This document shows positions 1-64,000 of a DNA stretch of 64,000 nucleotides, in pieces. Origin of the DNA: a virus (taxonomy: Duplodnaviria; Heunggongvirae; Uroviricota; Caudoviricetes); IMG/VR virus record IMGVR_UViG_2724679237_000005, positions 32,001 to 96,000 of that record; one strand, 5' to 3'. How positions within the stretch are numbered: the stretch's first letter is position 1; every line of letters begins with the position of its first letter. Position numbers and translations under genes: made by a program. The notes under the pieces were generated by a model that was given only the letters and a program-made list of their open reading frames with translations, did no database searches and was not told the origin of the DNA.

Positions 1-141
1 CACAGTTTCGAATATGGCACGAATAGCCAGACGAGCCTCTCGATCGCTCATAAGCGACCGGGAATGTTCGTCCGCTACACGAATCAAAGCCTCTGTTGTT
101 TTCCGATCCAGTTCATCTTCAAGCAACAGTTCACTAAACAT
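1..141 (-). CDS. hypothetical protein, N-terminal part only (gene runs off the window start)
   Basis: ATG at 139-141 on minus strand preceded by AAGGAT; frame open to position 1. Confidence 0.3.
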   Translation of the reverse strand, partial: MFSELLLEDELDRKTTEALIRVADEHSRSLMSDREARLAIRAIFETV

Positions 142-202
142 TTTTTATCCTTAACCCATTTTGAGAGTTTTATTGTCGCAATGTCGAAGAGGCGAACAAT
201 TT

Positions 203-847
203 CTAATGAACGGTTACTCGGCCACAGAAGCGGTTTTCTATCTTTTCTACCGCGTTATCGAGCATTCTCATCACTGATCTGGCTCTTGCTTCAACCGTGC
301 GATATCGGTTGGAAACGACGAAGGTTTGCAGATCTCCCCTTTGCGGATGCAGGTGAATTTTTGTCAGTTCCCCGCACATCAACGCATCAATACGAGCGAC
401 ATACAGACGGTCTAATGATGCTCGTTGTGATCGCAAGTAATCTCGCTCTGAGAGAGCGACTCCCGGGCGTAAGCCAGCAATGGCGTTAAAGTTTGAAATA
501 GCAGTTTTGTGGCAAAACTTTTCGATATCGAGGGCTAACTCAATACACCGATCTTCATTTGTATGGCCGACCAAATCCAACGTGTAGGCCATAACATCAG
601 CAGGTGTGCGATCGATAACAAAGCCTTCAACACCACGTGTAAGTAGCTCTATATGCTTTGCTATTTCCATTTGAATCTGAAGCCGCTCATATAGAGGCAT
701 AGACTCACCTACTCGAACACCGAGGCGGCTCATCAAACTTCCGACACCAGCATCCACGTAAGGGATTCCGTAATGTTTGTCGATATATTTAGCCAGGGTT
801 GTTTTCCCACTGCCCTGAGCACCAGTGATCCCAATCCGGTAATCCAT
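203..847 (-). CDS. P-loop nucleotide kinase (dNMP kinase-like)
   Basis: Walker A GITGAQGSGKTT near N-terminus; start overlaps DHFR stop; sits in nucleotide-metabolism block. Confidence 0.5.
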   Translation of the reverse strand: MDYRIGITGAQGSGKTTLAKYIDKHYGIPYVDAGVGSLMSRLGVRVGESMPLYERLQIQMEIAKHIELLTRGVEGFVIDRTPADVMAYTLDLVGHTNEDRCIELALDIEKFCHKTAISNFNAIAGLRPGVALSERDYLRSQRASLDRLYVARIDALMCGELTKIHLHPQRGDLQTFVVSNRYRTVEARARSVMRMLDNAVEKIENRFCGRVTVH

Positions 848-1323
848 TACGACCTTCTGTATACGATCTGCGAAAAGCCAGGCTCTTCCTCGCTGGCTCG
901 TTGGGTATAAGCTGTTTCAACAGGCACAAAGCCTAAGTTACGCATCATGCTTGCCGGGAAGAATGCATCAGCGTTTGGTACATCAACGCCGATGTGGGAG
1001 AGCCAAATCTCTTCAACATGCGGCATGAATAGCGAGTAAATTTGTTCCCCGCCAATCACCCACACAGGCTCTGGTAATCGCAACACATCATCCACACCAG
1101 CAGGGTAGAATCCATTTGGTACAAAGCCATGAGAGCGCGTCAAAACGAGGTTATGACGCTCTGGAAGAGGGCGTTTGAGACTTTCCATCGTTTTACGCCC
1201 CATAACGACAGTGGCGTTTTTGGTGAGTCTCTTAAATAGCTTCAGATCGGTAGAACAGCGCCAGGGCAGTTCGTTCGCTATGCCGATCTCATAGTTACGG
1301 CCAACAGCAGCTATCATCTTCAT
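847..1323 (-). CDS. frd: dihydrofolate reductase
   Basis: MIAAVGRNYEIG...ELPW N-terminus and GGEQIY motif typical of DHFR; GAGGTGA RBS. Confidence 0.8.
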   Translation of the reverse strand: MKMIAAVGRNYEIGIANELPWRCSTDLKLFKRLTKNATVVMGRKTMESLKRPLPERHNLVLTRSHGFVPNGFYPAGVDDVLRLPEPVWVIGGEQIYSLFMPHVEEIWLSHIGVDVPNADAFFPASMMRNLGFVPVETAYTQRASEEEPGFSQIVYRRS

Positions 1324-1733
1324 TTGCTCACCTCATAGATGACCGGTCTATGATGAGAGTCAGCTAAAGCGGCACGGAGTCGAGGATCGTGCACCAGCGC
1401 AGCGATAAGCAGATCGCCTTTATGCTCCGCTAATGTGCGTTTAATATGCTTCTCATAACTGGTGCTATTCGGTACGAGATGAAGCCAGTCGTAATCAACG
1501 CCAAAATCTTTCAGCCATCGTTTAGTGGGCGCTTCAAGAGTTTCAGAGCGGCTACTGATAAGCACCACTTCAGCCCCTGAGCGAGCAAAACCACGCAACA
1601 TACGGCTGGTGGGGAAAATGAGTTCATCACCGGCAATGAGCTGGCCTGCATCCGCGTCAGATACAGATTTACGATGGCTGGTATTTGCCAGCACACCTTC
1701 AATTTCGCATAAGACATACATACCTCTTGCCAT
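1320..1733 (-). CDS. hypothetical protein (weak HAD-like motif, catalytic Asp not conserved)
   Basis: ORF with ATG immediately after thyA stop; motif LCEIEGVL resembles HAD motif I with E in place of D. Confidence 0.4.
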   Translation of the reverse strand: MARGMYVLCEIEGVLANTSHRKSVSDADAGQLIAGDELIFPTSRMLRGFARSGAEVVLISSRSETLEAPTKRWLKDFGVDYDWLHLVPNSTSYEKHIKRTLAEHKGDLLIAALVHDPRLRAALADSHHRPVIYEVSK

Positions 1734-1734
1734 A

Positions 1735-2838
1735 TCACACCGCCACTGGAACCTTGATCCACGGTAGAGGGTCATAGCCAAGAATTAAAACCTCGTCCCA
1801 TTTGAAATCATCCAACTCTGACCATTCATGAGGGAAAATAACGACCGGATCTGAATGCTCTGGAGCCTGTCGTTTCATTAGCTCACACACACCTTCCATG
1901 TGGTTGTTGTACAAATGCACGTCAAAGCCAAAATGCACAAATGCACCGGCCATGTGACCCGTAATCTTCGCGAGAAAATGAGTGAGAATGCCATAGCCAG
2001 CAATATTGAATGGCATACCAACAAAAGTGTCTACGCTACGCTGTACGAGGCAGGAGTTGAGGATGCGTTTGGGGATTCCAAGTTCATCCAGTTCGGCTTC
2101 AGTAACACTGCCGTCCATCTCCAGATCGTATAGCATCTTGGTGTAGATAGACTCGTAACCGAGGCGACTGTGTTGAAGACCAATGTCAGTTGCCATCGTT
2201 AAACGGGTTTCAAAATCCAGCTCACGACTCCACAAAGAGAAGACAAAGTGGCAAGGTGGCAGCTTCATATCCTCAAGCTCGCCTACGTTCCATGCGTTAA
2301 GCATGATGCGACGATCGGTAGGGTTCGTGCGCAGTGTATCGACAATACGCTGTAGCTGATCGATTTCACGGGACAGCACTACGCGATCTTCACAGATACC
2401 CAGGTATCCCTCGACTTTGTACCCGCGTTCACGGAAAGTAGCGATCTTGCTCAGATATTCACTATGGCTCACGATGCGGGTATCTTCCCATCGACGCCAC
2501 TGCTTACCGTAAACCGGCCCCAAATCGCCATTCTCATCGGCCCATGCATCCCAAATCTTAACGCCGTTATCCTTGAGAAATTGGATGTTGCCCGTGCCTT
2601 TCAGATACCACTCAAGTTCGACAAGTAGTGGCTTAAGATTTACCGCCTTTCCAGAAATAAGCGGCACAGTCCCACCAGTAAGCATGTAGTAAGAGGGAAC
2701 GTAGCAGGTGCTTAAAGTACCAGTGCCTGTGCGATCATCAGCCTGCACGCCGCTTTTAAGCACCGTCTCAATAACTTTTGCATACGATGCGTTTGTTACC
2801 TGACCGTTCGTATGCTCACGATTCAAAAGGAGTGACAC
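1735..2838 (-). CDS. thyA: thymidylate synthase
   Basis: DRTGTGT, GPVYGKQWR, DRRIMLNAWN and LPPCH motifs; GTG start with GAGGT RBS. Confidence 0.9.
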   Translation of the reverse strand: MSLLLNREHTNGQVTNASYAKVIETVLKSGVQADDRTGTGTLSTCYVPSYYMLTGGTVPLISGKAVNLKPLLVELEWYLKGTGNIQFLKDNGVKIWDAWADENGDLGPVYGKQWRRWEDTRIVSHSEYLSKIATFRERGYKVEGYLGICEDRVVLSREIDQLQRIVDTLRTNPTDRRIMLNAWNVGELEDMKLPPCHFVFSLWSRELDFETRLTMATDIGLQHSRLGYESIYTKMLYDLEMDGSVTEAELDELGIPKRILNSCLVQRSVDTFVGMPFNIAGYGILTHFLAKITGHMAGAFVHFGFDVHLYNNHMEGVCELMKRQAPEHSDPVVIFPHEWSELDDFKWDEVLILGYDPLPWIKVPVAV

Positions 2839-2853
2839 AATAACCTCACAAAG

Positions 2854-2869
2854 ATAAGTAATTACTTAT
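2854..2869. promoter_or_regulatory. perfect 16-bp palindrome ATAAGTAATTACTTAT upstream of thyA (member of ACTTACTTAT motif family)
   Basis: read directly; 16 nt upstream of thyA start. Confidence 0.5.
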
Positions 2870-2912
2870 TCATTGCGTGAGTTTACATTTATTGAGGGGA
2901 CAAGGCCAGATA

Positions 2913-2945
2913 GATAAAAAAATGGTGGCCATAGGCCACCAAAAA
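2913..2945 (-). terminator. rho-independent terminator after NTP-pyrophosphatase gene
   Basis: 8-bp stem tggtggcc/ggccacca followed by T-run on minus strand. Confidence 0.55.
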
Positions 2946-3009
2946 CGAATAGTTGTTTCAGGAATTTAACGCGCCAACACAATATACATAGATAGATAAC
3001 TACCTACAA

Positions 3010-3879
3010 TTATTTTTTGATCATTCCATACATTGCTGAGGATTTAGCTTGCTCAACAAAGGAGGATAAATCGACATCACTATAGGTTGGAGACTTCAGA
3101 ATCTTTCCATCGGAAATTCGAAAACCGATCATCTTATCGGTGCCATCAGCATGGCGGAATCCCAGATCTGAAGAGTCGTATTTGCAGTTGGCCACAGCCT
3201 GGCGACGTTCCTCGACATCAGCAGGCCATAATTTTGTCATGTTCGACCGATGAATTTCGCCAACCAGCTCGACTACATTGATACCGAGGAAATCAGCCAG
3301 TCGATAGGTCATCATGCACGCCACATAGATTTTGTTCATGACACGGCGCAGTTCCTGAATCAGTTCAGAATCCTTAACAGTCTTGTTCTCAAGTTTATCT
3401 GCCAGCTCTTCGAGCATACATGACGCCTCACGAGCTTCCTGAAATGGCATTGCCATATCATCGAAAACAGTGTTACCGGGCACAAAAATTGTCTGCATAA
3501 AGCGATCAATGCTCTGTTCCTGCGTGTAATAGGTCATGCCGGTAGAAATACCACCTTTGATGGCGACCATCGTACCAACACCAACGTATAAAAAGTCGGC
3601 CATTGCATCCAGCAGTTGCTCAATATCCCCATTCATTGCGGCTGGAATACCTTCCACTACAGCTTCTTCATGAATCAGGCTTGCACGGAGACGAAGCAGC
3701 TCTGGTGTCGGCATAACGCGTCTCGGATGCTGGAAGAGTTCATGAAACTGATCGACCATCTTGTAAATACTTTCAGTAGCTACACCATGACCTTCATGCA
3801 ACTCATATGGTTCTGGCTTAAATCCAATGAGACGATCGGTGGCAAGTTTCAGGTGGTCAGTCAGTTTGGTAAAGTTCAT
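3010..3879 (-). CDS. putative all-alpha NTP pyrophosphohydrolase (MazG or dimeric dUTPase-like)
   Basis: EExxE-type acidic helical motifs (LIHEEAVVEG, MLEELADKLE); start reassigned to internal ATG with AAGGAA RBS because upstream part overlaps nrdB. Confidence 0.4.
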   Translation of the reverse strand: MNFTKLTDHLKLATDRLIGFKPEPYELHEGHGVATESIYKMVDQFHELFQHPRRVMPTPELLRLRASLIHEEAVVEGIPAAMNGDIEQLLDAMADFLYVGVGTMVAIKGGISTGMTYYTQEQSIDRFMQTIFVPGNTVFDDMAMPFQEAREASCMLEELADKLENKTVKDSELIQELRRVMNKIYVACMMTYRLADFLGINVVELVGEIHRSNMTKLWPADVEERRQAVANCKYDSSDLGFRHADGTDKMIGFRISDGKILKSPTYSDVDLSSFVEQAKSSAMYGMIKK

Positions 3880-3956
3880 GCTAGTTTTGTTCCTTCTTAA
3901 TTCTTGTGATCCATTGTGGCCCAGCGTTGCCAGGCCACATAATGCTTTGTATCGGT

Positions 3957-5099
3957 TTACAGGTCTGCAAACTGGCTTAGAGAAGCCTTGTCCACGGTAG
4001 AATCGATCTGACCTACCAGATATGTGCTTTGCTCTGCCTCTTGTGGTGCAATTTGCAGTGTGTCGGTTAACAACCACTTGTTCATCCAGACCAGCGGATC
4101 TGTGGTAACTTCTGGAAATAAAGCCTTCAGGCCAAGACGATTCATAGCCAGATTGGTTCGGTATTTTACATAGGTCTTCAGAATATCCGCGTTTAAACCA
4201 ATCATCGAACCGTCTTTGAAGAGATAGTCTGCCCAGTTCATTTCTTGTTCGGCGACTGATTTCATGGTGTCGTAAATGACGTTTTCTTCATCAGCAGCAA
4301 TCTCTTTCCACAATAAACCTTCGCGACCGGTACGCATGAAGCGGATCATGCGTTCAGTTCCTTCGCAATGCAGAGCTTCATCACGGGCAATAAAGCGCAT
4401 AATTTTGGTGTTACCCTCAAGCAACTTCCGTTCGCCAAAGGCAAACGTACATGCAAAACTTACATAGAAACGGATCGCCTCAAGCGCATTAATGGACACC
4501 AACGTGCGGAAAAGCTGACGGTGCAAAGGGTATGGCTCCCAGCCATATTCATTTACGTACAGACGTTCAAACTCTTTCTCACCTAACGACTGGCGCTCGC
4601 AGGTCATCCCATAAAGCCTGTCATATTCAGCAGAGATACTGATCGCTCGGTTGATGATTTCTTCATCCGTAACAATACCGTCAAAAACAATGCTCGGATC
4701 GTCCACCATGCCACGAATAATGTGGGTGTAGCTGCGGCTATGGATAGTCTCAGAGAAAGACCATGTTTCAACCCACGTTTCCAGTTCAGGAATAGAGATA
4801 AGCGGCAGCAGCGTTGCATTTGGGCTACGTCCCTGAACTGAATCGAGTAACGTTTGATAACGGAGATTGCTCAGAAAAATGTGACGTTCGTGGTCCCGCA
4901 GCTTCGTGTTGAAGTCGATACGATCGCTCGAAATATCAACTTCTTCCGGCCGCCAGAAGAAAGACAATTGACGTTCAATCAACTTTTCAAAATCACGGTA
5001 TTTTTGCTGATCGTAACGTGCCACGTTGACAGATTGTCCGAGGAACATAGGTTCTTTGGTTGCATCATTAGCACCCAAACGGAACGTTGAATATGACAT
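3957..5099 (-). CDS. nrdB: ribonucleotide reductase class Ia small subunit
   Basis: Strong resemblance to enterobacterial NrdB N-terminus ([31 protein letters not shown]); start at ATG 5097-5099 with AAGGA RBS. Confidence 0.9.
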
Positions 5100-5129
5100 G
5101 TGTTTTTCCTTTTGTTTTTTGATGTGTTT

Positions 5130-5148
5130 AAACAAGTTGTTATCTTAT
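5130..5148 (-). promoter_or_regulatory. conserved palindromic element AAACAAnTTGTTnTCTTAT (site 1, upstream of nrdB)
   Basis: motif recurs at 23251, 29287, 42815, 45744. Confidence 0.5.
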
Positions 5149-5166
5149 TTGTTTAAACAAGGCTTA

Positions 5167-5199
5167 CAAATCAAAGAGAAGGTGGGGATACACCCCACC
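5167..5199 (-). terminator. terminator after nrdA
   Basis: stem ggtgggg/ccccacc, then T-rich tract on minus strand. Confidence 0.5.
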
Positions 5200-5204
5200 A
5201 TATG

Positions 5205-7520
5205 TCAGATTTTGCAGGCTCCGTCGCACTCATCTTCTGGCTCGACGGCTACAGCTTGCGTCAGTGGATTCTGCGGTTCGTCGTCATCACGCTTTCCTGC
5301 CCCATCTCTGGTGTTGTGGTAGTAAAGCGTTTTAACTCCCATCTTGTAGGCGAGAAGCAAATCTGACAGTAGCGTCATCATTGGGACTTTATCGCCTTCA
5401 AAGCGAGAAGGGTCATAGTTGGTATTGGCTGAAATAGCCTGGTCAAAGAACTTCTGGATGATCGCCACCTTTGTCAGATAGCCGCGGTTGTCCGGCATAT
5501 CCCACAGGTATTCATACTGTTCCTTCAGTTTTTCAAACTCAGGCACGACCATCTTAACGATGCCGTCCTTAGAAGATTTCACCGACACCGGGCCACGAGG
5601 CGGTTCGATGCCGTTGGTGGAATTAGTGATCTGGCTGGAAGTCTCGCATGGCATTTGTGCCGTCAGTGTGGAGTTGCGAAGGCCGTATTTTGCAATACGT
5701 TCACGCAGTTCTTCCCACGGCATCTTTAACTCAAAGTTGGTTTCGCCACTTTCGTCTAATGAAGAACGGTAATGGTCGATCGGCAACTGACCAATTGCGT
5801 ACTTGGTCTGCTCAAACCAGTCACACTCACCTTTTGCTTCAGCAAGTCGGCAGCTGGCATCAAGAAGGTAATACTGGATAGCTTCGAACGTTTCATGCAC
5901 CAGTTTATTGCCAGCGGTATCAGAATAACGAACGCCATTCTTTGCCAGGTAATAAGCAAAGTTGGTTACACCAATTCCCAAGCTACGACGAGCTTTGGCA
6001 GGCACTTCGGCTGCCTCCATCGGATAGTCTTGATAATCCAGTAACGAATCCAGTGCAGCAACGGCATAGAACGCCACCTCTTTAAGAGACTCCAGTGAAC
6101 GGATAGCTCCGAGGTTAAAAGCGGATAAAGTGCATAGCGCGATCTCACCGTTCGGGTCGTCGGTAAATGCCAGTGGACGAGTGGGTAGAGTGATCTCCAT
6201 GCACAGGTTTGACTGGCGGACAGGTGCAAGAGCAGGAATGAAAGCGCCATGCTCATTAATATGATCTACGTTCGCAATATAAATTCGGCCCGTGGACGCT
6301 CGTTCCTGCATCAGAGATGAGAACAGCTCAATGGCAGGTACTGACTTCTTGCGAATTGAATCATCGGCTTCGTATTTATGGTACAGCTTTTCAAACAGCT
6401 CCTGGTCTGTGAAGAAGGCTTCGTACATATCAGGCACATCATGCGGGCTGAACAGAGTGATGTTCTCGCTTCTGACGAGTCGACGGTACATTAGACGGTT
6501 ACTCATGACGCCGTAATCAAGATGGCGAACGCGGTTTTCATCAATACCACGGTTATTTTTCACCACCAGCAGACTTTCAACTTCAAGATGCCATATCGGG
6601 TAAAACGCTGTTGCTGCGCCACCACGAACACCTCCTTGCGAGCAAGATTTAACAGCAGTCTGGAAATGCTTCAGGAATGGAATAACTCCGGTATGGGTGG
6701 CTTCACCATTGCGGATCTCGCTGCCCAGCGCACGGATACGGCCAAAACCAATACCAATTCCAGCACGACGTGAAACGTAGTCGATAATTGCGGCTGAAGC
6801 TGCACTAATCCCTTTCAGACTATCGCCAGACTCAATCAGCACACAACTGGAGAACTGACGGGTTGGAGTACGGACGCCGGCCATGATTGGTGTGGGCAGA
6901 GACAGTTTGAACGTACTTGTAACGTCATAGAAACCTTTGACCATCTCCATACGTGTTTTGCCAGCGCAGTCGTCTTCCCAATTCTGGAACAGACACATGC
7001 CCACCAGCATATAGATATGTTGCGGCCCCTCATGAATCTCACCAGTAACACGGTTTTGAACGAGGTATTTGCTTTGCAATTGCACCGTAGCCGCATAGCC
7101 AAAAAGATCGTCACGTTTAGGCTTAATGTAATTGCCGAGTTCTTCGATCTCTTCAAATGAATAATGTGTCAGCAAATCCTTGTCATAAACGCCCTTGTTA
7201 ACGTTCTTGATAATGTGTTGGTAGAAGTTCGGATAGTCGTAACGACCGAAGGCATCTTTGCGGATTTTAAAAATGTTCAGGCGGGCAGCCACCTGTGAGT
7301 AATTTGGTGCTTCTGGTGAGATCAAATCAGCGGCAGATTTAACCAAAGCCTCATGCAACTGGCTGGTGGTAATCCCATCAAAAATGCTGGCCGCAGCTCC
7401 CATTGCTACAGCGGATGCGCTTACACCACGAATGCCTTCTACGCCATACATTACGACGCGGTTGTATTTTTCTTCGGATAACGGCTCTGTTTGGCCGTTA
7501 CGTTTTACGATGCTTATCAT
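5205..7520 (-). CDS. nrdA: ribonucleotide reductase class Ia large subunit
   Basis: Near full-length similarity to NrdA incl. PTPIMAGVRTPTRQFSSCVLIE, CSQGGVRGGAAT and C-terminal CDGACKI. Confidence 0.9.
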   Translation of the reverse strand: MISIVKRNGQTEPLSEEKYNRVVMYGVEGIRGVSASAVAMGAAASIFDGITTSQLHEALVKSAADLISPEAPNYSQVAARLNIFKIRKDAFGRYDYPNFYQHIIKNVNKGVYDKDLLTHYSFEEIEELGNYIKPKRDDLFGYAATVQLQSKYLVQNRVTGEIHEGPQHIYMLVGMCLFQNWEDDCAGKTRMEMVKGFYDVTSTFKLSLPTPIMAGVRTPTRQFSSCVLIESGDSLKGISAASAAIIDYVSRRAGIGIGFGRIRALGSEIRNGEATHTGVIPFLKHFQTAVKSCSQGGVRGGAATAFYPIWHLEVESLLVVKNNRGIDENRVRHLDYGVMSNRLMYRRLVRSENITLFSPHDVPDMYEAFFTDQELFEKLYHKYEADDSIRKKSVPAIELFSSLMQERASTGRIYIANVDHINEHGAFIPALAPVRQSNLCMEITLPTRPLAFTDDPNGEIALCTLSAFNLGAIRSLESLKEVAFYAVAALDSLLDYQDYPMEAAEVPAKARRSLGIGVTNFAYYLAKNGVRYSDTAGNKLVHETFEAIQYYLLDASCRLAEAKGECDWFEQTKYAIGQLPIDHYRSSLDESGETNFELKMPWEELRERIAKYGLRNSTLTAQMPCETSSQITNSTNGIEPPRGPVSVKSSKDGIVKMVVPEFEKLKEQYEYLWDMPDNRGYLTKVAIIQKFFDQAISANTNYDPSRFEGDKVPMMTLLSDLLLAYKMGVKTLYYHNTRDGAGKRDDDEPQNPLTQAVAVEPEDECDGACKI

Positions 7521-7523
7521 GTA

Positions 7524-7562
7524 TCACCAAATAAAGAGGGCCACTATATTTAGTGGCCCATG
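7524..7562 (-). terminator. terminator between RuvC-like gene and nrdA
   Basis: 9-bp stem gggccacta/tagtggccc followed by T-rich run on minus strand. Confidence 0.5.
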
Positions 7563-7593
7563 TTAATAGATAAGCACTTACCTATCAATGAGA

Positions 7594-8163
7594 TCAAATG
7601 AGAGACTTGAGAACATCGCGCACCTGGCGAAACTGATCCGTTTGCATACCGGTATGGATGGCAGCCACCGCATCAGCCAAATGTTCGTTTTTGTTCACGA
7701 GAACATCCTGTCCAGATTGCTTACGACGCAGCCACGGTGCTTTAGGGTGTTTTTTCGTAGCCCACTGGATAATCTCTTCTTTCGATGTAGTAAGTTTATT
7801 GCCGACAAAATGCTTAATTTCGTTTGGAGTAACCTGGATCAATGGCTTATCCACACACGCAAGTACACCGATACAAATACCGTAAGACGTCTGCGAACGA
7901 GAGTTTTGGCTCCCAACCGGTAGCTCACAAAAAACCATATTCGCCTTATCAATGATTGGCTTCGCAACACGCCATATTTCACTGGCACGGCGCAGATCGT
8001 CACTGTTCACACGAACGGTCTTTTTGTTACTCCCCGCTTTAGTCTCAACAAGAGTAAGGCCGTGAATCTCAAGTTCGTCCGTTTCAAGGTCTAAAGTGCC
8101 CACAGCAAGCCCAAAGTTGCTCATCGAGGGATCAACACCAACTACGCTGATTTTTTTACTCAT
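7594..8163 (-). CDS. RuvC-like Holliday junction resolvase
   Basis: N-terminal VVGVDPS acidic motif and C-terminal EHLADAVAAI resembling RuvC DAADALA motif; AAGGAGA RBS. Confidence 0.5.
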   Translation of the reverse strand: MSKKISVVGVDPSMSNFGLAVGTLDLETDELEIHGLTLVETKAGSNKKTVRVNSDDLRRASEIWRVAKPIIDKANMVFCELPVGSQNSRSQTSYGICIGVLACVDKPLIQVTPNEIKHFVGNKLTTSKEEIIQWATKKHPKAPWLRRKQSGQDVLVNKNEHLADAVAAIHTGMQTDQFRQVRDVLKSLI

Positions 8164-8172
8164 ATAGTCTCC

Positions 8173-8916
8173 TTACCATGTTCCCCATAGAGGGTTTTCC
8201 AATAATCTCGCCTCCAACGAATTGGCTACTATTGCCGTTTGCAACGTTGGTTGGGGATAGTTTGCAAAGTCTGAATACTCATTTTCCTGCGTGACACGTT
8301 TATCTACGGCATGTTTAACGCCACTTGCTATGAAATGACGCATGATGCCCAACAGCCTCCGACTGTCTGCACTATCGTTTGCTAAAACATGAGGGAGCTG
8401 AAGTTCGATTTCTACCATTTCTCCATACTTACCAACAAACTGTAGTTTGTCCGCACTGTACTTTTTATCCCTCCTTTGGATAAGGAAACCAGTAAAAGCA
8501 TCACCTGGCGATGCCAAACTATCCACCCGCTTATTGGCAAGTCGAATAAGGTTCGTGAAAGCCATACAGTGATGCGCACCCATTCCCCCAAAGAACCCTT
8601 CGCTATTAATGTTAAGATCTTCAGTTTCATGGGATGCAATAAACCCAGGCCCGACGTTGGGAAGATATCCCCCCTCAACAAAAGGATTAATCAGGATCGG
8701 CGCAATACATCCAGGTGGTAGTGATTTCAAACTTTGCATCAATGGCGTCTCGGATATTAGACCAAGCAACGCGGCGAATTGTACTCCGTCAATATTGTTG
8801 CTGCCCCACAGAATACGTGGAGCCGCACCATTGGAAGTATGCCCATTGATCAGTTTTATCGACTGCATCACTGCAAATACCTGCAAAAACTGCGAGCGGC
8901 TTAATTTAAACGACAT
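8173..8916 (-). CDS. hypothetical protein
   Basis: 247-aa ORF overlapping sbcC-like stop by 11 nt; no recognisable motif. Confidence 0.5.
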   Translation of the reverse strand: MSFKLSRSQFLQVFAVMQSIKLINGHTSNGAAPRILWGSNNIDGVQFAALLGLISETPLMQSLKSLPPGCIAPILINPFVEGGYLPNVGPGFIASHETEDLNINSEGFFGGMGAHHCMAFTNLIRLANKRVDSLASPGDAFTGFLIQRRDKKYSADKLQFVGKYGEMVEIELQLPHVLANDSADSRRLLGIMRHFIASGVKHAVDKRVTQENEYSDFANYPQPTLQTAIVANSLEARLLENPLWGTW

Positions 8917-10822
8917 AGCTGCGCCCCTCTTTAACTTCCAGCGTAATAGTTTCCCGGAACCATGACTTCATCTCTTTATGGGAGATAATCAGCACAGTAC
9001 CTCGCTCGCGAGCTTTGGACTCCAGAATACCCATGAGGCGTTCAAGACCGGCTGTATCGAGTGCATCGTCAATTTCGTCGCCGATAAACAAATCGATGTT
9101 TTTACTCGCCCGGTTACTAACCAGATCCTGCAATGCCAAAGAACACGCAATGCGAACCTTCCGCTTCTCACCACCAGAGAGGGTCTGGAACGACTTACTT
9201 GAACCTTTCTTCTGCACACTAATGTTGAATTTGTCGCGATACTCACCTTTTTTAGTGACATCCATCGTCGACCACTCAGCAGTAATATTCCCGTCAGACA
9301 ACGTATTGAGATACTCGGCTGTGCGTGTATTCAGGAAAGGCGTAACAGACGTCAAAATATGAGAACGCACCCCGGCAGGAGAGTAGACCTGACGAGCTTT
9401 TTCCAATAGCAACGTTTGTTCCTGAATAGCCTTTAACTCGTCTTTTAAGGACTTGAAGGTAGACTTACTGGATGCCAGGTTATCTTCGTGTCTGGCGATA
9501 AGAGCAATAAACGGATTAATCTCTTTTGATATACGATCGACCTCAGTACGAGCACGAGTAACAAGAGACTCAATAGCAACAACCTCCTTCTCACGATGAC
9601 GCAAAGTTGAGAGTTGTTTAGTAAGCTCTTCAATCCGGGCAATGATAGCCGTTACATCAGGTGTCGTTTTAACAAGGGCAGACTCAATGCTTAACGCCTT
9701 CTCAAGATTCGTTTTGTGTTTAGCCATTGCCTCTGCAAGTGTCTTCGCCTGACCAATTTCCTGACGTGCTTGTTCAATGAAACTCTCCTTCACCGTTGAT
9801 AGATCTTCTTCGCAGTAGGCTTTGCCACAAGTAGGGCATGGTGATCCCACTTTAGTACCAACCTCTTCTGCTTTGGTCTTAAAATTACGCGCGCGGTTCA
9901 TTGCATCAGCCTGACTATTTTCTGTAGCTTTGATGCTTGCCCGAATATCAGTTATCGCACCACGCACTTTGAGCAACTTGGCATCATGTTCTTCTTTTGA
10001 GGCTAACTTTTTGCGCTCACTTTCGATTGCCTTCTCGGTATCACGGATCTGTTCGGGAAGAGTGCGGATCTCAAGTTCAACTTCCGTTAACTCAACTTCG
10101 GCACTTGCCAACCCAGCTAGGGCATCGTCATAACGTTTAGAACGCTCTTGCTCCCATGATTCAGAGGAGGCTTTCGCGGACTCAATTTCTGACTGTGTTG
10201 CCTCAATGGTCGAGATTGTCGACTCCAATTTGGTTTTAATCACGTCCATACGTGCGGCAGCTGCGTTAGCTCGTTCACGAGCAATAGCGTAGGCGCGTGT
10301 CAGTCTGTCAACGCCAGCGGCTTCTTCTACGATGGTTTTGAGATTTTTGTCGGACATTCCAGGTAGATCTGGCATAGCTTCTTGGCTTGCATAGATGGAA
10401 GCCATGAAAACTTCTTTAGATGCACCGATCAGACGCTCGACGAACTCCTGCGTCAGCGCATCTTTGCCTTTCGTCATATCGCCATCTTCACCACGAACGA
10501 TAAGACGATTTTTGAACTCTTTGTGTTTACGGTGACGAATGATCGCGTATCTCTTGCCTTCATCCTCGATGGTTACTGCAACACGACAGTTCTTTTCATG
10601 GTCGGTAGACAACACATCGTCACCCTTCACACCATGAGCTGTTTCGCCATAAAGACACCACATCAGGCTATTCATTAGCGTTGACTTTCCAGAGCCATTG
10701 CTTGATGCGGAACTATCATCACTATTAACGCCCTGAATTAGCACTAAACCACGCTGATCTAACTCGACCTCCGCGCTGGCGATAGCCATAAAATTCTCAA
10801 CCTGGAGTTTTAAAAACTTCAT
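8906..10822 (-). CDS. sbcC: SbcC/Rad50-like recombination ATPase
   Basis: N-terminal Walker A GSGKST, long coiled coil with central CPTCG zinc hook, C-terminal signature and Walker B. Confidence 0.8.
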   Translation of the reverse strand: MKFLKLQVENFMAIASAEVELDQRGLVLIQGVNSDDSSASSNGSGKSTLMNSLMWCLYGETAHGVKGDDVLSTDHEKNCRVAVTIEDEGKRYAIIRHRKHKEFKNRLIVRGEDGDMTKGKDALTQEFVERLIGASKEVFMASIYASQEAMPDLPGMSDKNLKTIVEEAAGVDRLTRAYAIARERANAAAARMDVIKTKLESTISTIEATQSEIESAKASSESWEQERSKRYDDALAGLASAEVELTEVELEIRTLPEQIRDTEKAIESERKKLASKEEHDAKLLKVRGAITDIRASIKATENSQADAMNRARNFKTKAEEVGTKVGSPCPTCGKAYCEEDLSTVKESFIEQARQEIGQAKTLAEAMAKHKTNLEKALSIESALVKTTPDVTAIIARIEELTKQLSTLRHREKEVVAIESLVTRARTEVDRISKEINPFIALIARHEDNLASSKSTFKSLKDELKAIQEQTLLLEKARQVYSPAGVRSHILTSVTPFLNTRTAEYLNTLSDGNITAEWSTMDVTKKGEYRDKFNISVQKKGSSKSFQTLSGGEKRKVRIACSLALQDLVSNRASKNIDLFIGDEIDDALDTAGLERLMGILESKARERGTVLIISHKEMKSWFRETITLEVKEGRSYVV

Positions 10823-11010
10823 ATAACACCTCTGATACCGTGTGTTAGCTTTTGGCCTTCTTTCAATCTGAACTCCGTATGCGCCGGGAAGGATCTACGC
10901 CTCAATACGCCTTTTTTGGTTAACCTTCCTAGATAAAACGCTACGGGATTTCCTTGTGGCGGGTAGGGCTTGTGAAACATCACCGTCTGGCCTCGTTCAA
11001 GTCTTTTCAT
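10819..11010 (-). CDS. small hypothetical protein
   Basis: short ORF filling gap between sbcD-like and sbcC-like genes; weak. Confidence 0.2.
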   Translation of the reverse strand: MKRLERGQTVMFHKPYPPQGNPVAFYLGRLTKKGVLRRRSFPAHTEFRLKEGQKLTHGIRGVI

Positions 11011-11051
11011 CGTGATGGCAAAGTCTCGAAAGCTCCCATAACGACTTTGCC

Positions 11052-12137
11052 TCACACAGCCTCCGAACTCTCCGCTTCGGTGAGGATTTCCTGACACAAA
11101 ATATCCAACTTGCTCAGATCAAATCCGCCGTCAGTATCGTGAACAATCTTGCAATAAGCAGATACCGACTCTCCTAGGCTATCGATTTTGCTGGTTTCCG
11201 TTGTGCTTGCTGTCCCTTCCATCATTGATGACTTACGGATGAAGTTGCACACGACACCTTTTGCACCCATTGTTTTGAGGATGTTCTGGTACTTAATGCC
11301 TTCTTCATCGTTCTCAATTACGGCGCGGAAACGCACGTAGTTGCCGCGAATTTGGTCATCAGCAACATAATCTTCCAGGTTAATGAATTTAGGCGCACTG
11401 GTTTCGTAGTGACTGAAACTGCCGTCCGGGTTTACGATCATGTAACCAGCCAGAGATCCAACATCTCCCCAATTTTGATGGGTCAGTGCACCGACACTGA
11501 TAACTCCAGGAATGACCTCTTTGTGGTTGTGGTAATGCCCACTAAGCACGAGACGAAAGCCGATATCCTTTAACTCCTGCGCATCGATACCGACGTCAGG
11601 CATTGTTGGAATGGCTTTGTTAATGGATGTATGGATAACAACGTCATGATTATCACCTTCTACGCTCTTACGTAATGCTTTCAGATCGCTGATAAGCTCC
11701 GCATGATTGTTACGCCAGCTAATCAGGTGGACAGTCACATCACCAATTTTTATTGAGTGTGGGCGCTTGCCACATACGATTACCACGCCGATAGAACTCA
11801 GCGATGCTGCTGCGTTGGCGCTATATACTGAATCGTTGGTTTCAAGATCGTGATTACCGGCCAGCATTACTACTGTCAGATCAAGCTCGTTGATAATCCA
11901 CTTGTACGTTTCAGTTACGTAATGCAAAACAGAAGGGGACACAGTTCCTCGGACGTGAAATGTATCACCGGCAACCAACATGTACTTACAACCGGCCTTC
12001 TTCATGGCGATGGCTGCTTCTTTCGTTGCTTCCAACTGTATTTCAAGTCTGGAGTTAAGCCCCTCAGCGTTCGTCGTGGAGAACGCATCCCATTTGTGGT
12101 AGTGGCAGTCAGAAATGACGCCGTATGGCAAAGTCAT
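11052..12137 (-). CDS. sbcD: SbcD/Mre11-like nuclease (calcineurin-like phosphoesterase)
   Basis: DCHYH, GDTFH and GNHD metallophosphoesterase motifs; AAAGGA RBS. Confidence 0.8.
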   Translation of the reverse strand: MTLPYGVISDCHYHKWDAFSTTNAEGLNSRLEIQLEATKEAAIAMKKAGCKYMLVAGDTFHVRGTVSPSVLHYVTETYKWIINELDLTVVMLAGNHDLETNDSVYSANAAASLSSIGVVIVCGKRPHSIKIGDVTVHLISWRNNHAELISDLKALRKSVEGDNHDVVIHTSINKAIPTMPDVGIDAQELKDIGFRLVLSGHYHNHKEVIPGVISVGALTHQNWGDVGSLAGYMIVNPDGSFSHYETSAPKFINLEDYVADDQIRGNYVRFRAVIENDEEGIKYQNILKTMGAKGVVCNFIRKSSMMEGTASTTETSKIDSLGESVSAYCKIVHDTDGGFDLSKLDILCQEILTEAESSEAV

Positions 12138-12391
12138 GTGTTTTTCCTTTGTGGTTATTTTGATACAAATTTTAAGAGCAATGAGAAGGTAAACAACTAT
12201 GCATAACGGTATGTTAGGAATGAAACGAGCGTCTTAATATACAAAATTTATAAGTAAGTATATACCTATTTGTTGTGGCGCAACTTTGCTTGTCTGTATG
12301 ACTAAAAATAAGACAGGATCACTGTAGAACGCTATGAGAGCTATTTTGAGGGGGCGTAGATTCTATCTACGCCAATATACGATCTGGAGGG

Positions 12392-13036
12392 TTACAGCGC
12401 GTCAGTGGGCTTTTTACGCGCTGCGTTTATGCTTATGACGCCAGCTTTTGGACGTGGGTCAACAAGGTTAAGCTCTTCTTCGCTGTGGTATTCGAGGTCG
12501 AACTCACGTTTTACATGTCTGATGTAGATTGCGGTGAGCAGGCTATCTTTGGTCAGAAAGTGTCCGTAGGATTTGCGGATCACTTCTTCTACCTTCTCGA
12601 TTTTCTCACCACCCATACAGAGATGATTAAACCGGCTGTGTTTCCGCAACATTTCGTCTACTGGGCCTGAGTAAACCTTGTCTACTTTCCCAAAACGGAT
12701 GATTTTCCCTGTGTCTGCGGATACGAGGCAAATCAGCTTGTCTGGTGATAAACGATCTCGCCACGTCACACCTGAACGGAGTGTGTTGAAGTAGGGAGCA
12801 TCCAATCCGATGATCGGTTTACGAAATGCGAGTAATGGAACGTACCTGATGCAACTGTTTAAATGAAAATTCACACCAGCCTTATCAAGTTTAATTCTGG
12901 TTTCGTAGATCGGGCACTTCGCCGCTATACCGCAGATGTCACAAAGCAACTTCTGCTTATTCAGGTTGGAATTTGATTCGATAGTGTAGGAGCCGTCTTC
13001 AAGACGACGAACCCAGCGCGTGCGTTTTAGATCCAT
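12392..13036 (-). CDS. hypothetical protein
   Basis: 214-aa ORF with ATG start; no recognised domain. Confidence 0.45.
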   Translation of the reverse strand: MDLKRTRWVRRLEDGSYTIESNSNLNKQKLLCDICGIAAKCPIYETRIKLDKAGVNFHLNSCIRYVPLLAFRKPIIGLDAPYFNTLRSGVTWRDRLSPDKLICLVSADTGKIIRFGKVDKVYSGPVDEMLRKHSRFNHLCMGGEKIEKVEEVIRKSYGHFLTKDSLLTAIYIRHVKREFDLEYHSEEELNLVDPRPKAGVISINAARKKPTDAL

Positions 13037-13235
13037 ATGTCATTTTTCTGTGATTGTTAGCCGAGGCAACGATAACCCACCAGGTGCGCCGAAGGTAGTA
13101 AATGCCTGTTTTAATTATTCACATATCCACAGGATAGATCCTAATAAAGAGATCCATAGATAGATCCTTGTATAGATCAAATAAGATCCCCGATCGCTGT
13201 AAGCCGCTCCACGACTGGTCTGAAGCCATGTTCAT

Positions 13236-13341
13236 GTATGCTGCCAGCGGTAATTGATAGTCTGTCAACGGTTCGCCGTATGCTGCCAACTGTTTTTGGT
13301 ATGCTGCCAGCGGCAAATCAAGTATGCTGTCAGCGGTTGAA
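13236..13341. repeat. upstream iteron set (4 copies of GTATGCTG(C/T)CAGCGG) of replication origin
   Basis: direct repeats at 13236, 13278 (degenerate), 13299, 13323 immediately 5' of repA. Confidence 0.7.
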
Positions 13342-13357
13342 TGACAAAGGTGTCCAC

Positions 13358-14452
13358 ATGTCCACAAAAAATAAAAAAGGTAAAAATAACAAAGAAGTAG
13401 AAGATAATCTCGACAACTTTGAAGAAGGTTCCCTTGAATTGTACACAGGGGAACTTGTCCCTAATAGCAACAATACAGTCCAACCAATTGCGTTGATGCG
13501 GCTGGGGTTGTTCGTGCCCACGCTCAAGGGGACAAAATACAGCAAGCGTAACAAGCCAAATGAGATCGATGCTTCAAAGGAGCTTGTTCAGCTCGAAGTA
13601 GCCCGTTCTGAAGGCTATTCCGATATCAAGATAACCGGTCCTCGTCTCGACATGGATCATGATTTCAAAACGTGGGTGGGCGTTGTGCGTTCGCTGGCAG
13701 AATACGGCGAACCTAACGGTCGTGTCGAGTTAAGCATCACGAAATTTGCGAAGTTTTGTGGCTATCCATCGTCACAGATCCGCAAAACACTCCGCGACCG
13801 GCTTACAAACAGTCTTTTGAAGATCATGCGTACAACTCTGTCTTTCCAGAGAACGTATGAAGAAAAGAACGTCGACGGCTCTAACAAGATCTCGCTTCTG
13901 ATGGTGCACCTCATCAATAGCGTGGACTACAACGAGCAGAAAGATACGGTGGTGTTCTATGCAGAACCGAAGCTGGCCGAACTATATCGCTTTGACCATA
14001 AGGTTCTTTTGCAGTTAAAGGTTATCAATAAGCTACCACGCAAAGAAACAGCACAGGCTCTGTACACCTTCATCGAAAGTCTTCCAACCAAGCCTGCGCC
14101 GGTATCGCTTGCTCGATTGCGTGCGCGACTCAATTTGAGTAGTAGGAATGTCAGCTCGCAGAATCAGACTATACGTAACGGCTTAAAAGCTCTCCAAGAT
14201 TTGGGCTATCTCGAATACAGCGAGATTAAGCGTGGGCGGTCGATCTATATCCAGATTCACAGCCGCAATCCAAAACTCAAAGTCGCACCGCCAAAACCTG
14301 AAGACATCGAACCCAAAAAACCAGATGAGAAAGCTGGGGAAATTGATGCCAAACAGAACATTATCAACAAGATAACCGAACTTTCGCAGAATTTGACGCC
14401 TGAAAATATCAAGATGATTGAGATCCTTTCCAATAGTCTCAAACTGCTTTGA
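13358..14452 (+). CDS. repA: plasmid-type replication initiator (RepA-like, iteron-binding)
   Basis: 364-aa ORF flanked on both sides by iterons; start set at ATG 13358 because ORF-track N-terminus overlaps the iterons. Confidence 0.65.
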   Translation: MSTKNKKGKNNKEVEDNLDNFEEGSLELYTGELVPNSNNTVQPIALMRLGLFVPTLKGTKYSKRNKPNEIDASKELVQLEVARSEGYSDIKITGPRLDMDHDFKTWVGVVRSLAEYGEPNGRVELSITKFAKFCGYPSSQIRKTLRDRLTNSLLKIMRTTLSFQRTYEEKNVDGSNKISLLMVHLINSVDYNEQKDTVVFYAEPKLAELYRFDHKVLLQLKVINKLPRKETAQALYTFIESLPTKPAPVSLARLRARLNLSSRNVSSQNQTIRNGLKALQDLGYLEYSEIKRGRSIYIQIHSRNPKLKVAPPKPEDIEPKKPDEKAGEIDAKQNIINKITELSQNLTPENIKMIEILSNSLKLL

Positions 14453-14985
14453 TATGCTGTCAGCGGTGAAATGTATGCTATCAGCGGCTATTTTTCTGAA
14501 AAGTATGCTGTGAACGGTTAAAGATATGCTACCAGCGGTATAGTGAGATGAACGTATGCTGTGAGCGGTAAATCATCTATCACCACTCAATGCTCTGTCA
14601 TACCTCCCCAGTGGTTACTAACCTCGAAGAGTGCATTCCATATAGGTTTGCGCTCACTAACATTCTATTGCTATTGCGCTGATTGCTTGTAGTGAAAGGC
14701 ATTTATTGCCTGCTGCTCCTGATAGAACGTATGCTGTCAGAGGTGTTTTATTGAGGAATTTTTGTTTGGATATGCTATCAGCGGTAATTAATGGCATATG
14801 TCAGACCTTCGTATGCTGCCAGCGGTAATTTTGTTCTGGTTATACCCATACCGGTACATATTATTCATGCAATGTCTTAAGTATGCTGTCAGCGGTAAAA
14901 AATCGAGTAAAGTATGCTGTGAGCGGTGAGATAGACTCTCGATATGCTATCAGCGGCAGTTGATTGTGTATGCTGTCAGCGGTGA
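14452..14985. repeat. downstream iteron array (about 12 copies of the same 15-bp iteron, irregular spacing)
   Basis: TATGCT(G/A)(T/C)(C/G)AGCGG copies at 14452, 14473, 14503, 14524, 14544, 14728, 14770, 14810, 14880, 14902, 14942, 14967. Confidence 0.75.
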
Positions 14986-15030
14986 CGACTATGAAATATG
15001 ACTGCGGAACGAGCCGCAGTCAGTTTGCAT

Positions 15031-15243
15031 TTAGTGTATTTTCTTCAACAGACCCCAAAGTGTTCCGGCTTTTGTAGTCAGTTTTCCTGTTTCTGGATCG
15101 TACATACGCCATTCACGCCGCTGGTGGACGATATACCCATCTTCACGTTCCAGACGCTCAAGAACGCCAGGCTGCTTGAAACCCTTAGCACGCCAGTATC
15201 CGCTTGTTTTCTCGATTTCCAGACCTGCTAGTGTTAATGCCAT
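15031..15243 (-). CDS. hypothetical protein
   Basis: 70-aa ORF. Confidence 0.35.
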   Translation of the reverse strand: MALTLAGLEIEKTSGYWRAKGFKQPGVLERLEREDGYIVHQRREWRMYDPETGKLTTKAGTLWGLLKKIH

Positions 15244-15578
15244 TATCCAACCTCCTTGCAGTCATCGAAAAGGTAGCTTTGCTGAGAAGCGTGAACGCCA
15301 TAGAAGCCCTTGTATTTGTTGTATACGAAGTGATCTTCTCCGACGCCGGTTAATTTGCCATTACGGTTTGTGAGATATGGGGATGACAATACTCGATCGT
15401 CACGCACAACATAGAACTGGTCGCCGCTGTCTACGACCATCGCGCCATATGGTGCTTTTATGACGTCGGTAAGAGCGCCATTCTTAACGTCGGCTACAGA
15501 CATTTCACACTGATAAACAGTGGTGTCGGCCACAACGATCGAAGAAAGGAACAACAGCGCGAATGGGATGGCCTTCAT
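15243..15578 (-). CDS. secreted hypothetical protein
   Basis: N-terminal signal-peptide-like segment MKAIPFALLFLSSIVVA. Confidence 0.5.
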   Translation of the reverse strand: MKAIPFALLFLSSIVVADTTVYQCEMSVADVKNGALTDVIKAPYGAMVVDSGDQFYVVRDDRVLSSPYLTNRNGKLTGVGEDHFVYNKYKGFYGVHASQQSYLFDDCKEVG

Positions 15579-15754
15579 GCTGCCACCTCTTTGATTACAT
15601 CAAATGCTGAATTAAATACGAGCACGATAGCCAAAGCGTTTATGACTACGTCGTTCACCGGGGAAAAGACTTTACGAATGACACCAGTGAAAATGCTGTC
15701 GATGACAAAAGCTATTGACACGATGAGTAACAAGTATTCAATAAAAATCTTCAT
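15575..15754 (-). CDS. small membrane protein
   Basis: 59-codon ORF (below ORF-track cutoff), hydrophobic, stop overlaps downstream ATG (ATGA). Confidence 0.35.
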   Translation of the reverse strand: MKIFIEYLLLIVSIAFVIDSIFTGVIRKVFSPVNDVVINALAIVLVFNSAFDVIKEVAA

Positions 15755-15793
15755 GATAGGTAGATACTAACTTATATAAATTTTACTGTAAAC

Positions 15794-16069
15794 TCACTCA
15801 AAAGTGCTGATGCTTAAAATACGCTCAAGATGTGCGGCATCTTCATCACTGATTTGTTGAGTCTCTTCTACGTACCAACAGTTGCCGTTATGCCAACAAA
15901 CACCATCATCATCAACCATCACTGAATCAGCGTCATGACCTGTATATTCAACGAGAATACGCTGGATCAGCGCGTCAGTTTCCTCGTCGTTAAGGCCATT
16001 GGCTTTGACCATAAAAAGCGGAAACACGTCATAGACAGTGCTGGTAACGATTCGAACTAAAACTCTCAT
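15794..16069 (-). CDS. hypothetical protein
   Basis: 91-aa ORF preceded by conserved AAAAGGAAAAATAC leader. Confidence 0.45.
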   Translation of the reverse strand: MRVLVRIVTSTVYDVFPLFMVKANGLNDEETDALIQRILVEYTGHDADSVMVDDDGVCWHNGNCWYVEETQQISDEDAAHLERILSISTFE

Positions 16070-16124
16070 GTATTTTTCCTTTTGTGGTTAGTGTTTACTT
16101 ATTTTGTTAGTTATGAATAGGCGA

Positions 16125-16550
16125 TCAATCTTCTTGTTTAGGGAAAAACTGTTCAATAACTCTGTCAACGGCTGTGTCTATATGGAGTAGATGCCACACA
16201 ACCATATCTTTGCTCCCCATGCCTTGTGTGAATATCACGTCATACTTACGCCATGCGCAGTGGAACCAATATGCTGAGTCATCAATTGGTAAATCCTCTC
16301 CCGCCTCTTTGAAGTATTTCAGCAGCATTGCTTGCTCTGCCGTTGGCGTTGGGCCTATTTCCTGAGCGTACATACGGATAAATCGCTGCCAGTCTGTCTC
16401 GTCGGTGGTCGGATCTGGTGGATTCATTTCGGCGATAGCGTTTCGTAGCTGATGCGCCCAATCAGGTTCAGGAAAGCCTTTTGATACTTCATCATCAATA
16501 ACATCCAGAGCCGCGTTTGCGGCATCGTAGAGTTTCTTAATTGCTGCCAT
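16125..16550 (-). CDS. hypothetical protein
   Basis: 141-aa acidic ORF. Confidence 0.5.
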   Translation of the reverse strand: MAAIKKLYDAANAALDVIDDEVSKGFPEPDWAHQLRNAIAEMNPPDPTTDETDWQRFIRMYAQEIGPTPTAEQAMLLKYFKEAGEDLPIDDSAYWFHCAWRKYDVIFTQGMGSKDMVVWHLLHIDTAVDRVIEQFFPKQED

Positions 16551-16613
16551 GTTTTACTTCTCCTTATAAATAGGAAAATAATCACCTTTGAAAAAAATAA
16601 AGCAAAGATATAT

Positions 16614-16880
16614 TCACTCCGATACAAGACGTTTATATGCTTCAATATCTCGCCGTGCTTCACCGAGCTTCCTCCTTAGATCCATATTTTCCAATTCAAG
16701 TTTCTCCATGTCTTTTTGGTATCGATCGCGGTGTTCTTTCCATGCTTTTCGATACGCCTTCATGTATGTCGTATTAGCTTTTCTCTTTGCCTGACGAACA
16801 GCATGGTGGTTTTCTATAAACCAGTCAGGGTCGTTAAATGCGACCAACGCCAACCACTTCACCAATCCCTTTGTCTTCAC
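16614..16880 (-). CDS. hypothetical protein
   Basis: 88-aa basic ORF; overlaps alternative small lipoprotein ORF. Confidence 0.3.
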   Translation of the reverse strand: MKTKGLVKWLALVAFNDPDWFIENHHAVRQAKRKANTTYMKAYRKAWKEHRDRYQKDMEKLELENMDLRRKLGEARRDIEAYKRLVSE

Positions 16881-16989
16881 CTAATTTGTTTACTTTGATG
16901 CCAACGTATCCAGGCTCCACGCGATCGCAGCCAGTAAGACCCATTGTGCAAATAGCCGCCAGAGCAACTGCAAGTAAACCTTTCTTCAT
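16834..16989 (-). CDS. small lipoprotein candidate
   Basis: MKKGLLAVALAAICTMGLTGC signal peptide with lipobox; 51 codons. Confidence 0.3.
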   Translation of the reverse strand: MKKGLLAVALAAICTMGLTGCDRVEPGYVGIKVNKLGEDKGIGEVVGVGRI

Positions 16990-16992
16990 TAC

Positions 16993-17193
16993 TTATTTCC
17001 CCTTTGCTTTGATTAATGAGTTGATAAACTTACGACCAGCAATAAGACCGATTACAGGAGCACCAAAACCAACGATAACTCCAAACATGACGGCTAAATC
17101 ACTCTTGGTAGAAATCAGCGACGGAACCAGTAAACCGTAGATGAGAGCCACTGAAAGGCCTGTGGCTACTGCCAATAGATAGATTTTGATCAT
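16993..17193 (-). CDS. small membrane protein (2 predicted TM helices)
   Basis: 66-aa hydrophobic ORF. Confidence 0.45.
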   Translation of the reverse strand: MIKIYLLAVATGLSVALIYGLLVPSLISTKSDLAVMFGVIVGFGAPVIGLIAGRKFINSLIKAKGK

Positions 17194-17253
17194 GTGTTTT
17201 CCTATGTGGTTGTTATGCGAAAATAATAAGTAAGTACTTATATATTTTCAAGA

Positions 17254-17281
17254 GATAAAAAAGGCGTCCTGTGGACGCCTT
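17254..17281 (-). terminator. rho-independent terminator after recombinase gene
   Basis: stem aaggcgtcc/ggacgcctt followed by T6 on minus strand. Confidence 0.65.
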
Positions 17282-17285
17282 GTGT

Positions 17286-18359
17286 TTACTCTTCTACTGA
17301 CTCGGTGGGGTTGTCTTTTGCTCTTCGGTCGTCGATTGCCTGCAAAGCCGCAATGATTTCAGCCAGTGGCTTCTCCCGATACATCTCGACGATCTGCGAT
17401 TTGGTGTATTTCTTGTCACCAATTTCAACTCGCCCGCTGGCGTTCTTTGGCAGGTATCCTTCTTCCAGCATGTACTCGACGAGCGATTCGATAACGTCGA
17501 GGCCACGAGTAGGATCGAAGTAGAATTTCCAGGTGCATTTGCCATACGGTGGTGCAACTTTGTTTTTGATGCATTCTGCGCCTACGTCCTGGCCGATCTT
17601 CTCTTTACCATCCTTCATCACCGATGCACCAAGACGGATACGTACAGAAGCGTAGAACTTCGGTGAATCCCCACCTGGCGACGTAGTAGGGTCGCCAAAC
17701 ATTACACCGATTTTTGTGCGAACCTGATTCAAGAAGATGATGCAGGCGTTGTATTTGCGTGCCCACAAAGCCAGAGTAGGGAAGTTCGCACTCGTCGCAC
17801 GAGCCAGTGCCGTATTGTCGTTCATGTTTAGCTGATCTTTGTCTTTGGCAGTGCCTTCAGCCATCTTTTCGAACTTCTCGGCTTTGGAGTTCGGAACCAT
17901 AGACGCAAGAGAGTCAGCCACGATACAGATTGGTGCTGATTCGGGGATAAGCTCTTCATCACGAACCAATTTAAGTATTGTGCCGATCAACTCTACAGAG
18001 TCTTCGAAGGTATCTGGCTGCTTGTATACCCACTGACCGTCATCCTCATCTGCGTTCAGGCCATTGGCGACAGCCAGGCCAACGTCAAAACTGTTTTCAT
18101 GATCGAGGAATACCGCCAGACCATCTTGTTTTTGAGCGGAGATCATCGCTGCTGTTGCAAGGAACGTTTTCCCTGCACTTGGAGGACCGAATACTTCGAC
18201 GATACGACCACATGGGAAGCCGCCATCGTAACGACCAGAAATAGCTTTGTTTAACGGTGGAAAGCCTGTATCAATCCAATGAGTTACTTTCTGAATTTCG
18301 TCGTTGCTACCGATTTTCTTTTTCAGAGCAAGTGCCAGTGCGGATTTTCCTTTTGCCAT
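17286..18359 (-). CDS. RecA/UvsX-like recombinase
   Basis: Walker A GPPSAGKT in RecA-like context, Walker B IVADSLAS. Confidence 0.8.
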   Translation of the reverse strand: MAKGKSALALALKKKIGSNDEIQKVTHWIDTGFPPLNKAISGRYDGGFPCGRIVEVFGPPSAGKTFLATAAMISAQKQDGLAVFLDHENSFDVGLAVANGLNADEDDGQWVYKQPDTFEDSVELIGTILKLVRDEELIPESAPICIVADSLASMVPNSKAEKFEKMAEGTAKDKDQLNMNDNTALARATSANFPTLALWARKYNACIIFLNQVRTKIGVMFGDPTTSPGGDSPKFYASVRIRLGASVMKDGKEKIGQDVGAECIKNKVAPPYGKCTWKFYFDPTRGLDVIESLVEYMLEEGYLPKNASGRVEIGDKKYTKSQIVEMYREKPLAEIIAALQAIDDRRAKDNPTESVEE

Positions 18360-18361
18360 GA

Positions 18362-18634
18362 TCAGGCTCCTTTTGTTTCGTTGATTCGTTTTAAAGCGGC
18401 GGATTCATCGAATACAATCGCATCGTGGTTAAGGAGTCTGGATACACGAGCGAGGATTTTTACGACCTGCTCGCTGACTAATCCAAACTCGCGATCTGTC
18501 GCTTTCATTCCGGCAGCGCCTAGAATTGACGGCAGTGCGATGACAGCGTACTCACCGTGATAAAAGACAATCTCTTTTGCCAGTTGGGCAGGGGTGGTTG
18601 TAGCGCCATTGATAATCGATTTAAGCATTAGCAA
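18362..18634 (-). CDS. hypothetical protein
   Basis: 90-aa ORF between recombinase and FEN. Confidence 0.4.
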   Translation of the reverse strand: MLMLKSIINGATTTPAQLAKEIVFYHGEYAVIALPSILGAAGMKATDREFGLVSEQVVKILARVSRLLNHDAIVFDESAALKRINETKGA

Positions 18635-19572
18635 TACCTTTCGAATGGAAGAACAAACACTTCAAGGTCTTCAAGGAACGAACGGAAATTCAGCTCGTAG
18701 CACAGTTGCTCGAATGCTTTCACGTCACGATTGCCTTTGATTGTTTCGATTTCGGTAGGCGGAAACTTCGTCTCAATCAGGTTCATTAGCGTGATGTTTC
18801 TCTTGAACGCTTCGAGCATTCGACAGCCTGTTTTCTCGTTGAAGGCATTCTTCGCTAGTTTGTTGAAGGCGGTCTTATGACGCCCTTTATTAACCACGAT
18901 TGAGCCGTCGTTGATGCCGCGTACCATCGTTGCGACACTTCCCCATTCATGCAGCAGCTCTTTCGCACCGCCAGCACCAATGCCACCAACACCGCTAATG
19001 TTGTCCGAGTTATCGCCTTGTAATGCTTTTGCTTCCAAAAATGCGCGAGGCGTGGCGAATCCTGTCAGCTCCGCAAATTGCTCAAAATTAACCTGCTTGT
19101 TTTTGGCGTCTTCACGCAGGCTTACCCAGCTTACGTTTTCACGAACTAACTGAAGCCAGTCGCTATCGCCTGTTAACAGATAGATGTGTTCAACGGTTGG
19201 CTGCGGTGCCATGCGGGATACCAGCAGCCCGGCCAGATCATCCGCTTCTGCATCTTTTGCAATGAGTTGGGTAACTCCAAGCGCGGTCATCATTTTGAGG
19301 ATGTATGGCTTCTGGATAGCAAAGCCTTCCTTCATCTTTTTCATATCAGGATCGTCGTCGCGATTTGCTTTGTAGTCCGGGTAAAAGTCGCGACGCTTGT
19401 CACTAAATCCATCCCAAAGAATCATAGGTCGGGCATGGAGGATGGAGGCATAACGACGGACGTTCTTAACAAAGCCGAAAGCAGCCTGTACTTCCATTTC
19501 GCCGTTGTGCAATTTGTCAGATTGTTGGTGGTAATAACCCAGGCTATTGCCATCTACGAAGAGATAATTCAC
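18628..19572 (-). CDS. 5'-3' exonuclease / flap endonuclease (FEN)
   Basis: LFVDGNSLGYY, AEADD, GDSD, GDNSDNISGVGGIG motifs; start moved to in-frame GTG with GGAAGGA RBS because a terminator hairpin sits inside the longer ORF. Confidence 0.75.
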   Translation of the reverse strand: MNYLFVDGNSLGYYHQQSDKLHNGEMEVQAAFGFVKNVRRYASILHARPMILWDGFSDKRRDFYPDYKANRDDDPDMKKMKEGFAIQKPYILKMMTALGVTQLIAKDAEADDLAGLLVSRMAPQPTVEHIYLLTGDSDWLQLVRENVSWVSLREDAKNKQVNFEQFAELTGFATPRAFLEAKALQGDNSDNISGVGGIGAGGAKELLHEWGSVATMVRGINDGSIVVNKGRHKTAFNKLAKNAFNEKTGCRMLEAFKRNITLMNLIETKFPPTEIETIKGNRDVKAFEQLCYELNFRSFLEDLEVFVLPFERYC

Positions 19573-19585
19573 CGGTACATTCCTT

Positions 19586-19614
19586 CCAAAAAGTAAGGCG
19601 TCCGTAGACGCCTT
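19586..19614 (-). terminator. rho-independent terminator after SSB-like gene
   Basis: stem aaggcgtc/gacgcctt then T-run on minus strand. Confidence 0.6.
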
Positions 19615-19632
19615 ACTGGTCACGTAATGGGA

Positions 19633-20661
19633 TTACAGAGAGTCCAGCTCTCTCAGTAGGTCATCCAGACCTTCATCTTCCGTCGCAGATGCGGTTGCTA
19701 CAGATGTCGCTGCGACTGCTTCAGACTCTTTGACTGATACGGCAACGGCAGCGGAACTTGCCTCTGGTTTAAATTCAGTTTCAACGGCACGGAGGATTTC
19801 TTCATCAACCAGACTGGTTGGTTCAGAAGCCGGTGTGTGCGCGGTTGCTACAGCCGTCGCTCCTTCTGTATGACCAGTGACAGAGCCAAATCCAGGTAGT
19901 GCCGCAGCCGATGTTTTCGCGGTTGAGGAAATTGCTGGTGCAGATGCTGCGGCAGTTGGTGCAGCGATGCCAATCAGACGACCCATAGTGCGAACTGTCG
20001 ACAGAAGACGAGTTTCATCAGCCTGATTTGCGTATGCGATCAGATCATGCTGGGTGTTCCAGAATTTATCTTCGATATCGCCTTTGTAGACTTTACGCTT
20101 AGGCGAGACGTCATATTTGGTATCGCGACCAGAGCCAGTACGTTTAATCAGGAATGCGTAGCCTTCCTCTTTGCTCAGTGGATTGCCGATATCATCAGCG
20201 ATGTCTTCGGTGATTGCTTTGCAGATATCATCGAATACAGTAGACGGCAGCTCGATTAACTGGCATTTCTCAGCATCTGCGAAATCCTCACGAGCAGAAA
20301 GAATGCCGTTGACCAGGTAGCGAGGAGTGGCACGCATTTGACCGATGCGTTCTTCCATTGCTTTGTTACCCTTGTGACGAGCGCGACCTTCCATCACCAT
20401 TTCGCATAGCTGACAAGCGCGACCGTGAGTATGTTGCTCACAAATATAAGCGTTGGTTGCTTCTTTACCTTCCTCGTTCTGATACTTAACGTAGTGCATA
20501 CCGAAAGTCTGGAAGAACTTACCGTTTGGGTCGTCTTTATTCGGGAAGATGCGGATATAGTTGACGCCGTCTTTTAAGCGAGTCAGATCAACGTTGTTAC
20601 CACGTTTGGCGGCAATGTCTTCACGAGTTTTGTTAAGCAAATCAAGTAATGTCTTAGACAT
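19633..20661 (-). CDS. gp32-like single-stranded DNA-binding protein
   Basis: IRIFPNK resembles T4 gp32 IRFLPSK; C-x2-H-x-H...C-x2-C zinc motif; acidic C-terminal tail; AAGGAGA RBS. Confidence 0.55.
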   Translation of the reverse strand: MSKTLLDLLNKTREDIAAKRGNNVDLTRLKDGVNYIRIFPNKDDPNGKFFQTFGMHYVKYQNEEGKEATNAYICEQHTHGRACQLCEMVMEGRARHKGNKAMEERIGQMRATPRYLVNGILSAREDFADAEKCQLIELPSTVFDDICKAITEDIADDIGNPLSKEEGYAFLIKRTGSGRDTKYDVSPKRKVYKGDIEDKFWNTQHDLIAYANQADETRLLSTVRTMGRLIGIAAPTAAASAPAISSTAKTSAAALPGFGSVTGHTEGATAVATAHTPASEPTSLVDEEILRAVETEFKPEASSAAVAVSVKESEAVAATSVATASATEDEGLDDLLRELDSL

Positions 20662-20778
20662 GTGTTTCTCCTTGTTGTGATTTGGCCGATGGCGCTATGC
20701 GCGTTGGGCTTTCGTTCATTCGTGGCTCTTTCGAGCTGTTAAATGATAGATCAGTACTTACTTATTATCTATCAAAAA

Positions 20779-21234
20779 TCAACGGGGAGTAATAAAGCGT
20801 TCAGAGCCTAATCGCTCTAATTCAACGATGGCCATCTTTGACGCCTGAACGATCATGTCTCGGCGATGCGAAAAGGCGGCGACAGCATGTTTGTATATGT
20901 CTGCGATGTGCCGTGCTTCATCCAACTTCTGCCGTTTAGACAGATACTGTGGGTTTGTTTTAACCTTAGCGTCCAGTACAGATTCGTTGAACTTAATGCC
21001 GTTCATACTCAAGTTCTTACGCTCTGTGTCGTATAGCTTTGCTTCAACAGCTTCAAGGTTAAGTTTTGCTTCTGCGACACTTCTTTCTGCATGGGCGAGT
21101 TTTGAGCCATATTCCATCAACAGGCGGGGTTGTCTACGCCAGACTTCTTCCAGATTGTCTCGGTCAAACTCGAGATCAGACATTATTTTCTCGTAAATAT
21201 CGGCGATCATGCGCATTTCCTTATCACTTATCAT
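20779..21234 (-). CDS. hypothetical protein (coiled coil)
   Basis: 151-aa ORF. Confidence 0.45.
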   Translation of the reverse strand: MISDKEMRMIADIYEKIMSDLEFDRDNLEEVWRRQPRLLMEYGSKLAHAERSVAEAKLNLEAVEAKLYDTERKNLSMNGIKFNESVLDAKVKTNPQYLSKRQKLDEARHIADIYKHAVAAFSHRRDMIVQASKMAIVELERLGSERFITPR

Positions 21235-21335
21235 TTTGTATTGATTATATCATTGTAATGATGAGGCAATGAGCTTGAAGATAGGGGGGGGAGGGGATAA
21301 GGGAAAACATGGCCTTTATGGCCATGTTTATTGGA

Positions 21336-22505
21336 TCACGTCTTAATAGTTTCTGCTACGTCGGCTAATATCGCTTCTAGTCGTTCTCCCTCTTCAGGTC
21401 TGAAGTAAAGAATGTTGGGGTTAAACCCGTAAAAGACAGTAACGTCAAGGTCTGGAAGATACTCCTTCCTGCCGACCAAATCGGATGGCTTGTTTTTGTT
21501 GTTAAACAATGCCGTTGCCCGGCTGCCACACGTCAGCACATAGGTCGGACGCACCAGATTGATCTCTTCACGTATAAAGTCGGTGAACTGGCCGATCTCG
21601 TCTTTGGTGTAGTCTTTTTCTTTGTCTTTAACCTTCTTGCAAACGCCTGTGACATAGAGATCGCCCATGCGTAAATCTCCAGCCGTCAATAGCTTGGCCT
21701 TAAAGTCGTCGTATCCGTTCTCCATAAAGTAACCGGTTCGAGCATCATTGCCGTTCGCATTGTCCAGAATGATCATGATTTTCGGCTTAATACCAATGCT
21801 GGGGCGGATTAGTTCATCACCTAAGCCCATTTCAGCCGCCATCCGCGTCATGAGTACGTTAATTTCAGCCGAACGTTTGGGGTTCATCTCAAACGAACGT
21901 GAGGCTTTAACTGCGTCTATGACAAGATTTCCCATCAATTCAGCCTGGTCGCGTAGGCGCTCTGGAGCAGTTGCTGGCAGACTACCTGGCTCGATGGATG
22001 CAAACGCCCCTACTTTTTGCAGCGATTCGCGCACTCGACTATTACAGGCACGTTTCTCGACAGCTTCTTCGAATTGCGCCAGTGACTCGAATTTGCCGCC
22101 AACTTTTTCTCGCGCTCTCATGATGGCTTGGCAGCCATTCTCAGAACACCCCTTCACAGCAGAGAATGGCGCATACAGCACCTGGCTGCCATCTTCAAGC
22201 GTGCGGATCTCGATTCGGTTAGATGACACGTTAACGTCTGGTGGCAATACGCGAATTCCATAGGTCAGCGCATCTTTAACCAGCCCTTGGTGTTTATCTT
22301 CGCCAAGAATAGTGAGAGCAGCAGCGAAAAACTCTGCGGGATAATGAGTTTTCAACCACATAGATTGATAACTGATTAAGGAGTAAGCAACAGAGTGTGA
22401 TTTGTTGAAGGCATACGCGCCGGATTTCTCAAACATATTCCAGATTTCTTCGGCTCGTTCGTGCGTCAGGCCATTGCTCTCTTCAACTACACTGGTAATT
22501 TTCAT
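21336..22505 (-). CDS. dnaE: DNA polymerase III alpha (DnaE-type) C-terminal fragment
   Basis: YAFNKSHSVAYSLISYQSMWLKTHYPAEFFAA matches DnaE segment following the fingers domain. Confidence 0.8.
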   Translation of the reverse strand: MKITSVVEESNGLTHERAEEIWNMFEKSGAYAFNKSHSVAYSLISYQSMWLKTHYPAEFFAAALTILGEDKHQGLVKDALTYGIRVLPPDVNVSSNRIEIRTLEDGSQVLYAPFSAVKGCSENGCQAIMRAREKVGGKFESLAQFEEAVEKRACNSRVRESLQKVGAFASIEPGSLPATAPERLRDQAELMGNLVIDAVKASRSFEMNPKRSAEINVLMTRMAAEMGLGDELIRPSIGIKPKIMIILDNANGNDARTGYFMENGYDDFKAKLLTAGDLRMGDLYVTGVCKKVKDKEKDYTKDEIGQFTDFIREEINLVRPTYVLTCGSRATALFNNKNKPSDLVGRKEYLPDLDVTVFYGFNPNILYFRPEEGERLEAILADVAETIKT

Positions 22506-23236
22506 TCAGTCACCTCATCAATCTTCACGAACTCATACCCATTGGAGGCCAGCCAGTCCCGCTGGCGCTCCCAGCTCCATACCTTTTCACGCATTTCGCT
22601 ATGCAGGCGAATGTGGGCGTCTTCTGGAAGTGCCACCAGATTCCCAGGGGCGTTATCTACCGTATCGCGGTTAATATGGTGGACATGTTCATCGTCACGT
22701 AGCTCCCGACCGAGACGTTCTTTCGCTATCAACCGATGAACGTATTCGTATTGCGAAACGCCATTGTTACCAACCAGCTGCATCATGTAGCCGTTGGTTT
22801 TTACGATGATGCCATCTTTGTAGTTGTTCGCTTCTTCTCCGATCTTTCCGCGTTTGGCAGCCGCCAGCTTTTCCTTCGTCTCCGCGCGGATTGTTCTGCC
22901 GGTTAGCTTTTTCGAAACGGTGGCCACTCGCTCATCGATATCAGCACGCAGACCGGCATTCCACGAGGTTTTCCCATACATAGGGTTGCCAGTGCCAGTC
23001 CGGGCTTCGGAGAGTCGCTTCATACGTTCGTCATTATTTTTGTTTTTGCCACGATTCCAGGCTGGGGTAGCGGAGATCCGCGCGTTTCCGCGCCTGATCC
23101 CCCATTTGGCTAATAAGCGGTCAATATTTGCCTTGCTGCAACCAGCTTCGGCGGCAATGTCTTCTTTTCTCATCAGGTCAACCATGTAACGCTGACGTAA
23201 CCATTCTTCTGTGATTTTGTACTTCGTACTCGGCAT
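22502..23236 (-). CDS. HNH homing endonuclease inserted between dnaE fragments
   Basis: C-terminal HNH motif (EHVHHINRD...N) plus NUMOD-like repeats. Confidence 0.75.
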   Translation of the reverse strand: MPSTKYKITEEWLRQRYMVDLMRKEDIAAEAGCSKANIDRLLAKWGIRRGNARISATPAWNRGKNKNNDERMKRLSEARTGTGNPMYGKTSWNAGLRADIDERVATVSKKLTGRTIRAETKEKLAAAKRGKIGEEANNYKDGIIVKTNGYMMQLVGNNGVSQYEYVHRLIAKERLGRELRDDEHVHHINRDTVDNAPGNLVALPEDAHIRLHSEMREKVWSWERQRDWLASNGYEFVKIDEVTE

Positions 23237-23250
23237 TTCTAAGACTCACT

Positions 23251-23269
23251 AAACAAATTGTTTTCTTAT
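23251..23269 (-). promoter_or_regulatory. same element, site 2 (upstream of HNH endonuclease gene)
   Basis: AAACAAATTGTTTTCTTAT. Confidence 0.5.
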
Positions 23270-23284
23270 CTTATAAATTAATTC

Positions 23285-25648
23285 TCAAATATCGAAGCTC
23301 GTTATGTCGGCATTTATTGCCATTGCTTCGGCATAAGTGCGACGCTCACCATCAGCACAAAGTAGGCGTGCTGCTTTATGGATTTTTCTCGTAGAACCGT
23401 CATCCAGTGACACTGTCACCCAGCCTTCCTCCGCTCGCTTAATGAAGTCGCCGCCAATGGATTTCATTTTCTCCATATCTTTTTTCCCGATCGCTTTCCT
23501 GACCGAGTCTGCTTCCGCCATTGAGAACCCCGCCAAGATTCGCGTAGCAGCCATGATCTGTTCCTGATAAATCAGAACACCGTTTGTGTCGCGAGAGATG
23601 TCGTCCAGCATAGGGTGTAAGGAATGTGGAGCCATGAAGCCTTTGGCCACGGAGACATAGTCGTCCAACATGCCGGATTGAATCGGGCCTGGTCGGAAGA
23701 GTGCGGTCGTGGCGACAACGGTCTTGAAGCTCATTGGCTCGATGCCACCGCCCAGATCTTTAAGCAACTTACGCATGGGGCCGGACTCCAGCTGGAATAC
23801 GCCCTGCGTGTACCCTGCAGCGAACCCATCCAGAACCTTGCGATCGTCCAGTGGGATAGCGTCGAGATTGATATCTTCACCTGTGTTCTCTTTTATGTAG
23901 CGTTTTGCACTATCGAGCAAATCGAGAGTTGCCAGGCCAAGCACGTCCAGCTTAATTAGGCCCATAGCCTCGCAGTAACGCTTGTCAAATGCGATACAAC
24001 GCGCGTCACCACGTCGTTCAACCGGTGTACGTTCTGTCAGAGGAACACCTGCTACGATCATCCCTGCCGCATGTCTACCAAAGCCACGCATAAGGCTTTG
24101 TAACTTGCAGGCTGCATTGAATGCATCAGGATATTTTGTTGCGTATTTGTCGAGACTTGCCAGTTGTTCGCGCAGTTCTTCCAATGGAAGGCTATCATCC
24201 TCAGCGTTCTTCAGTTCTTTTGATACCGCCATATCTGCGGACTCCACACCATAAATACGAGCGGTGTCACGTAGTGCAGAGGCTGCGCCCAGGTAGGTGA
24301 AGTTCGGAATGCCTGCAACGTAATCTTCGCCGTAGCGTTCATTCAGATACTCGATCACCTCATGGCGACGTGCCTGGCTGAAGTCCAAATCCGCATCTGG
24401 CAAGTCGAGACGCTCAGGGTTGATGAAACGCTCAAACAGAAGACCGTGACGGATTGGGTCGACGTTGGTTATGCCTATGCACCACGCCACCAGAGAACCG
24501 GCAGAGGAACCACGACCAGGCCCAACGGGAATGCCAGTTTCACGACTATGATTCATCAGATCGCGCACCATCAGGAAGTAACCACAGAATCCCAGGCGAG
24601 TCAGCGTGTCCATTTCGTACTTTAGCCGCTCAACATAAACCCTGTTCTCAGAAGCAGGTGGTGTGTATCCAAACTCTTTTGTGGTAAGACGTTTACGCAG
24701 CCCTGCAACAGCCAGTTTCATCAGCGTTGCAGGTTCGTCGTCTGCCATCTTGGGCAGTGCTGGTGGCAATTCATGCCAGCGCCATGTGCAGGAATCGATA
24801 ATGGTATCCTGCGTTGTTGAGGCCATTGCAGCTGTTACAGGCACATCCATGCGAACGGAGAAGGCTTTAAGCGCCTCAAGGAGATGGCGGCGACCATTGA
24901 CGGCGTTATCTCGCTGGTGGGGGATACGCAGACGATGCGGCTGGTCGATTTTGATGTTGTTCGTAACCATGTGCGCAATGTCTTTAATGTCTGCATCGTC
25001 GATCGATTCGTAATAAGCGGGATAGAACGCCACTGGCTCTATTTTCAATGCGCTGGCGACTTTCATCGCCCGGACGTTAATCTGGTCGTAGAATGGGGTA
25101 GGGTGCGGATAAACCACACTATAGAAGTTGTCTTTTCCACCCGCTGTAATCAGTGTGCTTATGATTTTTGCAAAATCGTTGCGTTGGAACACGCTACCGA
25201 TGTCGGAAGTAAGCAGGATGATGTTGCCTTTGGCATATGTAGAAACCAACTGTTCGAGCGAGAGACGCGGTACAAAGTAGAACTGTTCTCGTGTGTTGGC
25301 CGCCGTCATTAGTTCGCAGATGTCGCGATATCCTTGCTCATTTTTAATTAGAGCGGTAAACGAGTAGTTACGTCCCCGCTCTAATGATTCCATACATCTC
25401 ATAGATTCTTTAGCAAGTTTAGCCCGGTGCTCGTATGTGGGATCATCAACAATGTTTAGTTTCACACCACAAATAACCGCCATGTCGTCACCAGCGGCAC
25501 GTTGTAGTGGAATAACGCTCGCAATATTCATGCTATCTGCTGAAATTACAGCGGTGTAGCCAGCTTCTCTGGCAATCTTCACCGCGTTTTCTGCTTTTAG
25601 AGCCGACTCCCCAAGTGAGAAGTCAGTTCGAACCATCAGTGCCTTCAT
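23285..25648 (-). CDS. dnaE: DNA polymerase III alpha (DnaE-type) N-terminal fragment (PHP, palm, fingers)
   Basis: GFCGYFLMVRD, PVGPGRGSSAGSLVAW, FQLESGPMRKLL, LFRPGPIQSGM, IYQEQIMAA align to DnaE. Confidence 0.85.
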   Translation of the reverse strand: MKALMVRTDFSLGESALKAENAVKIAREAGYTAVISADSMNIASVIPLQRAAGDDMAVICGVKLNIVDDPTYEHRAKLAKESMRCMESLERGRNYSFTALIKNEQGYRDICELMTAANTREQFYFVPRLSLEQLVSTYAKGNIILLTSDIGSVFQRNDFAKIISTLITAGGKDNFYSVVYPHPTPFYDQINVRAMKVASALKIEPVAFYPAYYESIDDADIKDIAHMVTNNIKIDQPHRLRIPHQRDNAVNGRRHLLEALKAFSVRMDVPVTAAMASTTQDTIIDSCTWRWHELPPALPKMADDEPATLMKLAVAGLRKRLTTKEFGYTPPASENRVYVERLKYEMDTLTRLGFCGYFLMVRDLMNHSRETGIPVGPGRGSSAGSLVAWCIGITNVDPIRHGLLFERFINPERLDLPDADLDFSQARRHEVIEYLNERYGEDYVAGIPNFTYLGAASALRDTARIYGVESADMAVSKELKNAEDDSLPLEELREQLASLDKYATKYPDAFNAACKLQSLMRGFGRHAAGMIVAGVPLTERTPVERRGDARCIAFDKRYCEAMGLIKLDVLGLATLDLLDSAKRYIKENTGEDINLDAIPLDDRKVLDGFAAGYTQGVFQLESGPMRKLLKDLGGGIEPMSFKTVVATTALFRPGPIQSGMLDDYVSVAKGFMAPHSLHPMLDDISRDTNGVLIYQEQIMAATRILAGFSMAEADSVRKAIGKKDMEKMKSIGGDFIKRAEEGWVTVSLDDGSTRKIHKAARLLCADGERRTYAEAMAINADITSFDI

Positions 25649-25832
25649 GTGTTTTTACCTTTCTGGTTTTTTTGATTTTGTCATTGGGGAAGCCTACGAA
25701 CTTCCCATGCATCGAAATCGCAACTTCTTTTGCTGATTGGTGACAATCGGGCTTGTCTGGACACACCAGACAAGCCTTACCAGTTTCAGAAGCAGCGATA
25801 AGAGAGCCGAAACATCCTTTACGCACGATCAA
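25623..25832 (-). CDS. small Cys-rich hypothetical protein
   Basis: 69-aa ORF with C-x4-C...C-x2-C-x5-C-H; overlaps both neighbours; weak. Confidence 0.25.
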   Translation of the reverse strand: MIVRKGCFGSLIAASETGKACLVCPDKPDCHQSAKEVAISMHGKFVGFPNDKIKKTRKVKTHEGTDGSN

Positions 25833-27064
25833 CCAAATATTTTTTGAACAACTTCACGAGCCGCTTGTGCAGAAGCTGAAGGGAGTTTGTTAATGAAAGA
25901 ACGCTCAATACCTGTCACAAAGTCGCCTCGCATCATTCCAATCTTGGCCGACAACAAAAGTTCACGAGGGCCAATTGGCTGACTGATAAGGTGTTCTTCG
26001 TATCCATCGCGAACGATACCGGCAAACTTAACCATCTTTTCTGCGTATTCATCCACGATACCGGCATTTATCAACATGTTGATCTCTGCCTCTTTGCTCA
26101 TGTATTTCACATTCGAAACGATGCCAAAACGCGAAAAGTTCGCGGCGTTCTGGATGTTTGTACCCTGGTACAAGCCGGTTTCATCACCAGATCCGTTCGT
26201 GTTGCCAGTGCCAATGAAAGCAAACCGTTCATGCGGAGTAATGCGACGCCATTCTGGAGTCGCCTCTTTGATGACCAACGCTTCACCTTCCAGCACTGGC
26301 TGATACACGCCAAGAATCTGTGGAAACGCAAAGTCGTATTCATCCGCGAGGTAAACCCAGCCATGCTTCATTGCGAGCGCAAGCAAGCCAGGTTCGAAAT
26401 ACGTAGAGCCATCACGCGCCAGAATTTGCCCCGTAACATGTGCCTCTTCCATTGATGCTGTATGTTGGGCACGGATCAACGGACGATTGAGCAAAGCACA
26501 TAGCTGTGTAGGCAATGACGATTTGCCTGTTCCTGCATGACCCCACAAATAGCCAGGTATGCCAAGTTCAAGCATCATGAAAATATCTTTGATCAGTTCG
26601 AAGTCGCCATATACGTAGCCTTTCTTCACTTCGGGAACGAACTCTGGAAACGGCGTATTGACGTTGACGCTAACCATGAGCGGCGTCCCACGTTTTGTTC
26701 CGAGTTCTTCCACCGTTACGTCTAGCAGTTCGTGAGCTGCGACCAGATCTGTCTTGTACTCAACTGTGCCTGTGTAGCCTGGGCTACTGGTCACGCCAGA
26801 TGATTTGGCCATTTCGCTTTTTTGCTCGGCACGTTTAGCTTGAATTGCATCAAGTGCCTTTTTCGATAGCGTTGGCTCATCTGGAAACTGTGTTGTGTAC
26901 ATTTTCAGTACGGTGTCAGGATCGGCATCTTTTACTGACTCAGGAATGCCCTCGCAATTACCATTGGCTACATGGGACTTAAAATAGTGAAATGATTTTC
27001 CGCACCACTTGCAAACAAGGTAATCAGAAGGATTTTTTTCATTTTGCAGTGCAGTAGTCGTCAT
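25829..27064 (-). CDS. CobS-like / MoxR-type AAA+ ATPase
   Basis: Walker A GHAGTGKSS, Walker B LADEYD; paired with vWA gene. Confidence 0.7.
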   Translation of the reverse strand: MTTTALQNEKNPSDYLVCKWCGKSFHYFKSHVANGNCEGIPESVKDADPDTVLKMYTTQFPDEPTLSKKALDAIQAKRAEQKSEMAKSSGVTSSPGYTGTVEYKTDLVAAHELLDVTVEELGTKRGTPLMVSVNVNTPFPEFVPEVKKGYVYGDFELIKDIFMMLELGIPGYLWGHAGTGKSSLPTQLCALLNRPLIRAQHTASMEEAHVTGQILARDGSTYFEPGLLALAMKHGWVYLADEYDFAFPQILGVYQPVLEGEALVIKEATPEWRRITPHERFAFIGTGNTNGSGDETGLYQGTNIQNAANFSRFGIVSNVKYMSKEAEINMLINAGIVDEYAEKMVKFAGIVRDGYEEHLISQPIGPRELLLSAKIGMMRGDFVTGIERSFINKLPSASAQAAREVVQKIFG

Positions 27065-27159
27065 GCGTTTTTCCTTTGTTTTCTAATGAGCGTTCAACTT
27101 CTTATATAAATATATCATTAACTATCGTAAGTGGTTACTTATCATTAAGGCTGTTTTGT

Positions 27160-29268
27160 TCACTTTAAAATGATACGAGATAGTTCAGTAACTACAGATG
27201 AACCAAGACTATCAACGCTCGTTACCAGGGCATGATTTGAGTAAAATCTCTCCGGTGCGTCAGTCATGATGCCAATTGCCATCAAATCAATGTCAGTCTG
27301 CGTTTCAATTTGTTTCGCAACCGAACGCAAATGAGCGTCAAAACCTCTCCCAACAGCCCACGGCGCGCCATCACTCAGAACAAGCATGATCTTCCTGTCC
27401 TCCATGCGACCGGAAAATAACGATGCAAGGCTGGCTATGCTTTCACCATCCACGTTATTAAGAAGTGGGAATGTGTAGCCTACGCACCCCATACGTGAGC
27501 GAACTTCGCGAGAATTTACCTTTTCATTCCAATTTTTGATGATAGGTAGCATTAAAGATTCAAAGCGAGAGAACTCATACTTGACAGCCTTAAGTTCTCC
27601 TGCCGCCATATGACTACCAAATGTAGTGAAGCCGGTGATAATGTTGGGAACATTTATTCGATCAAGGGCATCGGCGATGGTATATGCACTTGCAAGAGCC
27701 AATTGTATCGTTATACCACTCATTGAACCTGATAAATCAATCACTTGTTGAACACAGGCGTTAACGGCTTTAGATTCTTCTTTTTTACGAAACACGCGAT
27801 CATCATTCATTGCTAATCTGTAGATACTAGAACCATGAATGCGCCCCCGACGCTGGCCCGGTATAAACTGAACTCTGTTTCTGCTTGCTATTGCTCGCTC
27901 TAGGTCTTTTGCCAGCGTCGACGAAACACCTGACGAAAGATGCTTTTCAATATATTTGTCGAAGAGCTGGTTGCCTTCAGGAACGATGCGATAGCGGCTG
28001 ATTGGATATCCTCCCAAATCAATATCGGAGAATGTTTTAATAAGCCGTTTGATATGGGCTTCTGCCTGATCAATCGAGCCGATGAAGTCGTATGAGCGAT
28101 TGTATGGCCTGTATTCGCTTTTCGAGCTTTCTGTTAACTCGCTTTTAATCGTTTCGGATAGAGCATCTTCTGTCATGCCTCCGACTTCATCTTCTATGCT
28201 ATCCAGCTCCTCTAAAGCCTCTTCCAGACTCATTTTTGACGGAGTTGGAATATCTGAAGAGCCGTCTTCTGTCGTTTTTCTTTTTTCGTGGTCAGCGGTT
28301 AATGATTCTGACGCCGCGTTATCAGAAGCATCAGAATCTGATACCTCTTCATCATTTTCTGTATCATCGAATATTGTTTCTGATGATTCAGAATTATCTG
28401 AATCATCACTGTCGTTATTATCATGTTTGTGCTTACTGTGTGATTCTGGTTTGATAGATTTGTGATTATCTAACGCTGAGGGTGTCTCATAATCTTCGTT
28501 ATCTTCATTGTTTTCTCCAGAGGCATCCGTCTGGTCAGCGTCTGAAGGATCGGAAGTTTTTCCCGGAGCTGACTCCTTACCTTTGCTTTCACTTTCAGTG
28601 TCTTTGAGGATCTTAGCTATGGTCGCAGCCACCTTTACACAATCCTCGGTGCAAGACATGTTACGCACAGCCACATCGATACCATGTTCTTTTAATAATG
28701 AAATTGGTTTCTCAATGACAGGCCAGTATTCATCCATGAAATCTACGAACGGTGCTTGGCCATCCCAGGCTCTTACAACCGGACAGAGAAAGAAGTTTAG
28801 AAAAAGCGCGCGCTGATCTTTGCCACAATAAGCAATAGCCTCTGAAGCCTTTGGTTTAAAGACTTTTTCGATTATAAGGCGCTGAGTTGCCATCAGATTA
28901 CGTCTTGTTCCGTTAAAGACCTGCCCCATTTTTCGCTCGATGAACACGTCTTCTAAGGCATTCCATAGCGACCAGGAAGGAACGCGTCCTTTTTCTCTCA
29001 TTTTGTTGGACACACGAATATCGGTAAACAAAATGTGAGCAACCTCATGATCGAGAAATCCGCGCACAGCATTCATCAATGCCGGTGTTGCGTTATCCGG
29101 GATTGATGGGATGTTTACGAGAATTGGCTCTCCATCATCGTTATAGCGTACATAAGCGTCGTCCCCTCGTTCTGCAACAGGGATGTTTTTACCTGAAAGG
29201 AGAGCGACAACTCGTTTTACACTGTCACGGAAGTCCTGAACCTCTTTGATGGAACGTTTTTTAGACAT
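27160..29268 (-). CDS. CobT-like protein with C-terminal von Willebrand A domain
   Basis: MIDAS motif VIDLSGSMSG; long central Asp/Ser/Glu-rich acidic low-complexity linker. Confidence 0.7.
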   Translation of the reverse strand: MSKKRSIKEVQDFRDSVKRVVALLSGKNIPVAERGDDAYVRYNDDGEPILVNIPSIPDNATPALMNAVRGFLDHEVAHILFTDIRVSNKMREKGRVPSWSLWNALEDVFIERKMGQVFNGTRRNLMATQRLIIEKVFKPKASEAIAYCGKDQRALFLNFFLCPVVRAWDGQAPFVDFMDEYWPVIEKPISLLKEHGIDVAVRNMSCTEDCVKVAATIAKILKDTESESKGKESAPGKTSDPSDADQTDASGENNEDNEDYETPSALDNHKSIKPESHSKHKHDNNDSDDSDNSESSETIFDDTENDEEVSDSDASDNAASESLTADHEKRKTTEDGSSDIPTPSKMSLEEALEELDSIEDEVGGMTEDALSETIKSELTESSKSEYRPYNRSYDFIGSIDQAEAHIKRLIKTFSDIDLGGYPISRYRIVPEGNQLFDKYIEKHLSSGVSSTLAKDLERAIASRNRVQFIPGQRRGRIHGSSIYRLAMNDDRVFRKKEESKAVNACVQQVIDLSGSMSGITIQLALASAYTIADALDRINVPNIITGFTTFGSHMAAGELKAVKYEFSRFESLMLPIIKNWNEKVNSREVRSRMGCVGYTFPLLNNVDGESIASLASLFSGRMEDRKIMLVLSDGAPWAVGRGFDAHLRSVAKQIETQTDIDLMAIGIMTDAPERFYSNHALVTSVDSLGSSVVTELSRIILK

Positions 29269-29286
29269 GGCTAATCCTTTGTTATG

Positions 29287-29305
29287 AAAACAAATTATTT
29301 ACTAG
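29287..29305 (-). promoter_or_regulatory. same element, degenerate site 3 (upstream of CobT-like gene)
   Basis: AAACAAATTATTTACTAGT. Confidence 0.35.
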
Positions 29306-29366
29306 TGTGTTTAATGTAGCACTGCGCGAACAGGGAACTAAGCCATTCGCGCAGGGAGAAGAGGGG

Positions 29367-29579
29367 TTAACAGATTCTGACGGCTAAAGACCCGGAGCCG
29401 GTATTGAGAAGCGTGAAGCGTTTGTTGTTAAGTTCGAATATAAAGCCAGTTGTGTCATTCACACCAACCTGAATCTGCTCATTCGGTAGATCGGTGAGGA
29501 TGTCAGCTACACACTCATCAGCTAATTTCTGTACGTGTCCGATCTCAAGAGCGATTAGGCTGGAAATAGTGGTTTTCAT
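29367..29579 (-). CDS. hypothetical protein
   Basis: 70-aa ORF. Confidence 0.4.
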   Translation of the reverse strand: MKTTISSLIALEIGHVQKLADECVADILTDLPNEQIQVGVNDTTGFIFELNNKRFTLLNTGSGSLAVRIC

Positions 29580-29830
29580 TCAATCAATCCATTCTAACTT
29601 ATACTATGGTAAGGAATACTACTAAAATTTGTATCAATACTGAATACATCTATATCAGATGCAAGTTAATTTTCTTACCTATTTTGGGCTGGTTTTTCTC
29701 CATGCATGGACCTTTGCTCGGTCTTACAAGTGCCTGCCGAAAAAAATGATAATAGCTTTACAACCCTAATCTTTGATGTAATATCGGTAAGCACTTACCA
29801 GAGAGAATTAAACGCGCAAAGGTTGTAATA

Positions 29831-30217
29831 ATGTCTGACAACAAGATTGAATTTATAGAAAGTCGCTATGCTGCTTTTATCGCAGGGCTGATTGAATCCT
29901 CACCTATGAGTCAGGCCCAAATAGCCAGACTTATTGGTTATAAAAATGCCAACAACCTTTCTTTAATTAAAAGTGGCAAAATTCCTTTGCCTATCGATAA
30001 GGTTCGTCCGCTGGCGCTGGCGCTGGGTATTGAGCCAAGTCGTCTTATGATGATGGTGCTGGAAGAACGCCAACCTGAACTCGCAGCATTTTTATACAAA
30101 GAAGGCACCGCTCCTCTTAACGAGGACGAAAAACAGGTTCTTGCTGCATATAACGAGCGATTCGGTAAAGAGAAAGGCGCATCACAAAAGGTTGTTGAGG
30201 CCATAAAGTCTCTATGA
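29831..30217 (+). CDS. XRE-family helix-turn-helix transcriptional regulator
   Basis: SQAQIARLIGYKNANNLSLIKSGK HTH; convergent with recombinase gene. Confidence 0.7.
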   Translation: MSDNKIEFIESRYAAFIAGLIESSPMSQAQIARLIGYKNANNLSLIKSGKIPLPIDKVRPLALALGIEPSRLMMMVLEERQPELAAFLYKEGTAPLNEDEKQVLAAYNERFGKEKGASQKVVEAIKSL

Positions 30218-31315
30218 AAAATTTACACGAATAAGCTCTGTTGATAGACGATCTCCCTTGAATTTGTGGTCAATTTCGTCTAAATCCGGTTGCTCTACGA
30301 TTGATGCGATGTACGTCGAGAAACTTTCTAAGGCGTCTCGCATCTCGTCCATATAATCGTGCCGGTCGTAGACCCGATCTATCCCCTCAAGACTGTGGTT
30401 CATGATTTTGCGTGATACCTCCTGGCTTATGCCTAATGCTGGGAAGTAACTACGCGCAGTACGGCGCAAATCTCGGGGTGTAAATGGCTCAAGCTCCATC
30501 AGTTCTGGTCGTTCCAGAATACGACGTAATGCCTGGGCTATTGCCACTTTAGACATAGGAAGGTCTTTCCCGATTTTTTTATTCGAAGGCACGAGCCACT
30601 GGCTATCTTTACCGTATTCGAACAACTCTTCAATGCATGTGCGCATTAATGTGCTTAAAGGCAGCGAATGCTCACGTGCTGACTTGTTTCTTTTGCCTTG
30701 ATTCCAAACCCCACGCTTAAGATTGAACTCACTTTTTTTAGCCCGCAGTACTTCGTCAGGTCGTCTTGCTGATACAAGACACAGCCTGGCCGCCCATTTT
30801 GTACCAGCGCACACATTGAAGTAGTCCCATATATTCCAGAACACCCATACCTCTGCGTCGGTCAGCTTCCGCTCGCGAGGTGTGGGCTTTGCGCCACCGG
30901 CAACTTTGTTTAGTGACATATCGTTTAACGGTGACACGTCTATCATTCCCTGGAAGGCGCACCAGCTAAGGAACTGCTTCATCAGAGAGAAAACGCGGCG
31001 GCCCATAACAATTTTGCCATCCAGTATTAGTGGGTTGACCAGTTGGTTCACCATGAACCTATTAATGTCACTTACTTTTACATCGGCAATGTGCGGCAAA
31101 ACATGTATCAAAATACAATGAACAGCGATCTCTGGCCGACGTCTTGTTATCAGCAGAGATAAGCGAGTGAATAACATGAATGCGTCCGAGAATCTCATGT
31201 CATTGCTGACCTGGGAGATCATAACGGCCTGCATTTGAGATGCTCTTTCGAGATACTCAATCGCCTCTTTTGAGGTGTTCTCCGCAGCGCGTGCTCTGTC
31301 AAAGCTATTTTTCAT
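30212..31315 (-). CDS. tyrosine site-specific recombinase (integrase or resolvase)
   Basis: C-terminal catalytic region with LRRTA, NHS and YDRHDY (R-H-R-Y family layout). Confidence 0.85.
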   Translation of the reverse strand: MKNSFDRARAAENTSKEAIEYLERASQMQAVMISQVSNDMRFSDAFMLFTRLSLLITRRRPEIAVHCILIHVLPHIADVKVSDINRFMVNQLVNPLILDGKIVMGRRVFSLMKQFLSWCAFQGMIDVSPLNDMSLNKVAGGAKPTPRERKLTDAEVWVFWNIWDYFNVCAGTKWAARLCLVSARRPDEVLRAKKSEFNLKRGVWNQGKRNKSAREHSLPLSTLMRTCIEELFEYGKDSQWLVPSNKKIGKDLPMSKVAIAQALRRILERPELMELEPFTPRDLRRTARSYFPALGISQEVSRKIMNHSLEGIDRVYDRHDYMDEMRDALESFSTYIASIVEQPDLDEIDHKFKGDRLSTELIRVNFS

Positions 31316-31413
31316 ATGACAATCACCGAGTTACGCCGATGTACTGTATAAGTAAACAGTATATTAGGCATAGATTCTTATAGGATCAAGAGTAAAAGTA
31401 ACTCATTTTCAGT

Positions 31414-31446
31414 AATGATTCCATACATAGTAGGTATGGAATCATT
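31414..31446. promoter_or_regulatory. lox-like site: perfect 13-bp inverted repeats AATGATTCCATAC/GTATGGAATCATT around a 7-bp spacer
   Basis: read directly; lies about 100 bp upstream of the tyrosine recombinase start. Confidence 0.6.
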
Positions 31447-31525
31447 TAGACGTTGTTTTTTGAATTTTAAGGGAAACAGGAGTGAGTTTGGTGGGAATAA
31501 AAACGGCTCCTGTGAGCCGTTTAAA

Positions 31526-31771
31526 TCAGAGGGTGCTGACGTATGCAGCCAGTTCTGTGTATCCGCCAATCGGTTGGCCATCGATCAGTACCTGGGGGAT
31601 AGTCTCTACCGGTTTACCAACAATTTCACTAAGTTTTTCCTTGTCGATACCGGCAGTGGTGATGTCGATGTACTCATAATCACCGTAGCCATGTCCCTTT
31701 AGTTGCTTCGCCAGCTCGACCGCACGTTTGCAGTATGAGCAGTTATCTCGTCCGTAGATAGTGATCGTCAT
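31526..31771 (-). CDS. glutaredoxin
   Basis: TIYGRDNCSYCKRA CxxC motif and GKPVETIPQVLIDGQPIGGY; start at internal ATG with GAGGT RBS. Confidence 0.8.
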   Translation of the reverse strand: MTITIYGRDNCSYCKRAVELAKQLKGHGYGDYEYIDITTAGIDKEKLSEIVGKPVETIPQVLIDGQPIGGYTELAAYVSTL

Positions 31772-31945
31772 TGTTACCTCATAGAATTGATATGCAACTT
31801 TACTTACAAAGAAGATAGGTATGTGCATACTTATCATTGCAGTCTGCATTATAAAGCTATTAAAGCCTCGATCAATCTATTAATTAAGGCATTGTTTGGT
31901 TAACATTACCCTAATATTTTATAGTTAGTAGAGTGAAATACATAC

Positions 31946-33208
31946 ATGCCTTTTTTAATTTTCATTATTATACTACTGCTCACCGTGATTTTTTGGGATT
32001 GGGTTGTTTTAAATGGTCAAATTGTTGGAACATTGGCTACAGCATTTGCTTTTATAGCAACAGCATGGAATGCCTACGAAGCGAGAAAAAGTGCAAAAGC
32101 AGCTTTTTCAGCCCTTCAATTAACAACAGAATCATTGTTCGAAATGCGAAAGAGTGCATTTAAACAATGGTTTGATTCCTTATTAAATCAACATGATGAG
32201 CTATGTCTTCTTGCAAAACAAATTATCGATAAACGCAAAGTTAATTTAAACAGCGATGAGTTACATAGACTATATTACCCATTGGTAAAACAGCATGAGG
32301 TAATACAGTATGTGAAGCATATTATTAATATTTTTGAGTATGTGGATAGTTCATTTTATATTGATGGGGAATGTCTAAAGGAAAAAAGAGCGTATGTGTC
32401 ACAATTAATTTTCAAAATCCCACCTCAGATGAAGTTGATCATTGCTATCTTTGGATTAAAAATCGATTATTGTGAACATATTAATTCGGGAAAACTGTGT
32501 TGTTTATTGAATAAATATGATTTTTTCAATGATGAAATATTTTTTGATGATGCTTATTCAGATATGCCTTATCTGGATGCATTCATAAACCTTAGATTCA
32601 ACAAAATATTCAAATCTCGAATGATAAATTATTTTGATAATATCATTAAAAGTTATTATGTTCCATCGGACGTTAAAAGGGACTGGATGTTTCGAAACCC
32701 AAAGCTCGTGCCGTCGGTTCTTATGAATTATAAAACTCCTTGTTCTCCTATAATTAATGATTACTTTGAGAAGTTGCCTTTACATGTAAGAAACTACTTT
32801 GAGGAACTACTTAAAACCGCGAATGATAGAGTTACTCATTTTGACGTTTACATCCCACGCCTTATTGGTTGTTCAATCGTGCAACATTACGAAGATGTGC
32901 CTTCCGAAAAAAACAGGTTAAATGACAGGAATGATGTAATAGCTATGGCTGAAGATTACATCGAGAAAAGAAAATATAATCAACTGGATTACATACTTGA
33001 AGATATATACTTCAAGAGTGACGAAGATATAATCCCTGGCCACCATTTGATTGTGGCATTTGATGACTATGAATTTAAATTATCACTCATTAAGATAAAT
33101 GAGAATAAAGATAGCGATAATCTTTTAAATCGAATTTATACTGAATCCAGTAGCATGGTTAAAGAATATAAGCGCGAAATATTAAAACTGGGCGACTATG
33201 TAAAGTAA
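31946..33208 (+). CDS. membrane-anchored protein of unknown function in AT-rich island (candidate defence or exclusion protein)
   Basis: 420-aa ORF, two N-terminal hydrophobic helices, strongly AT-rich versus surroundings, own terminator. Confidence 0.6.
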   Translation: MPFLIFIIILLLTVIFWDWVVLNGQIVGTLATAFAFIATAWNAYEARKSAKAAFSALQLTTESLFEMRKSAFKQWFDSLLNQHDELCLLAKQIIDKRKVNLNSDELHRLYYPLVKQHEVIQYVKHIINIFEYVDSSFYIDGECLKEKRAYVSQLIFKIPPQMKLIIAIFGLKIDYCEHINSGKLCCLLNKYDFFNDEIFFDDAYSDMPYLDAFINLRFNKIFKSRMINYFDNIIKSYYVPSDVKRDWMFRNPKLVPSVLMNYKTPCSPIINDYFEKLPLHVRNYFEELLKTANDRVTHFDVYIPRLIGCSIVQHYEDVPSEKNRLNDRNDVIAMAEDYIEKRKYNQLDYILEDIYFKSDEDIIPGHHLIVAFDDYEFKLSLIKINENKDSDNLLNRIYTESSSMVKEYKREILKLGDYVK

Positions 33209-33223
33209 ATTGCACTGTTCAAC

Positions 33224-33255
33224 AAAAAAGGGGCCGAAGCCCCTTTGAATTTTGC
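33224..33255 (+). terminator. rho-independent terminator (bidirectional character)
   Basis: stem ggggc/gcccc with cgaa loop, flanked by A-run and T-run. Confidence 0.6.
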
Positions 33256-33320
33256 GCTGAAAAAAGTGTTGCTAGGATGTTAGCAAGCTATGGTTAAGAA
33301 CGTCTGCCGTAATTATCTAT

Positions 33321-33398
33321 CACAGCGTTGAGCGGTCTGGTTTATGTTAGCGGAGTCTTAATCGAGTTGATTAAAAGGCCAAACCGCTCAACGCTGTG
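33321..33398. repeat. 16-bp inverted repeat (cacagcgttgagcggt / accgctcaacgctgtg) with about 46-nt loop abutting tRNA-Ser 3' end
   Basis: read directly. Confidence 0.4.
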
Positions 33399-33400
33399 TC

Positions 33401-33487
33401 TGGCGGAGAGTAATGGAATCGAACCATCATCGTTTGCACAATGGGACGGTTTTCAAGACCGCTTGAGCACCATGCTCCCTACTCTCC
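33401..33487 (-). tRNA. tRNA-Ser (anticodon UGA), type II with long variable arm
   Basis: hand-folded cloverleaf: acceptor GGAGAGT/ACTCTCC, anticodon loop CTTGAAA, T-loop GGTTCGATTCC, encoded CCA. Confidence 0.75.
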
Positions 33488-33807
33488 AGCTATTGTGATG
33501 GTCGGTGCTGAACTCCGACACAGGGTTGTAGCAAGCCCCGCAAAGCGCGCACTACTGTAGTTGCGGCACATCAGCCTGTGCATTCATCACAATGGTAAGA
33601 TCACTACCTTTCGACCAGTCATTGTGCACATGAACGACGATTAACCGTAATGATATTATCGTTGTGTTGTGAAGCCAGATGCTTATCTTCTGGTTGCTTC
33701 AAAGAGCTGCACTTCCTCACAACGGTAAGAGCACTGGTCTGACTCTATCGATTTACGGCCTTGTGGGTCAGTATCGCCGATTCGCCCAATGCTCTTACCT
33801 GTTGTGT

Positions 33808-33883
33808 TGGTGCCGGTTAACGGACTTGAACCGCTGGCCATTCGCTTACAAAACGACTGCTCTACCAACTGAGCTAAACCGGC
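33808..33883 (-). tRNA. tRNA-Thr (anticodon UGU)
   Basis: acceptor GCCGGTT/AACCGGC, D-arm GCTCAGTTGGTAGAGC, anticodon loop TTTGTAA, T-arm AGCGGTTCAAGTCCGTT, CCA. Confidence 0.8.
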
Positions 33884-33887
33884 AATT

Positions 33888-33974
33888 TGGTGGGGAGTGA
33901 TGGAGTCGAACCACCCGAGTCGCCATGACAGTAGATTTACAGTCTACACCGCTACCTCTACGGACTAACTCCCC
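33888..33974 (-). tRNA. tRNA-Tyr (anticodon GUA), long variable arm
   Basis: acceptor GGGGAGT/ACTCCCC, anticodon arm GTAGA-CTGTAAA-TCTAC, T-loop GGTTCGACTCC, CCA. Confidence 0.7.
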
Positions 33975-33979
33975 TAAAT

Positions 33980-34054
33980 TGGCGATGGTGGGTGGATTCG
34001 AACCACCGACCAGTTGGTTAACAGCCAACTGCTCTACCGCTGAGCTACACCATC
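33980..34054 (-). tRNA. tRNA-Asn (anticodon GUU)
   Basis: acceptor GATGGTG/CACCATC, anticodon arm GTTGG-CTGTTAA-CCAAC, T-arm GGTGGTTCGAATCCACC, CCA. Confidence 0.8.
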
Positions 34055-34832
34055 AATTCAGCACTGCCAGTATTTATTACTCAACAGTGCCAATCGCGAC
34101 GGTTTAGTTTCTGCCAGGAAACGCACCGCTACTTGCACTTTTCGTTAGTGCCAGACGCTTTCGACTTCGCTCAATAGTAGAAGGCAAAATCTTTAAGTAG
34201 ATGATGTTTCTGAGGACAGCACCTACTTTGTAATTTATACAATGTGATGTATGGAATCATTTGTTGTGAAAACAGGCACCAATGGCAACAGTGGTTAAAC
34301 CTACACAACAATCCCGTCTTCACAACGTTGAGGCCACTACTCCGATTGAATGTTTGCCCAACATGTTACATATCAACGCTCGCCGGTATCTCTGTGAATA
34401 GAACCTTAGAATTGATAAAAATGTAATGGCCTCAACGTTGTGTGCTGGCTAACCATACCAGCCGGGCTACGTCGCCGCTTTTTAACCCAGTATAAACGAC
34501 ATAATTGAACAAAATGACGTAACAGGATGGGCGGTCAGTGGCTAAGAATCCGGGAGTCATATGGAGTTGAAAATATACCAACCGCCCATTCTGTTACTTC
34601 ATCGGAGGGAACATGAATGTTCCCTCCTGCGTTCTGCAATCACACTCGCTCAGTGTGTCCCATTTCGGTAACGAGGCTGGAAACTGACCTCGCTGGTGTT
34701 TGGCTTATTAGGCTACTGCCAGATAGACTTCTTCGTTTGCACTTGTATTTAAGTTCAAACAGTCGCGTCTCAACGAAAACAAAGTCATCTTATACATAAA
34801 AGATAAGTAAGTAAACACTTATCGCTGTGTTT

Positions 34833-35123
34833 TTATTCGGTTGTGACTTTTTTGATCAAGGCCACTCTACGACTAGGTGTTCTTGTGATGGTGGCAGTGA
34901 ATCGTTTCGCTTGGATAGTAATGGTTTCGTTCTCCTTAAGTTGCCCGTAGCGAGTTTCAACCAGGGTGCCAAGACGCCACAGACCATCATCGATACGTTT
35001 ATGACTAGCAAATTTAATCAGCAACAGTTTTACGACTAACTGACCTACGTAAAAGGCGAATGCGACTCCGGCCGCTAAGAAATAGGTGGCCAACCACCAT
35101 TCCCAAGAAGTTAACTTGCTCAT
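34833..35123 (-). CDS. membrane protein (N-terminal TM helix)
   Basis: 96-aa ORF, AAAGGTGA RBS, ATGA overlap with upstream small ORF. Confidence 0.5.
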   Translation of the reverse strand: MSKLTSWEWWLATYFLAAGVAFAFYVGQLVVKLLLIKFASHKRIDDGLWRLGTLVETRYGQLKENETITIQAKRFTATITRTPSRRVALIKKVTTE

Positions 35124-35272
35124 TTTTTCACCTTTGTTTCATGAACTACCCGATACACGCGCTTTCCGATGCACAGTGTTTTGGTTTTAAGTTCCTGCTT
35201 AATCAAATCACGACAGATGCCGAAGCCGATAAGGAAGCCACCCATAAAAGCCAATGAGATGTATGGAATCAT
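35120..35272 (-). CDS. small membrane protein
   Basis: 50-aa ORF starting MIPYI inside the GTATGGAATCATTT motif, AGGAG RBS 7 nt upstream, ATGA-coupled both sides. Confidence 0.4.
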   Translation of the reverse strand: MIPYISLAFMGGFLIGFGICRDLIKQELKTKTLCIGKRVYRVVHETKVKK

Positions 35273-35484
35273 TTCAACGCTCCTGACTCTACTAGTTGCT
35301 GTAGCAATACTTTCCCTTTATCAGTTAACTGGTAGTTGGCCGAACACTTCGTTTCAGAAACGTTTGCAACCAACCCTAACCGCTCTAACTTAGCCCGCGT
35401 TTTAGGCTTCCAGTACTCAGGGAACTCTGACCACTTACTGATTTCATGAAGTGTTTCCTTCTCCCGTTTACTTAATACGATCAT
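35269..35484 (-). CDS. hypothetical protein
   Basis: 71-aa ORF with strong AAGGAGA RBS. Confidence 0.5.
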   Translation of the reverse strand: MIVLSKREKETLHEISKWSEFPEYWKPKTRAKLERLGLVANVSETKCSANYQLTDKGKVLLQQLVESGALK

Positions 35485-35647
35485 CCTTAATCTCCTTCAC
35501 GGTGTTGGTTATTTCTACAATGCGATAAATACGACCGCGTCTTTCTATAACACCGCTTTTAATGTAGTCATTGATGCAACTGGACATCACCACAATACCT
35601 ATGAAAAAACCAACTGCTAAAAATGCAATCATCCAACCGAGCATCAT
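35471..35647 (-). CDS. small membrane protein
   Basis: 58-codon ORF with N-terminal TM helix; ATGATG start overlaps ligase stop. Confidence 0.35.
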
Positions 35648-36966
35648 TCTTTATCTCCGATTCGATCTTCTGTATCGCGTAAGCAACGCGGCCATTTCAG
35701 TCGTGGGTGGCGTAAGCTGCCATCCGGCGTTTTCTCGTGACAATGAACCTCGACAATACGACCACGGTACTTCTCTTTGTTGTTCCAGATCTCGTCCAGA
35801 TATTTATGCTTAATGCCGCTCGCACGAACAATCACACCGTTTTCAAGGCGAATAACAATTTTTCCAAGCGTGTTGGCAAAACCAGAGTCCGGGTCGCCCG
35901 GCTCAAAGTCGATAATTTCACCATCTTCTGAATCTTCGTCTTTTAACTTCCACCAGCTGCGGGTACGTTTAAACTCGTAAACAGAGTTCGGATCTTTGCC
36001 CATCTCCCCTTCTTCGTTATCGTCCAGGCGTTTCATGAAGCGTTCGATGAAGTCTTCGTGGCTATGGATGATATAGAACGGATGCAGGTGAATGTCTTGT
36101 GTGTAGCCTTCACTGCGATCGTTTTTGAACAACGCCACCAGCATAGCCAGGCGCTCTTTCAGCTTCATACCTGTCTTTGCATACTCTTTGGATTTAGCCT
36201 GTGCTCGCCATTCCGGTAGGAAGAAGTCGAAAACATGATAAATAGCGCCAATTGCCTGCACGTTCTTTTTGCGCAATGCAGATACGGACTGGTTAAATGA
36301 ACCGGCTGTTCCTTCACCATCGAAGAAGATGTGTTTGTGGCCTGAAAGTTTGCCTAATTCGAGCATGGCTGGCTTTAGGTGATCGAGAGACGTGATTGGA
36401 TTACCAGTACGAGAAAGGAAGTTAACCTCTTCCTCGTCAACAATAACCTCACAAATTACTCGCAAACCATCGAGCTTAAGGCTGCCAATCATCGGCCATT
36501 TGGCTTTAGGATTTGGCTTGAAGGGGTATTTGTCGCCTTTTTCTTTATACGGTGACGCCAGCTGCACCTCGAATTTCGGAATGGGATTTTCAAAAACCTT
36601 GTTGCATAGGCTAATCCCAACGCCAGCTTTCGGATCTTTTAAGAGGAAACGACGGAAGACGTCCTGCCCATCGGCGCACATTGACGCAACGATAGACTCA
36701 ACAGCAGCTATTGCTGCGTTCCCCGTCAGCTCGCGAGAGGCCAGCTTATTCAGTATATCAATGGCTTTTTCGTCACTAGGGACGGACTCACTAAGCGGCT
36801 CTGCCACTTTGTATTTCTTTACCCCAAAACGGATGAAAGGGTTGAGCATCAATGAAACCATGCTTTGCTCGAAGTCATCCATGTTGGCTAATGCCTCTTT
36901 TTTTGCATTGGTTCCCATAGCTTTCATTTCGTCCAGCTTATGCTTAAGTGCGATCAACTTTTTCAT
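35644..36966 (-). CDS. ATP-dependent DNA ligase
   Basis: KLDGLR (motif I KxDG), FDGEG, WWKLK motifs of nucleotidyltransferase ligases. Confidence 0.8.
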   Translation of the reverse strand: MKKLIALKHKLDEMKAMGTNAKKEALANMDDFEQSMVSLMLNPFIRFGVKKYKVAEPLSESVPSDEKAIDILNKLASRELTGNAAIAAVESIVASMCADGQDVFRRFLLKDPKAGVGISLCNKVFENPIPKFEVQLASPYKEKGDKYPFKPNPKAKWPMIGSLKLDGLRVICEVIVDEEEVNFLSRTGNPITSLDHLKPAMLELGKLSGHKHIFFDGEGTAGSFNQSVSALRKKNVQAIGAIYHVFDFFLPEWRAQAKSKEYAKTGMKLKERLAMLVALFKNDRSEGYTQDIHLHPFYIIHSHEDFIERFMKRLDDNEEGEMGKDPNSVYEFKRTRSWWKLKDEDSEDGEIIDFEPGDPDSGFANTLGKIVIRLENGVIVRASGIKHKYLDEIWNNKEKYRGRIVEVHCHEKTPDGSLRHPRLKWPRCLRDTEDRIGDKE

Positions 36967-37445
36967 TGTTGTTTTGCCTCCATATGTTGATCGATTTGCT
37001 CATGTGTTTCTTTTGTTGTTTCTTCAAGCAACGCCGCATACACGTCAGTGATCGCTGTTTGTGATGTGGTGCTCTTCTTAACCATGCTATTAATCGTTAC
37101 ACTGTCACGTTTTCGTTTTATAGTTCTGGCTTGTTTATTCCGTTCTTCAACCTCCTTAATGAGTGCGGTCATATCTTCAAAATACAGAGATTCTCCTTTA
37201 CGAATCTCTTCAACCATCATTTTTAACGCCTTGCATTTGCCTGCTTTAATAGCGGTTGCGCACGACTGGAAAGAAGTTCGAGGAAGACGGTTTTCTTTGA
37301 AGGCAAGAATGGTGTGCTGGCAAACGGAATAGCTGCAATATGCCGACTCACCGTTTATCTTTACTTCCTCACAACGAAGTGAATAACCGTTATTTCCTGA
37401 AATAGAAGGGATTTTTGACAAATCAGCTTTCACAATTACCGCCAA
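36963..37445 (-). CDS. hypothetical Cys-rich protein
   Basis: 160-aa ORF; start codon uncertain (TTG in ORF track). Confidence 0.4.
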   Translation of the reverse strand: MAVIVKADLSKIPSISGNNGYSLRCEEVKINGESAYCSYSVCQHTILAFKENRLPRTSFQSCATAIKAGKCKALKMMVEEIRKGESLYFEDMTALIKEVEERNKQARTIKRKRDSVTINSMVKKSTTSQTAITDVYAALLEETTKETHEQIDQHMEAKQQ

Positions 37446-37500
37446 AAATAATCTTGTGCTTACCTATCATTATTTGCGTAAAAAACGACACACTGAGAGC

Positions 37501-38283
37501 TTACCAACTTCCCCAGCTAATCATCTTGCGCTGATCGCTTTCTAAGCGATAGGGGGCAAGAAGCTCTGTGACATGATTGGTGGCGTATGATTTAGCCTCT
37601 TGCTCTATCATCGGTAATTCGTTAGCAATCCTGACCATCTTCCCAGCAAATTCCGCCATTACGCCATCACATGCCTTACCCGCATCAACAACGATATGCA
37701 CCAGATCCAACTGGCTTTTGCACATGTCCCAAAGAGTCGAATATTCGCTCTCCCTGATTAGGTTTACAGCATCATTAGCCCCTTTATTAATCAAAACCTC
37801 CAACAGATTTGTCGGGGTGACGAAATCGGCTTTCAGAGACAATGTTGGTTCAGCTTTTACCGACAGCAAGTAATCTTCAAAGTTTTGCTTGTCTTCCAGC
37901 AAAGCTAAACTACGCATAGCTCGAATTGATTCTCGAATAACGGCTTCAATATGTTCGTCACCTGGAGGACAGATAATAGTATCTGTATAGATGACTCTGC
38001 CATCAAACCACGCCCCAACCTGCACTTTTAGAGTTCGTAAGTTTTCTTTGCGTACAAAAACAACTAATGCAGAACGTCGTGCATGTGCAGGTTCGCCCCA
38101 TACGCACAACTTAACCTTCAGATAAGGTAGCCCCGGTAGAGGGATCTCGACCAAACGAGTGGCGATATGATCCATTGCCGTATTGACGGCTTTTTCAATG
38201 ATGTCTAGCCGATTGCTCTCGCTGATTTCTAAACCAGTTTTATCAATGATGTTGCAGGCTAATCTCTTAATTTCTTCTTTCAT
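37501..38283 (-). CDS. hypothetical protein
   Basis: 260-aa ORF with AGGAG RBS. Confidence 0.5.
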   Translation of the reverse strand: MKEEIKRLACNIIDKTGLEISESNRLDIIEKAVNTAMDHIATRLVEIPLPGLPYLKVKLCVWGEPAHARRSALVVFVRKENLRTLKVQVGAWFDGRVIYTDTIICPPGDEHIEAVIRESIRAMRSLALLEDKQNFEDYLLSVKAEPTLSLKADFVTPTNLLEVLINKGANDAVNLIRESEYSTLWDMCKSQLDLVHIVVDAGKACDGVMAEFAGKMVRIANELPMIEQEAKSYATNHVTELLAPYRLESDQRKMISWGSW

Positions 38284-38408
38284 ACCAACTCCTAGCTAAC
38301 GGATGAAAGTATTCTTACAAAAACTTAAGTATGTATCTACTTATCATTTTAGATGCAATAGTTCTTTATACTAAGATGCCGGGCATATCCTCAGCCCAGC
38401 ATTCACCT

Positions 38409-38822
38409 TTAATGAGCTACAGCCTCACTGTTGCACATCTTTCTGTAGACCTGCTTATAACGCTGTAAATCATGAGGATCATTAGGTGCCAACGACTTCG
38501 ATAGGATTTTGTATACCACCCCTTTTGAAAACATGCCCTTTGGCTTCATTTCGAGTTCAACAACATATGAGTGATAGCCCACGTATGCACCAAAGCCATT
38601 TTTGGCGTTTAATTCACCACACACAAAGCCTGTCACACTCCCATCATCATGATCAGTCCTGACAAACTTATCTTTCCTAAACATCACCGACGTGGGATCT
38701 TTCATATCATCCGCAATTGCCTGTTGGCCCAGAGTAATAGCCTTCTCGTCTGTAGGCTTACACCCAACTAATGCAAACAAAGACAATAAAGCACCTGTTA
38801 AAATCAACTTCTTTTTGCTCAT
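38409..38822 (-). CDS. lipoprotein of unknown function
   Basis: signal peptide with lipobox LVGC. Confidence 0.6.
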   Translation of the reverse strand: MSKKKLILTGALLSLFALVGCKPTDEKAITLGQQAIADDMKDPTSVMFRKDKFVRTDHDDGSVTGFVCGELNAKNGFGAYVGYHSYVVELEMKPKGMFSKGVVYKILSKSLAPNDPHDLQRYKQVYRKMCNSEAVAH

Positions 38823-39052
38823 TTTGACTTCCCTTTATTTATATTTATCGTAGGTATTAGTTAACCAAAACACGAGCCGTGTCACAATAATTCCATAGCT
38901 CATTATCTCTATCGGTGATTAATATCACATCAACTTTACAGTCCATAAATTAAATTATCAAAGCTGACAGATTAACTAAATTTAAGTACCCTTTTCGCAC
39001 ACTTGACGCTTGCCGCGTCTAAACTATTCATCCTATATCAACAGAAAAAAAC

Positions 39053-40198
39053 ATGAAATACATAAAACCTTCATCGTTGCTGGCATTAACTTTGCTTTTT
39101 AGCTCTGGATTCGTTAACGCAGACAATAAACAAACGCTGATAGAAGCCGCTAACGCAGGTGATACCGCAGCACAAAGTGAGTTAGGGACAAATTATTTGG
39201 ATGGTGTCAATGGTTTTGATAAGGATGTAGTTGAGGCCAAGAAGTGGATTGATCTCGCTGCAGAAAAGGGAGATAAAGTAGCATATTATGCACTTGGAGT
39301 TATGTACACATTTGGCGAGGGTGTAGATAAAGACCTAAATAAAGCTGTTGAGTACTACAAACTTGCGGGGGATGCTCGTGAAGGTAGAGCCTACAACAAT
39401 CTTGGTGCTATTTATCAAAAGGGGATGCTTGGTAAAGTAGATCATGCACTCGCCATTAAATACTTCAAACTAGCCTCTGATGCCGGGTATGTTAAAGCAA
39501 CTTCAGTTCTTGGGGCGTATTACCAATATGGTAAAGGCGTTCAAAAGAATTATAAAAAGGCTTTTACTTATTACAAAAAGGCGGCAGACCAAGGCAGTTC
39601 AGAAGCTATGATAGGATTAGGAATACTATACGATGATGGGTTAGGCGTTAAACGCAATGATGCAGAAGCAGTTAAGTGGTATAAAAAGGCAGCGGAACTT
39701 GGAAACGCCGACGCCATAACCAATCTTGGCATTATGTATGAGAATGGGGAAGGAGTAAAAAAGGACTATAAAAAAGCAGCCGACCTTTATCAGACTGCTT
39801 GCAATAAAGGAGAAAAAAGAGGCTGTGAATACATTACTGAACTGAAAGAAAGCGGAAAATATCGAGTATCTGATTCCAAAGCCAAATCAAAATCAGATGT
39901 ACAGCGACTTATTGCTAAATCCATTGATAAAGGCGTTAACGCAACTTTTACCTGGCAAGGTGATGACGCCACATTCACCGCTAATGGCGGCAAAATTGAC
40001 TGCACTTTCCTAAAGGATTTTTCAGAGAAAGGAGGCAATCTGGCTACCTCGTTTGTTTGCACCGATAACGTTCAAATCATCCTGAAGCAATTCAGAGATA
40101 CCAAGAATGCCTACCTCGCGGTAATGACTGACAACTTCAACACAGAAGTTAAATCATTTTCGGTCAATGTTTACGTGACTAATACTGGTTCAAACTAA
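39053..40198 (+). CDS. secreted Sel1-like repeat (SLR/TPR-like) protein with extra C-terminal domain
   Basis: signal peptide then about 6 repeats of A..W(Y)..AA..G...A...LG.MY..G.GV..D; plus strand, lower GC. Confidence 0.75.
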   Translation: MKYIKPSSLLALTLLFSSGFVNADNKQTLIEAANAGDTAAQSELGTNYLDGVNGFDKDVVEAKKWIDLAAEKGDKVAYYALGVMYTFGEGVDKDLNKAVEYYKLAGDAREGRAYNNLGAIYQKGMLGKVDHALAIKYFKLASDAGYVKATSVLGAYYQYGKGVQKNYKKAFTYYKKAADQGSSEAMIGLGILYDDGLGVKRNDAEAVKWYKKAAELGNADAITNLGIMYENGEGVKKDYKKAADLYQTACNKGEKRGCEYITELKESGKYRVSDSKAKSKSDVQRLIAKSIDKGVNATFTWQGDDATFTANGGKIDCTFLKDFSEKGGNLATSFVCTDNVQIILKQFRDTKNAYLAVMTDNFNTEVKSFSVNVYVTNTGSN

Positions 40199-41371
40199 TG
40201 CTGCTATGCCTTTTACCTTGCTTAAAAGTTCAAGCTGTCGTGAGTAAGGTTTTGCGCAATAGTAGGCTTTGATAATCTTCCCCGGTGTCGCATCGCCGGG
40301 GTCGAGTCCTTCCTCGCCCAAACACGCAACTTTGACATTAAGACCGATACTGGTCAGTCGCCTGGCTGCGGCCATAGTGTTGCGTATAGCTTGCTTTTCA
40401 CTATCCCACATCATGATCACATTACGTAACCCACGCGCCTTGAGCGTCAGGAACGCGCCTAACTGATCTTCTGCATCCTGAGTGGTGTTACCAGATAGAT
40501 GCATCCCGAACGTTCCTATTGGTTCCACGTAATCACGTAATGTTTCTTCGTCAAAAATAGCTCGTTTAACCCCCATAACATCGAACGCCCCCTCACAGAC
40601 AACTACAGTCTGTTTGCCGACTGCATTATGGCCGTTGTAGAGAAACTTACCTGAAGCTGGAAGCTGCATAGGAAAGAGGTAGCGGCGTTCTGCTGTACCG
40701 GTAATGTCTCGTCCCTGAAATGTCTTCATTACCCCATCCAGATCGTAAACCGGTATCAGTATTCGCATATCGAATATCTGCCCTTTTACCTGATCTGTAT
40801 ACGGATCTACATAAGCGTGCTTGCCTTCGACGCAGTATCGTAGGTCAAAATACTTTGCCATTTCAGGTGATATGTTTCGTTCAACCAGATAGTCTGGAAG
40901 ACGGCCATCTATAGGAAGCTCGTAATGACGAGGGAGTGCAACTGGCCCCTCTAACTCGACTGTGCTTGCAAGCACTAGCTCTTCTTTCTTTGGTGCCCAC
41001 CCCTGGGAAAGAAGGGCGTTCTGCACATATTCCTCGAACTGTCGTCGTGATTTGCCGCTGTAGTGCTTGAGGAAGACCAGCTTATTGAACTGAATCTCTT
41101 CGGGATGATCACCAGCGAAGCATTTACCGACGCCACTGGTCAGATTGAAATATACCTTCCAGTTGGAGCTGCCGCATACCGGACACTCTTTGATATTCAC
41201 TTCACGACCGCGAGCACTCACGCCTCCACGTCGATAAACGATACCTTCAGTATCCAACCATTGTTCAAAATCTAATTCGGCAATTAGCTCTTTCAGCTCG
41301 CTCACGATAATTCCACTTTTAACAGGCAATATTGTGACCAACCTAAATGTTGATATAACATAAAGGCTCAT
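40190..41371 (-). CDS. DnaG-like DNA primase (zinc finger + TOPRIM)
   Basis: CPVCGSS...C zinc ribbon, TOPRIM VVVCEGAFD; start taken at internal ATG (ORF-track start is GTG at 41443). Confidence 0.7.
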   Translation of the reverse strand: MSLYVISTFRLVTILPVKSGIIVSELKELIAELDFEQWLDTEGIVYRRGGVSARGREVNIKECPVCGSSNWKVYFNLTSGVGKCFAGDHPEEIQFNKLVFLKHYSGKSRRQFEEYVQNALLSQGWAPKKEELVLASTVELEGPVALPRHYELPIDGRLPDYLVERNISPEMAKYFDLRYCVEGKHAYVDPYTDQVKGQIFDMRILIPVYDLDGVMKTFQGRDITGTAERRYLFPMQLPASGKFLYNGHNAVGKQTVVVCEGAFDVMGVKRAIFDEETLRDYVEPIGTFGMHLSGNTTQDAEDQLGAFLTLKARGLRNVIMMWDSEKQAIRNTMAAARRLTSIGLNVKVACLGEEGLDPGDATPGKIIKAYYCAKPYSRQLELLSKVKGIAALV

Positions 41372-41424
41372 GTGTTTTTCTTTTGTGGTTTGGCAAAAGA
41401 AAAGTTGTTTCACCAATGAATCAA

Positions 41425-41456
41425 GCGTGGAGGTGTTCTCCACGCTTATTTTTTAG
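41425..41456. terminator. hairpin with flanking T/A runs between helicase and primase genes
   Basis: stem gcgtggag/ctccacgc; overlaps the alternative primase GTG start. Confidence 0.35.
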
Positions 41457-42793
41457 GTAACGTCTAAGATTCGCTCAATGAAGCGCATTTGTTCGAGGTT
41501 TTGTTTAACGCGAATGCTGATCCCTCCCTGCTGGTTACGCGAACCAGCAAAGTAGAGACGAGCCTCTCCTTTCGCTTCTTCTTCTTCGGTTTTGTTGATC
41601 GTTATTACCAGGTCAGCAATACGTACTTTTTCGATGTTGTCGGCAGCGTGCATCATTGTGGCAACTTCTGACGCGCCACCTTCACGGTTTGTTTGCGACG
41701 CCGTGATACCAGCAACGTTATGCTTGTCATAAAGAGCACGTAAATCGGTGTAGATACTACGAATGTTGGCGCGATCATCACGAAGGTCATAACTGGCACG
41801 CATCAAATCTGCGTAGTCGACAACAACCATGTCAGGCACCATGCCATTGGCTTTCATACTGTTAAGCATACGGTCCAGATCTGCCGGTGACATACTTCCT
41901 GACGGACGCTCAACAACCCACAAACTACCAATCCCCTTAGAGGCTCCCAACTCTGCCAACTTACGATGAACTTCATCGCGCCGTTCCACCAACTTGGACA
42001 TTTCCGTCTCCGACAATCTTGCATCAAAACGGTCGGACAAAATGTTGGTGTGAACCTCCAGCGAGAGATACAGAACATTGTAGCCAGCAAGCGTTGCGTT
42101 TATGGAAAACTCACCCATTGCGGTCGATTTACCGGATTTAGCGAACCCCATGAAGAGCACCATTTCGCGCTTTGCCCAGCCTTTTTGGTACAGCAACCTA
42201 TCGAGAAGAGGGAGTCCAGTTGTAATACTGTTTGGTACATACTCCTCTGAAGCCTCATATTCACGCGCTTTCAATCGCTCACTTGCGGAGGTGTAGTAGT
42301 CATAGATTCCGGTCGCTTCGTTCGATCCAATCTGCTGAACCTTGGCCATGATTGCCATCGCCCCCTGAAAGTCGCCCTTCTCTTTCAGTTCAGCAGCCTT
42401 AATCAGAGCATCATCAAACGCTACGCTTTTTGCGAAGGTTGATACCTGGTCAACCATGTACGAGGTATCGGACAATTTTTCTGCAAGGATGCGCTTAAAC
42501 GCAGCAACAACATCGGCGAATAGTTCCTCACGGATAGTCTTATCGCGTTTCGCACGCTTAAGCATATCCAGAATTGCAGATGAAGAGGGCGCGCTCTTGT
42601 ACATACGGTAATAGCCCGAAACCATATTAACCAATATGGCATTGGCCGCATTGGCAAATTGGCTAGGCACAACCAGATCTCCCGCACGAGTAAGAAACTC
42701 GTGATCACGACAAAAATATGCCGTCAGTCTGTTCTGGAAATCTTCATCAAACTCTTCGGACAGCCCGCGTCCTGTATGGCAAAGTTCGGTCAT
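41453..42793 (-). CDS. DnaB-like replicative helicase
   Basis: RecA-fold Walker A GFAKSGKST, Walker B VVVDYADL; ATG start with AAGGA RBS. Confidence 0.8.
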   Translation of the reverse strand: MTELCHTGRGLSEEFDEDFQNRLTAYFCRDHEFLTRAGDLVVPSQFANAANAILVNMVSGYYRMYKSAPSSSAILDMLKRAKRDKTIREELFADVVAAFKRILAEKLSDTSYMVDQVSTFAKSVAFDDALIKAAELKEKGDFQGAMAIMAKVQQIGSNEATGIYDYYTSASERLKAREYEASEEYVPNSITTGLPLLDRLLYQKGWAKREMVLFMGFAKSGKSTAMGEFSINATLAGYNVLYLSLEVHTNILSDRFDARLSETEMSKLVERRDEVHRKLAELGASKGIGSLWVVERPSGSMSPADLDRMLNSMKANGMVPDMVVVDYADLMRASYDLRDDRANIRSIYTDLRALYDKHNVAGITASQTNREGGASEVATMMHAADNIEKVRIADLVITINKTEEEEAKGEARLYFAGSRNQQGGISIRVKQNLEQMRFIERILDVT

Positions 42794-42814
42794 GTGCTTT
42801 CCTTTGTTTTTTTT

Positions 42815-42833
42815 AAACAAATTGTTTTCTAGT
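42815..42833 (-). promoter_or_regulatory. same element, site 4 (upstream of helicase gene)
   Basis: AAACAAATTGTTTTCTAGT. Confidence 0.5.
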
Positions 42834-42838
42834 ATTAG

Positions 42839-43579
42839 TTAATTAGATAGGGGATCAATAAACCGCCGTGCTTCTTCCAGTTCTTCTGGAAAGTGGGCGG
42901 AAATAAGGCGCTCTGGAACGATTTCCATTAGCCAGATAGCGGAGAAAATTGCGCGTATGCGCTTGCTGCGGGGGATGGTGCGTAAACGCTCCAGAATCCA
43001 CTCAAAATAGCTTTCCTGAATCGGGTTGAACTGCATGTCTCCCATATGCTTAAAGCTAACCAGAGAGTCATCCAGACGGGTTGTTGCGCGTCTGGCTAAT
43101 TTCTCTTCGAATATCTCAATCAACTCTGGCTGCCACAAATGCTGTGGGCGCGGCAGCTTGTCCCACAGACGTCGTGCAGCTGCGGAAAGAACGGTGGAAA
43201 TAAAGTAGTCGTATGAGCAGCAATAGCGGTCAGCAAACTGGCGTGCTTTCCATAGCGACGTTTTATTGGCAGTCGACAACTCCTGATAAGGCAGGCGTTT
43301 TAACCCGGTGGTGAACGGAGCTGTTTCAAAGTGTTCGCGACCGTGCGTCAGCATGATATTTGAGTACTGACGTTTGTATGCCTCCGTAAAAAGACAGGTG
43401 GCCATGAGAGGATGCATGTCGCGGTAATCAAACCACTTCGTCTCGAAGAGTTCAGCCTCGTCTTTACAGCGCGACAAACCAATGTTTTCAGCGACCCACT
43501 TGTCCATAACAGCGGTATTCCACTCTGTCATGAAGTCGTACTGGTCGTTGTCGATGGTATCGAAAAAGATTTGGCTCAT
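42839..43579 (-). CDS. hypothetical protein (position suggests helicase loader or replication accessory)
   Basis: 246-aa ORF directly upstream of helicase; AGGTGA RBS. Confidence 0.4.
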   Translation of the reverse strand: MSQIFFDTIDNDQYDFMTEWNTAVMDKWVAENIGLSRCKDEAELFETKWFDYRDMHPLMATCLFTEAYKRQYSNIMLTHGREHFETAPFTTGLKRLPYQELSTANKTSLWKARQFADRYCCSYDYFISTVLSAAARRLWDKLPRPQHLWQPELIEIFEEKLARRATTRLDDSLVSFKHMGDMQFNPIQESYFEWILERLRTIPRSKRIRAIFSAIWLMEIVPERLISAHFPEELEEARRFIDPLSN

Positions 43580-43860
43580 GTGGCTCACCTGGTAGGTAGT
43601 TACTTACTTATCACAATGAGCGGATGATAGCGACTGGTGGCAGTTTTTGGAAGTGGAAACGGAAGGGAGTTGTTCTGGTGGTGTCTTTTAAAAGACCTGC
43701 TTCCGTATATATTTAATAAGTTACTTATTATTTATATATACAGAAGCAGGCATAACTTGTCGTCTTAGACGCCCAGAAGCTCTACACTTTGAGCCTGTTA
43801 AATTGATTAAAACCTATGTGTAAAATAGAACGCATTAGTCAGTAGCAAAGAGATGCAATA

Positions 43861-44628
43861 ATGGACGATTTATCGGTATACGCGAGATCATTGGATAAGG
43901 CTAAATACTATGTTTACTGTCTCTATGATACAGAAGACAAGATGAAAAGACCGTTTTACATAGGAAAAGGCAAATCGACTCGTTGTCTCGATCACATCAA
44001 GTATCCCGATGACTCTCCCAAATCCATGCGGATCAAAGAACTTTTGGCTAATAAAAAATTAGGCATAGATATTCTTCGTCATGGTATGGATGAAACCACA
44101 GCCAAACTTGTTGAGGCGACATGCATCGACCTTATGGGGGTCGGAGAGCTTACGAATAAGGTTCGAGGAAGTGGTTCCATGATGGGCAGAATATCACTGG
44201 ACGCCTACCATCACTTAGTGCTGCAAGAGGAAACTGAAATTGCTCCTGAGCACGCCGGTCTTGCCTTCCTGCTAAACAGCACCTACAAGTCAGGAATGTC
44301 CGCTCTGGCATTATATGAAGCTACGCGTGGCGTATGGGCAAAGGTTCCAAGAGACGAGAATCTCAAATATGCCTACGCTACATATGGTGGGCTGATAATG
44401 GAAGTTTATCAGATTGAATGCTGGGTCAAAGCCGGTTCTCAGCAGTACTTTACAAGGGATATAGCTCTTGGCCCCGACACAAAACGTTATGAATTTGTTG
44501 GCAGAATAGCCGATGAGCATATTAGAAAACTGTATGTAGGCAAATTAATCAAGAAGCCACCAAGCTACGGTAGCCCTTTTGTGAAGGTTGGGATGGTTAG
44601 GACTGAACATAGTGTTAGCGCGGCATAA
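43861..44628 (+). CDS. GIY-YIG domain nuclease
   Basis: N-terminal YYVYCLYD...FYIGKGKSTRCLDH matches GIY-(8-10)-YIG-R spacing; plus strand. Confidence 0.6.
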   Translation: MDDLSVYARSLDKAKYYVYCLYDTEDKMKRPFYIGKGKSTRCLDHIKYPDDSPKSMRIKELLANKKLGIDILRHGMDETTAKLVEATCIDLMGVGELTNKVRGSGSMMGRISLDAYHHLVLQEETEIAPEHAGLAFLLNSTYKSGMSALALYEATRGVWAKVPRDENLKYAYATYGGLIMEVYQIECWVKAGSQQYFTRDIALGPDTKRYEFVGRIADEHIRKLYVGKLIKKPPSYGSPFVKVGMVRTEHSVSAA

Positions 44629-44645
44629 AGCTGACACTGTAGTTA

Positions 44646-44683
44646 TGCATTGGCGCAATGTACGCGCCAATGCATGATTTTTA
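44646..44683 (+). terminator. rho-independent terminator after GIY-YIG gene
   Basis: 12-bp perfect stem atgcattggcgc/gcgccaatgcat, 7-nt loop, T-run. Confidence 0.55.
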
Positions 44684-45040
44684 ACCTTTCTTCATCAACT
44701 CTCGTTTGATTTCATCGGTACGCATCGTGACATCGGCAGCGGTGATCGCCTCATTCAATTTCACGATGTCCTCGATTTCCTGCGGTGACTTCTCTGCCAG
44801 ATGGAAAATGGCTGCTCGAATCACGTCAGAACGAGTGAACTTCTCGAAGCGAGGGATGAACTTCATCATCTCCAGCAGTTCGAAGTATTCGTCCTCCAGT
44901 GACATTGTGCGGCTTTTAATTTTCTCTTTGCCACGAGTCGGGCGTCCCTGTGGTCTGACTGGTTGGCGCAAAGGAGTTGTGTTCTTAGCCGGTGCATCAG
45001 GCTCTTTGCGCTTTGCTAGGTCACCCATTTTCATGGACAT
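44681..45040 (-). CDS. ParG-like partition protein (putative ribbon-helix-helix)
   Basis: small basic protein immediately downstream of parA-like gene, start overlaps its stop. Confidence 0.45.
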   Translation of the reverse strand: MSMKMGDLAKRKEPDAPAKNTTPLRQPVRPQGRPTRGKEKIKSRTMSLEDEYFELLEMMKFIPRFEKFTRSDVIRAAIFHLAEKSPQEIEDIVKLNEAITAADVTMRTDEIKRELMKKG

Positions 45041-45708
45041 TATTCTTCTTCCTCCAGACTCAACAGATAATCTACAAATTCTTCAAACTCGGCTTCCGCC
45101 TTTTTGTCGCGCTCGCTACCGGTCATTTCAAAGATAGAACGACCAGACTCTTCCGCATCATCATAGACGTTGCGGTTATATAGATTGACTGGCGCAGACT
45201 CGATTCCAAACGTCTCAACAATCTCTTTAGCCGCCAGAATGCGAGACACTTGTGATGGCAAAGCCGGGCACTGGTTCATGACCGCGCGGACCTTCACTTT
45301 ATCGTTTACATTGCGAACATTGTCGATAATAGGATCGATGTCACGTAAAGATTTCAAATCACGACGCTTAGGACGCAGCGGGATAATGATAACGTCAGCC
45401 ATCAGCATCGCTTGTCGCTGAATTTCGGAGTCAAAGCCACCAGCATCTACCACTACATACTCAGCTCTACCCTGAAGCGATTTTAGGTGCTTAATGATGT
45501 CATCCTGAACGTATGCAAAAGGAATCAGCTCAAGGTCTTCGTTCTGTCGACGGTCTTCACACCAGCTCGTTGTCGTGCGCTGAATATCTATATCGGTGAT
45601 ATAAACCTTCTTCTTCTTTTTGACTTTCAGGCAAACGGCAATTTGCTGGGCAACGGTGGATTTGCCAGGCCCGCCCTTTGTGCCGCCAACCACAAAGATC
45701 TTGGTCAT
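45040..45708 (-). CDS. parA: ParA/ParF-type partition ATPase
   Basis: deviant Walker A GGTKGGPGKST, short type Ib form. Confidence 0.8.
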   Translation of the reverse strand: MTKIFVVGGTKGGPGKSTVAQQIAVCLKVKKKKKVYITDIDIQRTTTSWCEDRRQNEDLELIPFAYVQDDIIKHLKSLQGRAEYVVVDAGGFDSEIQRQAMLMADVIIIPLRPKRRDLKSLRDIDPIIDNVRNVNDKVKVRAVMNQCPALPSQVSRILAAKEIVETFGIESAPVNLYNRNVYDDAEESGRSIFEMTGSERDKKAEAEFEEFVDYLLSLEEEE

Positions 45709-45743
45709 TGGAGAGTTCCCTTTGCGTATATAATTATCGTCTG

Positions 45744-45762
45744 AAACAACTTGTTTTCTTAT
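45744..45762 (-). promoter_or_regulatory. same element, site 5 (upstream of parA)
   Basis: AAACAACTTGTTTTCTTAT. Confidence 0.5.
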
Positions 45763-45854
45763 ATGTGATATAGCCTAAATGCCTACGGCTGTGGTGTAAA
45801 GGTTAAATGGTAGGTGCTGCCTTAGAATTTTTAGGCGAGAATCAATGGCTGTTA

Positions 45855-45888
45855 ACAAAAAAGGCGACCAAAGTCGCCTGATTTTTAA
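45855..45888 (-). terminator. rho-independent terminator
   Basis: stem aggcgac/gtcgcct flanked by A-run and T-run. Confidence 0.5.
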
Positions 45889-46637
45889 TCTTTTAGGTAT
45901 AAACCTACTGGAGTTCTTGTTTTGCGGGAGATGATAAGTACGATAAATTTCTGAACGTTAACTTGCACTTTGTTTGGGAGCCAAGAGCTTAACTCTGCAT
46001 CAAGCAACAATCCTCTGTTCCACGGCAAAAATCCGGTTTCTTTCCCCATCCCGTACTCGCCTAACACATCCTCGAACGTTTCTGTTTTGGCATTGTATAT
46101 ACGCACATCGCCGGTTCGCATGAGAGGCCCTGCCCAGATCTTAGCACCAGGAATGGTTTGTGTATCGTCGCAGACTAAATGCTCATACCAATGAAGAAGA
46201 AAGAGATAGGTACGGTGACACAATCCTCGCTGACGACGCTCTCTGACAGTTTCGACACCAGCTACCTGGTAACATTCGATCTCATTACCGTCTTCAACAA
46301 AACTATATTCACGCAGAGCTATCCTACCAGCGATCGTATTTTTGTTTTCGTCCAGAAGCCCGGACTGGAGCACCTCTTTGATAATCTCTTCTTCAGGGGC
46401 ATCTTCATCCGCTCGATCTAAGATGAATTCGCTCAGGTCGCCTTGGTCGCGCGCACCTACACGTTCCATAGAGACATACAGGCAAATGTCATCTTCTGGT
46501 TCAATGATTTCAATTTCTGAGATTTTATAGAGGGAGGCTTCATTGATAAGAAAGCCAAAACGAACAACACGAGTCTCCCCTTTATGAGGAAACTCGCTTA
46601 GATCTTTTGAATATGCGCTATCTAGTGTAGGAGCCAT
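45885..46637 (-). CDS. hypothetical protein
   Basis: 250-aa ORF. Confidence 0.45.
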   Translation of the reverse strand: MAPTLDSAYSKDLSEFPHKGETRVVRFGFLINEASLYKISEIEIIEPEDDICLYVSMERVGARDQGDLSEFILDRADEDAPEEEIIKEVLQSGLLDENKNTIAGRIALREYSFVEDGNEIECYQVAGVETVRERRQRGLCHRTYLFLLHWYEHLVCDDTQTIPGAKIWAGPLMRTGDVRIYNAKTETFEDVLGEYGMGKETGFLPWNRGLLLDAELSSWLPNKVQVNVQKFIVLIISRKTRTPVGLYLKD

Positions 46638-47005
46638 TTTGTAGCAGAATCATCAGCCTTAACCGTGCTGACAATGCTACCATGATTGCGTAAGAAGCGG
46701 CGAATAGAATGTTCAATAACCTCCGAAAAAGCCTCGATAAAACGAGACAGCTCAGGGTACTGTTTAGCTGGCTTGACTACAAAACGAACACGACCATTCA
46801 GGTAAATTGCTTCAGCTAATGGCTTCACGCTTGCACCAGCGCGCTCAACATCGTCTTTGAAGGTAACGATGAAGCGTGAGTCTTCCGGTTCAATAGCGTC
46901 ATTATTGAGCTTACGTACTTCAAGCTTGTGCTGATTCAGCACATGAGTCTCGATAATACTCGTGCAATCGCGAATAGTTTGTATAGAACGTTTCTCGTTC
47001 AGCAT
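46622..47005 (-). CDS. hypothetical protein
   Basis: 127-aa ORF with AAGGTGGA RBS. Confidence 0.45.
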   Translation of the reverse strand: MLNEKRSIQTIRDCTSIIETHVLNQHKLEVRKLNNDAIEPEDSRFIVTFKDDVERAGASVKPLAEAIYLNGRVRFVVKPAKQYPELSRFIEAFSEVIEHSIRRFLRNHGSIVSTVKADDSATKWLLH

Positions 47006-47229
47006 GTGTCCACCTTAGCCGTTAACACAAGTGTCATTGCGGCACCCCTCTCGGGGTTGAAGGCTACGAGGATGCGTAGCCTGTATGTGCCCACTTACGT
47101 GGATGCCTAATAAATCTACATCAAATTACTAAATGATTCAACATGAGCTTGAGTGAACAGGCGTGTATATGAGTGAAGATGCCATCTTTAGGATAAAAGG
47201 TAAACTGAGACCACTCATCAATCATCGAC

Positions 47230-47457
47230 TCAGTTCAGGTGCCCCCACTCACACAGCCTTTCACCTATCGTATTGTGGATAAGCAACTGTCGCTCCGTTT
47301 CCTCAGTCATAAAATCCTCTCTACTCACATAGATAGGATTTGCAGCATCGCAGAATAGCACGCCTGGAGCCTGCGTCTTAATCACGCACCCATTTATCAA
47401 ACAGCTCGCGATGAACACCAGAGGCATCTTTTTGCCGCACTTCATTAACCGTTTCAT
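47230..47457 (-). CDS. o-spanin (Rz1-like lipoprotein) in alternative frame overlapping Rz
   Basis: signal peptide with lipobox LINGC; start codon uncertain. Confidence 0.45.
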   Translation of the reverse strand: MKRLMKCGKKMPLVFIASCLINGCVIKTQAPGVLFCDAANPIYVSREDFMTEETERQLLIHNTIGERLCEWGHLN

Positions 47458-47629
47458 TTTTGACATCCACTGTGCTTTGAAGTCGTTTTCTGTCTTCCTG
47501 TTTTGCCTTCTCTTCCATTGCTCGTCGCGCCGCATTTCCGCCCATCGTGTAAGCGCCGACCAGAACGAAAAGAACGGCAGCCAGCGTAATCAAAGCAACT
47601 TTTAGCTTTGTCATCAGGCTGCCTAGCAT
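47378..47629 (-). CDS. i-spanin (Rz-like)
   Basis: N-terminal TM helix followed by charged coiled-coil region; AAAGGGA RBS. Confidence 0.55.
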   Translation of the reverse strand: MLGSLMTKLKVALITLAAVLFVLVGAYTMGGNAARRAMEEKAKQEDRKRLQSTVDVKNETVNEVRQKDASGVHRELFDKWVRD

Positions 47630-47630
47630 A

Positions 47631-48323
47631 TTAGACCATCCCTTTCTGGTGTCTTCTTACCTGCGACCAGGCGATAAATCCAGCCACAACAATAGTGGCA
47701 ATACCGAAGATGATGCGTACTGTATCCCCGCTAGAGATATGACCTTGTGCTTTATCCATAGCAGCGGAAACCTGCGGCATAACATCGGCCAGCTGCGCCA
47801 GACCAATACCTGCTGTAACAGTTGCGCCTGCTGTTTCTTTAGTTACAGGAACAGCCTTCACGGTTTTCACCGGCTTAACGACGCCAGCTCGACGCAGACC
47901 TTCCTCAATAACTTCTGCCGCATACCAGGTGTTCAGCGTTTTTAGCGGACCTCGCCCATTCTCATGGCGAATGATTGCCTCAACCAAAGGTCGAAGAATG
48001 TCGTAATCATGCAGATCGATAATCATGTCTGCGGTTACACCAACGGCTTTAGACACCTCATTAATGTAGGCGTCAGTATTGTTTTCATTCGGCGGTGCCC
48101 AGCGTTCAATAACTTCACGAATGGTATCGATACTTGAGCCGTCTTTTGCGCGACGTTTGTCGTGGTAGGTAATTAGAGTCACCGCCAGCGCACGAATCCC
48201 CCAAACAGGGTCTTTAAACGTGCAAAAGCGCGGTTCGTCTGGATTCGCAACCAGACCTTGCCACGGTGATCCTTTATCAAGATTACCGGGGTTATTATTA
48301 CGAATGCCTCTCGGAGTCTTCAT
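47631..48323 (-). CDS. putative endolysin (peptidoglycan hydrolase) with C-terminal hydrophobic segment
   Basis: position between holin-like gene and spanins; IRNNNPGNL motif; enzymatic family not confirmed. Confidence 0.4.
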   Translation of the reverse strand: MKTPRGIRNNNPGNLDKGSPWQGLVANPDEPRFCTFKDPVWGIRALAVTLITYHDKRRAKDGSSIDTIREVIERWAPPNENNTDAYINEVSKAVGVTADMIIDLHDYDILRPLVEAIIRHENGRGPLKTLNTWYAAEVIEEGLRRAGVVKPVKTVKAVPVTKETAGATVTAGIGLAQLADVMPQVSAAMDKAQGHISSGDTVRIIFGIATIVVAGFIAWSQVRRHQKGMV

Positions 48324-48336
48324 CCTTGATCTCCTG

Positions 48337-48660
48337 TTATTGCAGTCCATTTTTTACGCCATACGCGGCTAACCCCAAAAGCAGTGCAGTAATAATGAAC
48401 GACGTTATTTTAGAAACAATGCCGCCAAAGAACCCACTGGAGATGGAATCTAACCGGTTAAGGAGCTTGTCCAGGTTGGAGTGTTGAATACTATGTTGCG
48501 CTGGGGTCATATCACCAAAGTAGGTTTTCAGCTGATCATTGACCTCCTGGCCAATTTCTTCACGTAGCTCTTTGCCTAATTTGCCAACAACCTCCCGAGC
48601 AACGATCGCGGCAATACGCTCAACTTGCTCTGTTGTAACGCCCGCCATCTCGTTCGACAT
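48337..48660 (-). CDS. holin-like small membrane protein
   Basis: single C-terminal TM helix; first gene of lysis cluster; GGAGG RBS. Confidence 0.35.
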   Translation of the reverse strand: MSNEMAGVTTEQVERIAAIVAREVVGKLGKELREEIGQEVNDQLKTYFGDMTPAQHSIQHSNLDKLLNRLDSISSGFFGGIVSKITSFIITALLLGLAAYGVKNGLQ

Positions 48661-48738
48661 GTTTTCCTCCATGAAAAGTCAAATCGGGATGGCGGATTTA
48701 TATCACATTTCACCCTTTTGTTGTAGGTGTGTACTTAC

Positions 48739-48975
48739 CTACCATTCAGCATTGCAACGGACTGATGAGAAAGCACCTACTCCTACCCATCGCCAGTTAT
48801 AGATGCTACCCGCTTTGTATAAGGTATAGTCGTTCACTTTTTTAACAGCATATATGGGTATGACTGTCTCCTGTCCACCAATGATAGCCTCACCATAACA
48901 TATAGGTGTCGGCAATTTCTGGCAGCCAGTAAGAGAGAGAACAACAGCTATTGTTAGAAATAATCTTTTCATCAT
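48739..48975 (-). CDS. lipoprotein (candidate superinfection-exclusion factor)
   Basis: signal peptide with lipobox LTGC; sits between tail-fiber accessory genes and lysis genes. Confidence 0.5.
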   Translation of the reverse strand: MMKRLFLTIAVVLSLTGCQKLPTPICYGEAIIGGQETVIPIYAVKKVNDYTLYKAGSIYNWRWVGVGAFSSVRCNAEW

Positions 48976-48982
48976 TTACTCA

Positions 48983-49591
48983 TCAGTTATACAGATTTCT
49001 ATTTATTACCGGTACTCTGCCATTTACGCTAAAACTATGGCCGCCATTAAGTTGGTTTACGAATATAGAGCTAACAGTATTTCCATATGCCGCATATCCA
49101 TAAACCATTGTCATGGCCCCGCCCGGTACTGGAACCGCGAACACATTTGCATATGTTGGGATTATCGCTGGCGGGTAATCAAAAACATGCCCTCCAGAAC
49201 TGTTCCACTCCGTATTATTAAGAAAGGTAAATGAAAGTGGGATATTTGCCGTATTATAGATCTCCTCTCCTCGCGCATTGAAAAAACTCATGCCCCAAGT
49301 TTCTTTTTTGGCTATACCTTTCGAAAATACGTATATCGTGGCACTAGAGTCGCTACCCTGACCTCCGAAACTGTAAATCACCTGGTTGTTACGCACTATT
49401 CTGTTGGCTATTAATGAAACAGCTTTCGAATAGGCAACAAAAATCATCGGTGAACGATCTGGAGATATTTGGGTGTTAAACTCTGTCCCGCCGGACAAAG
49501 AAACAACCTGCTTTCTCTGAAAAACGATAGGAGACAAAGAAGGAGACATCCAGACCTTCCCGTCAGATCGATATATCTTGCTTCCGTACAT
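48983..49591 (-). CDS. hypothetical protein downstream of tail fiber
   Basis: 202-aa ORF. Confidence 0.45.
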   Translation of the reverse strand: MYGSKIYRSDGKVWMSPSLSPIVFQRKQVVSLSGGTEFNTQISPDRSPMIFVAYSKAVSLIANRIVRNNQVIYSFGGQGSDSSATIYVFSKGIAKKETWGMSFFNARGEEIYNTANIPLSFTFLNNTEWNSSGGHVFDYPPAIIPTYANVFAVPVPGGAMTMVYGYAAYGNTVSSIFVNQLNGGHSFSVNGRVPVINRNLYN

Positions 49592-49845
49592 TATTTTTGA
49601 AAAACCAATATGTTTAAATTACCACTAGCTCCAGACCACGAAATGGTATTTCCAGAAACCGTAAGACTTGTGTATTTTCCATTGGTTACGTCCATTATGT
49701 AATAGTCGATTCCCAATCCCGCCTCAACCTCATATGTTCTACTTCCTGAACCAGAGGGAGTAAAATAATCGAGATAATAAACAGGGGCCAACGCATCGAC
49801 CATCTCCTGTCTTGATGGCGACCAAACCTGTGCACCATAGCTCAT
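49591..49845 (-). CDS. hypothetical protein downstream of tail fiber
   Basis: 84-aa ORF with AAGGA RBS. Confidence 0.45.
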   Translation of the reverse strand: MSYGAQVWSPSRQEMVDALAPVYYLDYFTPSGSGSRTYEVEAGLGIDYYIMDVTNGKYTSLTVSGNTISWSGASGNLNILVFQK

Positions 49846-49905
49846 AAATATATCCTTATACTTTTAAGCAGGGGCTGGTTTAGTTCCAGCCCCGATTGAA
49901 GTTGT

Positions 49906-52900
49906 TTATTCTTTAGGTGAATTTAACTTCGTTTCAAGCTCCTCAACCCTTTTGGTCAATTGCTGAATATGATGAATGAGTGGTACAACCAAACGCTCAT
50001 ACATCACTCCTTCAGCGACCATACCATTTGAGGAAATATCTCCTGGAGAATCATTATTTGTTGGTTCACGCCAATGGACATATTGCGGGGCAATCTCACC
50101 AACCTCTTCAGCAATAAGGCCGTAATACCCCCAATCCTTTCGGTCACCTCGACAAATTGAACGATACCAAACAGGTCTTAATGACAAAAGTTCATCAGCA
50201 TATCGATCTTGTAATGTTTCAATATCCTTTTTATAGCGCCTTGAAGATGTTGAACGCCAAACTGTATTGATACCTGGGTTTGGATCAATGTACATATTGG
50301 CACCGCTAGTAGTTGTGCCAATATCCCATATAGCAAACCCTCCACTACCGCCTGATTTGACAACCAGTGTTTCAGCAATAATATCCAGGTTGCCACTATA
50401 GCCTGTCAGTGATGATCTGCTTGCATAGGAACTTAGAAGGTTTGTTACCTCTGTTTTCGTATAAGCATTAAGGTTAGCCGCAGTCAAAGTAATATCGGCA
50501 GAGCCATCAAACGCCACACCAGCAATTTTCCTTGCTGTCTGCAATTTTGTGGCTGTTGCGGCATTACCAGTAGTATTCTGATTACCGGTTGTATTCACAC
50601 CAGGGATTGAATCCTTAGCGGTATATACCTGCGCCCACGCTGACCATGCCGCATCAGTGGTATCTCTTCTGGAGCGAATGAAAACCGGCGCATGTGCACC
50701 GCTCGTACCACTCCAGCCAATAAGCAACTCGCCCTCACCAGCAGCACTCGCACCTTTCATGTGCAATACGTTGCCATACGTGGTCGGGTAGCTATTGTTG
50801 TACGCCTCGTACATTTGAATGCCAGCAGTACCTTGAGTAGAACCGCTTAAAGCCGTAACTCGACCACGAGAAACCAATGTATTAATATTGATATCACCTG
50901 AACCATCAAACTTAACACCATTGATGTTTCTCGCTGTTTGCAACTTCGTAGCTGTTGAAGCATTGCCATTCAAGCTACCATTTACGCCACCAGTAACATT
51001 TAGTCCATTACCAATAGACACAACACCGCTGCTATTATTAATTATAATCGGTCGCAAACTGTTCCATGAACCTAACGTATCTCCTGATGCTGTTAGCATG
51101 AAATATGTGCTGCCGCCGTCATTACGGATAAAGAACCCGTAGTTACCGTAAGCAATGCGGAAACCATTTGCATATTTTGAAACGATCTCACCAGAAGACG
51201 TTAACCCTCCAGATAATGTGCCACCTGAAAGCGGTAATGCTCCTACATCAGAAGCTGTTGGTTTGTTTCTAGTGTTATAAGAACGACGCCAGCCTGGTGC
51301 ATAATCACTTCCATTGTACACATAAATAAATTCCGCATTGTTAACACCACCATGACCCGATGTTGTTGTCGTTGTAACACGAATAGTGTAGTGGCTTGTT
51401 GCCTTATTACTAAACACCTCAATCACGGAACCAGATAGATCGATCCTACCGCAACCAGTGTCGTCTATATAATTATTGTTGGCGTAAGTCCATGAGCACC
51501 GTGCGATCCAATGTTTGTTTGTAAATGCCCCCTGATTATTTAGCCAAGTTATAAATTGAGCAGTCGTAAATGCCGTTCCGTTACCACTATTTAACCATCC
51601 AGCGGCAGCGGTTGGCGCGTTTATATCAGCCGGCTGAGGCATAAATCCAGTCGTGTAAACCTGCTCCCAACCACTTTCAAAACCATAGCCATCTCTTGAG
51701 GAACGGTAGAACAGACCACCATTTTTATAGTGAGCTTTAATTTGAAGCGTACGGCAACTACCTACACCGGTATAAAAGTTGGCAAGAATATAACTGTCGC
51801 CTGTTCTAGTTACATTGTAAGCACCAGATTCAGCATTCCACGGCACGCCACCATCAGCATCCGCATATGACCCTGTTGCCCTTCTTGCGAAAGCGGCAAC
51901 ATGCGCAGCGGTTAAAGTGATATCAGTAGAACCATCAAATGGAACACCGGATATTTTTCTTGCAGTCTGAAGTTTTGTAGCAGTTGCAGCATTACCAGTG
52001 GTGTTCTGATTACCCGTAGTGTTTACACCTGGAAGGTTGATATTTGCAGAACCGTCGAAACCAACTCCACCGATAGATCTTGCCGTCTGCAATTTCGTTG
52101 CTGTACTTGCATTACCATTTAATGTTCCGGTGATCCCACCAGTAACAGACAACGGACCTGAAACTGTTCCTCCGGTTGTTGGCAGTGCTCCAATATCTAA
52201 CGGCGTCGGTTTCTGATGTGTGCTATACATCGTATAAACAACACCATCGGTAACGCTGGAAGGCTTACTCGCTGAATATGTTGGCGATGTATAAATAGAA
52301 ACTGACGCATTTGCAGTACAATCCCAATGGATATTTACACTCGTCGCATAATTGCCAATTTCAACGTAAATATCATATGTATCGCCGGATGTGTTGATCC
52401 AGGCGAAATTCGTTAATCCGACAGCTGTACGCTTCCACAAAGCACCTGTAATCCCTTTGGGGTTTCCATTGCCTGCTCGTAGAACCAGTTCTGAAATGCC
52501 TGCCTGATGTGGGGAGCCGACGTTGTAACCAGCGCCACCAATCAATGCGATGTAAACGATGGAACTCGCTTGTGGCATTGTAACAGTAGCCAGTTTGAAC
52601 CACCCGGCCCCGCCAGAGAAAGACATCGTTATTGAATTTAAAGTACCAATATCTTTCGGCGTTAATGTGATATCCGCAGTCAGTGCTTTCCCGTTAATTT
52701 TTCGGTTAGATGGCACCCTGCTGTTCGCATTGTCATTGACTACTTTAACTGCTTTTGGCGTTGCGGCCAGCGATTCACTGGTGCTGTCGACAGCACTGCT
52801 AAGTTTCACAACACCTTTAGTTGTAAGGCTTGCGTCTTCCATCGCAACTGCACCGGCAATCTCTTCAGCACGATCAGCAGCAGCTTCCGCACGGGTCGCA

Positions 52901-54204
52901 GCGGATTCAGCAGCAGTTTTGCTCTGAGATGCTGCCGTCGCACTGCCTGCCGCCTCTGTTGCTTTCGTGGATGCCGTCGTGGCGCTGCCCTTCGCTGCTG
53001 ACGCCTGTCTGGTCGCCTCATCTTTTGAAGCAGACGCAGATGATGCCGATGACGCTGCCGAACTGGCGGACGATGCGGCTGCCGTTTTTGAGGATTCTGC
53101 ACGGGTTTCCGACGCTTTCGCGTTCGTTTCGGATGTCTTCGCTGCGGAAGCAGACCTCGCTGCTGCGCTGGCCTGTTCAGTGGCTTCGCCAGCCTTCGTT
53201 GTGGCTGTTGAAGCAGACGATGCGGCACTTTCTGCCGATTTTCCGGCGGCGGTGGCACTGGCTGAGGCCTGCCCGGCACTTGTTGACGCGGCACTGGCAG
53301 ACGACGCAGCCGCTGTTTTTGAGCCTGCCGCAGCCGAGGCGCTCTGTCCCGCTGCCGTTTCAGAAGACCTGGCGTTCGTCTCGGACGTTTTTGCCGCCTT
53401 CGCGGAATTTCCTGCCGCCGTTGCCGAGGAAGCGGCATTACTGGCGCTCGAGGCTGCGCTCGTTTCTGATGATTTCGCTGCCTCTTTTGAGGCCGCCGCA
53501 TCCCGGGCTGAGGTGGCAGCTTCTGACGCCTTCGTGGTCGCGGTGGATGCAGAAGTGGCTGCAGATTTTTGTGACGCTGCAGCATTCGTTTCAGACGTTT
53601 TCGCGGCACCGGCACTGGTGGCCGCCGCGCTTTTTGAGGACTCTGCAGCGGATGCACTTTGAGACGCTTGAGAGGCTTTTTCTCCAGCGGTATTGGCGCT
53701 TTCTGCTGCTGCGGCAGCACTGGCCGCCGCCTCACGAGCTTTGTCGCCAGCAGCATCAATCGCGTCAGTGTTATTTTTATACCACTCAACGTTTTCGTTG
53801 TGCTCGTTGACGATCTGCATTAGCGGCTTAACGGTCACTTCTGTACCGTCTTCACGCTCGATTGTCACCTCATCCAGAGCAGTCAACCAACTGCGCATGG
53901 ACTTGGAATCAGCCGACATACGCGACATTAGTGCTGTAAAGCGCGCGCTAAACTGTGTTAAGTCGCCTTCATAGGTCGTAATGATTCGGCACGGAACTTC
54001 AGACTGAGTTTCGCCGGTATAAGGTTCTGAGAGAACAATGTTCGTATCACTGGTTACGCGCTTGATCTCATACAGCTTATTGTCGGGGCCAATGACGATC
54101 ATCCCCGGCAACACACCATTAGCTGTTACGTTCCAGGCTGTCCCTGCCCCAACCAGAGTATTGCTGCCCTGTGTAAATGTGATAGTACCTTCCCTGTACC
54201 ACAT
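49906..54204 (-). CDS. side tail fiber with C-terminal intramolecular-chaperone-like domain
   Basis: repeated NGNASTATKLQTAR-I-GV-FDGS fiber repeats; long Ala/Ser/Thr-rich region; C-terminal region resembles self-cleaving chaperone domains. Confidence 0.75.
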   Translation of the reverse strand: MWYREGTITFTQGSNTLVGAGTAWNVTANGVLPGMIVIGPDNKLYEIKRVTSDTNIVLSEPYTGETQSEVPCRIITTYEGDLTQFSARFTALMSRMSADSKSMRSWLTALDEVTIEREDGTEVTVKPLMQIVNEHNENVEWYKNNTDAIDAAGDKAREAAASAAAAAESANTAGEKASQASQSASAAESSKSAAATSAGAAKTSETNAAASQKSAATSASTATTKASEAATSARDAAASKEAAKSSETSAASSASNAASSATAAGNSAKAAKTSETNARSSETAAGQSASAAAGSKTAAASSASAASTSAGQASASATAAGKSAESAASSASTATTKAGEATEQASAAARSASAAKTSETNAKASETRAESSKTAAASSASSAASSASSASASKDEATRQASAAKGSATTASTKATEAAGSATAASQSKTAAESAATRAEAAADRAEEIAGAVAMEDASLTTKGVVKLSSAVDSTSESLAATPKAVKVVNDNANSRVPSNRKINGKALTADITLTPKDIGTLNSITMSFSGGAGWFKLATVTMPQASSIVYIALIGGAGYNVGSPHQAGISELVLRAGNGNPKGITGALWKRTAVGLTNFAWINTSGDTYDIYVEIGNYATSVNIHWDCTANASVSIYTSPTYSASKPSSVTDGVVYTMYSTHQKPTPLDIGALPTTGGTVSGPLSVTGGITGTLNGNASTATKLQTARSIGGVGFDGSANINLPGVNTTGNQNTTGNAATATKLQTARKISGVPFDGSTDITLTAAHVAAFARRATGSYADADGGVPWNAESGAYNVTRTGDSYILANFYTGVGSCRTLQIKAHYKNGGLFYRSSRDGYGFESGWEQVYTTGFMPQPADINAPTAAAGWLNSGNGTAFTTAQFITWLNNQGAFTNKHWIARCSWTYANNNYIDDTGCGRIDLSGSVIEVFSNKATSHYTIRVTTTTTSGHGGVNNAEFIYVYNGSDYAPGWRRSYNTRNKPTASDVGALPLSGGTLSGGLTSSGEIVSKYANGFRIAYGNYGFFIRNDGGSTYFMLTASGDTLGSWNSLRPIIINNSSGVVSIGNGLNVTGGVNGSLNGNASTATKLQTARNINGVKFDGSGDININTLVSRGRVTALSGSTQGTAGIQMYEAYNNSYPTTYGNVLHMKGASAAGEGELLIGWSGTSGAHAPVFIRSRRDTTDAAWSAWAQVYTAKDSIPGVNTTGNQNTTGNAATATKLQTARKIAGVAFDGSADITLTAANLNAYTKTEVTNLLSSYASRSSLTGYSGNLDIIAETLVVKSGGSGGFAIWDIGTTTSGANMYIDPNPGINTVWRSTSSRRYKKDIETLQDRYADELLSLRPVWYRSICRGDRKDWGYYGLIAEEVGEIAPQYVHWREPTNNDSPGDISSNGMVAEGVMYERLVVPLIHHIQQLTKRVEELETKLNSPKE
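52760..53770. repeat. low-complexity Ala/Ser/Thr-rich coding repeats inside tail fiber gene
   Basis: GC-rich repetitive codons leave all frames open (source of spurious overlapping ORFs). Confidence 0.6.
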
Positions 54205-54296
54205 GTTGAATATGCTCCTTGATTTGGTGGGCTATCCTTGCCCACCATTAAGTATGTACCTACTTATTTTTACCGATATAAATATTTTTTTCTACA

Positions 54297-57200
54297 TTAC
54301 AGAAGGCCAATTCTTACTCGTAGGACGTTGTTATCGTCATAAACGTCAATCCGCTGACCATTTATGACCAGTCGCCCATTACCCCCGCTATTACCGTTGA
54401 TCTCAAGCGTTCCATTTTTGCCGAACCGCCATCCAGATCTACCGCTAACAAAATTGGTAGATTGCAGATCGCCTACTTTTGCATTGGTGATTGTGCCATC
54501 CTTGATATACGCACCATTCATATAGGCGATACTGTTTTCGATAACAAATGGCGTGGTGATCTTCCCGTTAACAGAGTTGACCAAACCAAACCTGTCAGCC
54601 TGCACCAAAAACTGAGAAAGGCCAGTGGTGTCGATACCAAGCGCAATACCAGCAACATACTTCTGCCCTCCGCTCGTTGAAGTTTCCATTTTCAACGTCC
54701 ACGCGGTTGACACTTTTTTGTTGGTATCAGCAATAGCTGTTGCCTGCTGTTGAATTGTCGCGGTATTTCCATCCACCTCTGCTTTCAGAGTATCGATTCG
54801 CCCACTCAGAGCATTATCTGCCTGCGTTCTCGCTGTCGTTTCAGTTGTTACCGCCGCGGAAATGTTGGCTGCCGTTTGAGACTCTAAGTTTGTGATTTGA
54901 GTCGCCAATGCAGCATCTTGCTCTGTACGCGTTTTCGTTTCGGTTGCTACAGCCGCTTTAATATCCTCTTTGTATTGAGAGGTCAGCTTGGTGATCTGAG
55001 ACGACAACGCCGAGTCAGCATCAGTTCGAGCCTGCGTTTCAACTGCAACGGCCGCACTAATATCTTTCGCTGTCTGTGCTTTTAAACTTGAAACCTCTTT
55101 TGTTAAAGCGGTATCACCATCAGCACGAGCCGTTGTTTCTCTGGCAAGAGATGCCTCGAGATCATTAGCTTTTGCTGTAAGAGACGAAATCTGAGTGGAC
55201 AATGCACTATCGGCATCAGTCCTTGCCTTTGTCTCTACAGCAACCGCTGCGGCAATATCAGTTCCGGTTTGTGCTCGCAGGCTGTTAATTTCTCGTGAGA
55301 GCGCCTGGTCAGCACTTGCTCTGGCCTCCTGCTCCTGAGTGATGGCAGCGGATATATCACCGTCAACCTTTGACTGAAGCTGGTTTATTTGTTTGGCTAA
55401 CGCAGAGTCCCCGCTTGCTCGGGCCTCCTGCTCACTACGTATTGCAGCAGAAATATCATCATCAACCTTTGCCTGAAGTTGGGTGATCTGGCTTGCCAGA
55501 GCCGAATCTTCCGTTGCTCGGGCTTCTTGCTCTTCCTTAATAGCTGCGACGATATCGTTGCTTACTTTCGACTCAAGCTGAGTGATCTGTGTCGTCAGAG
55601 CTTCATCGGCAGATGTGCGAGCCTCCTGCTCTGTACTAATCGCCGCGCTGATATCTCCTTCAAACTTAGATTGCAGCTGAGTGACACGCTTTGCCAACGC
55701 TTCATCGCCATCGGCACGAGCGGTGGACTCTTCCAGAATACTGGCCTTAATGTCTTCGCCAATTTCTACGCGAATTTCCTCAACCTTCGTGGCCATTGCA
55801 GACATATCATCAGCAAAGGTTTTCTGTGTTGTTGCGATCTTCGCGTTATTGACCATCTGCTTGTGCTGGTCTTCATCTTGACGAAGAGCCAGGTCAATAT
55901 TTGTTTTGGCTAACGCCTCAATGTTCGTAGTCAGTTCTGCACTGGCACGATCGACCTCTGCAACCGTCTTTTTCATTTCTTCAACGGCAGCGGAGCTTTC
56001 CTCTACCGTTGACTGCAACACTTCCAGTTGTTTAGCGTTTGCAGCATCGCCTTCAACACGAGCCTCGCTTTCCTTAGCAATAAGAGCCGCCGCTTCATCT
56101 CTTGCAGCCTTTATTGCCTCGACTGTATTAGCGAGAGCTTTATCGTGTTCAGATACGGTGTTTTCGATTTCAACAATTGCAGCATCAGTAGCATCAATTT
56201 TTTCAAACGCTTCATTGACCTTGTCGATCGTTGCCGAAACCTCACCTTTAAGCTCGGTTTGTGCGTTCTCCAAAGCATCGCTACGCTCGTTGAATTTTAT
56301 TTCAAAACCCGCGAGGTTATCGCTGAACTGCTTATCTAATTCAGCTATATCTTCCTTAACGTCGTTTACCGACCCCTCCAAAGATTCGACGCTCTGGTTG
56401 ATATGCTCATTTAACTCGTCAACTGCTTCTTGAGAGGCTTTGCTGTTGATGTCCTCAAGCAGAGCCTGACCAAGCTCGGAAGATGTAATTTTGCCAGCCA
56501 GGAACGACAGTACATCGCGAGTTGTCGCCTCTGTACCCAAGTTTGAGTTCGGAGGGCTTAACATACCTCGCTTGTTCGATGCTCGAACCCAGTAATACCA
56601 CGTTTCGCTATCCCCAAGACCAGCATGTGTAAAGGTGGTGCTTGCAGACTCTGCGATCAGTTTCGCCGTATCCAGATTGTTGGTCTGGGATGCGTAAACA
56701 TTAATGTGATCAAGGTCTACCGAATCTGGATTAACCCAATTCAGTATCACATTACGATAGTCTCCAACGGCCGTTAATGACGTTGGTGCATCCGGCGGTG
56801 TCATTGTGCCCAGCACCTGATAAACGGTACTGATAATTTCTGTTTTTTTACCGTTGAATGAAACCGCATACAGTTGGAAGTCGTAGCGTCCATTCTCCGC
56901 GACATTAACGATTTCGTATTGCTCTTCGGTTACACGCGCCGATTGCCAGTTCGATACATTGTTTTCATCAGAACGTCGCCAACTGATCCAATACTCTGGA
57001 GATTTTCCTTCCCATGTTGCAGTCAGTTTTACTGACAGGTTGCCCGGGCTTGAGAGATAAGTCCCTTCAGTGATTTGCAGATTAGATGGCTTGGAGTAAG
57101 TTGGGTCCAATACCGTCGTATTCTGCGGGATCAGCGTTGCGCCATTGTCGATTGCCTCATATTTAGACGGATTGTTCTCAACAGCGGTGATGTCAAAGCT

Positions 57201-59024
57201 ACCCGGCGTTTCCCCCTGCGCGATGTTAACGATGCGAACGCGCATAGGTTCGAGATCTGGTTCTGTAATTGTCCAGACACCGTTCAAAACAGGCGTTTCC
57301 GCTGACGACAGGGCTTTTGAAAACGTAACCTTTGTTATGTTTTCGCCAGTTTCAAGAACATCGCGTTCAACGATTTTGCCTTCCTGATTCAATATCCGAA
57401 TAAAGCTGCCGCTTTTAGCTAACGACACAGGCGCATCGAGAGTGATGCTGTTTTTGGTAAACTCCACAATTCGACCGGAGTTACGTTTACCTGCACGATA
57501 TTTGTTCTGAATCAGAACGGTTTCACCAGGCATCAGAAATGAGGCGTCTAAGCCGGCAGTAAATGTAATTACATCCGACTCCATTCTGGCGGTATACAAA
57601 AGCCACAAACCAACTCGGTGAGCCTGGCCTCGGCTTGTACATCCAAATGCTACGACTTCTGTTTTACGCTCACCATAACGGCGCATTGCGTCCTGATCTT
57701 CAACGTATTCGATGTTTTGCTTATAACCGTCCTCCTTGTTGTTGTAGGTTACGAGCGCAACGGATGGGCGATCTTTACGCGCAGAACCTTTATAGGTAAA
57801 CAGTCCATCTTTGACGTTGGAGTTGGTAAACATCATTACCGGATCTGATGGGCTATCCTGCATGATGTTAACCATGCCACCAGCCCAAAACACCATGCCG
57901 CGGAATGCACCGGCAATATCCTGAATTAATCGGTATGCGTCTTGTCGACTGGTGATCTGCGTATTGATTGCAAAGCGTTTCTCTTTACCCCCAAAGCCAT
58001 CATCGACCTCTTCGTCACAATATCGACCAATCTGGTAGAGCTGGCCGAGGTCAATCATGGATTCCGACACAAATTGCCCAAGACCATACCGAGTATTGGT
58101 AAGCAAATCGTAGAGAATCCACGCAGGGTTTGAAGAAGACAACAGCTTAAAAGTACCGTCCCATACGCCGACATAAGTATTGGTGTATTCGTTGTAGTTT
58201 GACGGTACTCGGATTTTGATACCGCGCACCAAATACGAACGGGAAGGCATTGTGCTACCAAACTGCTCTGAATTGACCTTCAAGCCAACAAGAGCAGAGT
58301 TAGGGTAGTTCATTGGCGTGTCGACAATCTCACCTATGGAATCAACCCATGTGTCGTTGTAGAGGTACTGGCTACTGTTATCATCTGTAAGACGAATCAC
58401 CCTAACCTTGTATGCACGACCAGGCTTAGGTAGTTTCAGCTCATAGCTACGGTAATACACGCCTGTTTTCTTTGCCGTTAGCGTGATATCAACGCTTTTT
58501 TCACCTTCAGCGACCACATCTACAAATGTTGAGTCGCCATTTGCTATCTGGAACTTGTACTCAACAGTCGTACCGTTCGTGTCACCAGTTTTTTTATCTA
58601 TGCTTCGCAAAGAAGGAAACTTCATGATGACACGAACCCGATCAGCTTCATCGTTATCGATTGAAACCGTTACATAATGTGTTTTTTTTAACTGGATATT
58701 GACGGATTTAGGCGTTTCAACGAAATCAAAGCCAGACATTGGAGTCTGGTCTTGTGAACCGTCGCGAAAATCCCATGTGATTCCGCTGAAGTTGGAGGAA
58801 CCGTCTTCATTTACAATCGGCAGATCGTCGATAAAAATAGATCTTGCGCCATTTACTAAGCCGCCAATTACCCCTTCCCCAAGAAGATCGAGGATAGCGG
58901 CCATTGCACGAGAATTTACGGTATCGTCGGCTTCAACCGGTGTACGGCTGGAGCTTTTGCTGCTTTTTTTACCACCCGCACCGGCAATAAACAGCGGTAG
59001 CTTTTTCTTCTTGAACTGTTCCAT
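54297..59024 (-). CDS. lambda J-like tail tip / host-specificity protein with internal coiled-coil repeat array
   Basis: N-terminal half collinear with J-type central tail fiber proteins; position after I/K/L/M homologs; start at ATG 59024. Confidence 0.8.
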   Translation of the reverse strand: MEQFKKKKLPLFIAGAGGKKSSKSSSRTPVEADDTVNSRAMAAILDLLGEGVIGGLVNGARSIFIDDLPIVNEDGSSNFSGITWDFRDGSQDQTPMSGFDFVETPKSVNIQLKKTHYVTVSIDNDEADRVRVIMKFPSLRSIDKKTGDTNGTTVEYKFQIANGDSTFVDVVAEGEKSVDITLTAKKTGVYYRSYELKLPKPGRAYKVRVIRLTDDNSSQYLYNDTWVDSIGEIVDTPMNYPNSALVGLKVNSEQFGSTMPSRSYLVRGIKIRVPSNYNEYTNTYVGVWDGTFKLLSSSNPAWILYDLLTNTRYGLGQFVSESMIDLGQLYQIGRYCDEEVDDGFGGKEKRFAINTQITSRQDAYRLIQDIAGAFRGMVFWAGGMVNIMQDSPSDPVMMFTNSNVKDGLFTYKGSARKDRPSVALVTYNNKEDGYKQNIEYVEDQDAMRRYGERKTEVVAFGCTSRGQAHRVGLWLLYTARMESDVITFTAGLDASFLMPGETVLIQNKYRAGKRNSGRIVEFTKNSITLDAPVSLAKSGSFIRILNQEGKIVERDVLETGENITKVTFSKALSSAETPVLNGVWTITEPDLEPMRVRIVNIAQGETPGSFDITAVENNPSKYEAIDNGATLIPQNTTVLDPTYSKPSNLQITEGTYLSSPGNLSVKLTATWEGKSPEYWISWRRSDENNVSNWQSARVTEEQYEIVNVAENGRYDFQLYAVSFNGKKTEIISTVYQVLGTMTPPDAPTSLTAVGDYRNVILNWVNPDSVDLDHINVYASQTNNLDTAKLIAESASTTFTHAGLGDSETWYYWVRASNKRGMLSPPNSNLGTEATTRDVLSFLAGKITSSELGQALLEDINSKASQEAVDELNEHINQSVESLEGSVNDVKEDIAELDKQFSDNLAGFEIKFNERSDALENAQTELKGEVSATIDKVNEAFEKIDATDAAIVEIENTVSEHDKALANTVEAIKAARDEAAALIAKESEARVEGDAANAKQLEVLQSTVEESSAAVEEMKKTVAEVDRASAELTTNIEALAKTNIDLALRQDEDQHKQMVNNAKIATTQKTFADDMSAMATKVEEIRVEIGEDIKASILEESTARADGDEALAKRVTQLQSKFEGDISAAISTEQEARTSADEALTTQITQLESKVSNDIVAAIKEEQEARATEDSALASQITQLQAKVDDDISAAIRSEQEARASGDSALAKQINQLQSKVDGDISAAITQEQEARASADQALSREINSLRAQTGTDIAAAVAVETKARTDADSALSTQISSLTAKANDLEASLARETTARADGDTALTKEVSSLKAQTAKDISAAVAVETQARTDADSALSSQITKLTSQYKEDIKAAVATETKTRTEQDAALATQITNLESQTAANISAAVTTETTARTQADNALSGRIDTLKAEVDGNTATIQQQATAIADTNKKVSTAWTLKMETSTSGGQKYVAGIALGIDTTGLSQFLVQADRFGLVNSVNGKITTPFVIENSIAYMNGAYIKDGTITNAKVGDLQSTNFVSGRSGWRFGKNGTLEINGNSGGNGRLVINGQRIDVYDDNNVLRVRIGLL
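54920..56030. repeat. about 11 tandem 99-bp (33-aa) coding repeats within J-like gene
   Basis: periodic DISAAI..EQEAR..AD.AL..QI.QL units; DNA periodicity visible. Confidence 0.6.
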
Positions 59025-59041
59025 GTTCAAAAAATCCTTGT

Positions 59042-59635
59042 TTACATTAGCTGGTCAATCGTGATTGAAGAACTCACAACCTGTGAGCCAACCAGAATTT
59101 CCTCGCCATAGATAAGTTGTACTGGGTTGCCCTGGTTTTCTGTATTTTGAGGGCCGTCGAAATAATAAGAGTTCGAGTTATCTGCCTGTCTCACACTTTC
59201 GTTAGTGGCTTGCGGCGATATGATTTGTGATATGCCGCCCATCATCAGTGACAAACCGAGAGGTGCTAAAGCAGGCATCACTACCGCCGATACAACCAAC
59301 AAAGCGGCCCCTACTACCGTCTGAAACCACCCAAAAGCAGATCCACCGCTTCCTCGCGGAACAGGTGTAATGCGGATTTTGGCAATGTTGTCAGACTGCC
59401 CCATCATCTGATATTCACTCTCGTCCACAGACCACTTGTGGCCCTGTTTATTGGTGATCTGGATGTGGTATCTGTCATAGGTTTTGATGTTGCGCTTCAT
59501 CCATGCTTTAAACCCTGGCTTGTTGGCCTCAATTAAATCCAGAGCCTGTTTTGTATTGCGCACCTTTAGATGCCAGTGGCGGCCAAAATGTTTGGCCATA
59601 GGGCCGCCAAGCTGCACATGAACTAACTCAGACAC
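59042..59635 (-). CDS. tail assembly protein I-like
   Basis: position between K-like and J-like genes; hydrophobic C-terminal half; GTG start. Confidence 0.55.
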   Translation of the reverse strand: MSELVHVQLGGPMAKHFGRHWHLKVRNTKQALDLIEANKPGFKAWMKRNIKTYDRYHIQITNKQGHKWSVDESEYQMMGQSDNIAKIRITPVPRGSGGSAFGWFQTVVGAALLVVSAVVMPALAPLGLSLMMGGISQIISPQATNESVRQADNSNSYYFDGPQNTENQGNPVQLIYGEEILVGSQVVSSSITIDQLM

Positions 59636-60420
59636 GTCTCATCTCCCTTGAGCAAGTCTCTGTGACGCAAGTGATGCGTCGTATGTTTCTGATACATCCC
59701 GCCGTAATAAGCACGACAACTAAGGCGGTCGATCTGGTGATGAAGAATCATTCCATCGCCGATATAAACCGCACAGTGGTCAGGCATTTTTCCGTATTGG
59801 ATAAAGAAGACGTCCCCACGTTGAGGTTCTGTTCCGGACGCAAGCCGTACCAATCCTTCGTTTCGGTAGTTCTGATCGAGAATGTCGTTATCGCCGGTGT
59901 ACCACGATGGAATATGCAGGTGTGCGTTCGGGTTTAGTTCGACGTTAAACTCACGCTTCAAATAGTCCCGACACAACATCCAGCAATCAAATACGCCAAA
60001 TACATACGGTCTGCCCAGGTATGGCATTTCGAAACCATCAGGTGTGATCACATTCATCTCGCTAAAATGGAAAGGGGCATCTCCCTCAACATTCTTGCGA
60101 ATAGCCAGAATCATCCACGGAACTTCCGTCGCTTCGCAGCCTGCACGATCGGCATAAGATGCTTCTGCTGATTCATCAGTATGTGAATGCCAGATTGCGA
60201 TAACATCACCCGCATCCTCTGCCGCCATAATGTCGTCAACGTGCATTACAAAAGTGTTCTGCGGGTTCTCCGAAACATTCCGCGCTTCCATAAAGCGATA
60301 TTTGTCGCCATTAGTTCTAACCAGAAAGCCACACGCTTCATTAGGGTAGCGATTTATGGCGCAGAGATAGATTTGCTGCATAACGTCAGAGCCAAGCTCA
60401 GGGATTGCTTTATTACCCAT
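59623..60420 (-). CDS. tail assembly protein K-like (MPN/JAB + NlpC/P60 domains)
   Basis: HSHTDESAEAS (JAMM-like) and Cys/His NlpC-like motifs; start overlaps L stop. Confidence 0.75.
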   Translation of the reverse strand: MGNKAIPELGSDVMQQIYLCAINRYPNEACGFLVRTNGDKYRFMEARNVSENPQNTFVMHVDDIMAAEDAGDVIAIWHSHTDESAEASYADRAGCEATEVPWMILAIRKNVEGDAPFHFSEMNVITPDGFEMPYLGRPYVFGVFDCWMLCRDYLKREFNVELNPNAHLHIPSWYTGDNDILDQNYRNEGLVRLASGTEPQRGDVFFIQYGKMPDHCAVYIGDGMILHHQIDRLSCRAYYGGMYQKHTTHHLRHRDLLKGDETCLS

Positions 60421-61111
60421 ACCGCGTAGCTCCAATAAATCCGCCAAAATGGATCACACCGTCGGCAAAATAATTCCGACGCGCATTACAGGCGTCATAA
60501 CGTTTTGTGCAGTAATCCGCACCAGACATAGACGTCTGCTGGTTATTTTTGTCGAAATATGGACCGGTATAGCCGCATTCTGGCCCTCGGTATTTCCACG
60601 GGCAGGTGTTTTTAATGATCTGACGATACGGCAGTTGCACCCCCATCAAATCGAACACACTGGACAATTCAAACTCGACAACCTGATGAGTTTCGAGAGT
60701 TTTCTGTTCGATAAACCACATTTCATCCGGAAAATGTTGGTTTGGATCTGCTGTTGGGTTGCCGTCTTTAAAATTAACGGCATCGAGGAAGCGAGCCAGC
60801 GTCATCTTGCGAATAATGCGGCAGCCAACAAGATCGTCGTTCGCCTGAACTTCCGCAGAGACGGTTCCGGCAAAGTTCGATACCTGAATTTTTGGACGTG
60901 GCAACGTTCCCTGGCCAGTTTTGTCAAAGCCTGATGCTTTGATTGGCCACGGCTCGTATGTCACTCCTTGCCAGACGACCGGTTGCATCAGTTCGTTTGT
61001 TCCGGCGTGGAAGAATAGCTTTCCCCCTGAAGTTGTGTTCGACATATCCAATACGAACAACTCAATGAGTGCAGAGGGAGATAAGCTCTGAATATCAGCT
61101 TTAATTCCCAT
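60413..61111 (-). CDS. minor tail protein L-like
   Basis: VVWQGVTYEPWPIKASGF, RFLDAVNF, NTCPWKYRGPECGYTGP match lambda L; AAGGA RBS. Confidence 0.85.
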   Translation of the reverse strand: MGIKADIQSLSPSALIELFVLDMSNTTSGGKLFFHAGTNELMQPVVWQGVTYEPWPIKASGFDKTGQGTLPRPKIQVSNFAGTVSAEVQANDDLVGCRIIRKMTLARFLDAVNFKDGNPTADPNQHFPDEMWFIEQKTLETHQVVEFELSSVFDLMGVQLPYRQIIKNTCPWKYRGPECGYTGPYFDKNNQQTSMSGADYCTKRYDACNARRNYFADGVIHFGGFIGATRYG

Positions 61112-61193
61112 TGTTTCATCCTTGAAATAAGTAGGCGCTAACATCCTGTCAGCGCCACAATGATAGTAAATTAGTACTTACTTATCCAGATGC

Positions 61194-61529
61194 TTAAGCC
61201 TCAAATACTTGTCTGAATGTGGCAGTTAAGACACAGTACCCCTGATATCGCTTGACCGTATGACTGTCACATACAACTACAATCTGCTTGCCTCTTGGAT
61301 TAACCCAATAGAACGATTCAACACCTGATCGCTCAGTCAGGAAGTCATCGATTGCATTAATTTCGTTGTATGATCTGGTAAAGGTTAACGACCATTCTTC
61401 TTTAATACGATTAAGACCTTGAGCCTGTCGCTGCTCGTAGTCATCACCAAAATTAAGTACCGTTACATTCGGTTTTACGCTCTTTTCAGATTCGTAATCT
61501 GGATACCAATTAAACGTTTGTCTTTCCAT
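61194..61529 (-). CDS. minor tail protein M-like
   Basis: about 110-aa protein immediately upstream of L-like gene, downstream of tape measure. Confidence 0.65.
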   Translation of the reverse strand: MERQTFNWYPDYESEKSVKPNVTVLNFGDDYEQRQAQGLNRIKEEWSLTFTRSYNEINAIDDFLTERSGVESFYWVNPRGKQIVVVCDSHTVKRYQGYCVLTATFRQVFEA

Positions 61530-61571
61530 CTCACATCCTTGTGAGACTGCCCCGGTCGGGGCAGTCGATAG

Positions 61572-64000
61572 TTAGTTACGTTGAGTGTTTGGGTTGAGTG
61601 ATCCGCCAGGGCGTTTCTCTTGAGCGATAGTCTCAAGCGCGATTGCTTTCATCCGTTGAGCGGCATTGTTCCATATGCTTTCTGTATCGCCGGATTCTGT
61701 CGTGCTACCGTCACTATGGACGTTGATCTCAATTGATACAGGAGAAAGAACATTTCCGCCTCCACTCATACCATCGGTACTGAGCGTTACAGGGATTGTT
61801 CGGCCATCAGGCAATGGAACATACGCCTCATTCATAGAACCTTCCCCAAACAACGCTAATTGAGGCGAGTTAGCAATACCGCCTTTCTGGTATGCCCGGA
61901 GCGGGATCACGCCGTCTTTTCCGAATATTCCTCCATTTGCAAACTTCGGGATTGCAGGAATGCCTTTAGTTCCGTCAGCCACACTGCTGGTTGCGGTTTT
62001 AGCAGAGCTTGATGTCACGCTGTCGAAACCACCGCCAGTCCAAGCTGAAACAAGACCAGATGCAACCGTTGCTCCAAAACTCAACCACTTATTACCAGAG
62101 CCGGAAGCATTAGCTCCAAGCATTGCAAACGCGGCAGACAGAGCGCCGGTAACAGAGCTGAGGTTCTGCATCGAGAAGATGGAGTCCTTCACTGCTTTTG
62201 TCTCAGCATCTTTGGCTTCGGTGCTATCAAATAGCCCCGATACCCAGCTACCAATCGCATTTGTTGCAGTGCCAATTGCGCTGGTGGTCTGCTGTGTTGT
62301 TTGCCCCAATCCAGTTACCGAACTGGACGTCTCCTTCGTGGCTTCTCCTACTGACTTGTCGCCGTTAACAGTGTTGCCCATTCGTACCCCTTGATTGGCA
62401 ACGGCGGAAGCAACCCCGGCCAGCAAATTACCACTCTGTGAACTACCAGCTGCGGTGGTTCCCATCCCCAACATGTTCATTAGAGGCAGCGTGATCTGCG
62501 ACTTCACGACCATATTGGTGATATCTTTCAAAATGGACTGAGACAGGCTGGAGAAGCTCATCTTCCCGTTAATAACGAAATCAGTCAGGACATCAGTTAA
62601 GCCACTAAACAAATCAGTCCAGGTGCTTTCGATCTGCTCTGCCAAGTTTTCGTATTCCAGTGCCAACTTCTGCGTCGCAATCCCCGTCTCTTTAATAAGC
62701 GCGGTATTGCCAGCAGCAATAAGTTGATTGATTTTCTTTGTATAAAGCGCCACGACTTTAGGATCAGACGCCTTATCACGAAGTTCTATCAACGCTTTGA
62801 GATTGCGGTTGTAAGTGTCTTCGAAATCAGCAACTTTCTCTTCACGAGACGGCGTATAGCCAGCACTAATAATGGAATCCGCCTCCGGTGCCCAAGTGGA
62901 GATCATCTGCTCAACATTGCGGCGATTAAACATCTCGCGATATTCAGGTGTCGCATTTTTGAGGTCTTCAAGACGTTTTTTCGCCTTGTCGATCATCTCT
63001 TGAGTGATGAACTCGTTAGGAATCGCATTAGCCAAATCAGTTAGCGATTTTGTTGTATCGCGAAGAGACTGATCAAACGATACCGTAGCCTTAGAGCTTT
63101 CACCCATTTGCCCCATAAGCTGATCGGCTTTATCCAGAGCCTTCTGATATCCGGCCGCCAGTTTCTGTTGCGCTGCCTGTTCTTTCTTGGCCGCACGCTG
63201 CGAGGCATTAGCTGATCGTTGGGCTGCTTTCTCGGCGGCTGCGGCATCCTGTTCACGAGCTTTAGTAAGTGCGGCAATGGCTGCGGCACGCTCTTCATCG
63301 CTCATTTTCTCCAGAGAGCTGGCACTGGATGCTTTCTGCAAATTAAGCTGCGTCTTGAGTTGTTTAGGCCCAATAATCGGCTTACCTTCGAAGTCCATCA
63401 TCGGAGTGCCGTCAGGCAAAGTACGTTGATAAGTCGCAGAATCCATCTGGTTTCGCATATATTGCGCCAGCGCCTTCTGAGCAGCTTTATCAGTTGTACC
63501 TAACCCCAGAACAGTCCCCTGGTTTGACATTACGCCCTTACCAGTTTTGGCAGCGTTATCTCTCTCGAACTCTGCCTGAGTCAGTTCCTGAGCGACGACT
63601 TCCAAATTCTCCTGATAACCACGAATACTGCCTTGCAGTTTCTTGATCTGCTCGGTGTTTCCTTCCTTTTTCGCTTTTTCAAGCTGATCATTAAGAGTGG
63701 CTATTTGCCCCTCGACAGCATTCTTACGAGAAGAAAGTGAATCAACCAGTTTTTGCGCAGGCTCCAGATAGCTTTTGTTTACCGTTTCACGTAACGGTGC
63801 CAATAGCTTGTTCTTTTCGTCATCTGAAAGTGAACCGTCATCATTGATTTTCTGGATCTTATCCAGAGCCTCCTGCCGGGCTTTCACGAATGTTGCCGCA
63901 AAGTCTCTATTCTCTTCCCGTATTTTCTCTATCTGTGATTCTGCCGCATCTTTTGCAAGACGTTTGGCTACAGCAATGTCTCCGCGTTCAATTGCCCCAG
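61572..64000 (-). CDS. tail tape measure protein, C-terminal part (gene continues past window end)
   Basis: long helical Ala/Gln/Lys-rich protein upstream of M/L/K/I/J; frame stays open to position 64000. Confidence 0.7.
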   Translation of the reverse strand, partial: GAIERGDIAVAKRLAKDAAESQIEKIREENRDFAATFVKARQEALDKIQKINDDGSLSDDEKNKLLAPLRETVNKSYLEPAQKLVDSLSSRKNAVEGQIATLNDQLEKAKKEGNTEQIKKLQGSIRGYQENLEVVAQELTQAEFERDNAAKTGKGVMSNQGTVLGLGTTDKAAQKALAQYMRNQMDSATYQRTLPDGTPMMDFEGKPIIGPKQLKTQLNLQKASSASSLEKMSDEERAAAIAALTKAREQDAAAAEKAAQRSANASQRAAKKEQAAQQKLAAGYQKALDKADQLMGQMGESSKATVSFDQSLRDTTKSLTDLANAIPNEFITQEMIDKAKKRLEDLKNATPEYREMFNRRNVEQMISTWAPEADSIISAGYTPSREEKVADFEDTYNRNLKALIELRDKASDPKVVALYTKKINQLIAAGNTALIKETGIATQKLALEYENLAEQIESTWTDLFSGLTDVLTDFVINGKMSFSSLSQSILKDITNMVVKSQITLPLMNMLGMGTTAAGSSQSGNLLAGVASAVANQGVRMGNTVNGDKSVGEATKETSSSVTGLGQTTQQTTSAIGTATNAIGSWVSGLFDSTEAKDAETKAVKDSIFSMQNLSSVTGALSAAFAMLGANASGSGNKWLSFGATVASGLVSAWTGGGFDSVTSSSAKTATSSVADGTKGIPAIPKFANGGIFGKDGVIPLRAYQKGGIANSPQLALFGEGSMNEAYVPLPDGRTIPVTLSTDGMSGGGNVLSPVSIEINVHSDGSTTESGDTESIWNNAAQRMKAIALETIAQEKRPGGSLNPNTQRN

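Follow-up and report, generated by a model that had tools for sequence, protein, structure and literature searches.

The window, by which we mean the whole stretch of about 64 kb analyzed here, represents some 60% of a phage-plasmid of the SSU5 supergroup, of the E. coli lineage and the pSLy3 type; that is, a temperate siphovirus that persists in its prophage state as a low-copy circular plasmid (we put the probability of this reading at roughly 0.93). It was matched best by phage-plasmids of the SSU5 type and by E. coli plasmids of 100-120 kb that are circular and non-mobilizable. At the DNA level the window is about 97% identical to Cyrano (pLF82) over 70-87% of each window third, and 78-80% identical (about 79%) to SSU5, with which 53 of the 63 window genes are collinear (identity-weighted relatedness 0.67). 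The genes shared with Cyrano are full-length, with 72-100% amino-acid identity, except for a truncated stomatin-like gene, a diverged RepA allele and a variable tail-fibre tip. The half of the element carrying the head, portal and terminase genes lies outside the window, and the completeness of the phage therefore cannot be read from these 64 kb.

The relatives of the window reside on plasmids. Across 5,426 complete E. coli genomes, the polymerase region gave 256 matches in 245 genomes, every one of which (256/256) was plasmid-borne, with no chromosomal location among them. In PLSDB, 79 plasmids span at least 80% of positions 25001-50000, and nearly all plasmids matching the window (1,303/1,366) are non-mobilizable. 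A preliminary description of this DNA had noted a resemblance to SSU5/pHCM2-type phage-plasmids, and both the identities to Cyrano and SSU5 and the plasmid-only relatives support it, the top matches among phage and plasmid sequences being phage-plasmids or plasmids rather than a chromosomal prophage. Its mostly single-strand gene array was confirmed as well (58/63 curated genes on the minus strand), and every item of gene content that it listed was found, intact and at plausible coordinates, with the qualifications given below. The call was right but is not new, because viruses of this kind, which live in E. coli as plasmids, are well known, and the SSU5 supergroup, with its pSLy3 type, has been described (PMC7969092, PMC12977533). 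A few smaller features of the window, on the other hand, seem undescribed so far.

The replicon occupies the plus strand. An initiator of the Rep_3 / RepFIB-P1 type (RepA, 13358-14452, inferred start codon; Rep3_N E=5e-9) is 43.5% identical to P1 RepA over 79% of its length (E=1e-64), 48-50% to that of Cyrano, 48-49% to that of SSU5 and 99.7% to that of CMS-2020a. Upstream lies an oriR-like origin leader (13113-13235), which we read directly and printed side by side with P1 oriR; it holds tandem DnaA-box-like 9-mers (13115-13131) and six GATC sites (13137-13195). A repeat search found the iterons expected from the preliminary description on both sides of repA: five incC-like copies upstream (13236-13341; about 20 nt, 21-23 bp apart, consensus GTATGCTGYCAGCGGT), and twelve of about 20 nt downstream, all in one orientation, forming an incA-like copy-control array (14452-14987). 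By homology, RepA would bind the five origin iterons beside the DnaA boxes and the Dam-methylated GATC cluster to start theta replication, while the twelve iterons 3' of repA would titrate or handcuff RepA and so limit copy number, as P1 incA does.

Segregation of the plasmid copies is probably carried out by a Walker ATPase, a ParF-like ParA (45040-45708, minus; closest solved relative ParF, E=3e-10), and a translationally coupled 119-aa putative centromere-binding protein (44681-45040, minus). Judged from its sequence, the partition system is ParF-like, of type Ib. The pair had been proposed as parA/parG-like: ParA and its small coupled ORF are present, but the identity of the partner as ParG could be demonstrated neither by sequence nor by fold, and the surroundings of parA showed no centromere repeats. 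Neither repA nor parA is a pseudogene.

The tyrosine recombinase anticipated in the preliminary description is present at 30212-31315 (minus) and carries Phage_integrase and Phage_int_M domains of the lambda/Gifsy type. Its remote relatives are lambdoid integrases, and it has 82% identity to counterparts in Klebsiella phage-plasmids; no solved chain, Cre included, matched at E<=0.01, and we rejected its identification as Cre in favor of a lambda-type integrase. Convergent with int is a gene for an HTH regulator (29831-30217, plus; phrog_8 transcriptional regulator), a putative lysogeny repressor whose Cyrano counterpart, CYRAN_45, is annotated as 'putative repressor' and expressed in lysogens (PMC9928086). 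A perfect LexA box (TACTGT-N8-ACAGTA, 31342-31361, minus), seen in none of 100 shuffles, overlaps the TTGATC-17-TAATAT promoter of int, an arrangement that suggests one direct route for the SOS signal. A lox-like palindrome (31414-31446, minus) with 13-bp perfect inverted arms and a 7-bp spacer lies about 100 bp upstream of int. Both elements are kept in Klebsiella pJN2-26, where the spacers and flanks diverge. The recombinase probably resolves multimers at this palindrome, and the HTH repressor would hold the lytic genes off.

Much of the remaining minus strand encodes an extensive set of replication functions. The nucleotide-supply block (203-7520; Pfam) comprises an AAA/kinase-like gene (203-847), DHFR (847-1323), a PNK-phosphatase-like gene (1320-1733), ThyA (1735-2838), a MazG-like gene (3010-3879), NrdB (3957-5099) and NrdA (5205-7520), with 99-100% amino-acid identity to Cyrano and 81-91% to SSU5. 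The thymidylate synthase matches PF00303 (ThyA), and ThyX was rejected. A recombination nuclease block (7594-12137; PHROG/Pfam and Cyrano annotation) follows, with a RuvC-like resolvase (7594-8163), a hypothetical gene (8173-8916), and SbcC-like (8906-10822) and SbcD-like (11052-12137) genes. Further along, Pfam and PHROG matches identify a RecA/UvsX-like gene that has no intein (17286-18359) and, beyond a small ORF, a 5'-3' exonuclease/FEN (18628-19572), a gp32-like SSB (19633-20661) and a UvsY-like gene (20779-21183). Pfam assigned a CobS-like AAA_5 ATPase (25829-27064), a CobT/VWA protein (27160-29268) and, within a replisome block (35644-43579) that also holds hypotheticals conserved in the comparison with Cyrano and SSU5, an ATP-dependent ligase (35644-36966), a primase (40190-41305) and a DnaB-like helicase (41453-42793).

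A DnaE-type polymerase is present as well, as the preliminary description held, yet not as one gene: it is encoded in two pieces around an endonuclease ORF. The N piece (23285-25648, minus) carries the PHP, palm and fingers regions, and the C piece (21336-22505, minus) an HhH and a family-4 UDG-like domain; a free-standing HNH/NUMOD3 endonuclease gene (22502-23236, minus) lies between them. Both DnaE pieces are under strong purifying selection (dN/dS 0.02-0.07).

The structural and lysis genes listed for the window were recovered, all on the minus strand. The tape measure gene continues past the window edge, so that an open reading frame check finds its C-terminal 808 aa (61572-64000), with the frame still open there. 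Tail proteins I, K, L and M (59042-61529), tail protein J (54297-59024) and a side tail fibre (49906-54204) that bears an S74 chaperone domain were assigned by Pfam and PHROGs. Two small membrane proteins (48983-49845) are encoded downstream of the fibre gene, followed by a lysis cassette (47245-48660; PHROGs, Cyrano annotation and identity) with a holin (48337-48660), an endolysin (47631-48323) and Rz1/Rz spanins.

Two accessory genes lie on the plus strand. The first is a PD-T4-3-type (GIY-YIG) anti-phage defence gene (43861-44628; PADLOC E=1.3e-23 near full length; LEM-3 GIY-YIG), which sits in a variable hotspot and is missing from Cyrano and SSU5; the other, a Sel1-repeat gene (39053-40198), breaks the replisome block. 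On the minus strand, ARAGORN and Rfam located tRNA-Ser(tga), Thr(tgt), Tyr(gta) and Asn(gtt) genes (33401-34054). Adjoining them in an ORF-free gap is a candidate structured RNA of about 520 nt (34263-34781, minus; ends inferred from the closing helix), which is conserved throughout the SSU5 supergroup, shows compensatory base-pair changes and matched no Rfam family. We consider this candidate the most novel lead of the window.

Taken as a temperate phage-plasmid, the element would enter lytic growth upon DNA damage, as shown for the 97%-identical Cyrano/pLF82, the closest characterized relative, which is maintained at 5.5 copies per cell, is induced 39-fold by ciprofloxacin and forms siphovirus particles (PMC9928086). 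Lytic replication would then rely on the element's own replisome (the two-piece DnaE, DnaB-like helicase, primase, gp32 SSB, ligase and FEN), on T4-like recombination functions (RecA/UvsX, UvsY, SbcCD and RuvC) and on its own dNTP supply (NrdAB, ThyA, DHFR, MazG and Grx). The virions are predicted to carry a lambda-like tail tip (M, L, K, I and J) and a side fibre, and to be released by the holin-endolysin-spanin cassette.

Not all relatives behave as Cyrano does, and the window could instead derive from a defective, domesticated plasmid that still replicates and segregates but has lost the ability to make infectious particles. Some SSU5-like plasmids have been reported as unpackaged or non-inducible: one pSLy3 example was not found to be packaged (PMC12977533), and another report describes the SSU5-like Klebsiella plasmid p2 as not behaving as an intact prophage (PMC8969562); the HNH gene interrupting the replicative polymerase, the truncated stomatin-like gene and the position of the head and terminase genes beyond the window point the same way. 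We nevertheless regard such decay as unlikely, given that every tail, lysis and replication gene of the window is full-length, with proteins 72-100% identical to those of the inducible Cyrano, and that selection has preserved both polymerase pieces.

Two other lifestyles appear far less probable than this. The plasmid-like genes could be relics in a strictly lytic SSU5-like phage, as SSU5 itself was obtained as a plaque former and has no int or HTH gene in the portion of it that was read. This is very improbable for the window, which has a par operon and an intact 17-iteron replicon besides its int/repressor module, and the nearest relatives of which are carried by hundreds of isolates as resident plasmids. 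Integration into the chromosome rather than plasmid maintenance, which the lambda-family integrase with its central domain and the adjoining tRNA gene cluster might suggest, has a still slighter, nearly negligible probability: no chromosomal locus occurs among the 256 matches in complete E. coli genomes, the window has an intact P1-type replicon together with a partition operon, and the 64 kb contain no att-like junctions or host genes.

The temperate phage-plasmid so delineated most resembles Cyrano (pLF82 of E. coli LF82, OV696614), whose gene order is identical, whose shared proteins are mostly 97-100% identical, and whose ParA/partner, int/repressor, tail and lysis genes are the same. Cyrano differs in carrying HicAB and KacT toxin-antitoxin pairs, where the window instead has PD-T4-3, the Sel1-repeat gene, a 420-aa ORF and an extra tRNA-Tyr. 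Its DnaE is uninterrupted, its RecA contains a 410-aa insertion missing from the window's, and its fibre tip is unlike that of the window, which matches other coliphages; the whole 13225-15013 segment (RepA and iterons) has no DNA match in Cyrano. With SSU5/pHCM2 the window shares its replication, recombination, dNTP, partition, lysis and tail modules, the proteins of collinear genes being mostly 70-96% identical, whereas the HNH, PD-T4-3 and Sel1 genes are absent from SSU5, and J in its distal portion, like the fibre, is different. Genes for the integrase, HTH repressor and glutaredoxin are not universal in the family, since they are lacking in the SSU5 stretch read (10-77 kb), and a tblastn search with int found no match across the whole SSU5 record.

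The divided polymerase recalls the genes-in-pieces produced by free-standing homing endonucleases, as in Aeromonas phage Aeh1, in which nrdA is split by mobE (PMC3045599). In both, an essential replication gene has become two ORFs around the ORF of an endonuclease, which has a start and a stop of its own; neither intron nor intein is involved, and both pieces are kept. The window's case differs in its target, a DnaE-type polymerase in a phage-plasmid, and in its HNH_3/NUMOD3 endonuclease.

The replicon follows the oriR-incC-repA-incA plan of P1, with DnaA boxes, a GATC cluster, five 21-bp-spaced iterons, repA and a downstream iteron array in the same order; the P1 annotation (AF234172) records a DnaA box and 5 Dam sites in oriR, and the two origin leaders have strings in common, such as TATCCAC-GGATAGATCC. 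The iteron sequences differ (GTATGCTGYCAGCGG in the window, GATGTGTGCTGGAGGG in P1), as do the downstream arrays, with 12 iterons, all direct, against nine in both orientations in P1 incA. In P1, parAB-parS (type Ia) directly follows incA, whereas the type Ib operon of the window lies 30 kb from repA; no homologue of Cre/lox was found in the window, and its virion is, from its genes, a lambda-like siphovirus, that of P1 being a myovirus. The "P1-style maintenance core" of the preliminary description thus holds, in homologous sequence and in layout, for the RepA/oriR/iteron replicon, and is an analogy for the ParF-like type Ib partition system and the lambda/Gifsy-type recombinase.

The window belongs to an SSU5-type phage-plasmid, as the preliminary description had proposed from sequence features resembling those of SSU5 and pHCM2. 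Its DNA is 97% identical to that of Cyrano (Escherichia phage OV696614, the plasmid pLF82 of E. coli LF82), and 53 of its 63 genes have collinear homologues in Salmonella phage SSU5, giving an identity-weighted relatedness of 0.67; in gene repertoire and synteny with SSU5 and other members, it falls within the pSLy3 type of the SSU5 supergroup. When compared with phage records by megablast, each third of the window matched Cyrano at 96-97% identity over 70-87% of its length, followed by SSU5 (78-80% identity over 47-81%) and then by Klebsiella SSU5-like phages. Across the phage and plasmid databases together, the best BLAST matches were SSU5-type phage-plasmids and E. coli plasmids. At least 80% of positions 25001-50000 was covered by 79 PLSDB plasmids, most of them from E. 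coli; the PLSDB plasmids matching the window were overwhelmingly non-mobilizable, and the best ones were circular records of 100-120 kb. An identical record was not found; among E. coli plasmids, the best was 97.3% identical over 95% of positions 30000-50000. Among 5,426 complete E. coli genomes, 245 had matches to the polymerase region; all 256 matching places were on plasmids, and no match (0/256) was chromosomal.

RepA with its iterons, the ParA operon, and the tail and lysis genes share a single 64-kb stretch, combining plasmid functions with structural genes. The window reaches neither end of its molecule, and a circular extrachromosomal state, expected of the type at 85-134 kb, is seen only in its relatives, whose records are 100-120 kb long. 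Within the siphovirus set, the tail tip, tape measure, fibre and lysis genes lie inside the window, and the head and terminase genes outside it. About 63 genes were counted, 58 of them on the minus strand, in agreement with the mostly one-strand gene array noted earlier; G+C content ranges from 39 to 53%, and the cumulative GC skew falls steadily. Cyrano itself has a copy number of 5.5 per cell; ciprofloxacin induces it 39-fold, and siphovirus particles with large heads are associated with it (PMC9928086). The SSU5 supergroup of Pfeifer et al., most of it typed IncFIB, comprises the SSU5_pHCM2, pKpn, pSLy3 and pMT1 groups (PMC7969092), of which pSLy3 is the E. coli type, spanning 85-134 kb according to tyPPing (PMC12977533). 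A 2025 survey reported SSU5-group elements in clinical Escherichia and Shigella and, for the E. coli clade, also PD-T4-3 defence genes (bioRxiv 10.1101/2025.09.12.675607). The phage-plasmid interpretation is therefore real and correct, and it is already well described. These elements are common in clinical Enterobacteriaceae (4.5% of the complete E. coli genomes examined here), carry resistance and defence genes, and are often mis-annotated as cryptic plasmids. Three features refine the known identity, namely a P1-homologous replicon with a swapped allele, a ParF-type partition system and an integrase that SSU5 lacks; the parts worth following up are a split DnaE polymerase, the control region of the integrase gene (int) and a candidate RNA.

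Profile searches recovered every gene named in the preliminary description. The lambda-like tail consists of gpM, gpL, gpK, gpI and gpJ homologues that follow the tape measure gene in lambda order, recognized by Phage_min_tail, Phage_tail_L, NlpC/P60 plus JAB (the K homologue), phrog_32, and FNIII-A_GpJ, Phage-tail_3 and tail-tip domains, respectively. The tape measure ORF runs open to the window edge, the side fibre carries a Gp34 trimerisation domain and an S74 chaperone, and the lysis genes encode an endolysin, an Rz-like spanin and a holin. Nucleotide metabolism is represented by DHFR, ThyA, a MazG-like pyrophosphohydrolase, NrdB and NrdA; replication by DnaE domains, a DnaB-like helicase, a DnaG/Toprim primase, an ATP-dependent ligase, a gp32-like SSB and a 5'-3' exonuclease; and recombination by RecA and by SbcC/SbcD-like, RuvC-like and UvsY-like proteins. 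A CobS-like AAA_5 ATPase is paired with a CobT/VWA protein. The thymidylate synthase gene (1735-2838) encodes a ThyA (PF00303) whose profile match is divided into two stretches by an insertion, and the 'ThyX' label on its 99.7%-identical Cyrano homologue is an annotation error.

The replicon is the one component of the proposed 'P1-style maintenance core' for which this description held, the partition and recombinase genes being of other kinds. Around repA, a Rep3_N ORF, a roughly 20-nt iteron (GTATGCTGYCAGCGGT) recurs 17 times, with five copies upstream at 21-23-bp spacing and 12 downstream. By tblastn, the encoded protein is genuinely homologous to RepA of P1/P7 (E=1e-64), with 43.5% identical residues over 79% of its length. 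The P1 record presents, in order, a DnaA box, five Dam sites, five incC iterons, repA and nine incA iterons; the window origin follows the same oriR/incC/incA order, with tandem DnaA-box-like 9-mers at 13115-13131, six GATC sites within 60 bp and then the iterons. Its sequence matches that of P1 in part: when the two origin leaders are printed side by side, they have in common strings such as TATCCAC-GGATAGATCC and GATCG-TG-A-GCCGC-CCACG-CTGG. Taken together, the RepA homology, the shared order and the shared leader strings argue that the replicon is P1-type by descent. By analogy with P1, the origin would be opened by RepA and DnaA, and copy number would be controlled by the downstream iteron array.

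The allele of this replicon is not that of Cyrano. The segment 13225-15013, which holds the whole RepA/iteron module, had no blastn match to Cyrano, and the two RepA proteins are 48-50% identical; the window RepA is 99.7% identical to those of the E. coli elements CMS-2020a and PhiR41_1 and 87.5% identical to those of Klebsiella elements. The segment looks like a replicon swap, and the window allele probably represents an incompatibility type different from that of Cyrano. On a backbone that is otherwise 97% identical, these sibling E. coli elements differ in their RepA/iteron alleles (about 48% identity), which is a likely basis of incompatibility switching.

Located 30 kb away from repA, the partition gene encodes a 222-aa ParF-like ATPase, whose best solved relative in the PDB is ParF (E=3e-10) and which matches nearly the whole NCBIfam ParA_partition model (E=2e-33) with a score under the family cut-off. 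It is a small Walker-type ParA devoid of an N-terminal DNA-binding domain, as in type Ib systems; the P1 arrangement, a type Ia ParA/ParB with parS beside the replicon, is absent, and profile searches found no ParB-family partner. Of the suggested parA/parG-like pair, ParA thus stands, and its coupled partner, a 119-aa protein confined to SSU5-type elements, gave no significant match to ParG. Residues 1-45 of this protein are disordered, basic and Arg/Pro-rich, helices are predicted, and its position and coupling fit a ParG-like role. A weak match, at E=2e-4 and under the cut-off, is to aCcr1, a family of archaeal cell-cycle regulators presumably of the ribbon-helix-helix type; phmmer, a 12-sequence profile and Foldseek returned no ParG or ribbon-helix-helix match in the PDB. 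The AlphaFold2 monomer is weak (pLDDT 63), and an intermolecular ribbon cannot show in a monomer. No RelE/ParE signal was found in the protein, so the 'toxin' label on its Cyrano counterpart is unsupported, and we regard it as a putative centromere-binding protein. Scanning positions 44550-46000 around parA for centromere repeats revealed no convincing array, the only feature being a 12-bp perfect hairpin (44645-44675) downstream of the par operon.

Proteins shared with Cyrano align over their full length at 72-100% identity, most at 97-100%; the exceptions are a stomatin-like gene that is truncated and the alleles of RepA and the fibre tip, which have diverged. Besides the replicon module, blastn left eight segments of the window unmatched in Cyrano. 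At 16571-16839, a 216-bp segment that is 88% identical to the lambdoid phages HK630 and mEpX2 stands in place of most of the stomatin-like gene of Cyrano and SSU5, which here (16571-16989) is cut down to its first 50 codons. An HNH endonuclease insertion accounts for 22456-23405; the segment 31783-33222 contains a 420-aa ORF (31946-33208, plus strand; phrog_18168, no Pfam domain), 33503-33977 includes an extra tRNA-Tyr, and 38345-40205 holds a gene for a Sel1-repeat protein (39053-40198, plus strand). The segment 43761-44682, a variable spot with the helicase block on one side and the par operon on the other, carries a PD-T4-3-type GIY-YIG defence gene (43861-44628, plus strand; PADLOC E=1e-23), and Cyrano and pTW10722 have other genes at this spot. 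At 45816-47249, two ORFs (45885-47005, minus strand; phrog_3307 and phrog_2594) replace the KacT toxin-antitoxin pair of Cyrano and have counterparts in SSU5 that are 33-37% identical. Searches of Pfam, PADLOC and NCBIfam gave nothing for this pair or for the 420-aa ORF, their only matches being PHROGs of unknown function.

The last of these segments (48742-51675) covers the fibre tip together with two small proteins of the membrane or outer membrane, encoded directly downstream of the tail fibre (48983-49845, minus strand). Their homologues, SSU5_023 and SSU5_024, adjoin the Cor superinfection-exclusion gene in SSU5, and because of this setting the two proteins may have receptor-blocking functions. 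Conversely, Cyrano features without a counterpart in the window are a HicAB pair and a 410-aa insertion in RecA, which is probably an intein. The window RecA gene (17286-18359) lacks this insertion (Cyrano 18359-20698), and its identity to Cyrano falls from 98% to 86% on the N-terminal side of the insertion site.

The tyrosine recombinase reported earlier is present and groups with lambdoid integrases; it matched no solved chain in the PDB, Cre included, at E<=0.01. A Cre/lox multimer resolution system as in P1 was not found, and the role of a lox-like palindrome near int is putative. The int promoter (TTGATC-17-TAATAT), 27 nt upstream of the int start, is overlapped by a perfect LexA consensus, TACTGT-N8-ACAGTA, at 31342-31361 (0 occurrences in 100 shuffles). 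About 50 nt further upstream lies the palindrome (31414-31446), with 13-bp perfect arms and a 7-bp spacer. Both the LexA box and the palindrome are kept in the Klebsiella phage pJN2-26, whose integrase is 82% identical and in which spacers and flanks have diverged. The 12-mer of the palindrome arm, ATGATTCCATAC, occurs in five exact copies in the window (25384, 31415, 31434, 34249 and 35261; 0.008 expected), three of which carry the extension ATC-W-CAT to form the longer motif ATGATTCCATACATCWCATWG. From these observations we infer that the leftward int promoter is SOS-controlled and that the 12-mer is possibly bound by a protein, as either a recombinase core site or an operator in scattered copies. 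A promoter and terminator scan of 29.2-35.7 kb yielded fewer sites than chance and was uninformative. The SOS box on the int promoter is one of the details that add to what is described for this family.

The replicative polymerase is encoded in two pieces on the minus strand: residues 1-781 of DnaE by 23285-25648 and residues 785-1166 by 21336-22505, in contrast to the single DnaE of 1,168-1,172 aa found in Cyrano, SSU5 and most E. coli relatives. Between them lies an ORF for a 244-aa HNH_3/NUMOD3 endonuclease; its stop and the start of the C piece overlap. Such an interruption might reflect a group I intron, an intein, a broken gene or a true two-subunit enzyme. Both an intron and an intein are rejected, given the lack of any Rfam hit at E<=1 in 22200-23600, the mere 48 non-coding nucleotides and the separate stop and start codons: the N piece stops 6 residues past the end of homology, and the HNH ORF is free-standing, with its own start and stop. 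As for gene decay, the C piece carries a PGAP pseudogene label in the records of the four other plasmids examined, yet the three-ORF layout is intact in all of them (five with the window), and dN/dS among the split alleles, 0.04-0.07 in the N piece and 0.02-0.06 in the C piece with dS reaching 1.3, clearly indicates purifying selection on both pieces in the five plasmids. The HNH genes have barely diverged from one another (dS 0.006-0.06), even where the polymerase backgrounds are about 1.3 apart in dS; no phage record carries the gene. The low dN/dS and the near-identity of the HNH genes are consistent with an enzyme that functions in two pieces and with an endonuclease that has spread recently. 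In this sub-lineage, the polymerase may work as a predicted two-subunit DnaE made by an HNH homing endonuclease, which may still be spreading among E. coli phage-plasmids. A precedent is the nrdA gene of phage Aeh1, split by mobE (PMC3045599). In the C-terminal third of the C piece, a family-4 uracil-DNA-glycosylase-like domain was also detected (TIGR00758, E=5e-8).

Just upstream of the tRNA genes, the gap 34055-34832 contains no ORF of at least 80 aa and several long inverted repeats, and its minus strand folds at -165.6 kcal/mol (z = -6.8). In PLSDB, 773 plasmids of seven genera retain the gap segment at 78-80% identity, most of the match being free of annotated CDSs, and an exact 19-mer from it is present in 94 IMG/VR contigs. 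A protein would be one explanation for such conservation, and a short ORF on either strand is possible; no frame is open across the gap, and most indels are not multiples of three. The pattern of substitutions points instead to a candidate structured RNA of about 520 nt (34263-34781, minus strand), the domain being bounded by a closing helix. In a 10-sequence alignment, RNAalifold predicted 127 pairs at -131 kcal/mol, as compared with -104.5 for the reverse complement, and compensatory double changes occurred at 14 pairs, versus 6.4 +/- 1.7 in shuffled alignments (0/500) and 0-4 in slid controls. With 26 sequences aligned, 99% of cells pair, and 50 show double changes, versus 13.5 +/- 2.6 (0/500) and at most 13 in slid controls; the aligned sequences are related, which inflates the shuffle tests in both alignments. 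The 5' third is invariant and so carries no covariation information. Because of the many invariant G.U pairs, the strand was taken as that of the downstream tRNA genes.

The candidate is seen across the SSU5 supergroup, in Escherichia, Salmonella, Enterobacter, Klebsiella, Cronobacter and Yersinia pMT1. No Rfam family matched at E<=5 over 33150-34900, where only tRNAs and noise appeared, as they did at gathering score over the whole window. The segment may thus encode a supergroup-wide structured RNA without an Rfam family. For the statement that joins this RNA with the second, independent reading of a two-subunit DnaE, we estimate a probability of roughly 0.45, slightly short of even odds. 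A literature search of incomplete coverage returned nothing on the DnaE split or on an RNA encoded here, which is weak evidence of novelty. If real, a large conserved RNA beside tRNA genes would offer a new handle on phage-plasmid biology. Its genomic setting, in a phage and next to tRNA genes, is the one in which the GOLLD and ROOL RNAs are found.

Follow-up and report, generated by a model that had tools for sequence, protein, structure and literature searches.

A short motif that recurs in the gaps between genes of a viral DNA raises the question of whether it acts as a promoter, as an operator or at the level of RNA. We analysed a stretch of 64,000 nucleotides (hereafter the window), which belongs to an SSU5-like phage-plasmid and is 96-98% identical to the E. 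coli phages CMS-2020a, PhiR41_1 and Cyrano. An earlier note on this DNA had described 14 copies of the motif as a candidate element-specific promoter, with an operator or RNA-processing role as a fallback. No literature was found on this motif, here called motif A.

The motif is recurrent and non-random, as had been claimed. With at most one mismatch, the 11-mer TACTTACTTAT matches 10 times in the window against 0.80 times expected from dinucleotide shuffles, a number reached in 0 of 100 shuffles. A 24-bp palindromic matrix gave 19 local maxima above 12 bits (0.74 expected) and 17 matches above 14 bits (0.2 expected), counts that are not fully independent, since the matrix was trained by palindromic expectation-maximisation on the near-identical Cyrano genome. 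The consensus is an imperfect palindrome of 20-24 bp, ATARGTAAGT/ACTTACYTAT; palindromy had been noted earlier for several copies, and the 11-mer is one half of the actual unit. As the motif is palindromic, TACTTACTTAT is found in both orientations (plus strand at 15765, 20755, 43601, 54257 and 61175; minus strand at 12250, 17226 and 34803; both strands at 2854), and the coding strand does not consistently read GATAAGTAAGTA, as had been supposed. Thirteen of the 14 coordinates first proposed are genuine copies (2854, 12248, 15761, 16090, 17226, 20754, 27133, 34801, 38335, 43600, 48728, 54252 and 61173), whereas 43715 marks the midpoint of a separate inverted repeat, 55 bp long (arms 43696-43712 and 43734-43750). 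Absent from that list were the copies at 2986-3009, 7564-7587 and 31813-31836, a weak one at 37446-37469 and a core-only one at 29786-29799 (Table 1). The two copies of the MazG-ThyX gap, whose second gene is ThyX-type according to the Cyrano annotation and not thyA as once labelled, are separated by a terminator (2941-2923).

Table 1. Copies of motif A in the window and the candidate binding protein
Feature	Position	Strand	Bits	Sequence or context
Motif A copy	2852..2875		21.1	AGATAAGTAATTACTTATTCATTG; end 13 nt upstream of ThyX start (2838); orthologous copies in Cyrano, SSU5 and pJN2-26
Motif A copy	2986..3009		19.3	Touches MazG stop codon; second copy of MazG-ThyX gap
Motif A copy	7564..7587		22.8	6 nt past RuvC-like stop, 43 nt before NrdA start
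Motif A copy	12248..12271		23.8	SbcD 110 nt downstream
Motif A copy	15754..15777		20.7	Touches ATG of CYR60-like gene, which is without Shine-Dalgarno sequence
Weak motif A copy	16085..16108		14.5	CYR59-like start 15 nt downstream
Best motif A copy	17224..17247		25.8	TAATAAGTAAGTACTTATATATTT; past RecA/UvsX terminator (17281-17261)
Motif A copy	20744..20767		22.6	11 nt past UvsY stop, 82 nt before gp32-like SSB start
Weak motif A copy	27125..27148		14.6	Between CobT and CobS; second weak match at 27104-27127
Core-only palindrome	29786..29799		8.7	GGTAAGCACTTACC; at about +1 of predicted repressor promoter TTTACA (29757-29762) -16- TAATAT (29779-29784)
Candidate binding protein	29831..30217	+		128-aa Xre-type HTH regulator, CYRAN_45 homologue; divergent from 70-aa gene 29367-29579
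Motif A copy	31813..31836		20.5	Glutaredoxin start 41 nt downstream
Motif A copy	34801..34824		21.1	8 nt past CYR39-like stop; ahead of tRNA cluster (34054-33401)
Weak motif A copy	37446..37469		11.2	Single good half; touches annotated CYR35-like start
Motif A copy	38323..38346		19.2	CYR34-like start 39 nt downstream
Motif A copy	43590..43613		24.8	Shine-Dalgarno AGGTGA of CYR31-like gene begins at site edge; ATG 10 nt away
Motif A copy	48721..48744		19.7	Overlaps orf78 stop; holin start 60 nt downstream
Motif A copy	54246..54269		21.4	27 nt past J stop, 41 nt before tail-fibre start
Motif A copy	61164..61187		20.2	6 nt past M stop; then conserved hairpin and T-run before L coding region

In agreement with the placement first described, each of the 17 genuine copies lies in intergenic DNA, which makes up 9.7% of the window (binomial p = 5e-18); the palindrome has stop codons in two of the three frames, and by our own arithmetic the corrected intergenic expectation is about 0.24, with p of about 3e-11. 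The copies sit in gaps ahead of main-strand, lytic-side genes, often touching the upstream stop codon, the Shine-Dalgarno sequence or the ATG, and occur at none of the seven true convergent gene junctions. In the flanks, a slight excess of A precedes the site and a slight excess of T follows it. There are 27-30 copies per genome at orthologous gaps of Cyrano, Salmonella SSU5 and Klebsiella pJN2-26; they fall into 22 orthologous groups, and pJN2-26 has perfect palindromes such as TAATAGGTAAGTACTTACCTATTA. Multi-copy motif A was seen in SSU5-like contigs only.

The symmetry of the motif indicates what kind of molecule would read it. Variable paired positions show no covariation (Fisher tests: 6/19, p = 0.46; 7/18, p = 0.68; 2/23, p = 0.77), G-T and A-C mismatches in the palindrome are about equally frequent (82 and 71), and half-site asymmetry relative to the direction of transcription, looked for across motif A sites, is absent. 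Halves that vary independently, together with the lack of strand asymmetry, fit a dimeric DNA-binding protein and speak against both an RNA hairpin and a directional promoter. Such two-fold symmetry, with each half-site conserved independently, is the pattern of a dimeric operator, and the operator role, only a fallback in the earlier note, is the best fit.

Promoter searches also argue against motif A as a promoter element. The flanks of motif A hold no information beyond about 3 bp, and a -35 or -10 at a fixed offset was not found; neither strand is favoured by the -10 or -35 matches (3.88 versus 3.78 and 2.66 versus 2.59), and neither the upstream promoter search around motif A, comparing the forward strand with the reverse control (p = 0.49), nor the downstream -10 search (p = 0.33) showed a difference. 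Sigma-70-like matches pointing at the downstream genes overlap or adjoin motif A at five window sites, in differing registers: the copy at 7564, with a terminator-like hairpin behind it (7559-7538), overlaps a match at 7588-7560, the one at 15754 overlaps two matches (15792-15764, TTTACA-17-TAGTAT, and 15780-15753), the one at 17224 fills the spacer of TTGAAA-17-TATTAT (17251-17223), the one at 20744 overlaps TAGATA-17-TATCAT (20771-20743), and the one at 31813 lies at about +5 to +28 of TTGATC-16-TATAAT (31875-31848). Besides, a conserved, extended -10-like TGTAAGAAT is present 3-4 nt beyond the copy at 38323, in gene direction, and SSU5 and pJN2-26 have an extended -10 (TGnCATAAT) about 6 nt beyond the site orthologous to the copy at 12248. 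In 6-7 orthologous groups, a Shine-Dalgarno sequence or start codon follows 0-6 nt past the site, so that a transcription start downstream of the motif is impossible there, and in three groups a terminator-like hairpin lies directly past it. What survives of the element-specific promoter is that motif A is specific to the element family, lies upstream of main-strand, lytic-side genes and in several copies overlaps sigma-70-like promoters; the motif itself, a symmetric palindrome with no directional pair in a fixed register, is rejected as a sigma-70 -10/-35 element.

We infer that the protein bound is most likely the Xre-type HTH regulator encoded at 29831-30217, and that motif A would form a dispersed network of operators for this repressor of the element, a reading to which we give an even chance of being right. 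The product matches Pfam HTH_19 weakly and phrog_8 as well ('transcriptional regulator', E = 6.6e-12), and its AF2 model (pLDDT 78), a single Xre HTH with C-terminal helices, matches the Xre HTH of C-proteins, of a Salmonella phage repressor and of the lambda, P22 and 434 repressors. Xre-type HTH proteins typically bind palindromic operators as dimers. Repressor alleles that are 56-70% identical keep the block IGYKN(A/P)NNLSLIKSGKIPLP, which spans model helix 41-47, essentially invariant, and this matches the unchanged motif A across lineages. The family was found almost only on Enterobacteriaceae contigs of about 100-116 kb, consistent with SSU5-like elements. A copy also stands at the regulator's own predicted promoter in the immunity region, as expected of a dimeric operator: the core-only palindrome, without the outer ATA/TAT triplets, is unchanged in four lineages and is one of four GGTAAG/CTTACC hexamers (of 26 in the window) inside a 190-bp stretch of the immunity region, the densest cluster of the window. 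GGTAAGTRCTTACC adjoins the -10 and -35 elements of this predicted promoter, and across E. coli, Klebsiella and a third lineage the block TGGTAAGTRCTTACCGATATTACA...TTGTAAAG never varies; elsewhere the 250-bp region diverges. It is through this single conserved core copy that the repressor is tied to the motif, and a different regulator could equally bind there and shut off the repressor promoter. Cro in lambda is such a case.

If the repressor reads motif A, its dimer would sit, in the plasmid-prophage state, on about 17 sites in the window and 27-30 per genome. At sites over sigma-70-like promoters (such as 17224, 15754, 7564, 20744 and 31813), binding would block initiation, and in short gaps without a promoter (such as 43590, or the terminase-portal gap outside the window) it could act only on transcription arriving from upstream, as a roadblock like those at mycobacteriophage stoperators, or possibly not at all. 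The weaker core-only copy would provide negative autoregulation.

Published gene-level RNA-seq of the LF82(Cyrano) lysogen and of macrophages at 6 h is partly consistent with repression as the probable direction of control. In the lysogen, the repressor gene is expressed at about 10 times background, and the genes behind A sites are at background; CYRAN_34, whose putative promoter has a 22-bit site across the -35 region, is nevertheless at 4-5 times background, which counts against repression. At 6 h in macrophages, three A sites open units (Cyrano genes 12-13, 56-57 and 60-62) that rank with the most induced genes of the main strand, and CYRAN_46, divergent from the repressor gene, is the most induced gene of that strand (+6.4 log2). 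In one condition, expression changes stepwise by 2.5 to 3.65 log2 at three orthologous Cyrano gaps, among them those orthologous to the copies at 15754 (+3.65 log2) and 17224 (a 3.6 log2 rise), both in macrophages at 6 h. The steps are nevertheless heterogeneous, and as a class A gaps showed no difference from other gaps in these gene-level data (p >= 0.2). Expression drops across some A gaps, from Cyrano genes 30 to 31, 34 to 35 and 64 to 65, several of these being confounded by terminators or a second hairpin.

Motif A is not the whole silencing system, given that the true extended -10 promoter cassettes which contain a second motif, B, are likewise silent in the lysogen. We tentatively propose, as a rather unlikely extension, that a two-layer network silences about 100 kb of lytic genes: some 30 Xre-dimer palindromes in nearly every second gap might act as an orientation-independent roadblock where there is no promoter, and a second palindrome, AAACAA-N-TTGTTT, at about +6 of 15-20 conserved extended -10 promoters, might be held by a second factor.

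The main rival to a repressor operator, in our view unlikely, is a site through which a lytic-cycle activator would set up middle or late promoters, similar to the Lpa-dependent promoters of P1 or other phage promoters without a -35. The TATYAT read at positions 20-25, at the site edge, would then be the -10, and in lytic growth the repressor would be turned off through the core copy at its promoter. Motifs A and B share no gap and never swap between lineages, and each keeps its orthologous positions, a pattern also expected of two promoter classes; within the Cyrano structural gene block all motif copies are of type A, and the induced steps at three A gaps would also be explained. The likeness to P1 lies in the centre AAGT/ACTT, a short palindrome beside a -10-like hexamer, in copies dispersed before late genes: seven late promoters read from the P1 annotation (AF234172) all have a 9-bp box, the '-22 box' AAGTNACTT, followed after 4 bp by TANNNT. 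In motif A, however, the centre is 8 bp and the gap 3 bp, the spacing is 2 bp off that of P1, conservation is symmetric and extends to 20-24 bp, and many copies are too near the start codon; in the 6-7 groups mentioned above, a start about 7 nt beyond TATYAT cannot serve the gene. Furthermore, the -10-like hexamer is as frequent on the opposite strand, the half-sites show no asymmetry, the overlapping promoter-like matches differ in register, three groups have the terminator-like hairpin right behind the site, and no homologue of P1 Lpa turned up by tblastn in Cyrano, SSU5, pJN2-26 or the window (best E = 1.0).

Less probable still, and decidedly unlikely, is that another binder encoded by the element uses motif A primarily for something other than promoter control, either a ParB/KorB-like protein loading at many sites in partition or genome-wide silencing, or the 70-aa product of 29367-29579 as a Cro-like protein. 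Dispersed palindromic sites are likewise used by the partition proteins KorB of RK2 and SopB of N15, and the OB sites of KorB, about a dozen dispersed palindromes, serve global repression of the plasmid backbone. The element encodes two ParB-like proteins and one ParA, and a Cyrano copy of motif A (105105) lies 15 nt upstream of a ParB-like gene. KorB, a ParB-family protein, is expressed in plasmid maintenance, whereas the ParB-like genes here, CYRAN_119 and CYRAN_120, do not rise above background in the lysogen, which argues against a parS/KorB-type site and against a role of their products in maintenance or silencing in that state. As for the 70-aa product, its gene occupies the position classically held by cro, and no other main-strand gene is induced as strongly, but Pfam and phrog searches gave no recognisable DNA-binding domain.

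Finally, an action of motif A in RNA, with its hairpin as an RNase III-type processing site like the intergenic ones of T7, a 3' stabiliser or a weak bidirectional terminator, is highly improbable despite the palindrome lying directly behind stop codons and the mild base bias of the flanks: the sequence rather than the pairing is conserved, base-pair covariation is absent (against the RNA-processing role once suggested), G-U-compatible mismatches are no commoner than A-C, the stem is AT-rich with a T-run at a minority of sites only, convergent junctions, where terminators are expected, lack the motif, and an Rfam search gave no family match.

The repressor-operator reading of motif A finds partial counterparts in several known systems. 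With the lambdoid Xre/Cro-CI operators (lambda, 434, P22 c2) it shares a palindrome of the dimer type (about 17-20 bp), the divergence of the repressor gene from a small gene, a site at the repressor's own promoter and similarity of the HTH fold. Lambdoid phages have about six operators, confined to the immunity region, in contrast to 27-30 copies of motif A genome-wide, with one full core copy only in the immunity region. The C1 operators of P1 are alike in that the host is a phage-plasmid and many operators of one repressor are scattered over a genome of about 100 kb, ahead of lytic functions such as ssb, lpa and kilA/repL in the P1 annotation. They differ in being 17-bp, asymmetric and annotated beside promoters, P1 late genes using separate Lpa-dependent promoters, while motif A is also present inside the structural gene block.

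In distribution, motif A parallels the stoperators of the Cluster A mycobacteriophage L5, more than 20 genome-wide sites of one repressor, some in promoters and many in short intergenic spaces (PMC9283540), and the copy number, intergenic placement and frequent contact with stop codons seen here follow this pattern. The L5 sites are 13-bp, asymmetric and functional in one orientation, bound by a monomer with two DNA-binding domains (an HTH and a 'Stoperator' domain), whereas motif A is palindromic with halves equivalent relative to transcription, and the candidate is a small protein of 128 aa with a single Xre HTH. Stoperators halt elongating RNA polymerase, an effect that motif A may have as well. 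D29 is described as a virulent deletion derivative relative to L5, having lost the repressor and kept the sites (PMC5712189). Virulent SSU5 offers a parallel: it has kept the sites and lacks the integrase, repressor and 70-aa genes, all three of which are present in a 108-kb Enterobacter plasmid with a 99% identical flank. SSU5 is a recent deletion derivative without the Xre-type repressor gene. Overall, if the proposed network is real, it would represent a Gram-negative, symmetric counterpart of the mycobacteriophage stoperators in SSU5-like phage-plasmids, elements often met in clinical Enterobacteriaceae, where some of them carry blaCTX-M-15.

The 11-mer TACTTACTTAT, which the earlier note put forward as a candidate promoter, is present in the window in both orientations, which speaks against a strand-specific promoter word, and has 10 matches with at most one mismatch against 0.8 expected. 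Expectation-maximisation on the genome of Cyrano, a plasmid-prophage of E. coli LF82, gave a matrix in which the 11-mer makes up one arm plus the middle of an imperfect palindrome of 20-24 bp (halves ATARGTAAGT and ACTTACYTAT), here called motif A, with TA steps at 4-bp intervals. Scanning the window with this matrix yielded 19 maxima above 12 bits, where 0.74 are expected. Thirteen of the 14 copies listed before are genuine, the one at 43715 being the centre of another element; a further four full copies, together with a core-only one, had been overlooked. The intergenic placement is borne out, since all 17 genuine copies are intergenic and intergenic DNA makes up only 9.7% of the window. In Cyrano, motif A is present in 23 of the 57 co-directional gaps on the main strand that measure 25 bp or more, and a second palindrome, motif B, in 12; the remaining 22 have neither motif, and none has both. 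No gap ahead of the Cyrano minus-strand genes (lysogeny and plasmid genes) contains motif A, nor does any of its seven true convergent junctions.

Over the window segments 15000-22000 and 40000-49000, identity is 96-98% with the Escherichia phages CMS-2020a, PhiR41_1 and Cyrano and drops to about 80% with Salmonella phage SSU5. By protein mapping, the window corresponds to the Cyrano reverse strand at about 12-76 kb, so that nearly all genes lie on the window minus strand. SSU5-like phage-plasmids are widespread across E. coli, Salmonella, Klebsiella, Enterobacter and Cronobacter, with a 3.4-kb SSU5 segment matching 822 PLSDB records. They carry resistance genes (PMC9600943), and no description of their gene regulation was found in the searchable literature.

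Two window genes depart from their Cyrano counterparts. The replication initiator shares only 50% identity with Cyrano RepA, the neighbouring genes being 97-100% identical; this sequence pattern indicates a replicon swap, probably to a different incompatibility type. The RecA/UvsX protein has 357 aa here and 779 aa in Cyrano, and its best alignment covers only Cyrano residues 487-779; the Cyrano protein seems to hold an insertion, possibly an intein, without counterpart in the window element.

Motif A is conserved in this family. The matrix matches 30 sites in Cyrano, 27 in SSU5 and 29 in Klebsiella phage pJN2-26, counts that take in three copies per genome of a different long inverted repeat. 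These matches occupy orthologous gaps whose flanks are divergent, several copies in pJN2-26 are perfect palindromes, and pairing the sites by downstream coding sequence gave 22 orthologous groups. One copy falls inside the portal gene, at its 3' end, and is kept in all three genomes. A scan of IMG/VR with the core 14-mer GGTAAGTACTTACC found multiple copies in SSU5-like contigs only, and an occurrence of the motif outside the family was thus rejected; single matches in AT-rich phages apparently fall within conserved coding sequence. Searches for distant relatives with an altered motif returned only relatives of at least 65% identity for the candidate repressor and at least 77% for the SSB protein.

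A single recognisable regulator is encoded in the window: that candidate repressor, a 128-aa Xre-type HTH protein whose gene is divergent from a 70-aa gene. Downstream of its predicted promoter (TTTACA-16-TAATAT), at about +1, lies GGTAAGCACTTACC, which corresponds to the central 14 bp of motif A, and this block is invariant in four lineages, in a region otherwise divergent. Four of the 26 GGTAAG/CTTACC hexamers of the window fall inside a 190-bp stretch of this immunity region. The repressor alleles are only 56-70% identical, with a central block over model helix 41-47 essentially invariant, and the family was found almost only on Enterobacteriaceae contigs of about 100-116 kb. No solved structure matched the candidate by sequence; its AF2 model matches Xre HTH domains, phage repressors among them. 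In the LF82 lysogen, the repressor gene is expressed about 10-fold above background, and the ParB-like genes and most genes behind A sites are at background (RNA-seq, PMC9928086).

In SSU5, reported to be virulent, the integrase is missing along with the 70-aa gene and the Xre repressor gene. All three are present in a 108-kb Enterobacter plasmid whose flank is 99% identical to SSU5, so SSU5 is a recent deletion derivative, and its intact A sites are therefore uninformative. The missing block of about 5.8 kb comprises phoH, grxA, toxin, integrase, Xre repressor and 70-aa genes, and its loss likely explains the virulent phenotype.

The best-supported reading is that motif A constitutes a dispersed operator network of the element's repressor. 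Some copies would overlap promoters, others would be promoter-less, and one weak copy would be autoregulatory; both the identity of the binding protein and a block of elongation are inferred. The main rival is that motif A marks an activator-dependent promoter class; what suggests it is that motifs A and B exclude each other in gaps and that motif A resembles the P1 late -22 box. The case for this rival is weaker because the motif is symmetric, the gaps to start codons are short, a core copy sits on the repressor promoter and no Lpa homologue was found by tblastn. The P1 Lpa system itself was rejected on this last ground and because its box geometry differs. As a promoter element in itself, which the earlier note had proposed, motif A fails, because no fixed-register promoter model beat the opposite-strand control: neither a -10 at site positions 20-25, nor a sigma-70 promoter upstream of the site, nor a -10 located 26-44 nt downstream. 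Aligned flanks hold no information beyond about 3 bp. The palindrome edge, TATYAT, is a fair -10 on both strands, with equally poor -35 matches on both. In 6-7 orthologous groups a Shine-Dalgarno sequence or ATG stands 0-6 nt past the site, and a downstream start site cannot serve those genes. By contrast, five window copies overlap sigma-70-like matches directed at genes, in a different register each time, and in a few others an extended -10 lies directly past the site; a TA-periodic palindrome easily gives TAnnnT hexamers on departing from consensus.

In the per-gene table of PMC9928086, expression steps at A gaps were mixed, and as a class these gaps did not differ significantly from other gaps. 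Drops occurred wherever the upstream gene was expressed (Cyrano genes 30 to 31, 34 to 35, 64 to 65, 16 to 17 and 5 to 6); terminators confound several of these drops. Rises were constitutive at genes 33 to 34 and 80 to 81, and restricted to macrophage 6 h samples at genes 11 to 12, 55 to 56 and 59 to 60, where they accompanied a +6.4 log2 rise of the gene divergent from the repressor.

An RNA hairpin was rejected, given the lack of covariation and of any Rfam family matching motif A. The variable paired positions 2/23, 6/19 and 7/18 vary independently (Fisher p = 0.46-0.77), and G-T mismatches within pairs (82) are as common as A-C (71), so pairing is not under selection. Instead, each half is selected towards the same consensus, the signature of a symmetric dimer on duplex DNA. 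The half nearer the upstream gene is conserved no better than the other. Association with intrinsic terminators was rejected, a GC-rich terminator-like hairpin lying near motif A in only 5 orthologous groups (3 downstream, 2 upstream).

Other elements were observed as well (table). Motif B, AAACAA-N-TTGTTT, has five window matches against 0.37 expected, and each genome carries roughly 17-19 copies when one mismatch is allowed. A conserved extended -10, TGnGATAAT, precedes it by about 8 nt within a conserved cassette (...GATAATaACACCAACAAGAAAACAAnTTGTTTAA..SD..ATG), and sometimes there is a second copy 51 bp upstream. The motif type is fixed at orthologous gaps. Apart from the parA operon, the genes behind motif B are silent in the lysogen, and the motif probably serves as operator for a second regulator. 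The near-perfect inverted repeat CCTGCTTCCGTATATAT...ATATATACAGAAGCAGG occurs three times per genome in Cyrano, SSU5 and pJN2-26; its centre, AATAAGTTACTTATT, was the supposed motif copy at 43715. Since the repeat follows the parA operon and precedes a T-run, it could act as a terminator, or perhaps as a site for partition or packaging. The leader of the gp32-like SSB gene (AAGAGCCACGAA..CGAA.GCCC..GCGCA.AGCGCC...GGCCA.AATCACAACAAGGAG) hardly varies among 43 distinct SSU5-like sequences, its conservation being far above that of other intergenic DNA. T4 gene 32 has a translational autoregulation site, and by analogy the leader may be one. Between motif A and the L gene, a hairpin (GGCGCT-N11-AGCGCC, then a T-run) is kept in pJN2-26 by compensatory changes (CAACGT...GACGTTG); it contains the ATG at which the Cyrano annotation begins L, while the SSU5 annotation uses a later ATG. 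The conserved ATG of a 59-aa membrane protein gene (CYR60-like) adjoins motif A without a Shine-Dalgarno sequence, and an overlapping promoter, TTTACA-17-TAGTAT, would place the start about 0-3 nt before it, making the transcript a candidate leaderless mRNA.

Positions of the features discussed (window coordinates unless another sequence is named)
Feature	Position	Strand
Candidate Xre-type repressor gene	29831-30217	+
Replication initiator gene	13238-14452	+
RecA/UvsX gene	17286-18359	-
Motif A sites with Shine-Dalgarno or ATG 0-6 nt away (examples)	2852, 15754, 16085, 43590	
Further examples, outside the window	terminase-portal gap, dam gene, parB	
CYR60-like gene start adjoining motif A	15752-15777	
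Motif B	5130-5142, 23251-23263, 29288-29300, 42815-42827, 45744-45756	
Motif B, outside the window	Cyrano 78-98 kb	
Inverted repeat, 55 bp	43696-43750	
Inverted repeat, examples in Cyrano	31177, 78097, 108355	
Leader of SSB gene, 82 nt	20662-20743	
Hairpin before L gene	61100-61163	
Block absent from SSU5	SSU5 42.6-42.8 kb	
Same block, present	Enterobacter plasmid NZ_CP134672.1, 3.4-9.4 kb	

Overall, the operator consensus and the candidate repressor offer a handle on immunity and heteroimmunity typing, on the maintenance and induction of lysogeny and on the cause of SSU5 virulence. Should the promoter-less copies indeed block elongation, silencing of the stoperator type would cease to be peculiar to actinobacteriophages. 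The closest analogues of the proposed network are the P1 C1 operators and the operators and stoperators of L5 (PMC9283540), from both of which motif A differs in being palindromic.

Follow-up and report, generated by a model that had tools for sequence, protein, structure and literature searches.

A C/A-rich leader shared by the start codons of nine replication and nucleotide-metabolism genes in an SSU5-like phage-plasmid

A/U-rich, S1-dependent translation enhancers are familiar from E. coli expression systems, the T7 gene 10 leader being one example. In enterobacteria, the initiation regions of dppA, yifK and gltI carry ACA enhancers that are tolerant of position and are targets of the small RNA GcvB (Yang, Figueroa-Bossi and Bossi 2014, PMC3879156), and a study of randomised spacers in E. 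coli advised A-rich spacers and the avoidance of C (PMC7264876). In phage T4, RegA acts as a repressor at some 30 initiation regions, unstructured and rich in A, within which the AUG lies; gp32 likewise represses at the unstructured leader of its own mRNA; and RegB requires GGAG (PMC3014915), acting with S1 to cut a stereotyped SD-plus-A-rich sequence, GG*AGRAYARAA (PMC3014915; PMC1702504).

In the window, a 64,000-nucleotide stretch of viral DNA, nine genes for replication and nucleotide metabolism in an SSU5-like phage-plasmid of E. coli share a real and conserved leader with the layout (CACA or A/C-rich)–AAGGA–purine spacer–(A)ACAC–ATG; a literature search on SSU5, pHCM2 or phage-plasmid leaders found nothing. 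Its style is that of the documented ACA enhancer of E. coli dppA, whose initiation region is AAAACAACAAACAUCACAAUUGGAGCAGAAUA-AUG: dppA reads ...AACAAACAUCACAAUUGGAG..., the gp32-like leader of the window reads ...AAAUCACAACAAGGAG..., and in both kinds ACA or CACA immediately precedes a moderate SD and the leader is unstructured. The dppA-type enhancers are flexible in position relative to the SD and in SD–AUG spacing, and here the GGA-to-CAC distance varies from 3 to 10 nt across orthologues in relatives. Unlike them, the leader has a second CAC or ACA directly before the AUG, its most invariant part, and a ~20-nt string that nine genes of a single mobile element have in common. The CAC at -3 to -1, the hallmark of the leader, runs against the generic E. 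coli expectation. With A-rich spacers and A/U-rich S1-dependent expression enhancers the leader shares a purine-rich or oligo-A spacer at -6 to -3 and a low folding energy.

Like the RegA operators of T4, the leader serves many replication and nucleotide-metabolism genes and presents an unstructured A-rich stretch abutting or including the AUG (PMC3014915); the T4 sites, however, are A+U-rich (AAAAUUGUUAUGUAA), carry a poly(A) tract on the 5' side and include the AUG, whereas the leaders here are A+C-rich, with 6% U, a poly(A) tract and direct contact with the AUG, and the proteins scanned here include no homologue of the RegA repressor. The T4 gene 32 operator consists of a 5' pseudoknot and, after it, a long unstructured leader on the mRNA of gp32 itself. 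Here, too, a gp32-family SSB has an unstructured A-rich initiation region at its own gene, preceded by a conserved GC hairpin; the hairpins among relatives are invariant, with 0 compensatory pairs, no covariation and no predicted pseudoknot, and eight other genes have the leader without a hairpin.

A sub-class of initiation regions

The first-pass annotation had cited seven starts (5099, 12137, 16069, 17193, 27064, 41371 and 42793), and at every one of them the leader is indeed present on the minus (coding) strand, abutting the ATG; the range given for it, 12137-42793, leaves the nrdB member at 5099 outside. Sequence scans add two members, the gp32-like SSB gene (20661) and the PolIII alpha gene (25648), and in all nine the strand and the contact with the ATG are the same. 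The "many genes" of that annotation are thus a subset, 9 of ~70, for which the shared leader is real. The exact 22-mer AACCACAAAGGAAAAACACATG stands at 12135-12156(-), with a copy carrying one mismatch at 41369-41390(-), against 0 expected; GGAAAAACACATG with at most 2 mismatches gives 10 matches versus 2.6 expected, a count reached in 0 of 100 shuffles, and AAACACATG gives 7 exact matches versus 1.1. A PWM trained on the seven seed leaders and run over the window ranks the seeds on top and adds 20661 (17.3) and 25648 (13.8), between which fall an offset copy at 25650 and two matches away from starts, 20346 (15.8, followed by ATC) and 37001 (15.0); its top eight matches all stand directly before the ATG of an ORF 66-446 codons long. 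Across the window, SSU5 and PhiR41_1, the 16-nt core with at most 3 mismatches is followed directly by ATG in 12 of 13 matches, and the opposite strand has none. We rejected the leader as coding sequence: in six members the ORF begins at the leader's ATG, the first start after a stop. Among viral contigs, many of them seemingly unrelated (GC 0.26-0.67), 98 of 119 matches to AAGGAAAAACAC-ATG head ORFs of at least 60 codons, as is expected of any SD-plus-ATG pattern.

Whether the likeness extends "well beyond a Shine-Dalgarno", as had been proposed, depends on which genes are aligned. When all the annotated starts in two relatives are averaged, information lies in the SD columns only, the very outcome that had been named as refuting the proposal; the logo has this form because ~90% of genes lie outside the class. 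The sub-family nevertheless survives shuffles that preserve per-column composition. Counting as near-identical any pair of leaders that agree at 15 or more of 22 positions, there are 16 pairs in SSU5 versus 1.4 expected and 20 in PhiR41_1 versus 1.15, and the excess stays with the SD columns removed (6 versus 0.7 and 4 versus 0.6, respectively), so that the extended likeness holds for the defined sub-class. These statistics use the annotated starts of relatives, since calling starts by SD energy, which we discarded, mis-called several class genes.

The description "conserved leader" likewise stands for the sub-class: per-column conservation is 0.85-0.98 among orthologous leaders versus 0.68-0.84 at third codon positions, and by this comparison of sequences the leaders are under purifying selection. 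Initiation regions outside the class reach the same level among relatives (0.91-0.95), so conservation alone does not set the class apart. AAACAC-ATG is kept among relatives despite changes in the SD or in spacer length, and the CAC stays beside the AUG; the variable GGA-to-CAC distance fits independent, position-tolerant modules rather than one rigid protein site.

The nine leaders (-24 to -1) consist of 61% A, 22% C, 11% G and 6% T, with the G mostly within the SD. Almost devoid of U, and of G outside the SD, such a leader cannot be expected to fold on itself. Accordingly, mean MFE over -30 to +21 is -3.0 to -3.5 kcal/mol for the class versus -6.8 for other starts (p 0.001-0.004), unpaired probability is 0.63-0.65 versus 0.46-0.47, and eight of the nine leaders in the window, folding no better than their shuffled versions, are predicted to be unstructured, the primase leader being the exception. 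ACA occurs 2.4-2.9 times in -25 to +1 of class genes versus 0.40-0.46 times in others, and at -4 to -2 it is found in 6/8 and 7/9 class members versus 4/115 and 2/113 others; in most members a CACA immediately precedes AAGGA. Given the A/C-rich composition, the excess of ACA is marginal (24 versus 17.9 expected, P 0.05) and that of CAC is clear (13 versus 5.6, P 0.002), which leaves room for a recognition more specific than that of a generic ACA enhancer. Rfam 15 at the gathering score returned only three tRNAs over the whole window and no cis-regulatory RNA family.

Member genes and their upstream sequence

The nrdB leader, CAAAAAACAAAAGGAAAAACAC-ATG (5097..5121, minus strand, as are all loci below), has a PWM score of 31.0 and pattern matches; upstream of it lie the nrdA stop, a hairpin (5199-5181) and the palindrome GATAACAACTTGTTT (5130-5144). 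The consensus copy, AATAACCACAAAGGAAAAACAC-ATG, belongs to the sbcD-like metallophosphoesterase gene (12135..12159; motif search and PWM) and is nearly invariant in 34 distinct relatives, at 0.97 per column. A candidate sigma-70-like promoter read from the sequence (12169..12196), TTGTTT (12191-12196), 16 nt and TAAAAT (12169-12174), would start the sbcD transcript ~25 nt 5' of the ATG; we call it putative because it falls below the promoter-scan threshold. Its TAGAAT/TAAAAT hexamer and the distance to the ATG are kept in relatives, and the sequence farther upstream diverges. The likeness of ATTGCTCTTAAAATTT (12167-12182) to the P1 C1 operator is probably due to chance, as the relaxed pattern ATTGCTCTNNNAANTT with at most 2 mismatches gives 10 matches versus 9.3 expected. 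A DnaA-box identity was also rejected for TAACCACA, which fails the T at position 4 of the DnaA-box consensus, TTATNCACA.

The leader of the 91-aa ORF, CTAACCACAAAAGGAAAAATAC-ATG (16067..16091, PWM), adjoins a ATAAGTAAACAC box (16091-16102) and reads CTTACCAACAAGGAGAAAACAC-ATG in relatives. That of the 66-aa membrane-protein ORF, TAACAACCACATAGGAAAACAC-ATG (17191..17215, PWM and pattern matches), follows a promoter found by scan, TTGAAA-17-TATTAT (10/12; 17223..17251), which holds the palindrome ATAAGTACTTAC in its spacer, comes directly after a terminator (17281-17261) and is kept in 28 distinct relatives; the predicted 5'UTR, ~23 nt, about equals the leader. At the SSB gene, whose product belongs to the gp32 family (Pfam PF08804, E 1.7e-66), the leader AAATCACAACAAGGAGAAACAC-ATG (20659..20683, PWM and pattern matches) is conserved at 0.96 per column, and the promoter scan finds a promoter-like TAGATA-17-TATCAT with a ATAAGTAAGTAC box in its spacer (20743..20771); the 5'UTR is ~75 nt, and the invariant GC hairpin precedes the leader within it. 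The PolIII-alpha-like polymerase leader, AAAACCAGAAAGGTAAAAACAC-ATG (25646..25670, PWM and pattern matches), sits within the 3'-terminal part of a small ORF lying upstream (25623-25832) and is conserved at 0.98 per column, and the CobS-like ATPase leader, TTAGAAAACAAAGGAAAAACGC-ATG (27062..27086, PWM and a pattern match), has a ATAAGTAACCAC box upstream (27131-27142).

The primase leader, CCAAACCACAAAAGAAAAACAC-ATG (41369..41401, motif search and PWM), has a degenerate SD. Its upstream arm UUCUUUUG could pair with CAAAAGAA, and an anti-SD hairpin and an AUG hairpin are predicted (MFE -8.8 kcal/mol, z -3.0); relatives show one U-A to C-G double change. In SSU5, the primase leader with its ATG lies 68 nt upstream of the annotated start. 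Just upstream of the DnaB-like helicase leader, TAAAAAAAACAAAGGAAAGCAC-ATG (42791..42829, PWM), is the palindrome GAAAACAATTTGTTT (42815-42829), and some relatives have GGATAACAAACAC-ATG at this gene, with a longer spacer and the AAACAC end retained. Looser versions precede a recombinase gene (CGAAACAAAAGGAGCCTGATC-ATG, 18357..18381) and a CobT-like gene (CATAACAAAGGATTAGCC-ATG, 29266..29290). The ligase start, GGAGGCAAAACAACA-ATG at 36966 (within 36964..37025), has a second leader-like copy, AACAACAAAAGAAACAC-ATG, 37 nt upstream, whose ATG at 37003 opens only a 19-codon out-of-frame ORF.

In two annotated relatives, class members follow upstream gaps of 43-180 nt, and one of 763 nt, and none except the polymerase gene is translationally coupled; among other genes, gaps of at most 20 nt make up 36-39%. 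A promoter or operator box often lies close upstream of a member, as with the promoters at 17251-17223 and 20771-20743 and the conserved -10 elements, so that in several cases the leader amounts to roughly the whole 5'UTR of 23-30 nt. At the sbcD, 91-aa and 66-aa genes the -10 element ends ~30-32 nt before the ATG; a single promoter-to-leader geometry for all members was discarded, as the gp32-like gene, nrdB, primase and polymerase depart from it.

Possible functions of the leader

By analogy with dppA and yifK, we favour, with a probability of roughly 0.55, the view that the leader is a translation-enhancing initiation region of the C/A-rich, ACA-motif type, most probably a strong translation start of a common type rather than a new mechanism. 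It would be the house style of genes that must recruit ribosomes on their own, being first in a transcription unit or placed after an intergenic gap and mostly devoted to DNA replication, recombination and nucleotide metabolism. A moderate SD (AAGGA, ~7 nt from the AUG), a purine-rich spacer and C/A-rich CACA/ACAC elements directly 5' of the SD and directly 5' of the AUG would together offer the 30S subunit a single-stranded landing site, possibly through protein S1, and so raise initiation; the outcome would be uniformly efficient, context-independent translation of the class genes, for which a dedicated trans-factor would be dispensable. The primase member, with almost no SD and a predicted occluding hairpin, speaks against an enhancer. 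If the enhancer reading is true, the leader offers a clear case in nature of one modular ribosome-binding cassette, C/A-rich and free of structure, being used over and over within a mobile element, and it is a candidate context-independent RBS for engineering. It also corrects start-codon annotation in SSU5-like phage-plasmids, as at the SSU5 primase, and marks the independently translated genes of a clinically widespread phage-plasmid family.

A different use of the same sequence, which we consider possible but unlikely, is as the shared operator of a post-transcriptional regulon, through which one trans-factor would co-ordinately control how the genes for replication and nucleotide metabolism are translated. 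Candidates for it are the host sRNA GcvB and two proteins of the element, its gp32-like SSB and an FljA-like repressor whose gene lies elsewhere in it. Slightly more doubtful still is the specific form in which a single factor, GcvB with Hfq or either protein, reads CACA...ACAC-AUG and jointly gates replication, recombination and dNTP-synthesis genes. The enrichment of CAC beyond composition and the persistence of AAACAC-ATG through changes in the SD and spacer would suit such a factor, and GcvB R1 perfectly complements AAACACA (7 nt, including the A of the AUG) or AUCACAAC (8 nt, present in the gp32-like leader) in 6/8 and 6/9 class leaders, with complementarity of at least 7 nt at only 6/115 and 4/113 other starts; the proven GcvB target dppA likewise has AUCACAA immediately upstream of its SD (PMC3879156). 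Yet a C/A-rich sequence complements a G/U-rich sRNA almost automatically, a 7-bp A-U-rich GcvB duplex is weak, and total duplex energy differs little (-18.0 versus -15.3 in other genes, p 0.04). Among the protein candidates, the SSB is a homologue of T4 gp32, and FljA-like proteins occur in the element family (PF03614, E 1e-68 and 3e-81), FljA having been reported to block translation of fliC mRNA (PMC2652032); the FljA-like protein, however, more plausibly binds the palindromic DNA boxes inside promoters, and a rigid site for a single protein fits poorly with the varying GGA-to-CAC distance. No source of an anti-leader (reverse-complement) RNA was found in the window, SSU5 or the first 100 kb of PhiR41_1, and a Pfam scan of 88 proteins (30 from the window and 58 from the rest of PhiR41_1, covering part of those with an obvious enzymatic or structural annotation) found no RegA, RegB, MazF, CsrA, Hfq or S1-like domain. 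Were a trans-factor to read the leader, it would constitute a post-transcriptional switch over phage-plasmid replication genes, bearing on the choice between plasmid maintenance and lytic growth; the genes might be held low during plasmid-prophage life, or replication tied to host amino-acid status.

The processing site suggested by the first-pass annotation found no support, and we regard endonucleolytic cleavage, by an enzyme like T4 RegB with S1 or an ACA-specific toxin such as MazF, as very improbable. The T4 sites are a precedent, since there, too, an extended stereotyped sequence joins the SD to an A-rich 3' flank and stands at intergenic early-gene starts, and the leader holds ACA, the MazF recognition triplet (PMC3879156). 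But 7 of the 9 leaders have GGAA, GGTA or AAGA in place of GGAG, which only the gp32-like leader carries, none of the nine fits GGAGRAYARAA, and the protein and Rfam searches gave neither a nuclease of this kind nor a matching RNA family. RNase E does not fit because the leader is almost without U, nor RNase III because it is without a duplex, and cleavage that destroys the SD suits replication genes needed throughout poorly. No more credible is a functionless cassette spread by recombination, its copies serving as short linker homologies for module shuffling. Four unrelated genes do share exact strings such as AACCACA, non-orthologous genes of relatives stand behind GGGAAAAACAC-ATG (the g22505 set), and the element has its own recombinase and exonuclease genes; against this, similarity among leaders ends ~22 nt from the ATG in a constant register with the start codon, the leaders are under purifying selection, upstream regions of orthologues diverge gradually with no break at the leader, and 19-22 nt is short for homologous exchange. 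CsrA sites (GGA in hairpin loops, usually at least two, one over the SD) were also considered and rejected, the leaders having a single GGA in unstructured RNA; a textbook CsrA-type hairpin occurs at a different, late gene, at 61529.

A leader class at nine start codons

The leader, a short A/C-rich sequence with a Shine-Dalgarno (SD) directly 5' of the ATG, is real: it is conserved and stands up firmly to statistics. At all seven starts for which the first-pass annotation had described it, namely nrdB (5099), sbcD (12137), a 91-aa ORF (16069), a 66-aa ORF (17193), a CobS-like gene (27064), primase (41371) and helicase (42793), we find the coding-strand sequence as described; nrdB falls outside the range assigned to the feature, yet carries the leader all the same. 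The exact 22-mer AACCACAAAGGAAAAACACATG at sbcD has a one-mismatch copy at the primase, with none expected by chance, while GGAAAAACACATG (at most two mismatches) gives 10 matches against 2.6 expected and AAACACATG 7 against 1.1. A weight matrix trained on the seven starts as seeds places these on top and brings in two further starts, those of the gp32-like SSB gene (20661; score 17.3) and of a PolIII-alpha-like polymerase (25648; 13.8); two matches that are not at starts (20346 and 37001) rank between these additions. The best eight matches all lie on the minus strand, each abutting the ATG of a 66-446-codon ORF. The leader had been attributed to many genes; the class is real, but its nine members among roughly 70 genes (from 72 non-overlapping ORFs in the window) do not make it a general property.

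Genome comparison assigns the 64-kb window to an SSU5-like phage-plasmid of E. coli: identity is 98% with Escherichia phages CMS-2020a and PhiR41_1, 97.5% with Cyrano and 82% with Salmonella phage SSU5. A 16-nt core of the leader (at most three mismatches) has 13 matches in the window, SSU5 and PhiR41_1 combined; 12 of them adjoin an ATG, and none is on the opposite strand.

Averaging over the independently annotated starts of SSU5 (n = 123) and PhiR41_1 (n = 122) leaves information only at positions -12 to -8 from the ATG. Because nothing else is informative in this average, conservation once all genes are aligned is formally limited to the SD, the outcome named beforehand as counting against a longer leader, but a sub-family is hidden beneath it. 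Upstream regions end in AAACAC in 8 SSU5 and 7 PhiR41_1 genes (0.06 and 0.05 expected) and in CAC in 12 and 11 (1.5 and 1.3 expected). SSU5 has 16 and PhiR41_1 has 20 gene pairs that agree at 15 or more of 22 upstream bases, against 1.4 and 1.15 after each alignment column is shuffled independently, which preserves the SD signal; without the SD columns, near-identical pairs still number 6 against 0.7 and 4 against 0.6. Single-linkage clustering of the upstream regions returns one dominant cluster, the leader class. The proposal that the similarity extends well beyond an SD thus holds for this sub-family.

The leader is also conserved, as had been proposed. Upstream regions of orthologues, drawn from sets of 80 loci in relatives, show per-column conservation of 0.85-0.98 at -22 to -1, which is on a level with the first two codon positions and exceeds the third (0.68-0.84). 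Initiation regions outside the class are about equally conserved (0.91-0.95), so that conservation of the leader speaks for function, but not for uniqueness. Upstream parts and even the SD change among relatives, as in the AGAGGG variant of the SD region at SSU5 nrdB and CTTACCAACAAGGAG at the 91-aa ORF, and GGA and CAC stand anywhere from 3 to 10 nt apart (GGAAACAC, GGAAAAGACAC and, in helicase variants, GGATAACAAACAC). Despite these changes in SD and spacing the (A)ACAC-ATG end is kept, with only transitions to TAC or CAT, and where relatives have a different gene at one position, GGGAAAAACAC-ATG is found there again.

Composition, folding and setting of the leaders

The consensus runs from an A/C-rich part, often (A)ACCACA or AACA, through AAGGA and a purine spacer (AAAA) to CAC and the ATG. 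Base composition over the nine leaders of the window is 61% A, 22% C, 11% G, most of it within the SD, and 6% T. Per 26 nt, class leaders hold 2.4-2.9 ACA triplets and the remaining genes of the same genomes 0.40-0.46; positions -4 to -2 read ACA in 6 of 8 SSU5 and 7 of 9 PhiR41_1 members, but in 4 of the 115 and 2 of the 113 genes outside the class. Measured against composition, the ACA excess is marginal (24 versus 17.9 expected, P = 0.05), whereas alternating CAC is clearly enriched (13 versus 5.6, P = 0.002). Class starts are predicted to be less structured than others (MFE -3.0 to -3.5 versus -6.8 kcal/mol; unpaired probability 0.63-0.65 versus 0.46-0.47), and for eight of the nine leaders in the window, shuffled versions fold just as well.

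The primase alone departs from this: its SD is degenerate (AAAAGAA) and its initiation region, 41351-41401 (minus strand), is predicted to be occluded by an anti-SD helix, UUCUUUUG/CAAAAGAA, and a second hairpin over the AUG (MFE -8.8 kcal/mol, z -3.0; as stable in none of 200 shuffles). Relatives show one compensatory U-A to C-G change in the anti-SD helix and one disruptive variant. In SSU5 (record L003), the primase leader and ATG (CACAAAAGAAAAACAC-ATGAGC, 35821-35839) lie 68 nt upstream of the annotated start (35905) and in a different frame, which suggests a mis-annotated start or a frameshift. At 36964-37025 (minus strand), a leader-like AACAACAAAAGAAACAC-ATG at 37003 opens an ORF of only 19 codons that runs out of frame across the ligase start (36966); it could be a chance copy, or else a mini-ORF whose translation is coupled to that of the ligase gene downstream.

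In the SSU5 and PhiR41_1 annotations, class members have same-strand upstream gaps of 43-180 nt, with one of 763 nt. Only the polymerase, whose leader lies within a small upstream ORF, is translationally coupled; 36-39% of other genes begin at most 20 nt after the preceding stop. The 66-aa ORF has a strong sigma-70-type promoter (TTGAAA-17-TATTAT) directly after a terminator, ending 30 nt from the ATG, and sbcD and the 91-aa ORF appear to have conserved -10-like hexamers ending 32 nt before theirs. If these predicted promoters are used, the leader would be essentially the entire 23-25-nt 5'UTR of all three genes. The promoter of the gp32-like gene is farther off, about 75 nt ahead of the start, and the leader there follows a GC hairpin that does not vary among relatives.

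Likely mode of action

Strict ATG adjacency and strand specificity, combined with tolerance of spacing, point to translation initiation rather than to a DNA site. Of the mechanisms on record, the nearest is the C/A-rich, ACA-motif type of translational enhancer described in enterobacterial mRNAs. In yifK and dppA, expression rises by as much as 100-fold through ACA triplets beside the SD, whatever their exact position and the SD-AUG spacing (PMC3879156). The dppA initiation region, AAAACAACAAACAUCACAAUUGGAGCAGAAUA-AUG, is like the leaders in style, and its AUCACAA before the SD recurs in the gp32-like leader; A-rich spacers, moreover, raise translation in E. coli libraries (PMC7264876). These likenesses make one reading the most likely, at a probability of about 0.55: the leader would be a structure-free cassette for ribosome landing, reusable and self-sufficient, that serves genes unable to rely on translational coupling. 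Such a cassette leaves the preference for CAC at -3 to -1 unaccounted for, since CAC is enriched beyond composition and the library study advises against C at these positions (PMC7264876).

A shared trans-acting regulator that reads the leader is a less probable explanation, which we hold to be doubtful. Perfect complementarity to the G/U-rich region R1 of the host sRNA GcvB, through AAACACA (which takes in the A of AUG) or AUCACAAC, is seen in two thirds of class leaders, as opposed to at most 5% of other starts, but C/A-rich RNA pairs with R1 nearly automatically and the duplexes are weak. Among proteins, the T4 precedents RegA and gp32 govern regulons of unstructured A-rich initiation regions (PMC3014915); no RegA-type protein occurs among the 88 proteins scanned, while the window's SSB (19633-20661, minus strand; PF08804, E = 1.7e-66) is a gp32 homologue and hence a candidate. 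In the SSB 5'UTR (20684-20740, minus strand), GC hairpins are invariant in 12 distinct relatives, without covariation to test them, and may form an autoregulatory operator as in T4 gene 32. A further candidate is encoded by the element family outside the window: the protein labelled 'transcriptional repressor' in the annotation is homologous over its full length to FljA, the repressor of phase-1 flagellin (minus strand; PhiR41_1 L001:37195-37710 and SSU5_121, L004:46897-47343; PF03614, E = 1.3e-68 and 3e-81). FljA reportedly blocks fliC mRNA translation (PMC2652032), and an FljA-family phage-plasmid repressor offers a lead on the origin of FljA and on its target in these elements. The variable GGA-to-CAC spacing speaks against any single rigid protein site. 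Should the CAC-AUG hallmark prove to be read by GcvB or a phage factor, the finding would be of greater interest.

The suggestion that the leader is an mRNA processing site fares poorly and we regard it as very improbable: the T4 RegB/S1 consensus GG*AGRAYARAA is unmatched, seven of nine leaders lack GGAG, no RegB homologue was found among the proteins scanned, and the composition fits neither RNase E nor RNase III. Equally improbable are passive recombination linkers, which the fixed ATG register, purifying selection and gradual divergence of orthologous upstream regions contradict. The leaders are best filed as further members of the C/A-rich, unstructured translation-enhancer initiation regions. 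The configuration also occurs beyond the SSU5-like family: among the matches listed for AAGGAAAAACAC-ATG in viral contigs, 98 of 119 are followed by an ORF of at least 60 codons, and many of these contigs seem unrelated (GC 0.26-0.67). Since any SD-plus-ATG pattern would be enriched at starts, this spread shows only a generally usable start signal. We found no publication on the leader in SSU5 or pHCM2-like elements.

Palindromic boxes and neighbouring features

Seven of nine leaders lie about 25-120 nt downstream of one of two repeated palindromic motifs that look like operators. The box ATAAGTA-N-TACTTAT (ATAAGTAAGTAC) has 26 pattern matches in the window against 2.6 expected and occupies about 14 intergenic regions, ahead of early and tail genes alike (2854-2869, 7570-7581, 12250-12269, 15756-15767, 16091-16102, 17226-17241, 20750-20765, 27131-27142, 31823-31834, 34803-34822, 38333-38344, 43596-43611, 54248-54267 and 61170-61185). 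In two tool-called promoters it sits between -35 and -10, and it looks like a global repressor's operator or a phage-specific promoter element. The other palindrome, GAAAACAANTTGTTT, probably marks a further operator class and has 10 matches where 1.3 are expected; on the minus strand it lies at 5130-5144, 23251-23265, 29286-29302, 42815-42829 and 45744-45758, 10-45 nt upstream of the nrdB, HNH-endonuclease-like, CobT-like, helicase and parA start codons. In SSU5 (L003/L004) it occurs upstream of 34417, 42761, 81779, 82493, 88395, 92199, 92784, 93745 and 94552, and precedes many small genes at 81-95 kb.

At a 111-aa tail gene (61529-61550, minus strand), the SD forms the 4-nt loop of the 8-bp hairpin UCUCACA-AGGA-UGUGAGA (MFE -13.3, z -2.1 for a 41-nt region), which is conserved in SSU5 and matches the CsrA SELEX consensus, RUACARGGAUGU; its 8-mer is not enriched across the window. 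The following gene has UUUCA-AGGA-UGAAA (61111-61130, minus strand).

Almost all window genes are on the minus strand, with nucleotide-metabolism, recombination, replication and partition genes and a tRNA cluster at about 1-46 kb and lysis and tail genes at 46-64 kb. A Sel1-repeat protein gene on the plus strand (39053-40198; PF08238, E = 1e-52) has AACAGAAAAAAAC-ATG at its start, with no recognisable SD. The cluster at 33401-34054 (minus strand) comprises tRNA-Ser-TGA, Thr-TGT, Tyr-GTA and Asn-GTT, three of them confirmed by Rfam; the SSU5 annotation has only tRNA-Asn at this place. Two free-standing homing-endonuclease-like ORFs lie among the replication genes, one with a GIY-YIG LEM-3-like domain (43861-44628, plus strand) and one with HNH_3 and NUMOD3 (22502-23236, minus strand), the latter recovered by N-terminal tblastn in only 6 of 80 related loci.
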